A stretch of DNA of 64,000 nucleotides from Chiloscyllium plagiosum (GCF_004010195.1 NC_057755.1:288399-352398); one strand, 5' to 3'; positions 1-64,000 are shown, counted from the first letter of the stretch. Notes: generated by a model from the sequence alone, not told the origin. Program-made: numbers and translations.

Positions 1-135
1 GCTCCTATGTCTTATGGTCTAATTGATGCATAAATGGGCAAAAATGGATTGAGTTTTCAGAGGGTATACAATGACTTAAGAGTAAGAAACATCTGAATGA
101 ATCACAACCTTAATTCAGTCACCCCTAGGCAATAC

Positions 136-360
136 TCAAACAGGAAAATTGACAATGGGACTGTTCGGGAAGTTTTCTGATTCCCACCCATTTACGGAGC
201 TTACACTAATGCTGTTGGTGCCCAGCAGGCCGATCCAATTGGAGCTGTCATCCCCAATTCCAATTTTGGAGACTACGTCGCACGTGTTGGTGCACAATTC
301 CCTGACAAAGTCCTTCTCCTGGTCTAGACTCATAAGGCAGTTTTCTAACCTCACAATCCA
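136..360 (-). mobile_element. Tx1-clade non-LTR retrotransposon RT remnant
   Basis: Translation CLMSLDQEKDFVRELCTNTCDVVSKIGIGDDSSNWIGLLGTNSISVSSVNGWESENFP resembles the Tx1 RT segment CLISLDQEKAFDRISH...KMGFGEGI.NWI.LLYTNI.SAV.INGWESESFP. Confidence 0.8.
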
Positions 361-364
361 ACAT

Positions 365-1028
365 GTTGCACTTCCACCAATATCTTTCGTTGTATCCGTT
401 GCTCCCAATGCGGTCTCCTCTACATCGGGGAGACTGGACGCATCCAAGAGGAAGGATTTAGGGGACATCTCCGGGATGCCCGCACCAATCAACCCCACCG
501 CCCTGTGGTCCAACATTTGAACTACCCCTCGCACTCTGCCGAGGACATGCAGATCCCGGGCCTCCTCCAACGCCGCTCCCTCACCACCCGACGCCTTGAG
601 GAAAAATGCCTTATCTTCCACCTTGGAACAATTCAACCACATGACATAAACGTGCATTTCACTAGTTTCCTCATTTTCCCTTCCCCCCACTTCACCCCAG
701 CTCCAAACATCCAGCTCAGCACCGCCTTCATGACCTCTCCTAGCTGCTTATCTTCATTTCCACCTATCCACTCTACCCTCCTCTCTGACCTATCAACTTT
801 ATCCCCACTCCCATTCACCTATTGTACTCTATGCTACTTTCTCCCCAACCCAACCTCCTCTCATTTCACTTTCCATTCTGCAGGCACCCTGCCTTTACTC
901 CCGACGAAGGGCTTTTGCCCGCAACGTCGATTTTCCTGCTCCTCGGATGCTGCCTGACCTGCTGTGCTTTTCCAGCACCACTCTAATCTAAACTCTGGTG
1001 TCCAGCATCTGCAGTCCTTGTTTTTACC
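365..1028 (+). mobile_element. Penelope-like element 3' fragment (GIY-YIG endonuclease end, 3' UTR, degenerate hammerhead-like motif)
   Basis: Reads CTSTNIFRCIRCSQCGLLYIGETGR (YIG motif), then HLNYPSHSAEDMQIPGLLQRRSLTTRRLEEKCLIFHLGTIQPHDINVHF. A C/T-rich UTR follows, then CCGACGAAGGGCTTTTGCCCGCAACGTC at about 901-928. Confidence 0.9.
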
Positions 1029-1164
1029 ATCATTACCCCAATGTCCAGAAACTCCAAAAAACATCCCTGTATTTGAAACCTCCACCAGACACTACAATTC
1101 TTCCCATCTCTGTAAACTCCCTCATCCCTCTATATATGTCTAATCACCTGCAGTCTTGAAGACA

Positions 1165-1295
1165 ATTCCTGAAGAAGGGCTTATACCAGAAACGTCGATC
1201 CTCATGCTCCTCGAATGCTCCCTGATCTGTTGTGCTTTTCCAACTCATTACTCTCGACTCTGATGCCCATCATCTGCAGTCCTCACTTTCTCCTT
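1165..1295 (+). mobile_element. Penelope-derived short terminal fragment
   Basis: CCTGAAGAAGGGCTTATACCAGAAACGTCG...CATCTGCAGTCCTCACTTTCTCC, the same terminus as the palindromic inserts. Confidence 0.75.
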
Positions 1296-2390
1296 CAGCC
1301 CTGTCAAGCTTACACATACAACATCATCACGTCCCTACAGCCCTCCAGAACTGTGGAACCTCCACCAGATCTTACAACTCTCTCCCTATCTCTGCTTTCC
1401 TGCAGTGATTTCAAGCCTCCGAATTCTGTAACATCTTCTGGTCTCCATGCCCTCGCCTATCATGGTGGGTTGCTCCTGTCTCAAAATTCTTTCCTACCTG
1501 TGTGCACTATCCACATGATCGAACCTTCATTTCTATAGTCTCCCTCAGCCCCTGCATTCCTCGCCATATCTCTAACTCTTGCTTGTTAGCAGTACTCTCC
1601 CTAATTGTATTAATGCCTCCGATCACTACAGCCATGTTTTGTGCATCGCCCCTCCAGACCCTGCAGCAATCTGGACCACCTCCTTCAGGCCCAAATCATA
1701 CAACCTGCTGAATCCTCCTCTCACCAATGCAACCCTCCCAACTTCTTAATATTCCTCTGTGTATGTTATGATACCTAACTGTATGATCTCCTCCAGCCCC
1801 GAGAGCAGGCCTTGTCTTTGTAACCTCGACAGTCCTCGCAGTCTTTGATAGCTCCTTCGGTTGCCGCATACCACAGTAATAATACCACTGTTTTGACGCC
1901 ATTATATGCTGCCTATGTCTGCAAACAGTTCTTTTCCCTGTCGCCCATCCAGTGCTCTGTATGACTGTAGTCCCCACAATTGTCCATTTGCTTGCAATGT
2001 AACCAGTCTCAGCAGGCCTCCCTACCCTGGTCGCAGCCTCCAGCCTATACAGGCCTCACTGTCTCTGAAACATGTTACAGCGCATAAAACCATTTCAATC
2101 TCTAACATTCGCCAGTCCAAACCAACCTCCTTGATCTTATAATATTCTCCAGATGCCCCAACTATTCTTAAATTTGCCAAATCTTCATTTCCTCTGAATG
2201 TTTCCGCATCCCAGTGCAATTCCCTCACTTATGCATATCCTGCAAACTGATCCAGCCCCCTCTATCGCTGCAAGTTTCTCTCAACTCCAAATTCTCGAGC
2301 ACCTGAAGCTATCTTTAAATCTGTCCCATCCTCCAAACTCTGAACACCTGTAATCTCTATCCATCACTTTAAGCCCCACAACCACTGAAA
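1296..2390 (+). repeat. Degenerate C/T-rich tandem-like array, possibly derived from an L2-type LINE 3' end
   Basis: Recurrent variants of CTGTAAC..CTCCAGCCC, CCTCCAGA and CTCCATGCCCTCGCC, with strong strand asymmetry. Confidence 0.45.
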
Positions 2391-2399
2391 TGCTCCTTG

Positions 2400-3765
2400 A
2401 ATTTGCAGAAAGGCACATGAAATTACAGCATTGACTGAAGCGAATTGATACGATCTAACTGCCATTTCAGAGACATACCTTTGGAATGACCATTGACGGG
2501 AAGTGAATATTCATGGGTTTCTGGACTTAGGTGCGGTAGGCTTAAAATTAGACAAGGTCAAGTATTGTGAAGACAGGATATGGTCATCACAATAGTGCGA
2601 TAACTAATTTAAATATGGAGATCAAAATTTACAGTCGTTTTGGTTACATTGATAAACAGCAAAGGGCAGCAATTGGCAGCAGGATTTGTTTCATCGGCAC
2701 CAGCAATGATGATATCGTAAGTCAAGTGAAAACCAGGAAATTGAATGAAATTGTACCAAGCGCAGTGCAGCAGTCCTGTGTGACAGTAGTCACCATCTTG
2801 ATTGGATAACTATTGATTATCAGTGCTGTGTGGAATACGATCGTGGATTGTAAACGAGATGGCTTTCCTATTCTAGATCAAATGCTGTGCAATGAGAAAT
2901 GCCTCATAATTTTATTTCAAAGGGGTTTTGTGGGCAGAGAACGTTCATACAAAGGAATCTTTCACTAAGTTTTACATTGAGTTAGTTCAGACCGTGAGAC
3001 ATAGAAGCGGAATTAGGCCATTTGATGCATCGAGAATGCTCTATCCTTCAATGAGGTCATGGCTGAACTGATTATCATCAACTCTACTTTCCTCTGTAGC
3101 CCAAATTCTAGCATTAATTAAAATCTGATCTCTGCAATAAAGATACTTCATGACCCAGTCTCAGCACACCTCTGCAGTAATGCCATCCACACATTCACAA
3201 TCCACTGAGTGAAGAAATTCGTTCTTATCTCTGTCTTGAATTCATGAACATTTTCTGGGATTTTATGAACCATTTTTAAAGATAATCTCACAAGGGAAAC
3301 TTTAAAAAGTGGCAAAGAAGGTTGTTGAATTTAATCAATGGATTTTGACTGCATGAACTTGACTAAGGCATTCGAGAAGGTTCCTGCTGATAGATTGATG
3401 CAGAAATTGCAATCACAATTGATTTGACACTGTGCTGGTTGACAAGTTGGATGCAAAACTACGATGGTTGTAGAAGATAGGGCATAGATAGAGAAAGGGA
3501 TGTAGTTCTGTGTGAATGACTTTGATGAGTGTTTTTCACAAGGCCGTATGCTGCAACCCCTATTTGTAATTTATATCAGTGCTTTAGGTCAAATTATCGG
3601 TTGCCTGATTAACAATTTTGCAGACAATATGAAAATTGGTGGTTTTGTGGAAATTGAGGAAGGGTGTCAAAGGATGTAACTGTATGCACATCAGCTGGAT
3701 TGTTGGTTGGAGAAATGGCAAATTGAATTTAATCCAGACAAGTGTAAGGTGATGCGTTTTGTGAA
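2400..3765. mobile_element. Old CR1-clade LINE fragments: endonuclease-like piece about 2400-2830 (+), 3' end about 3000-3250 (-), RT piece about 3300-3765 (+)
   Basis: Degenerate HEITALTEAN*YDLTAISETYL (ELTAQIE..YDLIAITETWL-like), KAFEKVP, NFADNMKIGG and WLEKWQIEFNPDKCKVMRF motifs. Confidence 0.65.
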
Positions 3766-3908
3766 GAGCTGTTCTCCTACACTACTCTGAACTTCATTGG
3801 AGCACTGCAGCATGCCTGAGAGAGAGATGCTGGCCAGGCAACAAGTTGGTGTTTTACATTTGCAGTCAGAATTGATTGATAGAACAAACCACCCTCCTCC
3901 CCAATACC

Positions 3909-4408
3909 NNNNNNNNNNNNNNNNNNNNNNNNNNNNNNNNNNNNNNNNNNNNNNNNNNNNNNNNNNNNNNNNNNNNNNNNNNNNNNNNNNNNNNNNNNNN
4001 NNNNNNNNNNNNNNNNNNNNNNNNNNNNNNNNNNNNNNNNNNNNNNNNNNNNNNNNNNNNNNNNNNNNNNNNNNNNNNNNNNNNNNNNNNNNNNNNNNNN
4101 NNNNNNNNNNNNNNNNNNNNNNNNNNNNNNNNNNNNNNNNNNNNNNNNNNNNNNNNNNNNNNNNNNNNNNNNNNNNNNNNNNNNNNNNNNNNNNNNNNNN
4201 NNNNNNNNNNNNNNNNNNNNNNNNNNNNNNNNNNNNNNNNNNNNNNNNNNNNNNNNNNNNNNNNNNNNNNNNNNNNNNNNNNNNNNNNNNNNNNNNNNNN
4301 NNNNNNNNNNNNNNNNNNNNNNNNNNNNNNNNNNNNNNNNNNNNNNNNNNNNNNNNNNNNNNNNNNNNNNNNNNNNNNNNNNNNNNNNNNNNNNNNNNNN
4401 NNNNNNNN
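3909..4408. other. Assembly gap (500 N, probably a scaffolding placeholder)
   Basis: Run of exactly 500 N. Confidence 1.
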
Positions 4409-4549
4409 CGTTGGCACTTTTTCTGCATCATGACCGAAATATTTGAGGTGACAGATAGTCATTGAATGGAGCTGCATGGTTCCCTGAAGCGACTGTCAGA
4501 CACATGGCAGAGATTCACATTGGATGCCTTTGCCCCTATACTTCTATAA

Positions 4550-5436
4550 GTGTAATCTTCATTTGGTAACTGAATAATTGATGTTACTGGATATCTCACT
4601 GCACACAGAAGCTGCTTCTGAACTTGGACTGAGACACTCCAGAACTAAATGTATTGGTGCAGCAAATTAAATTCCTCAATATCCGCTCAACTTCCTGAAA
4701 TACATATTCGGAATCATTGTACTCCCAAGGATGTATTATTTTTACGTTATAATATATGAATTCTATTACACACATCGACCAAAAAATTATGAAGGGGAAG
4801 TTAGATTGAAGAGAAAATCAAACATTTTCTTCTGCTCTCCATTTCTGGATCACTGGTACTCTCTCTTGCGCATGTATTCCCCACTCCTTTCCGGACATCA
4901 CTGGTGACTAGAATGTGGCTGACTGTCAGAGAATTGGGCAACAGACTTAGAGAGAATAAAGCATTGGAAAAAACCCTGTCACGCCAGCCAAATGCCAGCC
5001 ATCCAGGTTTAGTACAATATATTGGTTTTCATTAACAGAGCCTCTGTATATTGTCGATTATAACCAACGGTTGCTGTGTGAAACGCTGCGGGATTTTCTT
5101 TTTACACAGAACAGTACATAACAGTAGTTGCTGCTAGACACACAGCTGGAGTTTTCTTTGTGCCTTTTTTTGTTTCTGACAGCAGATGGCTGCAAATTGA
5201 TCAAAGGAATAAGTGACAGTGAACCAGACATAACAGTCTGTGGTTGGTTGGAACAAGACATCATTAACACCATAGACAGTAATCTTCGAGGAAATAATAG
5301 TAATTGATAGGCCGCAATATGACCTCAGTGAGAATGACCAGTTGCTCTCTTGTTGCCATGGCCAGCAGGTAACGAATTGTGCGGGAAGTGAGACCACATG
5401 TTCTGTGAGGCAGAATCACAATTCTCAGCATGTTAT
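4550..5436 (-). pseudogene. GPR139/GPR142-like class A GPCR pseudogene, main exon (copy 1)
   Basis: Acceptor tttctctcttacAG at 5437-5438, then NMLRIVILPHRTCGLTSRTIRYLLAMATREQLVILTEVILRPINYYYF. After a frameshift: TTDCYVWFTVTYSFDQFAAICCQKQKK, SDPEMESRRKCLIF, CCTNTFSSGVSQSKFR, VRYPVTSIIQL. Multiple stops and frameshifts. Confidence 0.88.
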
Positions 5437-5711
5437 CTGTAAGAGAGAAAAGTGAAGTCAAATAAGGAGGTAATGAACAAAATCTATTCATGTTTCAGCC
5501 TGAGACACCAATTTACCCTGTTTTTCAGATTTACCTGTGACCAGTTGCATTTGCCCATCAGAAAAAAATCATGCTCAAATTTCCCAGAAGGAAGATCAGT
5601 ATTGGAACATTGTACCCATTCCCAGGAATCCTGTGTCCTCAGGAATTTTATCATGATTGGATGGTTTTTGACCACCTCGTTTTCCTGAAGCTAACAAAGT
5701 CGGGTTGGCGA

Positions 5712-8700
5712 GTATTGGGGAGGAAGGTGGTTTGTTCTATCAATCAATTCTGACTCCAACTGTAAAACACCAACTTGTTGCCTGGCCAGCATATCTCTCT
5801 CAGGCATGCTGCAGTGCTCCAGTGAAGTTCAGAGTAGTGTAGGAGAACAGCTCTTCACAAAACGCATCACCTCACACTTGTCTGGATTAAATTCAATTTG
5901 CCATTTCTCCAACTAACAATCCAGCTGATCTGCATACAGTTACATCCTTTGACATCCTTCCTCAATTTCCACAAAACCACCAATTTTCATATTGTCTGCA
6001 AAATTGTTAATCAGGCAACCGATAATTTGACCTAAATCACTGATATAAATTACAAACAGGGGTTGCAGCATACGGCCTTGTGAAAATCACTCATCACAGA
6101 CATTCACACAGAACTACATCCCTTTCTCTATCTATGCCCTATCTTCTACAACCAACGTAGTTTTGCATCCAACTTGTCAACCAGCACAGTGTCAAATCAA
6201 TTGTGATTGCAATTTCTGCATCAATCTATCAGCAGGAACCTTCTCGAATGCCTTAGTCAAGTTCATGCAGTCAAAATCCATTGATTAAATTCAACAACGT
6301 TCTTTGCTACTTTTTAAAGTTTCCCTTGTGAGATTATCTTTAAACATGGTTCATAAAATCTCAGCAAAGGTTCATGAATTCAAGACAGAGATAAGAATGA
6401 ATTTCTTCACTCAGTGGATTGTGAATCTGTGGAAGGCATGACTGCAGAGGTGTGCTGAGACTGGGTCATGAAGTATCTTTATTACAGAGATCAGATTTTA
6501 ATTAATGCTAGAATTTGGGCTACAGAGAAAAGTAGAGTTGAAGATAATCAGCTCAGCCATGACCTCATTGAAGGATAGAGCGTTCTCGATGCATCAAATG
6601 GCCTAATTTCGCTTCTATGTCTCACGGTCTGAACTAAATTAATGTAAAACTTAGTAAAAGATTCCTTTGTATGAAAGTTCTCTGCTCACAAAACCCCTTT
6701 GAAATAAAATTATGAGACATTTCTCATTGCACAGCATTTGATCTAGAATAGGAAAGCCATCTCGTTTACAATCCACGATCGTATTCCACACAGCACTGAT
6801 AATCAATAGTTATCCAGTCAAGATGGCGACTACTGTCACACAGGACTGCTGCACTGCGCTTGGTACAATTTCATTCAATTTCCTGGTTTTCACTTGACTT
6901 ACGATATCATCATTGTTGGTGCCGATGAAACAGATCCTGCTGCCAATTGCTGCCCTTTGCTGTTTATCACTGTAACCAAAACGACTGTAAATTTTGATCT
7001 CCATATTTAAATTAGATATCGCACTATTGTGCTGACCATATCCTGTCTTCAAAATACTTGACCTTGTCTAATTTTAAGTCTACCGCACTTAAGTCCAGAA
7101 ACCCATGAATATTCACTTCCCGTCAATGGTCATTCCAAAGGTATGTCTCTGAAATGGCAGTTAGATCGTATCAGTTCGCTTAAGTCAATGCTGTCATTTC
7201 ATGTGCCTTTTTGCAAATTCAGGGAGCATTTCAGTGGTTGTGGGGCTTAAAGTGGTGGATAGAGATTACAGGTGTTCAGAGTTTGGAGGATGGGACAGAT
7301 TTAAAGATAGCTTCACGTGCTCGAGAATTTGGAGTTGAGAGAAACTTGCAGCGATAGAGGGGGCTGGATCAGTTTGCAAGATATGCATAAGTGAAGGAAT
7401 TGCACTGGGATGCGGAGACATTCAGAGGAAATGAAGATTTGGCAAATTTAAGAATAGTTGGGGCATCTGGAGAATATTACAAGATCAAGGAGGTTGGTTT
7501 GGACTGGAGAATGTTAGAGATTGAAATGGTTTTATGCGCTGTAACATGTTTCAGAGACAGTGAGGCCTGTATAGGCTGGAGGCTGCGACCAGGGTAGGGA
7601 GGCCTGCTGAGACTGGAGACATTGCAAGCAAATGGACAATTGTGGGGACTACAGTCACACAGAGCACTGGATGGGCTACAGGGAGAAGAACTGTTTGCAG
7701 ACATAGGCAGCATATAATGGCGTCAAAGCAGTGGTATTATTACTGTGGTATGTGGCAACTGAAGGAGCTATCAAAGACTGCAAGGAATGTCGAGGTTTGA
7801 AGAGGTTACAAAGACAAGGCCTGCTCTCGGGGCTGGAGGAGTTCACACAGTTAGGTATCATGACATACACAGAGGAATATTAAGAAGTTGGGAGGGTTGC
7901 ATTGGTGAGAGGAGGATTCAGCAGGTTGTATGATTTGGGCCTGAAGGAGGTGGTCTAGATTGCTGCAGGGTCTGGAGGGGCTATGCACAAACATGGCTGT
8001 AGTGATCGGAGGCATTAATACAGTTAGGGAGAGTACTGCTAACAAGCAAGAGTTAGAGATATGGCGAGGAATGCAGGGGCTGAGGGAGACTATAGAAATG
8101 AAGGTTGGATCATGTGGATAGTGCACGCAGGTAGGAAAGAATTTAGAGACAGGAGCAACTCACCATGATAGGCGAGGGCATGGAGACCAGAAAATGTTAC
8201 AGAATTCGGAGGCTTGAAATCACTGCAGGAAATCAGAGATAGGGAGAGAGTTGTAAGATCTGGTGGAGGTTCCACAGTTCGGGAGGGCTGTAGGGACGTG
8301 ATAATGTTGTATGTGTAAGCTTGGCAGGGCTGAAGGAGAAAGTGAGGACTGCAGATGCTGGACATCAGAGTCGAGAGTAATGAGTTGGACAAGCACAACA
8401 GATTAGGGAGCATTCGAGGAGCATGAGGATCGACGTTTCTGGTATAAGCCATTCTTCAGGAATGGTCTTCAAGACTGCAGGTGATTAGATGTATATAGAG
8501 GGCTGAGGGAGTTTCCAGAGATGGGAAGAATTGTAGTGTCTGGTGGAGGTTTCAAATACAGGGATGTTTTTTGGAGCTTCTGGACATTGGGGTAATGATG
8601 GTAAAAATAAGGACTGCAGATGCTGGACACCAGAGTTTAGATTAGAGTGGTGCTGGAAAAGCACAGCAGGTCAGGCAGCATCCGAGGAGCAGGAAAATCG

Positions 8701-9614
8701 ACGTTGCGGGCAAAATACCTTCGTCGGGAGTAAAGGCAGGGTGCCTGCAGAATGGAAAGTGAAATGAGAGGAGGTTGGGTTGGGGAGAAAGTAGCGTAGA
8801 GTACAATAGGTGGATGGGAGTGGGGATGAAGTTGCTAAGTCAGAGAGGAGGGTAGAGTGGATAGGTGGAAAGGAAGATAAGCAGCGAGGACAGGTCATGA
8901 AGGCGGTGCTGAGCGGGATGTTTGGAGCTGGGGTGAAGTGGGGGAAAGGGAAAATGAGGCGACTAGTGAAATGCACGTTGATGTCATATGGGTGAATTGT
9001 TCCAAGGTGGAAGATAAGGCATTTTTCCTCAAGGCGTCGGGTGGTGAGGGAGCGGCGTTGGAGGAGGCCCAGGATCTGCATATCCTCGGGAGAGTTCGAG
9101 GGGTAGTTCAAATGTTGGACCACAGGGCGGTGGGGTTGATTGGTGCGGTCACCCTAAAGCCTTCCGCTAGGATGCGTCCAGTCTCCCCAATGTAGAGGAG
9201 ACCGCATTGGGAGCAACGGATACAACGAAAGATATTGGTGGAAGTGCAACATGTTGGATTGTGAGGTTAGAAAACTGCCTTATGAGTCTAGACCAGGAGA
9301 AGGACTTTGTCAGGGAATTGTGCACCAACACGTGCGACATAGTCTCCAAAATTGGAATTGGGAATGACAGCTCCAATTGGATCGGCCTGCTGGGCACCAA
9401 CAGCATTAGTGTAAGCTCCGTAAATGGGTGGGAATCAGAAAACTTCCCGAACAGTCCCATTGTCAATTTTCCTGTTTGAGTATTGCCGAGGGGTGACTGA
9501 ATTAAGGTTGTGATTCATTCAGATGTTTCTTACTCTTAAGTCATTGTATACCCTCTGAAAACTCAATCCATTTTTGCCCATTTATGCATCAATTAGACCA
9601 TAAGACATAGGAGT
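5712..9614 (-). repeat. Right arm of the large inverted duplication (mirror of 1-3908), including mirror Penelope (about 8600-9250 -) and Tx1 (about 9255-9480 +) remnants
   Basis: Colinear reverse-complement match to 1-3908, roughly mid-90s percent identity by eye. Confidence 0.95.
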
Positions 9615-10575
9615 GGAAGTAAGGCCATTCGGCCCATCGAGTCCACTCCGCCATTCAATCATGGCTGATGGGCATTTCAACTCCACTTACCTGCATTCTC
9701 CCCATAGCCCTTAATTCCTTGTGATATCAAGAATTTATCAATTTCTGCCTTGAAGACATTTAGCGTCCCGGCCTCCACTGCACTCTGTGGCAATGAATTC
9801 CACAGGCCCACCACTCTCTGGCTGAAGAAATGTCTCCGCATTTCTGTTCTGAATTTACCCCCTCTAATTCTAAGGCTGTGTCCACGGGTCCTAGTCTCCT
9901 CGCCTAATGGAAACAATTTCCTAGTGTCCACCCTTTCGAAGCCATGTATTATCTTGTAAGTTTCTATTAGATCTCCCCTTAATCTTCTAAACTCCAATGA
10001 ATACAATCCCAGGATCCTCAGCCGTTCCTCGTATGTTAGACCTACCATTCCAGGGATCATCCGTGTGAATCTCCGCTGGACACGCTTCAGTGCCAGTATG
10101 TCCTTCCTGAGGTGTGGGGGCCAAAACTGGACACAGTACTCCAAATGGGGCTTAACCAGAGCTTTATAAAGTCTCAGTAGCACAACAATGCTTTTATATT
10201 CCAACCCCCTTGAGATAATTGACAACATTGCATTTGATTTATTAATCACGGACTCAACCTGAATGTTTACCTTTCGAGAATCCTCAACTAGCACTCCCAG
10301 ATCCCTCTGTAATTTGGCTTTACGAATTTTCTCACCGTTTAGAAAGTAATCCATGCTTCTATTTTTTTTCCCAAAGTGCAAGACCTCGCATTTGCTCAGA
10401 CTGAATTCCATCAACCATTTCCTGGACCACTCCTCCAAACTGTCTAGATCCTTCTGCAGCCTCCCCGCTTCCTCAGTACTACCTGCCTGTCCACCTAACT
10501 TTGTATCGTCGGCAAACTTCGCTAGAATGCCCCCAGTCCCTTCATCCAGATCATTGATATATAATGTGAACAGCT
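9595..10575 (-). mobile_element. 5'-truncated, young CR1-clade (HER1-like) LINE with an open RT C-terminal frame
   Basis: Frame is open from 10573 to 9677: LFTLYINDLDEGTGGILAKFADDTKLGG...LYKALVKPHLEYCVQFWPPHLRKDILAL...FFSQRVVGLWNSLP. The 3' tail is CCTATGTCTTATGGTCT. Confidence 0.95.
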
Positions 10576-12070
10576 ATAATGTGATATATAATGTGAATTC
10601 CTTGATGTTCTCTTTATTTAGATTTCGGGCTCTGGGTTTCAAATTCAATTTCGTCATTTTCCATCTGAATGAACAAATTGAGCATTTTACAATCGTTCTT
10701 CCCAAATACAATAATAGTGTGACGTAAATTTATCTCATTGTGTCCGTAACGCTTGATGAAAATAAAACCAATTACTTCATGCGTGCATCGGTGCTCTTTT
10801 GTCAATCCAATTCTGCGAGATACAATAAATTAGCCCTTTTAAAGTGCATCGTGACGTGTGGTTATTTGGAGGTTGTGAACAGTTCAAGATATTGATATAT
10901 TCTTTCAGCCTGTTTCTGAACAAATATCTCGCACACCGGAATGAAGACAATCTTTTTTAAAAGTTCGATTTCAAACTGAAGTACCTCACTTAACGCATGT
11001 TTTATTGAGAAACTTTCGAACCTCAAAAAGTAATGCGATGTTGAGAACTCTGTCACTAAATCTGTGAGGTACGGGAGGAAATTGTTTGAAGCCGAACGCT
11101 AGGATTCAGTAGCACAACATCTTAAGAGATCCAGAATGTGATTTGTTGTTTTACTCTTGCACTCCCAGACTGTCTACTTCCCGTTGCCAGAGTCATTTCC
11201 ATCCGAACTCAGTTTGATCCCAGAGTCCAAATGCTCTGACTGGTCTGATTAATTATTCCCTAACGACATGTCTCCCCAGCTCGGTAGCAATCCCCATCCA
11301 ATTAAAACAAAACAAACACAACGTATTCAGGCAGCCCCAGCCTAAGAAACATTTCCAATAATTGAGACGTCCCAAACCCTTCATTCTGGAACCAATGTTA
11401 GTAGCCACATGAGCACTCAGAATCACCCGTGGATCAGTTTTTAAATTTCTTGCCCGATTTGCTAATTTCTACTTACATATACTCTTTTTTTTTTCTCCTG
11501 CTAATGATTGTCATGAGATTTTATAGCTTGACCTTATTGGATATGCAATCCCAGATTGGGGCTGTTAGTCTGTGCCATTCAGGGAGACCTGGCGGATTCT
11601 AAACTTTGAATGTCAATGATATTGAGACACTGAATACCTGACTCAGTGAGAGCCTACTGTCGAAAGCCATGCATATGTAAATAAGTGGTTATTAATGATA
11701 GGATGCCGGACTCTGAAGGGTTGTTGCCAGTGTGGACCAGGACATCCGGCTCTTCCTTTTCCACAGTTTCCTGCTCCCAGCCCTGTTCCACCCGCCGTGA
11801 AAATGAGTTGATTTTTTTCTGTGACGTTCTCGACCGTCGTCACTGTTGCGACAAGACACCATCCTGGTCTCTGTCAGGACTATGATTCTGAAAGATTCAG
11901 TCATTTTAGCTTTGTCCATTGCTGCTAATTGATGTTAAGCCAGAAACAAACTGTCGTTAAAATTAGGGGAAATAAAATTTAAAAAAATTGGTGTGTTGGG
12001 AGGCCATGTCCATTCGAGTGTAGCATCGATTGATCAGAATGATAGATAGACAGCAAGGGCTGAATGACGA
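10576..12070. repeat. Unidentified block X of the segmental-duplication unit (inverted relative to copies at about 13950-15460, 31140-33600 and 47940-49100)
   Basis: Shared motifs include ATCCCCATCCAATTAAAACAAAAC, TTTCTTGCCCGATTTGCT, GCATCGATTGATCAGAATGATAG and GAATCAGTCATTTTAGC-like sequence. Confidence 0.8.
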
Positions 12071-12099
12071 TGAAGTAAAATCATCCATCCCCACCAAGT

Positions 12100-12530
12100 A
12101 CAATCAGAAAGGGGATAGAGACGACTGATGACCGATTTCATTGCTGAGTATAGAATAAAAAATCCTGTTTGAGGTCATCGCAAAACAGATAATGCCTGCT
12201 TTGTAATCAGTGATTTACCCGAATAAACCTTATCTGTACCTGTCAGGATGATCCTGAGTGCCTCACACACCTTTGCTTTACGATCGCCTATGTGCAGCAC
12301 AGGGGAAGATGGAAGCCTGCCTCACCAGCCAGGACCAGGATGCGGCCTATCGCCCACCTACGGTGTGCAATGTGTTCTCTAAAATTGGCTTTGGAAAGGG
12401 AAAACGCGAATCAGCACAATTGCTCTACCCGTAACGTCATTAGTGCAGCCTCAATCAAACGTTGAGAATCAGAAAGCTTCCTGATCAAATTCGGAGTCCA
12501 ATTCTCACCTTTGTTGTTCTGCTGTTGACC
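12100..12530 (+). mobile_element. Highly degraded Tx1-clade RT fragment
   Basis: IAYVQHRG, VFSKIGFGKGKRE and SAASIKR*ESESFLIKFGVQFSPLL resemble the Tx1 RT segment. Confidence 0.65.
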
Positions 12531-13799
12531 AGGAGGCACCTGAATAATGGTTGTCATTCATTCAGGCGTTTCTTCCTCTTTAGCCAATATGTTTTTCACT
12601 GAGAACATCTTTACTTAGGTTCTTCAATCATCATTGTACAATTACACATCAATTCATTATTTATATTCAAGACACGAGTTTTTGACTCAATTTCTTCAAT
12701 CTTCACCTTTATAAACAATTTATGAGCACCCATCCCCAATACAGATTGTTAAATCTTGATATTGAATTGTGTCCTTAGTTTTCCATAGATAATCGAATGT
12801 CGGATAACATAGTTCAGCCAAGCACTGGGGCCTTGTGATCTTGCCAGATAATCCAATATTTGGATAATAGAAAGCTGGACAATCGAGATTCGTCTTTACA
12901 TTGTTAAAATTATTCTATTACATTGTATGTGTAGTTTTTGGAGAAAATATATTAAGCCGCTACATGCTTGCATCTGTGCTCTTGTATCAATTTAACGCTG
13001 TGAGATATAGTAAGCTTTTTTTTCAATGTGGTACTTCTGTGTCAGTAACACACGTATCATTACAAATATCAAATAACAGACGTAAGCTTTTGACAGTAAC
13101 TGTGCCACATAACACATCTATTATTGATGATCTCCTCAATTTCAAAATGGAAGGGTCCCGAAAGACCACTGTCCCTGAATTTGTGGGGCATTCACGGGAA
13201 TTGTTTGATCCTTAATTATGAAGCAAAATGTATTAATCGAGGCAAAAATGTTTTTTGTTGCCTGTCCCTTTCACTCACGGATTTTCTATTTCTTGTGGCC
13301 AGCTTCATTTTCGTCCTAACTGAGTTTGATCGTCAAAGTTTACATAACATCCAGTCAATACGGATCCGCCTAGCAGAATGAGATGGTCTTGGAGATATTT
13401 TCGAGCTGACACTGTGGCACACAGGCAGCAGACACAGTTGAGTCATTCTCTGTTTCCTTAGGTGTACTGTACATGTGCAGTGAAGAAACTTAAGATAGCT
13501 GACCAATGAAGTGATGGAATAGTTTGAAGGGAGAAGTGGAGGTAAGGCCAGGAAGGGAGTTGAATACAAAGCGATGCAGAGTTGTCAACTTCCTGAAATG
13601 TTTGAGTGGTAGTCAATATTGTCCTGTAATGATGGGGAAATGAATCTTCGTGTGAGGACTGCTGAACGAGAGAAAACACAGACTGGGAACAACATTTCAT
13701 TTTCATGTTTTCAGGCTGCTGTTTGCAGATCTTTGCTTGAGACACAGTCGTTATTATCTCAATCAATGACTAACACAATGGAAGGCATTCTCCCTTCAT

Positions 13800-15470
13800 T
13801 TCAGCCTTGGAAAGATTTCAGGTCTCATAAAATTTCTAAATTATTATCCTTGCCTTAAATCAAAAGGCAACAAGAAGGCTTTTTGTCCATTCAATGCCAG
13901 CGGTTTCCATTATTCCCTTCAAAAAACTTACTCCACTCAACTCTTTCTGAATTTCAGGAATACAACCCGGTGTTTGTGTCGTTTCAGCCACTAAATATTG
14001 AGCTGTGGCTTGCCAGCTATCATTCTGGTCAATCGATGCTGCACTCAAATGGACATGGAATCCCCAGTCACCACACTTTGCTGATTTTCCTTTCGATAAA
14101 TCCAAGCGTCTGCTGTGTTAACATCAAGTGACAACAGAGGACAAACCAGAAATTGTTGACTAACATTTTCAAGAATCCAGGATGAGAAATTGCCTCAACA
14201 GTTTTCCAAACTCAAGTACGTTTCAGAACAACGTCAGCACATATTTGGGGAAGGGCTGGACTGTGGGTGGGACAGGAGTGGGAGCAAGAACATTTGGAAA
14301 GTGAAAAGGCCGAGGTCTTGGTCTACATTGGGACAAATAATGTTTGGTGACAAAATAACACTTCAGAGTCTTGCATCTTGTTATTAATCACTATTTAGTA
14401 CCCTCTCACTAAGTCATGTATTCAGTTACCCCTAACATTCACCCTTTCGAATCAGTCAGGTATCCCTGGTTAGCCCAGATTAACAGCCCCAATCAGAAAT
14501 TCCTTATCCAATAAGATTTAGCTGCATGACCTCATGACAATTTTTGCCAAGACAAAAAGCAATGAGTTCGTGAAAATAGAAATGAGCAAATCAGGCAAGA
14601 AATTGAGCAGTTGATCAATGAGTGACGCCGAGTGCTCATTAGGCAAAGAATGTGTGGCTGGATACACTGATTCCAGGAGGAAGGGCTTTTAACGTCTCAA
14701 TTATTGGAAATGGTTCTCAGGCTGAGGCGATCTTAATACATTGTGTTTGTTTTGACTTAATTGGATGGGGATCGCTGCCCAGATGGGAAGGCATGCTACT
14801 GTTGGGGAATTATTAATCAGACCTGTCAGAGGGTTGGGAGTCTGGTAACAAACTCAGTTAAGAGGGAAATGAAGCTGGCCACGGAAAGTAGACAAGCTAT
14901 AAGTGAAAGAGAAAAACAACAGAATCACATTTTGGATCGCTGAAGATGTTGTGCTTCTGAATCCTCGTCTTCAGCATCACACGCATCCCTCCTGTGCCTC
15001 ACAGATTTGGGGACAGAGTTCTTTGCAGCATGTTACTTGTTGATTTTTGGGAGATCCTCAATAACATATGCATCAAGTGATGCAGTTACGGTGGAATCCT
15101 AACTTTTCTTTTATTTTATATTTACGACGATGTGAGAGATTCTTTTTCACAAACAGACTGAAAGAATAGATCAATATTTTGATTTGTGCACAACCGCCCA
15201 AGTACCAAAAGCCACAATGCACATTGAAAGGTGTAATTTATCACATCTTGCAGCATTGAATTAAGACAAAAGCATAGATGCAATCATGCAGTAATTATAT
15301 TTTCTCCAAAATTACGGACATAATTGGGTAGTATTATGTATGGGAAGTATGAACACAAAATTCTCAAATTAGTTGTTCAGTTGGAGAATGAACAAATTGA
15401 ATTTGAAACTCTGGGACCTGAAATACAGGGTACAAGAAGGAATTGATGCATAAATGGGCGTTTATGAATT
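13800..15470. repeat. Block X plus upstream flank, start of segmental unit B
   Basis: Reverse-complement similarity to 10576-12070 and direct similarity to 47510-49100 and 31140-33560. Confidence 0.8.
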
Positions 15471-15484
15471 GATAGCTCAGTGGA

Positions 15485-15710
15485 TAGAATGTGGTGCTGG
15501 AAAAGTACAGCAGGTCTTGTAGCATCTGAGGAGCAGGAGAATCAACGTTTTGGGGAGAAGCCCTTCATCAGGAAAGAGTTCATTCTCGATGAATGGCTTA
15601 TGCCTGAAACGTCGATTCTCCTGCTCCTTGGATGCTGCCAGTTTTGCTGTGTTTTTCCAGCACGACATTCTCGACTGTGATCTTCAGTGTCTGCAGTCCT
15701 CACTTTCTCA
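15485..15710. mobile_element. Palindromic Penelope-derived insert (older copy)
   Basis: GTGGTGCTGGAAAAG...CCCTTCATCAGG / GAATGGCTTATGCCTGAAACGTCG...CAGTCCTCACTTTCTC. Absent from the paralogous sites at about 55 and 33545. Confidence 0.8.
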
Positions 15711-15774
15711 ATTGATAAGCAATGGCTAACGAGGAAGAAACGTCTGAATGAATAACATTAATTCAGTCAACTCT

Positions 15775-16550
15775 ACAATAATCAACAGGAAAGGTGAAAA
15801 TGGGCAGAGCTGCCTGATTCCAGGACAGTTCGGAAAACTTTCTGATTCCCACCTATTTACTGAGACAACACTAACGCTGTTGGCGCCCATCCGTCCAATC
15901 CAATTGCATTTCTCGTCCCTAAAGCCAAATGGGGAAAGTAGGTCTCACTTGTTAGTGTGTGATTTCCTTTCAAAGGCCTTGTCCTGGTCCAGGCTGACAA
16001 GGCAGCATTCCAACTCCATTATCCCACACTTAGACAATTCTATCGCTGAGGAGCGCTTCGCTCTCATAGATCATCCAGCCAAGTACAGCACAGGTTTGGT
16101 CGGGGTTAATTACCGATCCTAGAACAGACCTGACCTTGTTGGCGATGATCTCAGGCAGGATTCTGTAAACGTCATTTAGCAGTGAAACCGGTCGTCAGTC
16201 CTCCCTCAGCCACTTCTAATTGTATATGAGAGGGGTGATAAATTTCCTATTGAATTCGCACAGGGCACCTGTTTGAAGCATGCTGTTGTCCAGTTCCAGA
16301 AGGTCCAGGCCAACCAAGTGGCACAGAGGTGAAAACAACTCAGGTGGGTAAGCCGCAACATTTGGAAATTTCCTCTTCTCAGGACTTGAGGGCTTTGGAA
16401 GCTACTCCAGAGGTAACTGCTGTTGCAGACACTCCCATCTGCTGTCGTCTAAGATCTCCATGATCGAGGACAGGGACAACTGGGAGGCCGCGCTGTCGGT
16501 GCACTTCGTGACATATAGACTGGCATAAAATGATTTGCTGATCCTCAGGA
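15775..16550 (-). mobile_element. Tx1-clade LINE RT remnant
   Basis: RPVSLLNDVYRILPEIIANKVRSVLGSVINPDQTCAVLG, SLDQDKAFERKSH and VSVNRWESESFPNCPGIRQLCPFSPFL. Confidence 0.85.
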
Positions 16551-17070
16551 CTTTCTTCCCGGTTGTCACTCTGTCAGTAGAAAACCTTTTAATCGAGACT
16601 TATCCAACAATTAGCCCCAAGGCCTGGTATCACAAACAACCAAAGATTGTTTGGTCTGTTCCTTTTACCACAAGCTGTCTCAAGAGAGTCCATTCAATAG
16701 GGAAATAACGGCTGGATAGAAACTGTTCCTGAACCTGTGTGTGTGCTCATGCTTCTGGACCTTCAGCCTGATGGAAGACGTAATATGGTATCATTGTCGG
16801 GATTGGAGTGGTCTAACCGAGTCCACAGATGGGACTTTGGCTCAAGCAATGGTCTGGGGTTGTCAGGGCATCAGATTGCGATGAGGTAGTATATTAATGC
16901 AAATAATGAATTGTTTGAATGTACAGCAATTTCTGGTTTTGTTTCTGATTTACAGCATCCGCAATTCTTTTGGTGTTGGTCAGTCCCTTCTCCAGTCTGT
17001 TACATTGGAGGAGCCTGTTCAGCAGGTGGAGGCAATGGCCTAGTGGGATTATCACTGGACTGTCAATCCA

Positions 17071-17283
17071 GAGAAAGTGAGGACTGCAGATGCTGGAGAT
17101 CAGAGCTGAAAATGTGTTGCTGGAAAAGCGCAGCAGGTCAGGCAGCATCCAGGGAACAAGAGAATCGACGTTTCGGGCAAAAGCCCTTCTTCCTGAAGAA
17201 GGGCTTATGCCCGAAACGTCGATTCTCTTGTTCCCTGTATGCTGCCTGACCTGCTGCGCTTTTCCAGCAACACATTTTCAGCT
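17071..17283. mobile_element. Palindromic Penelope-derived non-autonomous element with TSD
   Basis: About 90 bp near-perfect inverted arms centred near 17192. CTGTCAATCCAGAGA is directly repeated at 17060-17074 and 17282-17296. Confidence 0.9.
17190..17224 (+). ncRNA. Minimal hammerhead-ribozyme-like motif (Penelope-associated)
   Basis: CTGAAGA (17193-17199), A, GGGC TTAT GCCC stem-loop, GAAAC, GTC (17218-17220). The conserved core is intact and stem III is reduced to the ACGT palindrome. Confidence 0.65.
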
Positions 17284-17959
17284 GTCAATCCAGAGACCCA
17301 GGTCATGTTCTGGGGACCTGGACACAACAGATGCCGGTATGTAAATTCAATAAAAGTCTGGAATTGAAGAGGCTAATGATGACTGATTGTCTGTTCACTC
17401 ATGCCCTTTGGAGAGGCAAAATGACGTCATTCCCTGTTGAGAACTACATGTGACTCCAGGCCCACGACAATGTGGTTGACACTTAGCTGCCCTGTAGGCA
17501 ATTAGGAATGGGCGATAAATGCTGGTGCTCGACGGCCATGCCCCTTCTTGAAACATTAACAGGGGAATTGGATGAGGCAATTTAATTCATTTTTGAGAGT
17601 GTAAAGAGGAATGGTAAAAGTCCATTCATCCCCTCTCATGTGAGGGCAAGAACAGCAGATGGGCATTACGCCAGTCGATACAGTTTGACTTGAAAAAGCC
17701 AAGAAACGGGGGAAAGTGAAGTTATGAGGAATGGGAATATGTGTGAGGTTCATTGACAATGGGATTGGGAATGAGGAATAGTTGGTGAGGTGGAGAGAAG
17801 TAATCCTGGGAGGCAATGCAACACGGAGGCAACTCATGGTGGCAATGGGCAGGGTGAGAGCAAGGCTCGATGTTGAGTTTTGGGAAGTTGAAGGGATGAG
17901 ACCGTTTGTTCATAGGTCATCAGAAGGCAATGTTCCTCCACCCAACACTGATTAAAGCT

Positions 17960-19180
17960 GGGAATCATCTCTATTACTCTGCATTTCATCCTTTCTCTAT
18001 TCCAAAGATATCTATAATATTCTGTATGCAATCCATTCTCATCCAGTTTAATTCTCTCCCTATTACTCTGTTTTTCACTTTCTCTCTCTATTTCCGCCCT
18101 GATTTGTATTCAATCTCCTGTATTCACTTCGTTGCATTTATTCCTCTCCTTATTAGTCAGTACTAAACCTCCACAATTATTCTTTACTCTACTCGACAGT
18201 TATCTGTGTTTGATTTTCGCTATTTCCTTGTAGCTACTCAGGTCTCTTCCTTTGAATTCAACCCTCTCCCTGTTACTCTCCGTTCAATCCTGTATCTAAT
18301 ACTTTCCACTTGTGCTTCTCACAATTACACTCCATTTCATCCACTTTATTTAAACCGCACACATGACAATCATTAATCTTCCCTCTGTATTCAACTTTCT
18401 CCGTACTACTCTCTAATTAGCACTCTCGCTATTGTTTTTTCTTTAATCCTCACCACTCTGTACTTAAGCCTCTATGCTCCCTTGCATTTAAAAGTGTCGC
18501 TGCTGTCCTGTATACAACCCTCTCAGTATTACTCTCTATTCAGTCTGTTTTCTATTACTCTGTGTTAACTCCCCTCACTATTCTCCTTAAGTGAACACTC
18601 ATTTTTCTCCATTGTATTCAACACTCTCCCCATTCTTCTGCATTATATCCTCTCAAATTCCACAAAGGTGGTAACCCATCATCAAGTCACACGGCATTTA
18701 CACTTGCATAATACATGGGACCGGCCCAGCAAGCACAATGCTGTTTCCGGGAGTGAGCAGAACCCCTGACACTCCAGTTTATATCTGTCAGCCAGGACTC
18801 AGTAATTGTACCAGGTGAACAGCCCCAATCAGGGAACTCATATTACATAAGATCCACTTGGCTGACCTCATTACATTCCCTACAGCTTCCCATGTATTAA
18901 CCTTTTCCCTGTGTCCCCGTAATCAGGTCACTCCCTTTTATTCCTCATATACTTCTTCTCCTATTAATTTCTGTTAAATCCTCTTTCTTTTTTGTCTTTA
19001 ACCCACCCTTCTTTCCAGTATTCAGTTTCTCCATATTACTCTCTACTTAATTCTCTCCTATTTTCTATTTAATCCTTTCCCATTATTCTCTATTGAATTC
19101 TCTCCCTATTACAAATTTAGCCCCCTCTCTATCTGTATTGAACCCTCTCTCTTTCCTCAGTGTTCTTTAACTATTGCACT
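17960..19180. repeat. Degenerate pyrimidine-rich minisatellite-like tract
   Basis: Recurring TATTACTCT / GTATTCAACCCTCTCCC variants. Related tracts occur at about 37195-37520, 52330-53470 and 54410-55650. Confidence 0.7.
18665..18875 (-). mobile_element. Short LTR-like dispersed repeat
   Basis: The minus strand starts TGTAATGAGGTCAGCCAAGTGGATC...GAGTTCCCTGATTGGGGCTGTT. Related copies are at about 11510-11650, 14400-14540, 48400-48490 and 54230-54400. Confidence 0.55.
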
Positions 19181-19999
19181 CCCCCATCCCCACCCCCATT
19201 TCAGGACACATATTTACACTTCCCAATAATCAGAGACCAGTGTCTTTGCCAAATCATTCCCCACAAGTTGTGATAGTCTGTTGGATTTTCGGATTGCTTA
19301 AAATATTCTATATTCTGTTTTCTTTTGTTTCTGTTTCTTTCGTTACTCTGTAAATAAACTCTGTTCTATTTAAAACCGAGGAATATTGACTCGCCGCATC
19401 ACTCCCAGAAATCCCACGTTACACCTGCTCAAAACAAGGAGAAATGCTAGCCTCTGGGTTGCCATCTTTAAATGTCTGGTGCATGTCTGACCTGGTCCAT
19501 AATAAATGCATTAAAAATAGAGCTATGTGCGTTCCTGGTTGGTCAGCGAATCAAAAGTTATGGGGAGAAGGCAGGAGAATAGAATTGGGGAACATATGCA
19601 ACATGGTCAAATAGCAGAGCTGACTTGATGGGCTGAATGGTCTAATTCCGCGACTGCATTGTATGTCCTTATGATCCAATATGTAACAATATTTATATAT
19701 GGAACAAACAGCTCCACCATGATAAAAATGGGTATATTGCATTCTTGGTTCAAACATGGACGAAACTACTGGAGTTCTGCCTTGCATTGAATATTCTCAT
19801 ATCTTGTTTTGTTCATTAGACTTAAGTCGTTGAACGGAATTAACAGTTCGTTTTTCAGGGTGCAGGAGTTACAGACACTGACATTTAGATATTTCCCCAG
19901 TAGCAAAAAAAATCGCCATTGAGAGAAATCTGTGCACCATGACCTGCTGCATGGTTCACCTGTCCTTTTTGAGGTGAGGGAGTCTCATGCTGACAGAGT

Positions 20000-21560
20000 C
20001 AGAACCACACCCAGAGGAACACATAAGCACACTCACACCCTCACACACTCACACTCACACACTAATGTCTGGACACAAACCAGATGCATTCACACACAAA
20101 GAAATACAGTCACACTGAGATATCAGACAAAATTCACGCAGACACACACACACACACACACACACACAGTCGCAGATATACTGACAGACAAAGGAACACA
20201 CCCATGCACATACCAAATACACACATATCCGCGCACGAAATATAGACATACTGAAATATAGGAACACATCTCCATACAGACAGGGAATCACATTCACATC
20301 CTCACAGACATATACAAACAAACTCAGAATAAGAGACGTGATACACTGGCTTGCAAGAATTGATAGAAACTTCTTATTCATATTCAGAAGTACATTCAAA
20401 CAGAGTTACTGATCTACGAAGACAATGAGATATAGTAGAGAGCGACACTCAGAATCAAACAGAAACACACCCACAAAGAGGCATAGAAAGATCCTGGTTG
20501 TGCACAGAAAGATCTTGACACATGGACAGACAGTCAAACACAGGCTGAACTAACACACACATGCTTAAACAAGAGCATAGCCAGACAGAGATGCACCTTG
20601 CACTCCAACAATAATATACTGACATTCAAAGACACACAAACACATAGAGTCACAGAAACATCATGACATGCTGTCAGTAATACCCACACGAACACAGTCA
20701 TAGGACTGTCACCCCAGCCAACACACAGGCACAAAGACAAAAGATACACATGTGCAAAATACACGTATACGCAATCACACAGGCACAATAATATACACTG
20801 ACATAAAAACACCCACCTTCACATAAACGCACTCACACAAAATGATTAAGATTTCCAAGTACATAAACACATGAAATTGTAGTCCCAGTAATACTTCACA
20901 ACACACACAAAGGGAAACCTACACTCAGATGCATTAACACACTCAGAATGTGTCATGCTCAGGGACATTTCCCACAACAAACAACAAGAGACACACACAC
21001 AAAGGGACATCCGCACAAAGGCAGTGAAGATCCCCACGCAGAGACCCACAGGCACCCTTACACACTGAAAGGGAAACACATGAAACACACCTCCTGCACA
21101 GCCATAGGGAGAGGAATGGTGGATGATCAAACTCGAGAAGATTTAATTACAGTAAGGCGTCAAAGTATTGTTGGCTGTACCTGTGCGCTTTGTATTTTGC
21201 AAAATCACTGCCTGGGGAAGGATCAGTTAACGAAAGGTCAGTGAGGGATTTGAGTCAATGTAAGTCTGCAATTGTTAATCTGAGACAACGTGCACAAAAG
21301 ACGCTGAGAGCCAGCGAGAGAGAAAGAGACAGAGAATGAGCTAGACAGAGAGACAAAGAAGGATAGACATAGCGGAAGACAGAGAGACCGGCAGACATAC
21401 AGATAGGTGGAGAGAGAGACAGAGAAAGAATGATACGCATGAAGACACACAGAGTGAGACAGAGAGAGAGAGAGAGAGAGACTCAGCAAGAAGCTGAGAC
21501 ATGGGGGCAGCACGAGAGAGAAAGACAGTCAAAATCCGAGGCAAACAGAAAGAGGTAAGG
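20000..21560. repeat. CA-rich then GA-rich low-complexity block with (CA)n at about 20142-20168 and (GA)n at about 21460-21481
   Basis: Seen directly. Paralogous blocks are at about 38330-39420 and 57900-59780. Confidence 0.9.
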
Positions 21561-22362
21561 TTAAATAAAATAATATCCTTGTGAATGGTGGAGACAGAAG
21601 GGGACTCAATAAACTCTGTCAAGTACAAATGTGCATGCAACAATAACCTATTCAGCTGAGGGGATCACCAACACCCAGAGCTTTCCTCTTGTTACAATAC
21701 ACCGTTTATTGTGAGCTGAACAGAGAGAACCTGACAATCATCATGGTGCAGGAAGGACTGTTTCTGCCACACCACTCCTCCCTTGCAGCTGAAATCCAGA
21801 GATCCCTCTTGCCGGTCATTAGCACTCATCAACAAGGCAGTCTGTGAAGACCCATTGGTCCAGATAAACCCATCACTCACAGCCAATCCGTCACTTCTAA
21901 TCACGCTTAGCCTCGTTCCATCCGACCCTACCCCTGGCAGTCAACTCTTCCCCCTTTATCTGCTGTCCCTTTTTCACCTCTTTCAATATTTCTGAAAGTG
22001 GAGGTGGATAGATTCCTATTCAGCTTGGCGGGAGGTAATCATTATCAAGGACAGGCAGGAGTGTGGAATATACTTTAGAATTGGACGACCCATGATTTTC
22101 TGGAATAGCAGGCTGTCCAAACACGAAGGTGTGGATGGCCTCCTGCTGTTCATTGTCTGTGCGTCCCCGCGTGTGTCAATCCGTCAGCCAATCAAGGATA
22201 GCAGCGTGTGCCTGAGAGTGGTGAATGGTGACCCATTCTGTTTCCCTATTTCCCATCCACCGTTGGATGTTATACCCAGATCCATGTGATTGTGTTGATG
22301 AAATCCTGGCCATACATATGCAAGCCCTGCACTGGAACACTGCAGCTGCATCTGGACTTCAC

Positions 22363-23332
22363 TCAGTTGTCTTGCTGAGTCATGAAACGGAGATTTACGT
22401 GCACCACATTCCCGAACATCTCTCTGAACCTAGGCAGAGTCGCTGCACAGAATACTGCATTCGTTCTGCAGTTGAAATCCTTGCGCATTTCTTCAGTGTA
22501 TGTTAAAATGATGAGAGACCTCTACTTCCAACAATCTGTTCGTTTAAAGTTATTGTAGAAGATATTAGCAGCGTGCACTACCTACATAAAAAAGAAGCAG
22601 ATGGATATGCTGAAGAGTGAAATCACCAACTTTCTCCGGCTCTCCATCTCGGCGTCTTTTTGGCTAACTCCTTTCTTTGACCTCCTCAGGTTCTTGCGGG
22701 CTAGACACAGAACAAAAATATACCTGACGGTCAGAATGTTCATCAACTGAATTAACACGAATGGCATTAGAGGGGTATCGACGACACCACAGAACGTTGT
22801 CTATTATCCTCCTTGGTTTAAACCAAAAATAGAAGGGATTTTTTTTTAAACAGAGCAGGATGCCAGTTGCAACCAGAGCCACAGCAAGACATTCTCTGTC
22901 CAATATTACCTCTTAATTTTCAGTCAATAAATAACTATAAAATGATCAAAGCAGAAAAGGACAGTGAACCAGATGGAACAGTCCAAAACTGCAAAAGCCA
23001 AGACAAAGATAGAACTGTACACAGAAGTGATGTCCAGGAAACAGCCTGGTAGGTAAACTTAGCCAAAAGTGAGAACTGAAGATGCTTGAAGCCAGAGTTT
23101 AGATCAGAGTGGTGCTGGAAAAGCAGAGCAGGTTTTTGCCCAAAAGATCGATTTTCCTGCTCCTGAGATGCTGTCTGACCTGCTGTGGTAAGTATTTATC
23201 TGAGTTGCCACAGTATTATCTTCGTGAGAATGAACATCAGATCCGTCGTTGTCATAGCCAACAAGCAGCGCATTGTGCAGTTAGAGATGCCACAATTACC
23301 AAATGCAAAGACCAAAATCACCAGCAAATTAA
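22363..23332 (-). pseudogene. GPR139/GPR142-like GPCR pseudogene, main exon (copy 2)
   Basis: Acceptor ccctgtctctttcAG at 23333-23334, then (V)NLLVILVFAFGNCGISNCTMRCLLAMTTTDLMFILTKIILWQLR*. After an insert: PGCFLDITSVYSSIFVLAFAVLDCSIWFTVLFCFDHFIVI, LLCLKKNPFYF...IIDNVLWC, LMPFVLIQLMNILTVRYIFV...DAEMESRRKLVISLFSIS, FNCRTNAVF...PRFREMF. Confidence 0.92.
23062..23188. mobile_element. Penelope-derived palindromic insert remnant inside the GPCR exon
   Basis: AAAGTGAGAACTGAAGATGC...GTGGTGCTGGAAAAGCAGAGCAGG...GCCCAAAAGATCGATTTTCCTGCTCC...GCTGTCTGACCTGCTG. Absent from copy 4. Confidence 0.8.
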
Positions 23333-24606
23333 CTGAAAGAGACAGGGGGCAACATTCAAAATGGGAATTAATGAGCAAACTTTATCCACGTCGGTACAGA
23401 GAGCAATGGAAGATCTTAGAACTGAATTGTGTCAGCTGGAAGGGTTCAGTGTCGAGTTTGAACAGGACAGCTCCAATGGCCTGACCCGTTTTGAAGCTTC
23501 TCCCTCCTGGCTTTAACTACGTTGGGCAGGCAATCAACATATGGGAGACGGGCCATAAATTTTAAGATGAGAGGGAAGAGGTTTACAGTGGATCTAAGGA
23601 AAAAGTTTTCGCCGAGAGAGCGTTGGGACCTGGTAATGGAGTGCCTGGAAGGGTTGTGGAAGCAGGAAACCTCACAAATTTTAAAAACTACCTGAATGAA
23701 CTTTTGAAGCGTCATAACATTGGACAATATGAGACTACTGCAGGAGGCTGGGAGGAGTAGACATTTCGTGTCGTTTTGATAGCGCAAACTGGATGCAATT
23801 AAGGATCATTTTCTGTACAGTCTGTTTCTCTGATTCTAAAAAAAACTACTTCTGAGAGGCAGTTTGTAAATTGAAGCATTTAAATGAAATAAATGAAAGG
23901 TACCAAATACTGAAAATATGAAACAGAATCAGAACTAACGGGCAAAGCCCAACAGTTAGCAGCATCTGTGGGGAGAGAAACAGATTTAGTGGAATCACTG
24001 TTCATTAGAACTTCTTCATCTGAGTATATGTCACTGAACTCAAAACATCATCTCAGGTTTTTCCTGCACAAAGCCCTTTAATTGCAATCAAAAGACAGGG
24101 AATCATTTCCAACAGGGAATTGATATTTAACGTTTTGATATTCACCAACGATGGAACAGTTGATTAACTGGTCTTCATGTACTGGGCATAGTTAGAGTCA
24201 TAGAGATGCACAAAACAGAAACAGCCCCTTAAGCTCAAATTGTCCATGCTGTCCACATATCCGAAATTAATGTAATCCATTTGCCTCCATATTCCTCTAA
24301 ACCTATTCTGTTAATTTACTCATCCAGATACTTTTTAAATGTTGTAATTGCACCAGCCACCATCGCTTCCTCTGACAGTTCATTCCACATACACACCAAT
24401 CTTTGCATGAAAAAGTTGTCCCTTATTTCCCTTTTAAAGTTTCCTCCTCTCAGCCTAAACCTATCTGCTCTGGTTTTGGTCTCCCACAAACCAGTGGGAA
24501 AAACTTGTCTACTTACCCTTCCCCTGTCCTTTATGATCTGATAATCTTTCACAAGGTCACCGCTCCACCTCCGACACTCCACGGAGATAGGCCCCAGCCT
24601 ATTCAG

Positions 24607-24780
24607 GTCAGGCAGCATCTAGGGAACAGAAGATTCGACGTTTCGGGCACATGCCCTTCTTCAGGAATGTGCCCGAAACGTCGAATCTTCTGTTCCCTAG
24701 ATGCTGCCTGACCTGCTGTGCTGTTCCAGCAATAAAGTTTCAGCTTTGATCTCCAGCGTCTGCAGACCTCACTTTCTCCT
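24607..24780. mobile_element. Palindromic Penelope-derived insert with a 14 bp TSD, nested in CR1
   Basis: CCCAGCCTATTCAG at 24593-24606 and 24781-24794. Inverted arms surround about 24660. Confidence 0.9.
24633..24668 (-). ncRNA. Minimal hammerhead-ribozyme-like motif
   Basis: Minus strand reads ATTC CTGAAGA A GGGCATGTGCCC GAAAC GTC GAAT. The core is intact, stem II is present and ATTC/GAAT gives a perfect 4 bp stem I. Confidence 0.7.
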
Positions 24781-26617
24781 CCCAGCCTATTCAGCCTCGC
24801 CCTGTAGCTCAAGTACTCCAACACTGGCAAAGTCCTTGTACTTACTTTCTGAAACCTTTCAAGTTTCAAGATATTCTTCGTTTTGAAGGGAGACCAGAAT
24901 TGGACATGGTATACCAAAAGCGGCCTAACCAATGTCCTGCACAGACATAACGTAGTCGCCCAATTCCAATACTCAAGGCTCTGACTAATAAAGGGACGTA
25001 TATCAAACGTCTTCTTCACCATCCAACTACCTGAGACTTATTGTCAAGGAACTATGAACCTGCACTCCAATGTCACTTTGTTCAGCAACGCTGCCCAGAA
25101 TCTTAACATTAACTGTATATGTCCTGCTGCGATTTGCCTTTCCAAAATGCAGCACTTCACGATCACCTTAATTAAACTCTATCTGCCGCTGCTTGGCCAA
25201 TTGGCCCATTAGATGGAGATCTCGTTGTACACTAAGGGAACCTTCTTCGCTACATTCTCCATCTCTAATTTTCTTGTCATCTACAAACTTGCTAACTTTG
25301 TCTCCCATGTTCATATTCAAATCATGAAAATGAATGAGGGGAAGCTGTACATCCAGCACCGATTCTTGTGGCACATCACTGGTCTCAGGCCTTCAGTCTG
25401 AAAAAAGCAACCCTCCACCACTACCCTCTGTCTTCTACCTTCGAGCCATTCCTGCCCAAAGGCTTGTACTCCCTGATTTCAATGTGGTGTAACCTTGCTC
25501 GCTACTCTTCGGCGAGGAATCTGGTTGAACACCTTCCTGAAGTTCATAAAGATCATGTCCACCGTTCTGCCCTCATCAATCCCCTTCATAACGTATTCAC
25601 AAAACACAATCAAGCTTGTGAGACACGATTTCCCACGCACAAGGCCAAGTTGATTATCCTTAATCAGTCCTTGCCAATCCTCAGGGACAGAACGCAAATT
25701 CTGTCCCTGAGGATTCCCTGCAACAGCTTCCCCATCACGACGTCAGACTCAGCAATCCATAGTTCTCTGACTTTTCCTTACCAACTTTCTCAAATCGTGG
25801 CACCACCAGAAACAACCACCAGTCTTCTGGCATCTCGGTTGTGACCAAGGATGATACAAATGTCTCAAGATGAGGCCCAGCAATCACTTGACTTACTTCC
25901 AAAAGAGATCTCGGTACGTCTGATCATATTCTGGGGATTTATCCAACTTCATACATTTTAAGACATGCAGCACTGCATCTTCTGTAATATGGACATTTTT
26001 AAGATGTCTCTATTTATTTCCCAATAATCTGCATCTTCCATATCTTTCTACACAGTAAATAATGATGCAAAAATACTCATTTTATACTTTCCCTTCCTGT
26101 GCAGTTCCATTCATAGGCTGCCTTGCTGATCTTTGAGGGGTCCCATTTTCTCCTGAGCTATGATATTGTCCTGAATGTATTTATGAAATCTCATTGGTTT
26201 CGACTTAACTCTATTTGCCAAAGCAATCTCATGTCTCCTTATTTCCTTCTTAAGTATACTCCATTATACTCCGAAGTATTCACTCTCTCTCTCTCTCTGC
26301 CTTATTTCCTAAGAGTTTGTCAAGGTTTGTGCCTTCTCCAGTAAGTACATCCAATTCTTGCTCACACTCAACAAGTGCCTCTCCATCTAGACCCTCAACA
26401 CGATGGAAGTCTATGTCTCTGTTTGGAAAGTAAAAATTCCCATATCATTACCACCTTATCATCATTTCAGATCAGTGCGACCGCCTTGCAATTTTTTTCC
26501 CTTAAAGGTCCCACTGTCTATTGGGGAGTCAGCACTATAAACCCAATTACGGGCTCAGCCCTTTCTTATTTCTCAGTTCAGCCCACGTAACTTTCCTGAA
26601 TGTATCCCGAGGAATAA

Positions 26618-27305
26618 AGTCGAGAGAGTGGTGCCCGTAAAGCACAATAGGTCAGGCAGCATCAGAGGAGCAGGAGAATGGAAGCTTGGGGCAAAATCCC
26701 TTCATCAAGAATGAGGCTGGGAGCCTCAGGGTTTGACAGAGATATATGGGAGGGGGTGGATCCCGGAGTAAGGTAGCTGAGAGTGCGATACGTGGATGAA
26801 AGTGGGGGTTAAAGTGACAGGTCAGCGAGGACGGTGGGGAGAATAGGTGCGAAGGAAGATGGACATGTAGGTCAGGTCATGTGGGCAGTGCTGAGCTGGA
26901 AGGATGGAACTGAGGTAAGATGGTGCTGGGGAAAATGTGTAAACTGGTGAAATTCACATTGATGCCCTGGGGTTGGATTGTCACAATGCAGAAGACGAAT
27001 CGTTCTTCCTCCAGGCGTCGGGTGGTAAAGGAGTTGGAATGGAGGAGTCCCAGGACCTGCATGTCCTCGGCAGAGTAGGAGGAGGACTTGAAGCATTTGA
27101 ACACGGGAGGTGGTGATGATGCAGATGTCCCAGAGATATTCTCTGAAGCGCTGTGGCGAATCGTCATCCAGTCTGACCAATGCAGTGGAGATCGCATCAG
27201 GAGCAATGGATACAGTTAATGCCATGTGTGGAAGGGCAGCTGAAACTTTGATGGATGTGGAAGGTTCCTTTGGGGTCTTGGACAGAGATGGGGAAGGAGG
27301 TGTGA
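26618..27305 (-). mobile_element. Penelope-like element 3' fragment (GIY-YIG region)
   Basis: PKGTFHIHQSFSCPSTHGINCIHCS, QRFREYLWD and SAEDMQVLGLLHSNSFTTRRLEEERFVFCIVTIQPQGINVNFTS, followed by the family terminus. Confidence 0.88.
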
Positions 27306-27499
27306 ACACAGATCTTGCAATTGAGGTTAGCGCAAAAGAGGAGCAACCTTTCTAAACACAATCTCCACCGCCCCCACCCTCCACATAGAATTACCGAGAA
27401 CCTTCTGGTCAGCATAAGACAAAAATGCTGAGTTGTAGCACTTGAAAAGATTTTATTATTATACAGATAATTTTAACAGAGTTGAGAAAGGTTTGTTTC

Positions 27500-30400
27500 A
27501 TCACTAAAGGCACAAACTGGGGATCTGTTAACTCACTGAATCCCTCATAGTTTGTTTTGAAAAGTGAACAATTCCTTTTCAAATTTGGCAAATGTTCTAA
27601 TTTTGCTTGAACATTCCATTAGCAAATAAGGCAAAATGCAAATAGGGAAATGCGACTTTTTTTATTGCAATCTCTGCATTATCTAACTCAAATAGTCTTG
27701 GAATGTTTTTGTTGATATTTTATGAATAAAGTACATAGTGCAAAACAAAAGAGTACTGTAATTACTGAATGTGACAGCTCCAATCCATTGTATAATAAAA
27801 TATAGTATGATAAAAATCCGGCCTCTCTGACTGTGTGTAGTTTTCTGGTTATGTCAGGGGCAATTGACATTTAAAATAGTAGTACGAATACTCAGCAGTT
27901 CCTAGACAGTACATGATTTCACAATACTTCTTTTAAAAAAAAAATAATCTTTATGTTGTAATGAGAATAATTTAACAAGGTTAGCAATATTATTCCACGA
28001 CATGAAAAATTGATTTATGCATTGTAAAAATGATGAAGCTACAAGCAATTCTTCATTAAACAACTGGAAAGTAGACGCAGCCCATACTGTTGCAGTGGTC
28101 AAAATGAATAACACAGGAACAGTCTATTTTACCACCAAGTAAATTCACTTTAACAGTCCTCCCTCTTTCTATAATCCCACAGAAATGCACAGAGGTTAAA
28201 AAAGAGTCTTCATCAACTGATTAAATTAGCTACCTGCTCTGATCCCACTTTCCAGCACCTGGTCCACCGCATTGAGAGTTTCTACACTTCACTTGCAGAT
28301 TCCTTTTAAATGAATTAAGGTTGTTCACCTCAAGCCATCATCAAAACTTGGCAGTAAATTCCAGTCGCACCATCATATTCTGAATGAAAAAGTAGGCCTC
28401 AGTGCCTCAATAATCCTCCCATCAGTTTTTTTCACGCTGAGCTTCCTGGTAAATCGTCCTACATTCGGGAAGACAAGTCTCCATCCAAGATCCTGCTTAT
28501 TTTCTACATCCCAATCATGTCAAATCTCATTCACCTATGTTTATTGAAAAAGACTCTACCCTATCCATCTTTCCTCAATGTTGCACTAATTTCCTCACAA
28601 TGCCAACATTCTTGAAAATCTCTTCTGTACTCTCCCCAGTGCAGTTCTGTCCTCAGTACTAGGTGATGATCAGTGCTGTGCACAACACCACAGCTGTAAG
28701 CTACCTAGTGTCTCATGTAATTCCAGCATGAAAGGCCTGTCAGGCGGTGAAGGAATGTGTTTTGCGTTTTCTGTGCTACAGAATGAGAGTTGTAACTTTG
28801 GGATGGGTAATATGGAATTTCATCACAGTGTGAATGTCTTATCAGGGTCTGGGACATATAATGGAATTGGATCATGGATATAGTTTGAGCACAATCTATT
28901 TGAAGTGTGGTGTTAGGTTATCAGTTTCCTCGGAGTTAGTCTAAATTTTCAATAGCTTCATTTCTCTTCTGCTACCAGTTAATTAATTACAGAACAAGCA
29001 GATCCGAGACAGAAATGAAGCTTGATTGATGATATATTTTTTGCTTTGATTTAACAAAGTGATCTCTTGCTGAATTTTAGCCACACAATGCTACAAATAT
29101 TGTTTCCACAACAAGAACGAAGAACAAAGAAAATTTACAGCCCATGAACAGACCCTTTGGCCCTCTCAGCCTGAGCAAATCCATAAGCACTGTCAAAACC
29201 TGCTGGTCAATTCCTAAGCATCTGTATCCCTCTGGTCTCCATCTAATCATGCATCTATCCAGACGCATCTTAAATGAATCTACCGTGCCTTTCCCAACCA
29301 CCTCTATTTGCAACTCGTTCCAAACGCCCACCACCCTCTGTGTGACGTACTTGTCGCGTGTATCTCCCGTAAACTTTCCAACTCTCACCTTGAAAGCGTG
29401 ACCTCTCGTTATTGGATCCTTCACGCTGGGAAAAAGTTTATCTCTATCCACCTTGTCTATATCCTTTATGATTTTGTAAACCTCAGTCAGGTCCCCCTCT
29501 GAATCTCCTTTCTTCTAATGAAAATAAACCTAACCTACCCAACCTCTCTTCATAGTCAGCAGCTTCCATACCGGGCAACATCCTCGTAAACCTTCTCTGC
29601 AGATTCTTCTCCGCCCACATCCAAGTCATTTATAAAAATAACAAACAGGAGGTTGACCCAAAACAGATCATTGTGGCACGCCAACAGTAACTGTTTTGGG
29701 TCAACCTCCTGTTTGTTATTTTTATATGGTATGGCTCACTGGTCTATCTCTACAAGGGTTACTTCTACTCCCTTTATTGAACAAGGGAACAACATTTGCT
29801 ATCCTCCAGTTTTCTGGAACTATTTCTGTAGACAATGACGACAAAACGATCAAAGCAAAAGGCTCTGCAATCTCCGCCCCGGCTTCCCCGAAAATACCAT
29901 CCGGCCCAGGTTTGGCTTAATCACATTACAGATCAGCACCAAATATTTGTCTATTTGGTACAAAAGGAGTCTTGAATACATTGCAGGAATTGAATCTATA
30001 GAGATTCACAAGCAGGAGGTGTTCATAATTCTGGGAACTGTGAAAAAATAAAGCCTTACCGAACTGAGTCTTTTTCTTCCGGTCAGAGGAGGGGGCGGGA
30101 GGGAGATACTGCACGTGCAATATCTCGGGTTTAGCCACTGCCCAAATATAAAGTAAGCCCTTGCCTTTCCGGCAGCCCTCGCTTCACCTTACCTTCTCTC
30201 CTCGCCGCTCTGTCAAAATGGAGGCCCGACTCCCGAGGTAAGTGCCATTTTAAATGGGAAAACTTACCATTCCCGGCAGCCCTCGCTTCAGTCCACCATG
30301 TCTCCTCGCCCCGGTGTCAAAATGGACAGACGTTTATTGCAAATTAAATGTTGATAAAATAGAATAAAGCAAACTAAGTACTTATAACGCAGTTTCAAAG

Positions 30401-31130
30401 GCAATGAACATTGAGTAAATGTTTAATTCTCATTAATCTCAAAAAATGCATCAATGAAACAAAAGGACCCGACTGTTATATATTATACGAAACAGGACTC
30501 AGAGTGGTGTTCCAAACAAAACAACCCTTAAACAATATTCAGAATAGAATCCCTGTATCTAGCATTTGATTGAATAACATGTGACTGCCACTTCTCAACT
30601 GGAACAACAGTAAATTTCTTCTTGGAGTACCACACACCTGATTGACAATAACACTACTTCCTGAGAACACACAGCATTCCAAGGCAATGTAATTTATTAA
30701 AACTCTCAATTCTTTCGGATGAGCATAGATCTATACATCCACTCAGTTCCAGGGTCTTCCAGGAACTAAATGAAATGACAAAATTGATTGAAATGAAAGT
30801 AATTCTTCCTCGGTTCAGGGTTTCGTCCTTAATCGCAAATTCCAGAATTCTTCAAGAAATACCATGCTGGGTTGCAAACATCAAAATTAAACAAAGGTTC
30901 ATCGTGCTAAAAGACAATCAGCCTGCAGCCAAATCTCAAATCTCAATTTTTAAAACAAATTGTTGCGATTACTGAAATAGCTTCATGTTAACCATTAACT
31001 TCAGATGCACAGAGAAGCCCGCTGCTTATTCACGAAAAAAAGAACCAAACTCAACCTAAATGATTACAAAACTTATATTTTTCCACTGATCCCTATACTT
31101 AATTCCACCAAAATTCTCGTCAGTCTTGAA
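27500..31130. repeat. Block Y of segmental unit B (paralog of about 42400-45450)
   Basis: CTCACTGAATC.CTCATAGTTTGTTTTGAAAAGTGAA at about 27532 and 42421. Similarity is colinear up to AATTCCA..AAATTCTC.TCAG at about 31101 and 45422. Confidence 0.9.
29110..30328 (-). mobile_element. Internally deleted CR1-clade LINE, probably retaining a 5' UTR with a tandem repeat of about 110 bp
   Basis: 3' ORF DRDKLFPSVKDPITRGHAFKVRVGKF...VTQRVVGVWNEL and a (TTCTTTG)-like tail. The duplicated CCGGCAGCCCTCGCTTCA...GTCAAAATGGA unit is at about 30168 and 30273. The site is empty in the paralog at about 43870. Confidence 0.8.
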
Positions 31131-31139
31131 ATTAGCAAA

Positions 31140-33600
31140 TCGGGCAACAAATTAAAAAGCTGATCCATGGGTGTTCCCGAGTGCTCATTAGGCCAAAGAA
31201 CGCGTTTCTGGAAACATTGCTTCCAGGAGGAAGGGCTTTGGACATCTCACTTATTGGAAATACTTATCAGGCTGGGGCGATCTGAATACAGTGCATTTGT
31301 TTTTTTTTTTACTTGAATGGGGACTGCTACCGAGCTGGGTAGACATGCTCCTGTTCTTGGGGAATACTTAATCAGACCTGCCAGAGGGTTGGGAATATGG
31401 GTTTAAACTCAGTTAGGAGGGAATTGAAGATGGCCACGGGACGTAGACAATCTATAAGTGAAAGAGAACAGCATCAGAATCGCCTTTCTGGATTTCTTAA
31501 GATATCGAACTTCTGAATCCTAGTCTTCAGAACCAATCATTTTCCTTCCGTGCCTCATAGACTTAGGGGCACGGGTATTTCCAGCCAGCACGTTTTTTTT
31601 TTTGGATTTTCGGGAGACCCGCAATAACATATGTGTAAAATGATACAGTTACTGTTGAAACATAACATTATTTTTATTTTGTCTTTTTGATGAGGTGTCG
31701 AGTTATTTGTTCAGAAATAAAATGACACTGGCATAGATGTCTGTTTCCTCACTCTCCATGGGAGTCGTACCAGAGGATTGGAAGAATGCGAATGCTGTTC
31801 CCTTTACAAGCAATGTAATAGGGAAATCACAGCCAATTTTAGACCAGTCAGTCTGACATCTGTGGTCAGCAAGGTTTTTAAAAGGATTCTGAGGGATAGG
31901 ATTTATGACAATTTGGAAAAACATTGTGTGATTAAAGGCAGTCCAGCATGGATTTGAGAGTTGTAGGTCTTGCCTCACTAATCTCATTGATTTCTTTGAG
32001 AAGGTGACAAGACAGGTCGACGAAAGTCGCGCAGTGGATGTGGTGTATTTGGACTTCAGCAAGGCATTTGATAAGGTTCCCTGTGGTAGGCTCATTCATA
32101 AGGTCACGAGGTGTGGGATACAAGGAGATTTGGTTATCTGGATTCAGAATTTGTTGGCTGTTAGAAGGCTGTTAGTGGCTGTAGATGGAAATTATTCTGC
32201 TTGGAGGTGACTGTTCAGTGGTGTCCCGCAGGACTCTGTTCTTGGGCCTCTGCACTTTTTAGTTTTTATAAATGACTTCGATGAGAAGGTTGAAGGGTGA
32301 GTTAGTAAATTTGCAGATGACACAAAAGTTTCTGGTGCCGTTGATAGTATTGAGCACTATTGCAGCCTGCAGCGCGACATACACAGGATGCAGAGCTAGG
32401 CTGACAAATGGCAGGTGGAGTTCATCCCAGATAAGTTCATTTTGGAAGGTCTAACTTGAATGCTGAATATAGGATTAAAGACAGTATTCTTGGCATTGTG
32501 GAGGAACAGAGGGAGCCTGATCTTCAACTGCACAGATCACCCAAAGTTGCCATCCGAGAGGATAGGTTTGTTAAGAAAGCATAAGGTGTTTTTGGTTTTC
32601 ATTAACAGGGTGATCGCAATTAAGAGCCACGAGGTTTTGTCACATCTCTGCAAGTCCCTGGTGAGACTACGCTTGGACTATTGTGTCCAGTTCTGGTCTC
32701 CCTAAAATAGGAAAGACACAGAGGCTTTGGAGAGGCTGCAAAGAGGGTTTACCAGTAGGCTACCCAGCACGAGGGCTTATCTTATGAAGAGGGGTTATCT
32801 AATCTCGGCCGTTTCTCCTTGAATCGAAGGGGGAAAGCGATGGCCTGACCGAGGTATACGAGGTAATGAGAGTTATGGTTAGTGTCAATAGCCAGAGACC
32901 TTCCCCCCAGAGCAGGATTGATTGAGACGTGTGGGTCATGCTTTTAAGATATTAGGAGGAACGTATAGAGGAGGCATCAGAGATAGGTTCTTCACACACA
33001 GACTTGTGAATACATGGAATGCGTTGCCAGCAGAGGTGGTGGCAACAGAGTCAGTAGGGACAATTAAGCAACATCTGGACATGCACCTGGACAGCAGTGA
33101 ATTGAGAAGTAAGTAGGCTAGGTCATTTTATTTAAGACTGGAATAATTATTGGCATAACATCATGGGCCGAAGTGCCTCTTCTTTGCTTTACTTTTCTAT
33201 GTTCTGTGTCCTAAGTTCCATCGCATCAATATCGTGAATTGTTCACAATCGTCGAAAAACTAAAGCCACAATGCACAATGAAAGGACTACTTTATTACAT
33301 ATGGCAGCATTGAATTGACACAAGAGCACAGATGTGAGCATGCAGCACTTTTTTTTCAAAAATTGAGGACACCATGTGAACAGCATTATGCAACAATATC
33401 ACTGCATTTGTGAAAAATGACCTTAAAGTGCTCAAATGTTTGTTAAGGTGGAGAATGAAGAAATGAATTTGGAACTCAGAGCCCTGAATCTAAATAAAGA
33501 GAACAAAAATGAATGGATGCAAAAATGGTCAAAATGGATTGAGTTCCCAGTGGATAGGCTATGGCTGGAGAGTTATAAACATCTCAATGAAACTCAACCA
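31140..33600. repeat. Block X, start of segmental unit C (interrupted by CR1)
   Basis: Direct similarity to 14585-15460 and to 21-150. Confidence 0.8.
31725..33213 (+). mobile_element. 5'-truncated CR1-clade LINE (RT to 3' end), degraded
   Basis: VDESRAVDVVYLDFSKAFDKVP, SKFADDTK, LVRLRLDYCVQFWSP and FFTHRLVNTWNALP, with a TTCTATGTTCTGTG tail. Confidence 0.92.
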
Positions 33601-33619
33601 TAATTCAGTCCCCTCTAAG

Positions 33620-34190
33620 ACAATAATCAAACAGGAAAGGTAACAATGAAAAGTGCTGCCGGATTCCAGGACTGTTCGGGAAGCTTTCTGATTCCCACCC
33701 ATTTACTGAGAATGCACGAACGCTGTTGCTGCCCATCAGGCTAATCCAATTGCACCTCTCGTCCCAAACCCATCGCACATGTGTTGGTGTGCGATTTCCT
33801 ATCAAAGACCTTCTCTGGTCTAGGCTGATAATGCAGGTTTCCAATCCAACCTTACGACCCACAGACGATTATATCATTCAGGAACACGTGACCCTCAGAG
33901 ATCACCCTGTCCAGCACAGCACAGGTTTGGTTGGAGTGAACCACTAATCCCACAGCAGACCTGACCGAGTTGGTGATGAACTCAGGCAGGATTCTGTAAA
34001 CTGCATTAAGCAGTGAAACCAATCCCAACTCCTCCATCTATCCTTTATAATTGAAGATGAGAAGAATGATAATTTTCCTGTTGGATTCACACAGCCTACC
34101 TGTTCGAAAGCATACTGTTTTTGCGCTGCCTTTGTGCTTCGTGTCCTATAGACCAGCACAAAAGGATTTGCTGATCCTCAAGACGTTCTT
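33620..34190 (-). mobile_element. Tx1-clade RT remnant (paralog of 15775-16550)
   Basis: LVSLLNAVYRILPEFITNSVRSAVGLVVHSNQTCAV and IISLDQRRSL...SVNGWESESFPNSPGIRQHFSLLPFLF. Confidence 0.85.
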
Positions 34191-35069
34191 CCGCTGGTCA
34201 CTCTATCAGTAAAAAACCTTTTAATTGAGACTAATTCGGCAATTAGCCTAATGCCTGGCTTCACAAACAAACAACTATTGCTTGGTTTGTTCCTTTTACC
34301 ACATGCTGTCTCAAAAGTCACAAGTTATTCTGAGCAAACAATTCCCAGTTCGCATCTTGAAACACATTTTATTAAAAAGAATACAAATGAGAAAAAGTCA
34401 GTGAAGGTTTCTATTATCTCTGCGCCCCTTCATTTCTTAATTATTGATCACTTTCTCCTTTGGGAATTCGCTACGATTTATGAATAGGAAGGGATTAGAC
34501 AATATGGGCTACATGAGACAATTTAGGATATGTGATCAGCATGGATGAGTTTGATTTGATTCGATTTGATTGATTTATTGTCACATGTACAGATGTGCAG
34601 TGAAAAGCTTTATTTTTGAGTAGCATGGGCAGATCATACTAAGCAAGGATATACAGAGCAAGATGGTTAAACAGAAGCATACGGGTTACATTGCACAGGG
34701 TTTACAATAGAGAACAATGTTGGAAAGGTCAACTTTTCTTGAGTCAAGAGAGGACATTCAATAGTCTAATAACGGCTTGGCAGAAGCTGCTGTTATGTGT
34801 CCTCGGGCTTCAGTACATTCTGCCTGAAGGAAGAAGTTGTAGGGGTTCATTACAGGGTGGGAGAGGTATAACGGAGTTCATAATAGGAATTAGCTCACGC
34901 AATGGCCTGGGTTATCAGCATGTCAGACTGCGATGAGATAGTATATTGATGCAGATAATGAATTGGTTGAATGAACAAATTTGCAAACAAACGTGAACAG
35001 TTCCTACACACAACAATATTTAGATAAAAACTCGAACATCTCCAATACAAACAATATTTAGGTTCCAAT

Positions 35070-35877
35070 GCACGATCTTGATCAGATGGGCCAATGGGGT
35101 GAGAAGTGGCAAATAGAGTTTAATTCACGTAAATGCTGCATTTTGCTACTGTCCTTGGGAGTGTTGCTGAACATAGGGAACTTTGAGTGAAGGTTCATAG
35201 CTCCTTGAAAGTGGAGTCGTAGGTAAATTTGTTAATGAAGAAGGCGTTTAGCATGCATTTCTTTATCAGTTAGAGTATTGAGTACAGGAGTTGTCAAGTC
35301 ATGTTGCAGCTGTACAGGACATTTGTTTGATCACTGTTGGAATAGTGCGTGCATTTCTGGCCTCCTTCCTATCGGAAAGATTTTGTGAAACTTGAAAGGG
35401 TTCAGAAAAGATTTACGTGCATGTTGCCAGGTTGGAGGATTTGAACTTAAGGGAGAAGCTGAACCGACTGGGGCTGTTTTCCCTGCAGCGTCGGAGGCTG
35501 AGGGCTGATCTTATAGAGGTTTACAAAATTATGAGAGGCATGGATAAGATAAATACACAAAGTGTTTTCCCTGGCGTGGGGGAGTCCAGAACGAGAGGGC
35601 ATAGGTTTAGGGCGAAGGGAAAAGATATAAAAGAGACCTCAGGGGCAACTTGTTCACGCAGAGAGTGGTACGTGTATGGAATAAGCTGCCAGAGGAAGTG
35701 ATGGAGGCGAGTACAATTGCAACATTTAAGAGGTATTTGGATGGGTATATGAATAGGAATGGTTTAGAAAGATATGGGTCAACTGCTGGCAGGTGGGACT
35801 AGATTGGGTTGGGATATCTGGTCGGTTGGACCGAAGGGTCTGTTTCTATGCTGTACATCTCTACAACTCTATGACTG
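35070..35877 (+). mobile_element. CR1-clade LINE 3' fragment
   Basis: LNLREKLNRLGLFSLQRRRLRADLIEVYKIMRGMDK, with a CTCTATGACT-type tail. Confidence 0.9.
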
Positions 35878-36069
35878 TAATAGTATTACGTGTAAACATG
35901 ATCAGCTCTAATATAAGCCAATATTTGTACAGGCACAAACGGTTCCAACAAAATAAAAAATACATAATGTATATTATACACATAAAACTTGAAAGAAATT
36001 GGAAATGAAGGATTTGTAGCCAAATTTGCAGATGACACAAAGACAGATGAGAAGGCAAGTTAGCACATT

Positions 36070-36408
36070 GCATGTGCTTTCTTAGGTACGGGGATGGTGG
36101 TAGTCTTGTTGTAGAAGATGGGGACTTCAGCTTGTTGGAGGGACAATTTGAATATGTCAGTGAACACCTGCGCCTGTTGGTCCACATGGTCTAACAGCAC
36201 CGACAGGGACTCCAGCCAGGCGCGTCACTTTCCTTGGATTGCCCTTACATGTGCAATGGTGAACGAGGGAACAGCTGTGTCTGGGACTGTTGGGGCAGGT
36301 GTCTCTGCACCTCGGATATTTTCCTCAAACCAAGCAGAGAAAGCATTGAGCGCCTCAGGGAGCGATGTTTGCGAGCTTGATCTGCTTCCATTTGTATCCT
36401 GTAATGAT
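36070..36408 (-). mobile_element. Rex1/Babar-clade LINE fragment
   Basis: Minus-strand LNAFSAWFEEN and VDQQAQVFTDIFKLSLQQAEVPIFYNKTTTIPVPKK resemble the Rex1 motif ADQLA.VFTDIFNLSL.QA.VP.CFK.TTIIPVPKK. Confidence 0.8.
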
Positions 36409-36908
36409 NNNNNNNNNNNNNNNNNNNNNNNNNNNNNNNNNNNNNNNNNNNNNNNNNNNNNNNNNNNNNNNNNNNNNNNNNNNNNNNNNNNNNNNNNNNN
36501 NNNNNNNNNNNNNNNNNNNNNNNNNNNNNNNNNNNNNNNNNNNNNNNNNNNNNNNNNNNNNNNNNNNNNNNNNNNNNNNNNNNNNNNNNNNNNNNNNNNN
36601 NNNNNNNNNNNNNNNNNNNNNNNNNNNNNNNNNNNNNNNNNNNNNNNNNNNNNNNNNNNNNNNNNNNNNNNNNNNNNNNNNNNNNNNNNNNNNNNNNNNN
36701 NNNNNNNNNNNNNNNNNNNNNNNNNNNNNNNNNNNNNNNNNNNNNNNNNNNNNNNNNNNNNNNNNNNNNNNNNNNNNNNNNNNNNNNNNNNNNNNNNNNN
36801 NNNNNNNNNNNNNNNNNNNNNNNNNNNNNNNNNNNNNNNNNNNNNNNNNNNNNNNNNNNNNNNNNNNNNNNNNNNNNNNNNNNNNNNNNNNNNNNNNNNN
36901 NNNNNNNN
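36409..36908. other. Assembly gap (500 N)
   Basis: Run of exactly 500 N. Confidence 1.
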
Positions 36909-37194
36909 CTTCGAAGATCAGGTTGACACAATTTAAAGAGGGACTTTTAGTTGATCAAAATATTGTCACAGAGTTGAAGGTAATTCACAGGCTTTTAACA
37001 GAAAGGAGGCTGAGACTTGTATATAGTTGTGTAGAATTCACTTTTAGACGTAAATAATAAAATTGATATTTGTCTTTAATTAGTGGAATTTGGGACATTC
37101 TCTGTCACTCATACATTAACTGCTTATGAGGCGAGGTGACCTTTTTCTCTGTGTTTGGCTTAATTAGCAGAAGGGTTCACCACTGTATCATAAA
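36909..37194 (+). mobile_element. 3' part of a solo LTR, paralog of 54567-55309
   Basis: Same end sequence (TTAGCAGAAGGGTTCACCACT...) and same downstream flank CTCTCCATTCCA as at 55310. Confidence 0.75.
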
Positions 37195-37759
37195 ACTCTC
37201 CATTCCATCGTCTCTATTCCCTTGTATTTAGCTCTCTTCAAGTTACTCTCTGGTTAATACTCTCTGTGCTACTTGATATTAAATCGTTTCCGTTTCCCCA
37301 TAGTTAACACTTTCCTCACTCAATTACAAACCATCTTGTTCCAATAAAACTCCATTTAAATATTACGCTGTGAGTTTGCATTCAATCCCATCCCGTTATG
37401 CCCTCTCGCTATTACTCTCTTTAAATTTTCCATTATTATTGCCTATTTAATCCGATGACTATAATTCTGCATTTAATTCTCTCCCTGTCACAATCTTTAG
37501 TCCCTTCTATAACTCTCTCTATCTTCCCGTGATGATTTTCAATTTTTGTTTTCCCTTCCAGAATGTGTGTTCCCCACACAATAACCAGAGATCAAGAGTC
37601 CCTGCTAAATCATTTATCACAACTGCTAACACGTGATCGCCGCTGCTGCGTGTTACCGCCTCTCTGGCTGGCGCTGGAATTGCAAATGTTCCTAAAGAGG
37701 AGCTCAGCAGCAGAACCATACGTCAGACAACATGTTGCTGATCGGGATGAGGCAGGCAT

Positions 37760-38340
37760 AACTTCAACATATACTATTATTTACATAATAAAAGCAACTG
37801 CTCCGATATACAACAAAATTTGTGTGTAAAGTGGAACAGTCACAATACAAAGTAATATTCATGGAAATAAACTGGAACAGTTCCAATTCACAACTTCTAT
37901 ACACAAAATGAAACAGCTCCAGTACATTTCAATATTTACATCTCGATATGAACCGGTCCAATATGCAATATTTAAATATGAACACGAACAGTTCGAATGC
38001 ACAACTGTTATACACAATATGAACCATTTCATTACAGCTTCAAGACTGATGTATAAACGTAAATACTTCAGAAACACAAAATGATTTAAATATAAACATG
38101 TGCAGCTGCAACACACAGCAATGATTATATACAATAGAAAACAGTTCAGAGATAAAACAATACTTATATACAAGCATGAACAGCTCAGAAACCAAACAGG
38201 AATTGAATACGAAGATGAACACTTTTCAGACACAATTACATTTATCTTTACAAATGAGTAAATATCTTAAATATATTTACATATAAATTGGAACAGCTCA
38301 AATCATACAAAAAGTATTCGATCAGCACAGAAAAAGTTAC
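37760..38340. repeat. Degenerate AT-rich tandem repeat with a period of about 36-41 bp
   Basis: Repeated ATATTTACATATAAAC.(G/T)GAACAG(C/T)TCCAATACAC variants. A paralog is at about 55890-56600. Confidence 0.8.
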
Positions 38341-39049
38341 ACTGCACAGAGTAAGAGATATTACACACCAACCTGCAAGAACTGGCAGACACGTTTTATA
38401 CATATACACACAACCCCTTAAAAACAGTTATTGAACCATAACCACAATGAGATATAGACAGGGAACAATACTCAGAAACAAACAGAGACAAAACCATAGA
38501 GGGACACAGAGAAATCCTGCTGGGGGTAAGAAAATATTGACACACGGACAAACAGCCAAGCACAGTCTGAACAACACACTCACCTGCTTAAACAAGAGCA
38601 CAGACAGACAGAACCACACCTTCCATTCCTCAATAATACACCAACAGTCAGAGACTCTCCCACATACAGTCAAGGAACCACTGTGTCATGCTGACGTTAA
38701 CACACACACACAACACGAGACACAGACAGAGAGTGACGTCGCCATAAAAGGCAATAAAACATGCCCACATATACTGACCCTCACACACCAGAAGTGAAAC
38801 ACAAAAACACAAACTCCCAATTAGTATCAAGTAGAGAGAGAGGGAGATAATAAAAGTGCATGACATGAAGGGGATGTTCATTCACTGAAAGTAATTAATA
38901 TTACGTCAAGGTATTGCTGGTTGTGTTTGTGAATTTTGTGTTTTGCAAGAATCACCTCATTGGGTAAAATCATTGAATGAGGAAATGTGGAAGTGATTTC
39001 AGTCAATTCATTTGAGAAAGTGTTAAACTGAAACTCTACTTATCTGATG

Positions 39050-39180
39050 TGGAGGAAGTGAGGACTGCAGATGCTGGAGATCAGCATCGACAGTGTGGTA
39101 TTTGAAAAGCATAGCAGGTCAGGCATCATCCGAGGAACAGGAGAATCGACGGTTCCGATATAAACCCTTCATCAGGAAAA
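39050..39180 (-). mobile_element. Penelope-derived short terminal fragment (shared with about 59405-59530)
   Basis: AGTGAGGACTGCAGATGCTGGAGATCAG...AAACCCTTCATCAGG at the same position in units C and D. Confidence 0.75.
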
Positions 39181-39991
39181 GGGCCTGATGTGGTCAATTT
39201 GAGAAAATGAAACAGAGGGTGAGGAATAGATAGAAAGATAAAGCACGAGATAGAGACAAAGGCAGATAGAGAGACAAAGCTAGAGGGAGACAGAAACAGA
39301 GGTACTGACAGCAAGGACCTTAGAGATAGGGAGAGATAGCGACATTGCGAAAATAGGGAGACGGACAGAGACAGCAACATGGAGAAAGAGGCAGAGAGAC
39401 AGAAGGCAATGCCCTAGTAATGGAAGTGTACAGGATGAAAACTCAAGAAACAAGGTCAAAACTGAAAACAAAAACGTGCATTAAACAATAACCATATCAG
39501 ATGAGGGGATCATCAAAACCCAGAGACTTTCTCTTATGGTAATAAACTGTTTATCGAGAGCTGAACAGAAAGATTCTGGCAGTGATCAGATTGTATCTGT
39601 TTTTGTCCCTCACCGTCCTCCTCCGCAGGGGCAATGCAGAGACCTCTCCTACCGGTCGTCAATACTCATCCATAGGACAGTCCAAGATCCCAACGTTCCA
39701 GCTGAACCCATCACTCACAGCCAGTCTGTCATTTCCAATCACTGCTGCAGCTTCTTTCCATCCAACCCTGCCCCTGACAGTCACCTCTTCCCCATTCCAT
39801 GCTGTCCCTTTGTCACGTCCATCAATGTTTCTAAAGGTGGAGGTGGATAGGATATTTTTAAGCTTGTTAGGTGGTGATCTTTCTCAGGGCATAGACAGGC
39901 ATGCGGATAAACTTTAGAACTGGATGAGCCACGATCTTCTGGAATGGTCGGCGGACCAAGCTCGAAGGGCTGAATGGCTTCCTGCTGCTCA

Positions 39992-40311
39992 TCCTGAACT
40001 TCGCTCTGAACTTGAGTATAGTTGCTGCAGAAAATAATGTGTTTGTGCTGCAGCTGAAACCTTCAGCATTTCGACACTGAACACAAAATTATTTGTAGAA
40101 CGACTGTACTTTCCAGCAGTTGTGCAGTTAATACTGTAATATAAGAAATTTGCACCGTCCACTAACCACAGAATTATGAAGCTGATGGATAGGGCGAAGA
40201 GAGAAATCACTGACTTCCTCCAGCTCCACATCCCTGTGCCTTTGTGACTCTCTCCCTTCCTCTGTCCTCTCAGGCTCTTGCGGACTAGACTGGCCACTGA
40301 AATGTACCTGA
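39992..40311 (-). pseudogene. GPR139-like GPCR fragment (about TM5 end to TM7), copy 3
   Basis: RYISVASLVRKSLRGQRKGESHKGTGMWSWRKSVISLFALSISFIILWLVDGANFLYY...; the 5' part is replaced by a CR1 fragment. Confidence 0.85.
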
Positions 40312-40510
40312 GGATTTCCTCAAACACCTTGCCCACCAACGACATAAACTCACCAGCCCATTGTTCTCTGGCTCTTCCTTCGCATCTTTCTTGTATAGTG
40401 GCAACACTTGAGCCAACCTCCAGCTTTCTGGCAGCTCACCTGTGACCAGCAATGATAAAAGTATCTCAGCGAGTTTCCCAGCAATTACTTCCCTCGCTTC
40501 CAAAAGAGTT
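40312..40510 (-). mobile_element. CR1 RT fragment abutting the GPCR remnant
   Basis: EAREVIAGKLAEILLSLLVTGELPESWRLAQVLPLYKK and SLVGKVFEEILR. Confidence 0.85.
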
Positions 40511-40757
40511 CACCACAGCAAACTGTAGAATTTGAACTATGAATAAGTCCGAAATTAAAGATGTGAATGATGACCAATGTTGATCGTCGGTTCATTTCTG
40601 TAGTTTAGAGAGGGAAAACTCCATCCTTAAGTGGTCAAGAGATGCGTGATTCTAGACCTACGGATATGTGATACTGAATTGCCCTTTACGCAATTAGGGA
40701 TGGGCAATAAATATTGGTGCCAGCCTGTGATACCATCTTCTCGTGATTGAATAAAAA
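40510..40757 (+). mobile_element. Deu-domain SINE fragment
   Basis: GCAATTAGGGATGGGCAATAAAT tail plus a degenerate core. Confidence 0.6.
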
Positions 40758-41529
40758 GAGCCCATTTCTGAGACAGATGCAAAGGAAGTGGAAGAGGCAA
40801 TTTAACTAAAGTTTAGATTGTAAAGAGGAACAGCTGAAGGCCAATCATCCCCTCCCATATGTATACAGAAACATCAGATGGGCAATACGTCAGGAGGGAA
40901 AGGGAAGCTCTCGTGGGTTGGGCATGTATGACGTTCAATGTCAACTGGATTGGGAATGAGGCAGTAGTCGGAGAGGTGGATACAGGTGATCCTGGGATGC
41001 AAAGAACGTCAGTGTCAACTAATGTTGGCGATGACGAAAGGAGAGCCAAGTCTCAATATTGAGGGTTTGAAAATTGAAGGGATGACACCTTATTGTGGTT
41101 GCTCATCACAAAACGATGCCTGCTCCCCCCACCAATTCTCACTAAAGCCTGAAATCATTTATGTTGCCATATATGTAATCCTTCCACAATTCTAAAAATT
41201 AATTCTGGGAGGGAGTTTGTGAAGTGATACATTTTCACGAAATAAATCAAAGGCTGTGGATACTGAAAATATGAAACAGAAACAGTAATAACTGACGAAA
41301 CCCAATAGGTATGGTATCGCCAGTGGAGAGAGAAACAGGTTTGATGCAATCATTCTTCTTCAGAGCACCTTCCTCTCAAAACATCATCTCGGTGTTGTCC
41401 TCTCACAAGGCGCTATACTGCAAATGAAGAACGGGGATTGATGTCCAAAATGAAATTAAGATTCAGAGTGTTCATATTAATCTACTATGAAACATTTGTT
41501 TGACAGATCTGAGCAGACTGAGCTTGGTT

Positions 41530-42380
41530 GGAGTCATTGAGATATAGAGCACGGAAACAGTCCCTTTGGTCCAATCAGATATTCGATCATCATCCACCAC
41601 TATTTGCCCCCAGAACCCTCAAAATATTTCCACTTCATTTACTCATCCAGTTGCTTTTTAAATGTTGTAATTGTACCATCTTTCTTAATTTCCTGTGGCA
41701 GTTCAATTCCATACATGCACTAGTCTTAGCTTTTAACTCTTTCCACTCTCACCCTCAACCTATGCTCTCTCTCTCTGGTCTCTCATAGACCAGGGAATGT
41801 ACCCTGTCTGTGTACCTTATCTATGACCCTCATGATTTTCTCAATCTCTATAATATCACCCCTAGCTCCAACGTCCCATTAAAAACGGAACTATTCAGCC
41901 TCTCACTGAAGCTCAAACCCTCCAATCCTGGTAATATCCTTGTGAATCGTTTCTGAACATTTTCATGTTTCACACCATCCTTGCTTTCAGAGTGAGACTA
42001 GAATGTTATACTTTTTTTCCCAAAAGAGGACTAAGCAATGTCTTGTACAGCTGCAACATGACCTCACAACTCCGCTAATCAATGGTCTGACCAATCAAGG
42101 ACCACATACCAAGCGTCTTCTTCACTGTCCTACCTACCGGAGACTCCACTTCTAAGGAACAATGAAACTGCACTCCAAAGTCTCTTTGTTCAGTAACACT
42201 CCCCAGGATCTTATGATTAAGTGTACCGGTCTAGCCCTGATTTGCCATTCCAACCTGCAGCACCTCAAATTTATCTAATTTGAATTCCGTCCACTTTTCC
42301 TCGGCCATTGGTCCATTTGATCAAAGTCCCATTGTACTCTGAGGTAACCTTCTTCGCTGTCTACTACAGTTTCAAATTTA
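41530..42380 (-). mobile_element. Degraded CR1-clade LINE 3' part (same position as 24190-25250 and 62300-63570)
   Basis: Matches the reverse complement of the CR1 3' end, e.g. CTATTCAGCCTCTC, TGTACAGCTGCAACATGACCTC and CACTCCAAAGTCTCTTTGTTCAG. Confidence 0.8.
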
Positions 42381-42399
42381 TCGAACCCTTCTCTGTTAT

Positions 42400-45300
42400 G
42401 ATAAACTAGGGACTTGTTAGCTCACTGAATCTCTCATAGTTTGTTTTGAAAAGTGAATAATTCCTTGTCGTGATTAGCAAATGTTCTAATTTTAATTGTA
42501 CATTCGGAGAGAAAATAATGCAAAATGCAAATGAGGAAATAGGACTTTTTTGCATTACCTAGCTGAAGTAGTTTTGGAATGTGCTTGTTGATACTTTATG
42601 AACAAGCTACACAATGCAGAACAAAATGGAGAGTTCGCTACTGCAATTACTGAATGTGGTAGCTCCAATCTATTGCATAATAACAAAAGTCCGGTCTCCC
42701 TGACTCCCGACTGCGTTCTAATCATGTCAGGGGAAATTAACATTTAACGTGAGAATCTGAATACACAGCAGTTCATAGACAGTACAAGATTTCACAATAC
42801 TTACTTTTTTAAAAAAATGTTTTATTTTGTAATGATAATAATTAAACAAGGTAAGCAATATTAATCTAATTAATTGATAAATCTTAGCTAATATTAATCC
42901 TCCCCATGTAAAGTTGCTTTATACATTGTAAAATTATGAACTACAAACACTTCTTCAGGGAATATCTGGAATTTAGCTGAACCCTCTGGAATTCATTTTA
43001 ACAATCCACAGTGTCCCAATAGCCGAAATGGGCAAAACAGCAGCAGGTCATTTAACCCACAAAGCGAATTCACTTTAACACTCCTTAGTCTTTCTACAAT
43101 CCCACAGAAATGCATGGAAGTACTAGCACTGCAAGAGGTCATTCATGTCTGCAACAAATGAACAAACTATCTACCTGTTCTAATCCTCCTTTCCAGCACC
43201 TGGTGCACAGCGTTGAGATTTTCTATATATCAGGTGCAGGTCCAAGTTCCCTTTAAATGACTTCAGGTTGGTCACCTCAAGTCATCATCAAAACAGTGAA
43301 TTCCAGTCGCACCATCATCTTCTAAATGTAACGGTAGGCCTCGTGTCCTCGATTATCCTCCCATCAACACCTAACATCATAATGTAAATATCCTCTTTTC
43401 TCTCTGTGCAATTCTGTCTGCACTACTCGGCATTGAGCAGTAGTGTGCACTAAACCACAGCTGTGAGCGATACAGTTTCTCATGTAGTCCCACTGTGACC
43501 AATCTGCAGGAGGTGAGAGAATTTGTCTTGTGTTGGTCGTGGTACAGAATAAGAGAATAATAACATTATGGGGTAATGTGGAATTGCATATTTGTCGATG
43601 TCTGATCAGGGTCTGTGGCATATAATGGACGTAAACTGATAGAGTTGGATTCTAATCTTTTTGAAATGTGGGGTTAGTTTTTCAGCTCCTCAGGAGTTAG
43701 TATAAGTGTTTAATAGCCTCACTTCTCTTCTGACACCAGCTTTTAAATTACAGAACAAGCCAGATCCTCGATAGAAATCCAACTTTATGGATCATAACCT
43801 TATTTATTTTGATTTAACAAAGTGGTCTCTTGCTGAATCGCACACGATGCTGCAAATATTGCTTCACAAAAAAAGAAGATTATTCCAAAAGTAATAACGA
43901 TAAAATAGAATAAATGAATCCATGAAGGTATAACACAGATTCAAAGCTAATCAACATGCAGCCAACGTACAACTCCCATTAACTCAGAACAACGCATAAA
44001 TAAAACAAAAGGACAGGACTTTTATGTATCATACAAAACATGACTCTCAGTGCCGTTCCAAAGAAAACAACCTCATATAATAGTCACACCAGATTCCCTG
44101 TACCTATCACTTGTGTCTGCCAATTCTAAACTGGAACTGCTGTAAATTTCTTCCCAGAGATACCTCATCCCTGAGATTCAGTGTACTCAACTTAAAACAA
44201 TTTCTTCAGAGCTTTACCTTGTCCCAACACTTCTGTCTGGGACTAATATAACATTTTCATTTCAAGGCAATGTAATTTAGTAAGACTCTCAGTTCCTACG
44301 CATGAGCATAAATTTATACATCCAATCAGTTCCAAGCTCTTACTGGAACGAAAAGAAATGACAAGAATGATGGAAGGTAAACTACTGCTTTGTCAGTTGA
44401 GGGTTTCTTCTTTAATCGCAAATTCTAGAACTCTTCAACCAATCAATGAAGGTAAGCATGCAGGTACAGCTGGTAGTGAAGAAGACCAATAGCATGCTTG
44501 TCTTCATCACAAGAGGGACTGAGTATAGAAGCAAAGAGGTTCCTCTGCAGCTGTACAGGACCCTGGTGAGACCACACCTGGAATGTTATGTGCAGTTCTG
44601 GTCTCCAAATTTGAGGAAAGACATTCTGGCTATTGCAGGAGTGCAGCGTAGGTTCACGAGGTCAATTCTTGGAATGGCGGGACTACCTGACGCAGAAAGA
44701 CTGGAGCAACTGGGCTTGTACACCCTTGAGTTTAGAAGACTGAGAGGGAATCTGATTGAGATATATAAGATTATTAAAGGATTGGACACTCTAGAGGAAG
44801 GAAACATGTTTCCGCTGATGGGTGAGCACTGAACCAGGGGACACAACTTAAAAATACGGGGTAGACCATTTAGGACGGAGATGAGGAGAAACGTCTTCAC
44901 CCAGAGAGTGGTGGCTGTGTGGAATGTTCTGCCACAGAGGGCAGTGGAGACCCAGTCTCTGGATTCATTTAAGAAAGAATTGGATAGAGCTCTCAAGGAT
45001 AGTGGAATCAAGGGTTATGGAGACAAGGCAGGAACATGATACTGATTAAGGATGATCAGCCTTGATCATAATGAATGGTGGTGTAGGCTTTAAGGGCAGA
45101 ATGGCCTACTCCTGCACCTATCGTCTATAATTTTTCAGTCTCCCTTTTAACCACGCTGAGTTGCAACCATTCGTGCACAAAGCCATTCAGCCTGTAGCTA
45201 ACCCTCAAACGCAATTTTTAAAACAATTTCTAAAACTCCGAGTGATATAACTTGGAGTTATCTTACTGATATAATTCCAAGTTAACCATTAACTTCAGAT

Positions 45301-45450
45301 GTGCAGAGAAGCACACTGCTTCTTCACTCAATAGACCAGAGCCAAACTCAAATTAAATAATTTTGCTCTCTCTGCATCAAAATACCAACGCTCATACTTT
45401 TCCAAAGTGATTCAGTTTCTTAATTCCAACGAAATTCTCTTCAGCCTCAG
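42400..45450. repeat. Block Y of segmental unit C
   Basis: Colinear with 27500-31130. Confidence 0.9.
44446..45130 (+). mobile_element. CR1-clade LINE 3' fragment (fairly young)
   Basis: LYRTLVRPHLECYVQFWSPNLRKDILAIAGVQRRFTR...GLYTLEFRRLRGNLIEIYKII. The 3' UTR ends GAATGGCCTACTCCTGCACCTAT. Absent from the unit B paralog at about 30855. Confidence 0.92.
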
Positions 45451-45678
45451 TTGGAAATGCAGATTTCTGGAAGGTTCCCAGAAGAGATTAATTCCTGCAG
45501 AACTTGCGATGATGGGGATTCCACAGGATGTCTGTAACTTCAAACTAAATTACTGATCGTCTGTCACTGTGTGTGACCTTTGGCCAAAACTTGCCCATGT
45601 ACCATTCTCAGTGGTCGAGTGACCCCGCAAAGAATCCTCATACAGATTCACACAAATTCAATGGTACAAGGCACCTAC

Positions 45679-45745
45679 CAGGAATTGTTACATTTTGAAG
45701 GGTCCTGTAAAATATTCTCTGCATATGACGAATTGAGAACGTCAT
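45679..45745 (-). pseudogene. Candidate coding exon 1 of the GPR139-like gene in unit C
   Basis: ATG at 45745; MTFSIRHMQRIFYRTLQNVTIP+G, then donor GTAGG at 45678. The phase-1 junction fits the TT-AAT (V-N) start of exon 2, and the peptide resembles the family exon-1 pattern I..IFY.I.A.VGIP. Confidence 0.7.
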
Positions 45746-46029
45746 TTTCTGCCTGAATGTCTTTGTGCAGGTAATCTCTCTGCACTAAATGCCCAGGTGA
45801 TACAATCTCAAAGCCTTTCGTTTATACCTGCTGTCATTGCCGGGGGGACTGTTACATTATAATGTGGTTCAATTCATTTATTTAAGAATTTTAACGAACA
45901 GGTGAAAGTGGTGAGTTAACACCCAGTTGTGACAAAGTATTTTGAGAACTGCATTTTATTGAATCGTAGAAATCTCAATCGGACAATAGCAAACATTGGA
46001 AAATGTATATTAAACAAAGTGAGAAAATC

Positions 46030-46155
46030 CTTACAATATGGAAGCAGGCCAATGGGCCCATCGAGTCCACACCGACGCTGCAAAGGGTATTCCACGCAGA
46101 CGCACCGGCTGGCCCAGTCAGGCAACAGGGCTAGTCACTGAGCGACTGTGCCACT
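46030..46155 (-). mobile_element. Internally deleted V-SINE/HE1-like remnant
   Basis: The minus strand has the head GGCACAGTCGCTCAGTGACTAGC and a CR1-like tail GGACTCGATGGGCCCATTGGCCTGCTTCC. Confidence 0.55.
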
Positions 46156-46306
46156 CTACATACTATTGCCACCCAAACACCATCTATCCAACCTTGAAAT
46201 TAAATTTTATTTCAGTGTCATGCTTCCATTGCCTTTGACCATTTGGAAATTAAATTCCGATTGATGAGTATATCTCTGAGAAATGTCCTCCTCAACACTG
46301 GGATGC

Positions 46307-46537
46307 TGGAAAAGCGCAGCAGGTCAGGCAGCATCCAAGGAGAAGGAGAATCGACATTTTGGGCATAAGCCCTTCTTCAGGAATGCCTGCTTGGCACACC
46401 CTCCCCATTCCTGAAGAAGGCCTTATGCCAGAAACATCGATTCTCCTTCTCCTTGGATGCTGCCTGACCTGTTGCGCTTTTCCAGCAACAGATTTTTAAG
46501 CTCTGATCTCCAGCATCTGCAGTCCTCACTTTCTCCT
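46307..46537. mobile_element. Palindromic Penelope-derived insert with a 13 bp TSD
   Basis: AACACTGGGATGC at 46294-46306 and 46538-46550. The inverted arms each carry an ATTCCTGAAGAAGG..TTATGCC..AAA..TCG motif, separated by a spacer of about 22 bp. Confidence 0.9.
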
Positions 46538-47184
46538 AACACTGGGATGCGGCTTACCGAATTATCAGTGGCTGCTCTATGAAGGAATGATAGTTAGTGA
46601 TTGGAGGTGCCACATTGTAGGTTTTAATAAATCCAACATCACAGTAAAATACAGTTTCTGAATCAAAATACCTTTTTCTCAATCAAGGTAATAATTGAAA
46701 CAAGTAAAGTAACACATTAAAAAATACCCGACAAGTTATACAAGCTCCAGTCATTACAGGTCCTCCTACGAGGATACGAGTCTCCTTTACATGTTTCAGA
46801 GCTGACACAGAGACAAACACGCGATCTATGCAGCAGTACATGGGGATGAGCTATTCCCGATTCCCTGCAGTGAACTGCACATGTATGGAGAAGAAACCTA
46901 AAGCATCTGATTGATGATCAGATGGAACAGTTTCAAGCGAGATGGTACAGTAAGTTCAGGGAGGGATTTTCATACATAAGGATGCATAAGTGACAAATTC
47001 TGGAAATAACATCTGGAAGGCAATGCTGTCAATAAGGCCTATAGTGATGGGGAATGGGACTTGGTGCGAGGAATGATAAAGGACAGAAATCAGACAGCAG
47101 AAATAAATATGGTATGTTCATGTTGTCAGACTGATATTAGTGAGTGCCACAAGGATCATTTCTCCATGCACATCCATTTACAAT

Positions 47185-47312
47185 CTCGTGATGAAGGGCT
47201 TTTGCCCGAAGACTCCATTTTCCTGCTGTTCGGATGTTGTCTGACCTGCTGTGTTTTTCCAACACCACTCTAATCTTGACTCTAATCTCCAGCATCTGCA
47301 GTACCCACTTCT
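47185..47312 (+). mobile_element. Penelope-derived short terminal fragment
   Basis: GTGATGAAGGGCTTTTGCCCGAAGAC...CCAGCATCTGCAGTACCCACTTCT. Confidence 0.7.
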
Positions 47313-47730
47313 GCCCAATTATACTCTCCGCCAACAACAGAGATGATGGGATCATGTGTGACGTTGCTGACCGTACAATGTTCAGTGGGACAGTAAAACA
47401 CAAGGAGAACATAGGAACATTGGAAAGGTCAGGGGCAGGTTCACTGTGAATGATCACAAAATACTCCATGCAATATAATGTCGAGAAATGTGAGGCACTG
47501 TTCATTAATCTCAGCCTTGCAATGAATTTAGGCCATTCAATAAAGTTTTAGATGTAAATCCTAGTCCTAAATCAAGAGGCGACAAGACGCCTTTCTGCCC
47601 ATTCAGTGCCAGGGATTTCCACCATTCTCCTGAAAGTTTTACTCATCCCAGACCCTAACTTTGAGGAATTCAACCTTGGGTTTGTGTCATTTCACTTCCT
47701 CAGCATTGAACCCTTGCTGTCCAGCTATCA

Positions 47731-47926
47731 GAGCTGAAAATGTGTTGGCTGGAAAAGCGCAGCAGGTCAGGCAGCATCCAGGGAACAGGAGAATCGACGT
47801 TTCGGGCATAAGCCCTTCTTCAGGAACGTCGATTCTCCTGTTCCCTGGATGCTGCCTGACCTGCTGCGCTTTTCCAGCAACACATTTTCAGCTCTGATCT
47901 CCAGCATCTGCAGACCCCACTTTCTC
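47731..47926. mobile_element. Palindromic Penelope-derived insert with a 14 bp TSD and an intact hammerhead-like core on the minus strand (about 47791-47826)
   Basis: CTGTCCAGCTATCA at 47717-47730 and 47927-47940. The minus strand reads TTC CTGAAGA A GGGC TTAT GCCC GAAAC GTC GATTC. The site is empty in the paralog at about 14010. Confidence 0.92.
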
Positions 47927-47940
47927 CTGTCCAGCTATCA

Positions 47941-49105
47941 TACTGGTCAATCGATGCTGCACCGAATGGGCATGGACTCCCAACGTCCCAGTGTATTTCT
48001 TATTGTTCCCTATTTATAAAGTCAGTTTGGAGTATTGTTAAAATCAAATCGCAGCAGTGAAGAGAGGTAAAATGAATGACTGATGCTTTCAGAACCATCA
48101 GTGCTGACTTGACAGAGTCCGGGATGGTATCTTCTCTAAAGGGTGCCTCGGGGTAAAAACGTTACAGAACAACTTCAGCAAGTCTTGCGAATTGTGGTTT
48201 TCTAGGGTGGGCCAGCAGCAGGAGCGGGATTTTGTGTAAAGTGAAGAGTCCGTGGTCCTGGTCCAGACTGGCACCGACAATGTCTGGGAGGGAAATCACT
48301 CTTCAGAGGCGGGCATCCTTTGTTTCCGAATGCATCGCCTTTGAGAGTAGCCTCTCATTCATTCAGACATTCCACATCTCAATATCCCTGAAATCCATCC
48401 TTTTATTTCAGACAGGTTCCCAGAAACGATCAGCTTCACAGATCCAATCAGGGAACTCATATCTAATGAGGTTTAGCTGGCTGACCTCATGAAAATAATG
48501 ACAGAAACAGCGATGAATTGCCATCAGTAAAAAGTAGTAAATCGGGCAAGAAATTGAAAAGTTGTTTTCCCCCGTTAGTCTGAGTAAACACCGTGCCGAT
48601 GAACATGTGGCTGGGAGCATTGATTTCAGTAGGAAGGGCTTTGGACGTATCGATGATCGGTGAGGTTTCTGGGTTTGGTGCAATCTGAATACATTGGAAA
48701 CATGGGTTTTGCTTTAATTGGATGGGGATTGCTACTCTTCTGGGGAAACACAACCGCCATGATGGAATATATATTCAATCTTGTAATAGAGTGATGGGAA
48801 CCTGGAATAATGCTCAGTTAGCAGGGAATGAAGCTGGCAACTTGAAGTAGTAAATCTGTAAGTGAAGGAAAAAAGCAACAAAAATACATTCTTGTCCATG
48901 AAGATGTTGTGCTGCAGAATCCTAATCTTCAGGATGAACCCCTTCCTCATGCCTCTCAGATTCAGGACAGAGCTCTTTCTGAAGCATTACTTTCTCATTT
49001 TAGGGATATCCACAATCATGTATCCGTTATGTTAAACAGTAACTGTTGAAATCTCTCCTTTCTTTATTATTTATGATGATGCTTGCGCTATTTGGACAGA
49101 AATAA
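47941..49105. repeat. Block X, start of segmental unit D
   Basis: Direct similarity to 14020-15150 and reverse similarity to 10915-12050. Confidence 0.8.
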
Positions 49106-49124
49106 TACATAAAAGAGTAACTCA

Positions 49125-49885
49125 CTTCGAGGGACAAGATTTACATGTATTTGGAAAGGCAAAAACTGATTAGGGATTCTCAACATGGCTTTATGCGTGG
49201 TAAATAATGTTTCACAAACTTGATTGCGTATTTTGAAGATGTCACAAAGAGGATTGAGGAGGGTAGGATGGCAGACGTGATCTATATGGATTTCAGTAAA
49301 ACGTTTGACAATGATCCTCAAGGGAGACTGATTAGCAAGGTTAGGTTACATGGAATACGGGGAAAACTAGCAAGTAGTAGACAGATTGGGTTGGTGGGGG
49401 GTTGTTTTTCAGACTTGAGGCCTGTGACCAGTGGAGTGCCACAGGGATAGGGGCTGGGTTCACTAGTTTTCATCATTTATATAAATGATTTGGATGTGAG
49501 TATGAGAAGTATAGTTAGTAAGTTTGCAGATGACGTCAAAATACGTGGTGTAGTCGATGGTGAAGACGGTTACTCCAGATTACAAAGGGATCTTGATCAG
49601 ATGAGCCAATGGTTTGAGAAGTGGCAGATGAAGTTTAAATTAGATAAAGGCGAGGTGCTACATTTTGGAAAAGCAAATCTTCGCTGGACATACACACTTA
49701 TTTGTAAGGTCCTAGGGAGTGTTGATGAAAAAAAGACTTTGAAATACAGGTTCATAGCTCTTGGAAAGTGGAGTCTCAGGTAGATAGGATAGTGAAGAAG
49801 GCGTTTTGTATGCTTTCCCTTATTGGTTAGAGTACTGAGTACAGGAGTTCGGAGGACATGTTGCAGCTGTGCAGGACATTTTGTA
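49125..49885 (+). mobile_element. CR1-clade LINE RT fragment
   Basis: FEDVTKRIEEGRMADVIYMDFSKTFD, VTSGVPQG and SKFADDVKIRGVVD. Confidence 0.92.
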
Positions 49886-51097
49886 CAGTCTGAGAGAGAC
49901 TCAAAATGGGGCTTCGCGTTTCTACAAACTGTGGAACCCCTTTTGAGCTAGTGGATGGTTTCTGGGATCAACACTTTCACATTCAGATTTCACGTTCCCT
50001 TGCTGACCAGCAGGAGGCAATGGTCAGAGAAGAACACGAGCTTGACATTGTTGAATTTGACCGAAACCAATCCCAGACCCTCGAGTCTCACTTCACAGGT
50101 GAAACACACGAGCCCTTGTGAACCTCCCTCGTAAATTTCCTCGTGATATTATTAGTTTTAATATGGCGGTGGTGACAGGCTCCTCCTCCCATTTGATTCT
50201 GATTACCATTTCAGTCACATCACATCTTTCATCTTTGCTGTTTCATCTTCAACTTGGTCTTCTGTTCCTTGTGCCTGTGACGGTGAAGGAAGATGGCATC
50301 AGTGTTGTCTTTAGCAGCACTGTTGTGAACCTGGATCAGGTATTCTGATGTCGGTCGTGGCGACAGCGTGGTATGCCCATGTATGCAATCCCATTATCTT
50401 GATCGATTACATTGAACCGGTGTCAATGAGACAGTGGAACTGAGGTATTAAACTGGGAATCTTGCAGCATTCACCGTCAAATTCAATCAAGTCAGACAGA
50501 TGTGCAAGCCTTCACCTTGATTGAACATTAAATGGGTTGTTGATGAGATATTACCACAAAGTTTTAAATATCTAACACTATTTCCTGTAATATCCTTCTT
50601 GGGATAAAAACTAAAGTTAAATCTGCTGCCAAGCTACTGCGTTCGGAAATGACCTGGACAACTAATTAAAAGTAGGTTAGGAGTCACATTAAATTTTCTG
50701 ATCTCAAGTGAACCGTTTGGATGATAACCTCGTGTCGTGTGACTTCAGACTTTGCCCACCCCAGTTCAACACTGGCATCCGCACATCAAGGGTAAACAAG
50801 CCACATAAGTCAGAGAGATCCGACACACTCTCCAGAGAACATCATGACAAAGAAGCATGTGCCTTGGTGGTAGGAAGAAAGCCCCAACTCCAGTTCTGTG
50901 AGCTGTAATTGGAAATTTTAAACTAGTGCGTGGGCAAAGACGTTTGAGACTAGCCGGTTACTGGGGATAGCAGAGGAAAAACCTGATTGTTTTAAAGGTT
51001 GGACATTTTTATATATTGCTTTTCAAAGATAATTAACAACTTCACATTATTCGTGTAAAACGAGTGCCACTAAATAAGCACCGAGATCTGTCAATAC

Positions 51098-51834
51098 TCG
51101 TATGAAGGTGTAGGTGCGTACTGTACTTTTTAGAGAGACTGTACCTTTAAGCAACACTGAACATTGACATTGACTTAGAGTGGCACAGGGTGTGCTGAGA
51201 GAAATCAACTTGCAATATTTGACAGTGAAATTAATAGTGCAGTTGAGTTGCGATGGTACACAATAAATTCAAATTTAGCCATTTAGTTTAAATGATGTCC
51301 CAAGATACCAAAATTAAATCAAATTTGAATTTAATGTTTTGATGAAATCAAACAAATGAAATGATCTGATGTTTTGGGGTACAAAGCAGGACATTTTGAA
51401 CAGTTAGGGAGAGAACAGAAAAGAACAGCCCCAAGCACCAACAGACTCTTAACAAAATTACTCTTTGAAAGATATATATCTATTAGAAATTTGTGCAGCA
51501 GAACATCAAAGCAGACCTCGACAAATCTGCAAAGAACGTACGACATCCAAAGGCGTCAACTGCAATTGAAAGCGATTTGCCATAAATTTACGAGGGAAGT
51601 TATTGGACCAGTAACGTGCAGTTAGATGTAAAAGGTAGATTTAAGAGAATGGAGTTCTAAATAGCGGTTTTAATGTTCTTTGTTGGACGTAAACAATAGA
51701 ATTATTAACTTTACTTTAAATAGTGAAATATAGGATAAGCCTTTGCCTTTCAAACTTTAACAGATTACGGTGGGAGGTGAGATCTTCTGTACACCGGGTT
51801 TAAATCAGCAGAAGGGTTTACCCAAGTTGCAACA
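51098..51834 (+). mobile_element. Probable solo LTR (related to 54567-55309)
   Basis: Shares TACTGTAC.TTT near the start and TTTAACAGATTA...AGCAGAAGGGTT.ACC...AACA at the end. Flanks ATAC/ATCC form an imperfect 4 bp TSD. Confidence 0.6.
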
Positions 51835-51939
51835 ATCCGAAAATGAAATGTACATTGGATATTGTCAATGGTTCCAGAGAAATAACCAACACATTGATTC
51901 GTCATTTTGCCTCAGTAATTTCGAGGAAAATACAATCAA

Positions 51940-52085
51940 CAAGAACAGTTTCACTCATGCCCTTTCGGGAAGGAAATTGCCATCCTTTTCTGGTCTGACC
52001 TAATGTGATTTTACACCGACAGTAATACGGTTTACTCTTGACTGCTGCCTGGGATGGGCCAATAATGATGTCCGAGCCAATACTG
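51940..52085 (+). mobile_element. Deu-domain SINE fragment
   Basis: TTCACTCATGCCCTTTCGGGAAGGAAATTGCCATCCTTTTCTGGTCTGACCTAATGTGA. Confidence 0.7.
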
Positions 52086-52619
52086 CTCTCATCCCATATA
52101 AGGCCGCAGACGTTATGCTGCAGTTATATGGAACCTGGTTTGTTCGCCCTTGGGAATGAGGGAGCAATCAGTGAGATGGAGAGAGCTGTTCCCGGGACTC
52201 AGCGCAACGTGGAGGCAACTAATTGCGGGGCTCGACGTGGTGAGAGCCACGGCTCAATGTTAATGTCTGGAAATTTGAAAAGAAGGTAATGCCCAACACC
52301 ATCTCCCAAACAAATTGATTAAAGCTGGAAATAGTCTCGATTTGCCTGTATTTATTCCACTCCATTTCCCTGCATTTCAGCGTCTATGTTTCCCTGTATG
52401 CAAACGTTTCCATGTTAATCGTATCCCTGATAACTTGTGTGTAACCCATATTCTTCCCAAATTTTTCATTCTCAGCTGATTGCTGCGTCATTCACTTTAT
52501 CTCTCTCTCTGTATGTAAGCCTCTCCCTTTTACCCTGTATTTCAGCTATTCTTGTAATTCACTCCACCCTATTCATTGCCCAGTATTTAATTCTGTTATT
52601 ATTAGTCTGTAATTAGTAA

Positions 52620-52966
52620 ATCACAGTTTCCATACATTGTGGAAACTGACCCTTCGCCCCAACAAGTTCACACCAACCCTACAAAGAGTATCACTTTCAA
52701 ACCCATTTCACTACCCTATTAACTACGTTTACCCCCGACTAATGTGCCTAGCCTACACATTCCTGAAAACTATGCGTAAATTAGCATGGCAAAATCACTG
52801 AACCTGCATACCTTTCAGTTATGGAAGGAAGCTGGAGCACCCATGGCGATCCCAAGTAAACACAACGAGAACGTGCAAACTCCACACAGCCAGTCGCCCG
52901 AGGTTGGAATCGAATCCGGGTTTCTCGCACTGTTTGGCAGCAGTGGAAAACAGTGAACCACCGTCC
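52620..52966 (-). mobile_element. V-SINE (HE1-like)
   Basis: Minus strand: tRNA-like head with B box GGATTCGATTCC, V domain TGTGTGGAGTTTGCACGTTCTC...GGGTGCTCCAGCTTCCTTCC, and a CR1-like tail. Confidence 0.85.
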
Positions 52967-53484
52967 ATCCTACCTTACTACTCTTTAATTAATTCTGTCT
53001 TTATCTGCATTCAATATTCTCTATTCTCCTGTATTTAACCATTCCTCTCTTACCCTGTTTTCATTCCTCTTCCTGTTACTGTCTATTAAATCGTCTCAAA
53101 ACTATGCTCTAATGTTCCCGTTACATTTAATCCTAATCCACCTCAATCATTAACCACTTCTGTGTTCAGTTTTCTCCCCATTGCTCTCTAATTAGCTCTC
53201 TCGCTATTACTTTATATATATTCCTTTCCACTGTCCTCTTGCCCTATAGTTAATCCGCTCCCTGTTCTCCTGTATTCAAAAATCACCGAATTAATTGATT
53301 GTTTGATTAACCTTTTTATTTCGTTATTTTCGTAATTTATTTATTCTTTTTCTATTTCTCTGCATTAACTCCACTCCCTTTCCTCTATACTTAACACTCG
53401 CGCTGCTCCACTCCCAACAGCCTCCCTGTTATTCTCTGTTTACTTTTCTCCCGATTAAACTGTTGAACTCTCTCCCCTTCCACG

Positions 53485-54227
53485 TAAGCTGGCTTGCCAT
53501 TTCAACACACATTCCTGCTCCCATGCTCACATGGCTGTCCTTGGCCTGCTACAATGTTTCAGTAAAGCTCAACGCAAACTGGAGGTACAGCATCTCATCT
53601 CCCCACCAGGCACATTACAGCCTGCCGGTCTCAACAGTGAGTTCAACAACTTCAGATGATTATCCCATCTCGACCCCTCTGCTTTCATTCTGCTCCGTAA
53701 TTTTATTCATTTATTTATTTATCTTTTTTATATATTGTCACTGTTCTGTACCTCTTATTTCTTGATTGTCTCTCTTTCTCTCGCTCCCCACTCTCTCATC
53801 AACTTTTCCCTCCCTTCTTCCCCCTTTTCTACTCTTCTCCACTGTTTTCCATTTTGTCTCTGCTTTACTTTCTCTCCCTNNNNNNNNNNNNNNNNNNNNN
53901 NNNNNNNNNNNNNNNNNNNNNNNNNNNNNNNNNNNNNNNNNNNNNNNNNNNNNNNNNNNNNNNNNNNNNNNNNNNNNNNNNNNNNNNNNNNNNNNNNNNN
54001 NNNNNNNNNNNNNNNNNNNNNNNNNNNNNNNNNNNNNNNNNNNNNNNNNNNNNNNNNNNNNNNNNNNNNNNNNNNNNNNNNNNNNTTTTTTAGCTTTGAC
54101 AAAGGGTCAGTTAGACTCGAAACGACAGCTCTTTTCTCCCCTTACAGATTATGCCAGACCTGCTGACATTTTCCAGCATTTTCTCTTTCCGTTTCAGATT
54201 CCAAAATCGGCTGTAATTCACTTTTAT
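53485..54227 (+). mobile_element. Penelope-like element 3' fragment (second subfamily), spanning a gap
   Basis: ACHFNTHSCSHAHMAVLGLLQCFSKAQRKLEVQHLISPPGTLQPAGLNSEFNNFR; terminal motif TTGACAAAGGGTCAGTTAGACTCGAAACGAC at about 54096-54126. Confidence 0.85.
53880..54085. other. Assembly gap (206 N)
   Basis: Run of N. Confidence 1.
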
Positions 54228-54566
54228 CCCATCACCAACTCACGCTGCAGTTACACGTGCATAGTACATCACACTGACCAAGCCGATTCCTGGAGTGAGC
54301 TGAAACCCTGACATTACTGTTGATATCTATCACTTCCATGGACCTGGTTAACATTCCCAATCAGGGAACTCATGTTCACTGAGATCCACCTCATTACAAT
54401 TCCTGCAGCTTTCGCTGTATTTCCCCTCTCCCTGTGCCCCTGCAATCAACACACTTCTTCTTACTCTGCATGTAATTCTCCCCTATTACTTTATATTAAA
54501 TATTTCCCTTTCCTCTTTTCAACCCACTCCCAGTTATCCTGTTTTCAATTTTCTCCCTATTACTCT

Positions 54567-55309
54567 TGTTATGAGAGTTGAAGATCTATACTGTACCTTT
54601 TACGAGGGAGCGAACGCTTTTATGGCAATGAGAATTTGTAGATACGTGTCATGTGACTGACTAGCAGTCTCAGAATATACTAGAAAATTGTAAGTATGTA
54701 ACATTTAGCTGCTCCGTTCACAGCAATTCAGATTTAATCATTCAGTTTACATGATTCCCCAGTATCTAAACCCCAACGATTTTGAATTTTACTGCTTTGA
54801 CAACATTGAACCATCAGAAATTCCGATGTTTGAGCTATAAACAAGCTGGCATTTTATTCAATTACCAGAGGGAGCGACCAACTGCCATCATCAGAGCATA
54901 TGCTCACAACATACGCTCTATTAAAGGTACTTTTTCATATGAAGCATCTTTGCAGAAAAAGATTGAAGATGACCCATGGAAATCTTCAACAGAAAGAAGA
55001 CACCAACGACAACAGACACCAGTTTTGAACATTAATTGATGCAAATTTAAAAGACTTTTATTGGATCAATATATTGTCACAGAGTTGAAAGTAGACAGCA
55101 GACCACGAAGAGAAAGGAGGCTTAGACATGTAAATAGTTGATGTTTAATATTCACCGTTAGAGTTAAAGAATAAAATTGATGTTTTTCTTTGAATAGTGG
55201 AATTTAGGGAGTTCTCTGTCACTCATACTTTTAACAGATTATGAGCCGAGTTGAGCTTCTCCCTGCGTTTGGTTTCATTAGCAGAACGGTTCACCACTAT
55301 GACGTAACA
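54567..55309 (+). mobile_element. Solo LTR with a 4 bp TSD (Gypsy/ERV-type)
   Basis: Termini TGTTATG...CGTAACA form an inverted repeat. CTCT is duplicated at 54563-54566 and 55310-55313. Internal TATAAA (about 54836) and AATAAA (about 55170) are present. Confidence 0.85.
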
Positions 55310-55889
55310 CTCTCCATTCCACCATCTGTATTCCCTTACATTGAAATTTCTTCACGTTACTCTCTGTCTAATCCACTTCGTGGTACTTGACATAAACTCC
55401 TGGCCTTTCCCCGTAGTCAACCCTTTCCTCACTCAATTAACTTCAAACTTCTTCCAATAAAATTCCATTTACAACTTTCCTTATTATTTTGCATGAAATT
55501 CCATCCCATTATCGAGTATTCAACGCTCTCCCTATTACTCTCCATTTAACCTTCTCATTATTGTTATCTATTTAATCCTATCACTATTGTTCTGAATTGT
55601 ATTCGCTCTCTGTTACAATCATTAGTCCCCTCTCTAACTCTGTCTGTCTTCCTCTGATGCTCTTCAATTTTGGTTCCCTGTTCCAGAATGCGTGTTCCCA
55701 CCACAAGAACCAGAGTCTCGGAGTCATTACCAAATCACTCATCACAACTGCGAACACGTGAACGTCGCTATTCTGTGTTGCCGACCCTGTGGCCGGCCCT
55801 GGAATTGCAACTTCATTCCAAAGGACTGGAGGGGCTCAGCAGCTGAACCACATGTTAGACACTATATTGCTGATCGGGAGGAGGCAGGC

Positions 55890-56600
55890 ATAACTTCAAT
55901 ATACAATTATATTTACATATAATTAGCAACAGTTCCAATACACAATATTTATGTGCAAACTGGAACAGCTCCAATACAAAGTACAATTTATAGACATCAA
56001 CTGGAACAGTTCAAATTCACAGCTTTTATGTATAACTGAAAAGCTCCAGTACACTTCAATATTTACATATAAACATGAACAGTTCTAATATGCAATATTT
56101 AGATATGAACACAAACAGTTGTAATGCACAATTGTTAAACACAAATATGAACAGTTTCAATATTGTTTCAATATACCACAAGATTGATATATAAACGTAA
56201 ATACTTTACAAATGAAAAATTGTTTACATATAAATGAGTGTAGCTGCAATACACAAGTGTTTGTACAAAATAGAGAACAGTTCTGAGATACAACAATACT
56301 TATATACAAGCATAAACAGCTCCGAAAACAAAAGAAATTGAATACTAAAATGAATATTGTCTAGATCCAACAATACTTATATTTACAAATGAGCAGTTCT
56401 AGTACTGAATCATATTTATATATAAGCTGGAACTGCCGCAATGCAAAAGAATATTTAGATGTAAACATAAACAGTTACAATGCACAATAATATTTGCATG
56501 TAAACATGATCCGTTCCGACACACAGCAATATTTGGACAGACACAAACAGAGCTAACATATAATAATCCATAATACTGTGTATCCAATACCTATAAAGAT
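55890..56600. repeat. Degenerate AT-rich tandem repeat with a period of about 36-41 bp
   Basis: Repeated TTTACATATAAACATGAACAGTTC.AATA.ACAATA variants. Confidence 0.8.
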
Positions 56601-57899
56601 GTAGTACAGTGTATGTGAATGATATAGAGAAAGGAAGCGAATGCGCTGTTGGCAGGTTTGCAGAAGACACAAAATTAGTTGGGAGGGCAAGTTCTGTCAG
56701 GTTCTGAGAATGTCAATGATCCTGAAGCGTTAAATCTGATTTCTCTTCATGGTTGCTGACAGACCTGCTATGATTTTCCAGCAAATTCTTTTATTTTTAG
56801 CTGATAAATACATCGTTGCTTCAAACATGGACAAATAGCTGAATTCCAGAAGTGAGGTGAGAGTGACATCCATGTGGCCCAGACAAAATGACAATCAACA
56901 CACACTCCCCATGAGTTGATGTCAAATCTGGCACATAGGAAGATGGTTGTGTTTGCCGGAGATGAGTCATCTCAGCTCCAGCCTGCCTCAGGGTAGTCTC
57001 CTAGGCCCAACCAACTTCAGCGGCTTTGTCAATATCTATCTGTTCATAGTGAATTTAAACATTATTGCTTCAAGAGCAGGTCAGAGGCGAGGAATACGAC
57101 TCCTGACTCTCCAAAATTCTGTAGATAAAATTCAGAAGTTTAATGGAATACTTCACACTTGCCTGGAAGAATGCAGCTCCATCAACGCTTAAGAAGCTTG
57201 ACACCATCCAGAAAAAAAAGCAGACCCAGTTTGAGTGGCATCACATCCACAATCATCCATTCCCTCAGACACTGACAGGAGCAGAAATGTGTCCGTTCTA
57301 CCAGATACACCGGAGAAAACCATCAAGGCTTGTTAGTCAGTATCAATGCCAAATGCATCAGCTCTGCTGCAAACAATGTGCTTTAAATATTTTGCTTTCT
57401 CCAATAATCAGAGGAGACTCATGTCCTTTTTTCGTAGGGAACCATTTTTGGATCCTTTCTTACTCAGGATTATCTCACTCTTACCCAGTTGACCTGTTCC
57501 CCATATTAAACGCTGTCACTCCTCCCACCTCTCATCAGCATTTGGAAGATTGATGTGTTTATGTGAGTGTTTAAATTCCTATCATGTGTTGACCATAATT
57601 GTACACAGTACTTCAGCTAGATCCTCAGCAAAGTCCTGCAAAACGCCAACAAACACTCCCTGCTCCTTTCATCTGCAGCATGACTGATCAAGTTATGTAG
57701 TGTACCATTTTCCTTCTTAACTACTCTATTAATCTGTCATGCTACCATTATGGGTCTTTGGATAAGCATTCTAAGATCCCATTGTTCCTCTGAGCTTCCT
57801 GGTGTCATGCCTCTTGTTGAATATCCCCATGTCTTATTTCACTCATTAGAAAATAGGTCTTTGAAACAAACTAACAGTTGACGTTTCAACACATCCACC

Positions 57900-58685
57900 C
57901 TCACACAAATATACACACAAAAACAGAAACACACCCACATGTACAAATATAGTCAAATTGAAGGCATAGGAACTTACTGTTAAACAGAACCGGAACACGT
58001 CCGATCACCCACCATAACACGTCAACACACAGCTTCAAAACAAAGATATGGGGGGGGGGGGAAACTGCACACCGACATAGAAACATTCACTCGCTCACAC
58101 ACATACAGAGGAATACAATCAGATTGCAGTGTGTGGCCACACCTACACACAGATACATTAGCAGACTCACACTTCACACACACACCGTCATACTGAAATG
58201 CAGGAATAGACCAAATTACAGACAAGGAACACACAGATAGACACATAAAAGTCATCCTGCAATAAAAAAAACACATTTACACACAGACACGGAATCACAC
58301 CCACATCCCCACACACATACAGAACTGAATTCATACTGATAGGCATTGCACATCAACATGCAAGAACTTACAGAAACGTTCGTATAAACACACATGGGCA
58401 CACTTAAACAAAGTTACAAAGCCACACATACAATTAGATACAATCATAGCGTGATACTCAGAAACAGAGACATACCCACAGAGAGGTACAGAGAGATCCT
58501 GCTGTGGACACGGAACGATCTTGACCCATGAACAGACAGCCAAATACAGTCTGAACAGCACATTCACCTGTTTAAACAGTAGCACAGCCAGGCAGAGACA
58601 CACACAGCATTCCATAATAATGCACTGACAGTTAGGGACACACCCATATACAGTCATGGAAACATCATGACATGCTGACGCTCAG

Positions 58686-58740
<55 letters not shown>

Positions 58741-59780
58741 CAGAGGAACGTCACCACGCACACAATGCCTACACACAGAGACAAACATAACAGATGTCGC
58801 TGTCAAAACTCACACAGATGCACATTCACATTGGCACATAACAAACAGAAACGCAAAGAGGCTCACCGGCAACGAACCATTCCCACACAGACTGAATAAC
58901 ATACCCAAATGCATAATTACCGCAATATGTAATCACTAAAATACTTCCCAAAACAGAAACACATACACACATGCACAGACTATCAGACAGACACGGAAAC
59001 CAAAACTCAGAAGCAGAAATGCACTCATAATGTGTCACAGGAACATATTAAAAAAACAGAGCCGTACACACAGAGTGACTTCCCATGAAAGGCAATGAAA
59101 CATACTCACATACACAGACCCTCATAGACCGAAATTGAAACACAGAATCACAAACTCCCTCACAGAGACAGGGAGAGAGAGAGAGAGAGAGAGAGAGAGC
59201 GACAGTCAAAGTGCAGGAGATGGAGGGATATTTCGTTTACAGAAATGCAACTAAAATTACGTCAAGGTATTGCTGGTTGTGTTTGTGAATTTTGTATTTT
59301 GCAAGGACCACCTCGTCAGGTAAAATCAGTGAATGAAATGATATGGACGTGTTTTCAACCAATTCATGTGAGCAAACATTAAACTGAAGCAACATGTGTC
59401 TGATGTGGAGAAATTGAGGAGTGTAGACGCTGAAGATCAGAGTCGACAGTGTGGTGCTGGAAAAGCACAGCACGTCAGGCAGCATCTGAGGAGCAGGAGA
59501 TTCGATGTTTTGTAAGCCCTTCGTCAGGAAAAAGGACTGATGTGGTCAGTTTGATAAAAGGACACAGGGTGAGGCGCAGAAAGAGAGAGATAGAGACAAA
59601 GACAATCAGAGAAACAGAGATAAAGGGAGATAAAGACAGAGAGAGAGAGACTGACAGCAAGAACCTTAGAGCTGGGGGCAGTGAGACGCAGATATTGTGA
59701 AATAAGGGGAGGGAGAGAGAGAAGAGAGGGACAGAGACTATGACATGGAGAAAGAGGCAGAGGAAAAGAAGGCAATGTCA
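57900..59780. repeat. CA-rich/GA-rich block with (AC)n at about 58688-58738 and (GA)n at about 59173-59199
   Basis: Seen directly. Paralog of 20000-21560. Confidence 0.9.
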
Positions 59781-60568
59781 TTGTGATATAAGTATACAGG
59801 AGTTGGACTCAAAAAACACGGTCAAAGCTGAAAACAAAAACAAATACGCGTGAAATAATAAGCATACTAGACGAGAGGATCATCAGCAACCGGAGACTTT
59901 CTCTTGTTGTAATAAAATGTTTAATGAGAGTTGAAGAGACAGAATCTTACAATCATCGGATTGTTTCTGTTTCTGCCCATCCTCCTGCTCCCCTGCAGGG
60001 GAAATATGGGGACCCGTACTGCTGGTTTTTAACACTCACCATGGGGAAGTCAGTGAAGATCCAATGTTCCAGCTGAAACCATCACTTGCAGCCAGTCTGT
60101 GATTTCTAATCACTTCTGCAGCCTCATTCCATCCTACCCTGCCGCAGACAGTTAACTCTTCCCCCCATACCTGCTGTCCCTTTGTCATACCTGTCAATGT
60201 TTCTTCAGTTGAAGGTGGATAGATTAATGTTAAGCCTGAGCACTATCGGGGGAAGACAGAAATGTGGATTACACTTTAGAATTGCATGAACTGTGATCTT
60301 CTGAAATGGAGGGCAGACCAAACTAGAATGGCTGAATAGCCTCCTGCTGCTCATTGTCTGTGCGTCCCCGTGTGTGTCAATCCGTCAGTCAATCGGAGAT
60401 AGAAGTGTGTTCCTGAGTGTGATGAAAGGTGACCCACACTGTTAATACACACCCTCCCCATTCACTGCTGTGAGTGAAACATAAATCCATGTGTTTGTGC
60501 TGCTGGAATCCTCGCCGTACATATGCAATTTCTGCACTGGGAAAACTGTGGCTGCCTCTTGAGCTCTT

Positions 60569-61468
60569 TCAGTTGGTTTGCTGAGTCATTAAGTTGATGA
60601 AGCTATCTTACCAATTGGTGCACTGCATTCCTAAACTTGGGCAGAGTCACTGCATAAAATAATGTGTTTGTGCTGCAGCTGACATCCTTCAGCATTTTTG
60701 CACCGAACACAAAATTCTTTCGAGAACGAATGTACTTGGCAGCAATTGTTCCATTCATGCTGCAATATAAGAAATTTGCACACTACACGACCAACAGAAG
60801 TATGAAGCTGATGGAAATAATGAACAGAAAATTACCGACTTCCACCGGCTCTCTACACCTGCATCTTTGTGACTTTCTCCCTTTCTCTGTCCCCTGAGGT
60901 TCTTATGGACTCGACTGGCCACTAAAATGCACTAGACGATCAGAGTGTACATCAACAGAATTAACTCGAATTGGATGAACGATGTTGAAATATTATGAGA
61001 CTGGTTTCATTCCAGCTAACCGGGATCAGTAAAATAATTTGAATTAGTTCTATCGTACCACAGAATATTATCAATCATCATTCTAGGTTTAAAGCGAAAA
61101 TACAATGGAATGTTTTTGTTTAACAGCGCATAATGCTTATTGCAGCCATAGCAACAGCCAAGGCTTTCTCTGTCCAATATTTTCTCTTCATTCTCAGGCA
61201 GCAAAGGCCACAAAAAGATCAAAGGAGGAAAGAACAGTGAACCAGATGGAACAGTATGCGCCTGCATGAGGCAGAGCATACAAAGCACTCCACACAGGGC
61301 TGAGGTCCAGCAAACCCTTGGAGAACTAAAAGTATTTGAGTTGTCACAGTATGATCTTCATGGCAATGAACAGTAGATCCGATGTTGCCATAGCCAAAAG
61401 GCAGTGCATTGTGCATTTGGCAGGTTCACATTTAACACGTGCAAGGACCAAAGTCAGCAAGAAATTCC
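60569..61468 (-). pseudogene. GPR139/GPR142-like GPCR pseudogene, main exon (copy 4)
   Basis: Acceptor cctgtctctttcAG at 61469-61470, then (G)NFLLTLVLARVKCEPAKCTMHCLLAMATSDLLFIAMKIIL*QLKYF*...YCSIWFTVLSSFDLFVAF, LLNKNIPLYFRFKPRMMIDNILWY, LIV*CILVASRVHKNLRGQRKGESHKDAGVESRWKSVIFLFIISISFILLVV. Confidence 0.92.
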
Positions 61469-62299
61469 CTGAAAGAGACAGGAGGTGAAATGCAAATCGG
61501 AAATTAATTATCAAACATTCTCCGCATCAGACCAGAGAGCAATGGAAGATCTTAACTAGGGCCATTTGAAGGGTTCAGTTGTCGAGTTTGAACATGTCAG
61601 CTCCAATGGGCTGACCCATTTCGAAGCTCCTCAATCCTGGCTTTGACTAAACGTGGGCAGGCAATCAAGAGATGACAGGAGGAAATCATTATTAGGATGA
61701 AAGGGAAAGGTTTTAGCCGGGATCCGAGCAAGAGGATTTCACCCAGAGAGTGGTGGGGCCTGGTAATTCAGTGCCTGGGAGAATGGTGGAAGCAGGAAAC
61801 CTCATAAACGTTAAAAACTGTCTGGATGAAAACTTGAAGGAGCACCGTATTCAGGACTACGAGTAAAGTTCTTTAAGCTGGAATGAGTGTAGATTTTGTG
61901 TCGCTTTAACAACACAAACTCGATGGACGGAAGGGTCTCTTCTGTACTGTCTGATTCTCTCATTCTTAGAATTCCTCTGTGAGGCAGGTTTGGAAGTGAA
62001 GTATTTTAATGAAATAATGAAAGGGATCCAAATGCTAAACACATGAAACATTATCAGATGTAACTGGCAAAACCCAACAGGTACGGCAGCATCTGTGGGG
62101 AGAGAAACAGAACATTTTCATGTGAACATGAATCACTGAACTCAAAACACCATCTTAGGATCCCCACCGCACAAGACCCTATCATTGCAACCAATACACA
62201 AGGATTCATTTCTATCAGGGAACTGAGATTTAAAAAGTTGATACTCACATCTTGATGGAACATTTGTTCGACTGCTCTTCACACACCGGACATAGTTGG

Positions 62300-63575
62300 A
62301 GTAATAGAGATATACAGCATCGAAACAGACCCGCTAGCCTGAATCATCCGTATCGACCAGATATCCTAAATTAATCTGGTCCCATTGGCCCCCATTTCCC
62401 TCTCAACCCTTTCTATTCAATTAACAAATCAGCTATCGTCTAAATACTGTAAAGGCCCAGCATCCAACATTCCTTCTGGCAGTTCATTCCATACACAAGC
62501 CACACTCTGCATGAAATTTATAACCCTTACGTGCCTTATAAAAATTTCCCATCTCATCTTAAACGTATGCCCTCTTATTATGGACTCTCCCACCCTAGGG
62601 AAAATACCTTGTCTATTTACTCTCTCCATGCCCCTCCTGTTTTTATAAAACTCCATAAGATCACCCCTCATCATCCAACTGTCCAGGGAAAACAATCCCA
62701 GCCTGTTCATCCTGTCCATTTCGCCCCAACTCTCCAATCCTGTCAACAGCCTTTCTTTTCTGCAACCCTTCGAAGTTGCACAACATCCTCCTTCTAGGAG
62801 TGAGACTACAAATAGAGTCGTAGAGTCACAGAGATGTACAGTAGAGCAACAGACATTTCGGTTCAAACTCTTCCATGTTGACCCGATATTCCAACCCAAT
62901 CTCGTCCCACCTGCCAGCACAGGGCACATATGCGTCCATACCCTTCCTGTTCTTATATCCATCCAGATGTCTTTTAAACATTGCAACCGTATTAACCTCC
63001 ACCATTTCCACTGGCAGCTCATTCCATACACGTGCCACCCTCTGTGTTAAAACGCTGCCTCTTAGGTCTCTTTTTATATAATTCCCTCTCACCAAAACTA
63101 TGCACTCCAGTTCTGTACTCCCCCACCCCAGGGAGGAGGTTTTGTTTCTTTATCCTTTCCACGACTTCACGATTTATAAACCTCTAATGCAAAAGACGCC
63201 TCACTAATGTCCTGCATAGTCACAACATGACCTCTCAATTCCTACGCACAATGCTCTGACCAATAAAGGGGAGCATACCAAACCTCTTCTTTGAGATGTG
63301 ATTTTCAACGACTATTAACCTTCACTACAAGGTATCTTTGTTCAGCAAAACTTTCCACTTACCATTACGTGGACATGTCCTGCCCTGATTTGCCTTTACA
63401 AATTGCAGCACCTCAACTTACCTAAATAAAACTCCATCTACGACTCCTCGGCCATTGGCCCATCTGATCAAATTCCTTTGTACCGTGAGGTAATCTTCAC
63501 TGTCCACTGGTTTCATTTGCAAACTGAATATACCTCCTATGTGCACATCCAAATTATTGATATAAATGATGAAAG
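62300..63575 (-). mobile_element. Nested CR1-clade LINE 3' fragments
   Basis: MNRLGLFSLDSWMMRGDLMEFYK, VLTQRVARVWNELPVEMVEV, and a second (GACTCT)-type tail at about 62810-62830. Confidence 0.88.
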
Positions 63576-63579
63576 ATAG

Positions 63580-64000
63580 TTGTGGTTATGGGGGGTTCGT
63601 CACCTCAACTCCAGGAGATCTCTGCAGGAGTTTATTAGGGTAGTGTCCGAGGCCCAACACACTTCAGTTGCTTCATTAATGATTTTCTTTCTGTCATTAG
63701 GTCAGAAGTGGAGATGTTTCCCGATGTTCTGCACAGTGTTCAGAACAATTCTGGACTCGTCAGATACTGATACAGTCCGTGCTCAATTGCAACATGTTCT
63801 GGACAATATTCAGATTTGGGCGAACAAGTGGCAAATAACATTCGGCCACACAAGGGCCAGACAATGACCGTCACCAGAAAGAGACACTCTAAACACTGCC
63901 CCTTGACATTCAACTGTATTACAATCACTGAGTCCCCCACTGTCAAGAATCGTTGGGTTACCATTGACCAGAAACTCGACTGGACCCACCACATAAACAC
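63580..64000 (+). mobile_element. Non-LTR retrotransposon RT fragment (CR1/L2 supergroup, a different family)
   Basis: QEISAGVY*GSVRGPTHFSCFINDFLSVIRSEVEMFPD (PQGSVLGP...FADD-like) and QHVLDNIQIWANKWQITF. A related piece lies at about 56940-57330. Confidence 0.8.

What the first reader, a model, noticed from the sequence alone, without database searches (positions are those of the whole stretch)
17071..47940. Family of palindromic Penelope-derived mini-elements carrying hammerhead-ribozyme-like cores
Seen in the sequence: at least four clean inserts (17071-17283, 24607-24780, 46307-46537, 47731-47926) of about 170-230 bp, each with a 13-15 bp TSD. Each is two head-to-head copies of the terminus found on the GIY-YIG-encoding Penelope fragments in this window. 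One arm always ends at CAG.CC.CACTTTCTC and the other is variably truncated. The centre holds CUGAAGA-A-GGGC(loop)GCCC-GAAAC-GUC. Established knowledge: this is the hammerhead catalytic core, and Penelope-like elements carry minimal hammerheads and inverted terminal copies. Inference: these are non-coding, ribozyme-bearing elements mobilised in trans, and they are among the youngest insertions here (nested in a SINE, a CR1 and one paralog of a duplication).
Basis: partly seen in the sequence, partly recalled or inferred. Interest (0 to 1): 0.72.

Follow-up and report, generated by a model that had tools for sequence, protein, structure and literature searches.

The report
Fold-back Penelope retroelement stubs in shark
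These short mirror-image inserts are the tail ends of a shark Penelope-like retrotransposon, with the mirror half apparently built afresh at each insertion, so they are a real but largely known footprint of how this class of element inserts, not a new self-copying ribozyme family.

Summary
All four inserts are present with exact 13–15-bp target duplications and head-to-head arms, and two older ones were missed. They are the hammerhead-bearing end of a shark Penelope-like element (PLE) in the published 'inverted 5′-truncated copy + tail at one end + TSD' arrangement, shrunk to about 200 bp. They do not look like a family that copies itself as a palindrome: 6 of 6 centre junctions differ, while the two arms of one insert share private variants. 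Only 3 of 8 arms keep an intact minimal-hammerhead core, and the long hairpin buries it. No arm starts at the cleavage site. Most likely both nicked target strands prime reverse transcription at the element's two start sites, and the products join at microhomologies. Unexplained: in 8 of 11 insertion events the 5′ edge sits 3–6 nt before the core, at an initiator-like motif. That leaves open a defined ~130-nt mobile monomer. This scan noted the same reading earlier on two other pieces of this genome. New member of a known kind; modest interest.

The parts
17071..17283 (.). E1: head-to-head insert. Tailed arm reads on the - strand (17192 to 17071), tail-less arm on the + strand (about 17190-17283). 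The centre joins at a TTC microhomology.
17060..17074 (+). E1 left target-site copy (15 bp, last 4 shared with the element end); right copy 17282-17296. Target is the tRNA-like head of a SINE.
17193..17220 (+). Intact minimal type-I hammerhead core in E1's tail-less arm
24607..24780 (.). E2: tail-less arm on - (lacks 66-69 nt of the end), tailed arm on + starting in loop II. The centre joins at an ATG microhomology. TSD 24593-24606 / 24781-24794, inside a CR1-type ORF2 end.
24637..24664 (-). Intact minimal hammerhead core in E2's tail-less arm
46307..46537 (.). E3: both arms reach the hammerhead, both cores damaged. TSD 46294-46306 / 46538-46550.
46386..46405 (+). E3 20-nt centre: not a host insert but element sequence upstream of the hammerhead (summed depth 2.5e5-5.6e5 in X1 against 64-107 in the unique flank)
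46501..46537 (+). The 'tail' (last 30-37 nt of the end). Its inner border recurs in public contigs as the re-entry point of tandem and inverted joints.
   Evidence: tables 5, 5c
47731..47926 (.). E4: tail-less arm on - holds the whole core as the hairpin loop; tailed arm on + starts inside GAAAC. TSD 47717-47730 / 47927-47940. Absent from two paralogous stretches.
47796..47823 (-). Intact minimal hammerhead core in E4's tail-less arm
15488..15709 (.).
23066..23190 (.). E6: older short palindrome, no complete core, no clear TSD
337..1018 (+). 5'-truncated PLE: GIY-YIG fragment (337-711, 60% to P0001) running through the 3' UTR into a hammerhead-bearing end; duplicated at 8604-9345 (-)
26639..27334 (-). 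Second 5'-truncated PLE: linker and GIY-YIG fragment, 3' UTR and a tail-less end stopping about 35 nt short of the terminus
39051..39187 (-). Single unit with a 9-bp TSD and a 6-nt inverted stub; same insertion in the paralogue at 59407-59530
1165..1294 (+). Single unit starting at the (A)ATTCC before the core; duplicated at 8334-8465 (-)
47186..47310 (+). Old single unit

Best explanation
The inserts are extremely short insertion products of a shark endonuclease-bearing Penelope-like element (Neptune-type by its linker motif), with the mirror half made during each insertion. Proposed steps. (1) The GIY-YIG endonuclease nicks both target strands 13-15 nt apart (TSD shown here; double nicking shown in vitro for the Anolis element). 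(2) One nick primes reverse transcription at the fixed end; the other anneals by 2-4 nt of microhomology and primes at or beyond the inner border of the tail (ends and microhomology shown; priming inferred). (3) Both cDNAs come from the same source, probably one RNA, and stop near the hammerhead (shared private variants shown; single RNA inferred). (4) The two cDNA ends are joined, or one folds back, at 1-3 nt of microhomology, and repair fills in (junctions shown; order inferred). The hammerhead is a passenger. It is not cut during the event, and a transcript of the finished insert is a long hairpin that buries the core. The palindromes are most likely dead ends.
For: Six of six centres differ. 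Over a shared 36-nt stretch, arms of one insert differ at 0-1 sites and arms of different inserts at 1-7. Outer microhomology of the tail-less arm is 2, 3, 3, 4 nt (chance about 1e-5). In public contigs of the same organism label (X1) the fixed end is followed by unrelated flanks in 1025+1208+1087+511 contigs at four adjacent positions (agreement 0.33-0.34). Of 15 joints listed (55 not shown), 7 switch strand; 6 of these join an inverted arm to a tail-only arm, as two-site priming predicts. 9 of 12 listed joints with letters between re-enter at the tail border 46500-46508 (92 not shown). A GIY-YIG-linked fragment also ends tail-less at that border. Opening the hairpin to a hammerhead fold costs 16-40 kcal/mol. 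No arm starts at the cut site. Literature: inverted pLTR + 31-bp tail + TSD (PMC3846280; PMC8557442); both strands cut and extended, two RT start sites equal the tail, hammerhead mutants still insert (PMC11167929).
Against: Only six palindromes were read whole; no genome was held. De Bruijn contigs collapse palindromes, so a recurrent overlapping junction could be hidden among the 55 unlisted joints. The joint table does not show where those inverted arms end. The 46501 border may be clipped by E3's private letters just upstream. E2, E3 and E6 lose 50-69 nt, more than the 30-40-nt tail. Shared variants between arms could also come from arm-to-arm conversion after insertion. The model does not explain why the 5' edge recurs at -3 to -6. 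The in vitro data come from a Poseidon-clade element that prefers AT-rich targets, and these four targets are not AT-rich.
Confidence: 0.72

Rival explanations
1. A defined ~130-nt RNA (initiator-like start just before the hammerhead, through to the tail) is a SINE-like non-autonomous unit mobilised in trans by the PLE protein. Palindromes are still built at insertion, but from this short RNA and not by chance truncation of long transcripts. This differs from the best explanation in the source RNA only.
For: The 5' edge lies at -3 to -6 from the core's first C in 8 of 11 independent hammerhead-end insertions in the window; 5 of 6 tail-less arms start at -3 to -5 (chance below 1e-3 if uniform). 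The 7 listed strand-switch joints start at -11 to +12 and 2 tandem joints re-enter at -3 and 0. The motif fits the initiator consensus YYANWYY (consensus recalled). D. virilis Penelope has a TATA-less internal pLTR promoter (PMC2377424, passages). pLTRs suffice for mobilisation in trans in a rotifer.
Against: E3's tailed arm runs to -22 although its two arms share variants, so its template was longer. The reference laid starts at -24, so longer arms could not appear as clean joints. No pile-up of RNA starts in the one raw RNA run laid (table 6; single-cell poly(A) library, about 2% read, weak test). An RT stop or an endonuclease nick at ATT would give the same edge.
Confidence: 0.3
2. One reading: the palindrome itself is a ribozyme-bearing non-autonomous element that is transcribed, processed by its hammerheads and re-inserted as a palindrome.
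For: Several young copies of similar size in 64 kb; intact cores in three; E1 and E4 tailed arms are 97% alike.
Against: E1 and E4 have near-identical arms yet different centres. At most one intact core per element, on one strand only, so no in-cis dimer is possible, and it is paired off. No dominant joint among those listed.
Confidence: 0.07
3. Self-priming fold-back on an antisense template (the reading offered by Arkhipova et al. 2013), or fold-back of one cDNA alone, makes the head-to-head structure.
For: The centres have the short microhomologies that fold-back needs. RNA reads lie in both orientations on the unit. The model is proposed in PMC3846280 (Discussion).
Against: In E1, E2 and E4 the unpaired centre belongs to the tail-less arm, and in E3 to the tailed arm. 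A single fold-back cannot supply the tail from a tail-less strand, nor explain inverted arms joined to a tail-only arm without a second priming event.
Confidence: 0.15
4. MITE-like DNA transposons, or later recombination or deletion between two neighbouring opposite PLE copies.
For: Inverted arms and TSDs resemble MITEs superficially.
Against: Ends are asymmetric, TSD length varies (13-15), all sequence is PLE-derived, one TSD pair brackets both arms, and empty sites carry the target once.
Confidence: 0.03

Closest known systems
Complex insertions of EN+ Penelope-like elements: inverted pLTR plus tail plus TSD (Arkhipova et al. 2013, PMC3846280; Craig et al. 2021, PMC8557442; Schostak et al. 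2008, PMC2377424, Fig. 1C legend)
   Same: Head-to-head inverted 5'-truncated copy, 30-40-bp extension at one end only, one TSD around the whole unit, palindrome at the inverted junction, hammerhead in the pLTR.
   Different: Here the ORF is wholly absent and the unit is 170-230 bp. TSDs are 13-15 bp against 8-10 bp in the rotifer. The 5' edge clusters just before the hammerhead.
Anolis Poseidon element PAc in vitro (Frangieh et al. 2024, PMC11167929)
   Same: Two RT start sites that delimit the tail; both target strands nicked and extended; uncut RNA is the template.
   Different: Different clade and host; AT-rich target preference is not evident here. In the parts I read (1-2 of 4) the paper does not derive inverted copies from the two start sites.
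Minimal type-I hammerheads of metazoan PLEs (Cervera and de la Pena 2014, PMC4209133)
   Same: Same core, extra nucleotide before helix II, G10.1-C11.1, palindromic ACGU in place of helix III. Opposite-strand pairs 100-700 bp apart were noted in Schistosoma.
   Different: Sharks are not named in the parts read. Helix I is only 2 bp in E1/E4 and 4 bp in E2, helix II is 4 bp, and the core is trapped in a hairpin.
Non-LTR retrozymes (Li et al. 2026 preprint 10.64898/2026.07.22.740005)
   Same: Non-coding, pLTR-derived, type-I hammerhead; reported in one chondrichthyan genome.
   Different: Retrozymes are head-to-tail tandems with a core in each unit. These inserts are head-to-head with at most one core.
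LINE-1 twin-priming 5' inversions (recalled, from no call)
   Same: Two target nicks prime on one RNA; products are joined at microhomology.
   Different: L1 inversions are non-overlapping. Here both cDNAs usually cover the same stretch, giving a palindrome.

Membership tests
EN+ Penelope-like element insertion | End sequence is linked to an RT + C-terminal GIY-YIG ORF | tested here: met
   Two fragments run from GIY-YIG sequence into the end. The closest protein P0001 (69%) has RVT_1 and GIY-YIG hits, both just below Pfam cut-off. Arms are about 80% to these ends.
EN+ Penelope-like element insertion | Inverted 5'-truncated copy head-to-head with the main copy | tested here: met
   6 of 6 palindromes
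EN+ Penelope-like element insertion | 30-40-bp tail at one end only | tested here: met
   E1 lacks 35-37 nt, E4 30-34 nt, the fragment at 26639 about 35 nt; read joints re-enter at 46500-46508. E2, E3 and E6 lack more (50-69 nt).
EN+ Penelope-like element insertion | Target-site duplication around the whole unit | tested here: met
   15/14/13/14 bp; target present once in homologues for E2 and E4
Neptune clade of PLEs | Zn-finger-like Cys motif in the RT-EN linker (feature as in PMC8557442, shared with Nematis) | tested here: met
   Present in P0001-P0003, degenerate in window 26639-27334, and in 70 of 109 relatives with the GIY motif
Neptune clade of PLEs | Placement by RT phylogeny against named references | not tested
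   No named reference set was in hand
Minimal type-I hammerhead (PLE min-HHR) | Core CUGANGA, GAAA, UH with helix II closed by G10.1-C11.1 and one extra nucleotide | tested here: met
   3 of 8 arms of E1-E4; 1 hit in 100 resampled windows
Minimal type-I hammerhead (PLE min-HHR) | Palindromic positions 15.2-16.2 allowing a dimer | tested here: met
   ACGU in all three intact cores
Minimal type-I hammerhead (PLE min-HHR) | Helix I of 4-5 bp | tested here: inconclusive
   4 bp possible in E2, 2 bp then U-U in E1 and E4; pair probabilities at most 0.09 even in isolated arms
Minimal type-I hammerhead (PLE min-HHR) | Core better conserved than flanks | tested here: inconclusive
   Non-CpG mismatches 7/110 (core) vs 30/330 (flank), permutation p about 0.2, 11 copies; N7 and loop II are the most variable (12/54)
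Minimal type-I hammerhead (PLE min-HHR) | Self-cleavage after GUC | not testable with these tools
   No pile-up of RNA ends in one raw RNA run, a weak test
Non-LTR retrozyme | Head-to-tail tandem with complete hammerheads in at least two consecutive units | tested here: not met
   Head-to-head, at most one core per insert. Head-to-tail joints of the unit exist elsewhere in organism B contigs but are not these inserts.
Self-propagating non-autonomous palindromic family (MITE- or SINE-like) | Copies share one internal structure and both ends | tested here: not met
   6 of 6 centres and 6 of 6 tail-less outer ends differ

The most novel reading that the evidence does not exclude
Sharks carry a very abundant ~130-nt, initiator-started, hammerhead-headed RNA unit that the Penelope protein mobilises in trans, and its thousands of stub insertions record a two-nick, two-start-site priming mechanism on a sense RNA. 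That would explain the long-unexplained inverted-pLTR-plus-tail structure of all PLEs and could be tested from one genome assembly.
Probability: 0.3. Interest if true: 0.62.

Novelty: new member of a known kind. Interest (0 to 1): 0.3.

Why it matters
The structure is known, but how PLEs build it is described as still undefined (PMC8557442). These stubs strip the structure down to its junctions and are abundant: at least 3,831 contigs leave the fixed end into unrelated flanks in one run. A shark genome is therefore a cheap, large data set for choosing between antisense self-priming and two-site priming, and for asking whether a short hammerhead-headed unit moves on its own. For annotation, they could be mistaken for MITEs or microRNA hairpins (sub-threshold Rfam miRNA matches). 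As a new ribozyme element the finding does not hold.

Tried and rejected
Whole-genome census: no genome held. Rfam: no hit at gathering in the window; only generic hairpin matches on E4 up to E=10. Exact-motif scans of viral and metagenome contigs: 0 loci each. Run search: no RNA holder listed, which is no evidence on expression. Summed contig depth was not used as a copy number. Hammerhead cleavage as the cause of the 5' edge: rejected, no arm starts at +28 and the nearest starts at about +22 to +24. Splice acceptor at the 5' edge, as in D. virilis: rejected, no AG before CATTCC in E3's upstream sequence. ORF start inside the arm: a 26-codon frame from an ATG through the tail is open in E1, E2, E4, E5 and the 1165 copy, shifted in E3 and stopped in the 899 copy, but it matched none of 153 relatives and nothing in a search of longer proteins; unproven. 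The script stopped with an error after E5; one search covers two more copies. E3's centre as captured host DNA: rejected, it is repeated element sequence. Not in print as a shark family in 8 searches of the held library. Dfam and Repbase could not be searched, and the preprint's supplements (which may hold its chondrichthyan consensus) were not seen, so a prior description is quite possible.
Full report
Setting. The window is shark DNA by inference: its GIY-YIG fragment at 349-669 hits two Chiloscyllium punctatum proteins at 67-69%. The closest, P0001, holds an RT end, a Cys-rich linker and a GIY-YIG domain, the layout of an endonuclease-bearing Penelope-like element (PLE) of Neptune type (linker feature from PMC8557442, passages; no tree was built). 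No whole genome is held, so counts beyond the window come from one laying of four public runs.

Observation. The four inserts are real. Exact flanking repeats are 15, 14, 13 and 14 bp, a length reached by 6 of 1,460 random positions. Arms are 89, 49, 82 and 54 bp ungapped, with 2, 0, 6 and 0 mismatches. With one TSD copy removed in silico, E2's site is a continuous CR1-type ORF2 end (E 1e-42) matched by 4 window homologues that carry the target once. E4's site is matched by 2 paralogues. E1's site is a tRNA-like head with an A box. E3 had no homologue. A search with one arm finds 22 matches: 8 are the arms of E1-E4, 4 belong to two older palindromes (E5, E6), and the rest are GIY-YIG-linked ends, single units and weak remnants.

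Anatomy. In every insert one arm carries the fixed end and the other lacks 30-69 nt of it: E4 30-34, E1 35-37, E3 50-53, E2 66-69. The short end meets the target through 2, 3, 3 and 4 shared letters (chance about 1e-5). Every centre is different. The tailed arm starts at about +2 (E1), +14 (E2), -22 (E3), +22 (E4), -5 (E5) and +56 (E6) relative to the first C of the core, with 1-3 nt of microhomology at the join in E1-E4. Yet the two arms of one insert share private letters: 0-1 differences in 36 nt within an insert, 1-7 between inserts. E1 and E4 have 97% identical tailed arms and different centres. This is what one expects if the mirror half is made at each insertion from one source, and not if a palindrome were being copied. 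Arm-to-arm conversion after insertion would also give shared letters and is not excluded.

The hammerhead. The motif fits the minimal type-I hammerhead of metazoan PLEs (PMC4209133, parts 1-2 of 4 read): core, extra nucleotide, G-C closing pair, palindromic ACGU. A strict descriptor finds 3 in the window, one each in the tail-less arms of E1, E2 and E4, against 1 in 100 resampled windows. E3 has none intact. In a transcript of the whole insert the GUC and helix I are paired into the long hairpin, and forcing a hammerhead-like fold costs 16-40 kcal/mol. No arm begins at the cleavage site. Across 11 copies the core is not significantly better kept than the flank (7/110 vs 30/330 non-CpG mismatches, p about 0.2), though N7 and loop II, the free positions, vary most. 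That paper found no cleavage for a monomer and low cleavage for multimers. In the Anolis element, cleavage needs protein and is not needed for insertion (PMC11167929, parts 1-2 of 4 read).

Beyond the window (E3's centre, tailed arm and flank laid at 80% likeness). 69,333 contigs of X1 and 86,241 of X13 (another organism label) lie on the stretch. In X1, 3,831 contigs in the four listed rows leave the end at 46536-46539 into mutually unrelated flanks, so the end is fixed and the sites number in the thousands. Of 15 listed joints (55 not shown), 7 switch strand, each at its own coordinates with 1-3 contigs per run. The lengths of their shorter sides fit a head-to-head join, and in 6 of 7 the tailed arm is the tail alone (from 46501-46507). 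Two listed joints duplicate the tail in tandem, and 9 of 12 listed joints with letters between (92 not shown) re-enter at 46500-46508. The tail border is thus a hot spot, 30-38 nt from the end. Limits: contigs of this kind collapse palindromes, the table does not show where the inverted arms end, and E3's private letters can clip the border. In the one raw RNA run (about 2% read), 3,328 reads lie on the unit in both orientations with no pile-up of ends.

Mechanism. Published PLE insertions often have an inverted 5'-truncated copy, a 30-40-bp tail at one end and a TSD (PMC3846280, passages and Discussion; PMC8557442; PMC8969392 and PMC2377424, passages). In vitro, a PLE protein nicks and extends both target strands and starts at two RNA sites that delimit the tail. 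Combining these with the junctions seen here, I infer two-site priming: each nick primes one start site, both cDNAs end near the hammerhead, and they join at microhomology. A single fold-back explains E1, E2 and E4's centres but not the tail on the other arm, E3's longer tailed arm, or tail-only arms. Confidence 0.72 that the palindromes are built at insertion by the PLE machinery roughly this way. The detailed order of steps is inferred, not shown.

Unexplained. The 5' edge of at least one arm lies at -3 to -6 in 8 of 11 independent hammerhead-end insertions (E1-E5, the 39051/59407 pair, the 1165/8465 pair, 47186; exceptions E6 and the two GIY-YIG-linked ends). The letters there fit the initiator consensus (recalled). 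My guess is a transcription start (45%), an RT stop or processing point (35%), or an endonuclease nick at ATT (20%). E3's arm running to -22 argues against a start site as the sole cause.

Comparison and novelty. It works like, and passes the testable features of, a canonical PLE complex insertion. It fails the tandem criterion of non-LTR retrozymes (preprint 10.64898/2026.07.22.740005: part 1 of 5, passages and Discussion read; supplements not seen) and fails the shared-structure criterion of a MITE- or SINE-like palindromic family. Eight library searches found no description of the shark stubs. Dfam and Repbase were out of reach. Two earlier notes of this scan on other pieces of the same genome reach the same reading; they are unchecked and not counted as support, but one led me to PMC3846280. 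Verdict: real, new member of a known kind, interest 0.3; 0.62 if the short-unit and two-site priming reading proves true (probability 0.3).

Noticed in passing
window 2-3907 and 5712-9613: Large recent inverted duplication (arms 96-98% complementary) around an N gap at 3909-4408; it could be a real palindrome or an assembly artefact.
   Followed up: no
window about 20000-27000, 37400-42200, 55500-63300: Three paralogous blocks at 70-81% identity, spaced about 17.8 and 20.4 kb: an old tandem triplication. The single PLE unit at 39051/59407 predates one duplication.
   Followed up: partly
window 100-350, 15780-16300, 33620-34120 (- strand): Three decayed copies of an RT N-terminal region that looks L1/Tx1-like by its motifs (recalled; no Pfam hit).
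   Followed up: partly
window 39179-39193: The single unit has a 9-bp TSD and a 6-nt inverted stub at its 5' edge, perhaps the smallest form of the inverted arm.
   Followed up: partly
window 17071-17148 (-), and the matching part of E2, E4, E5 and 1165: A 26-codon frame from an ATG stays open through the tail in 5 of 7 copies read; it may be the start of the PLE ORF, as in rotifer Pen2a, but no protein match was found.
   Followed up: yes
reference 46503-46537: Public contigs show the tail duplicated head-to-tail (10 and 8 contigs in X1 for two joints) and whole units in tandem in X13, so retrozyme-like tandems of this unit may exist elsewhere.
   Followed up: no
window 53489-53629: A further, more diverged GIY-YIG fragment (49% to P0001) without a recognisable hammerhead end before the N gap at 53880.
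   Followed up: partly
window 9677-10573 (-): Open 298-aa CR1-type RT C-terminal frame (weak RVT_1 hit), a fairly young LINE fragment.
   Followed up: partly
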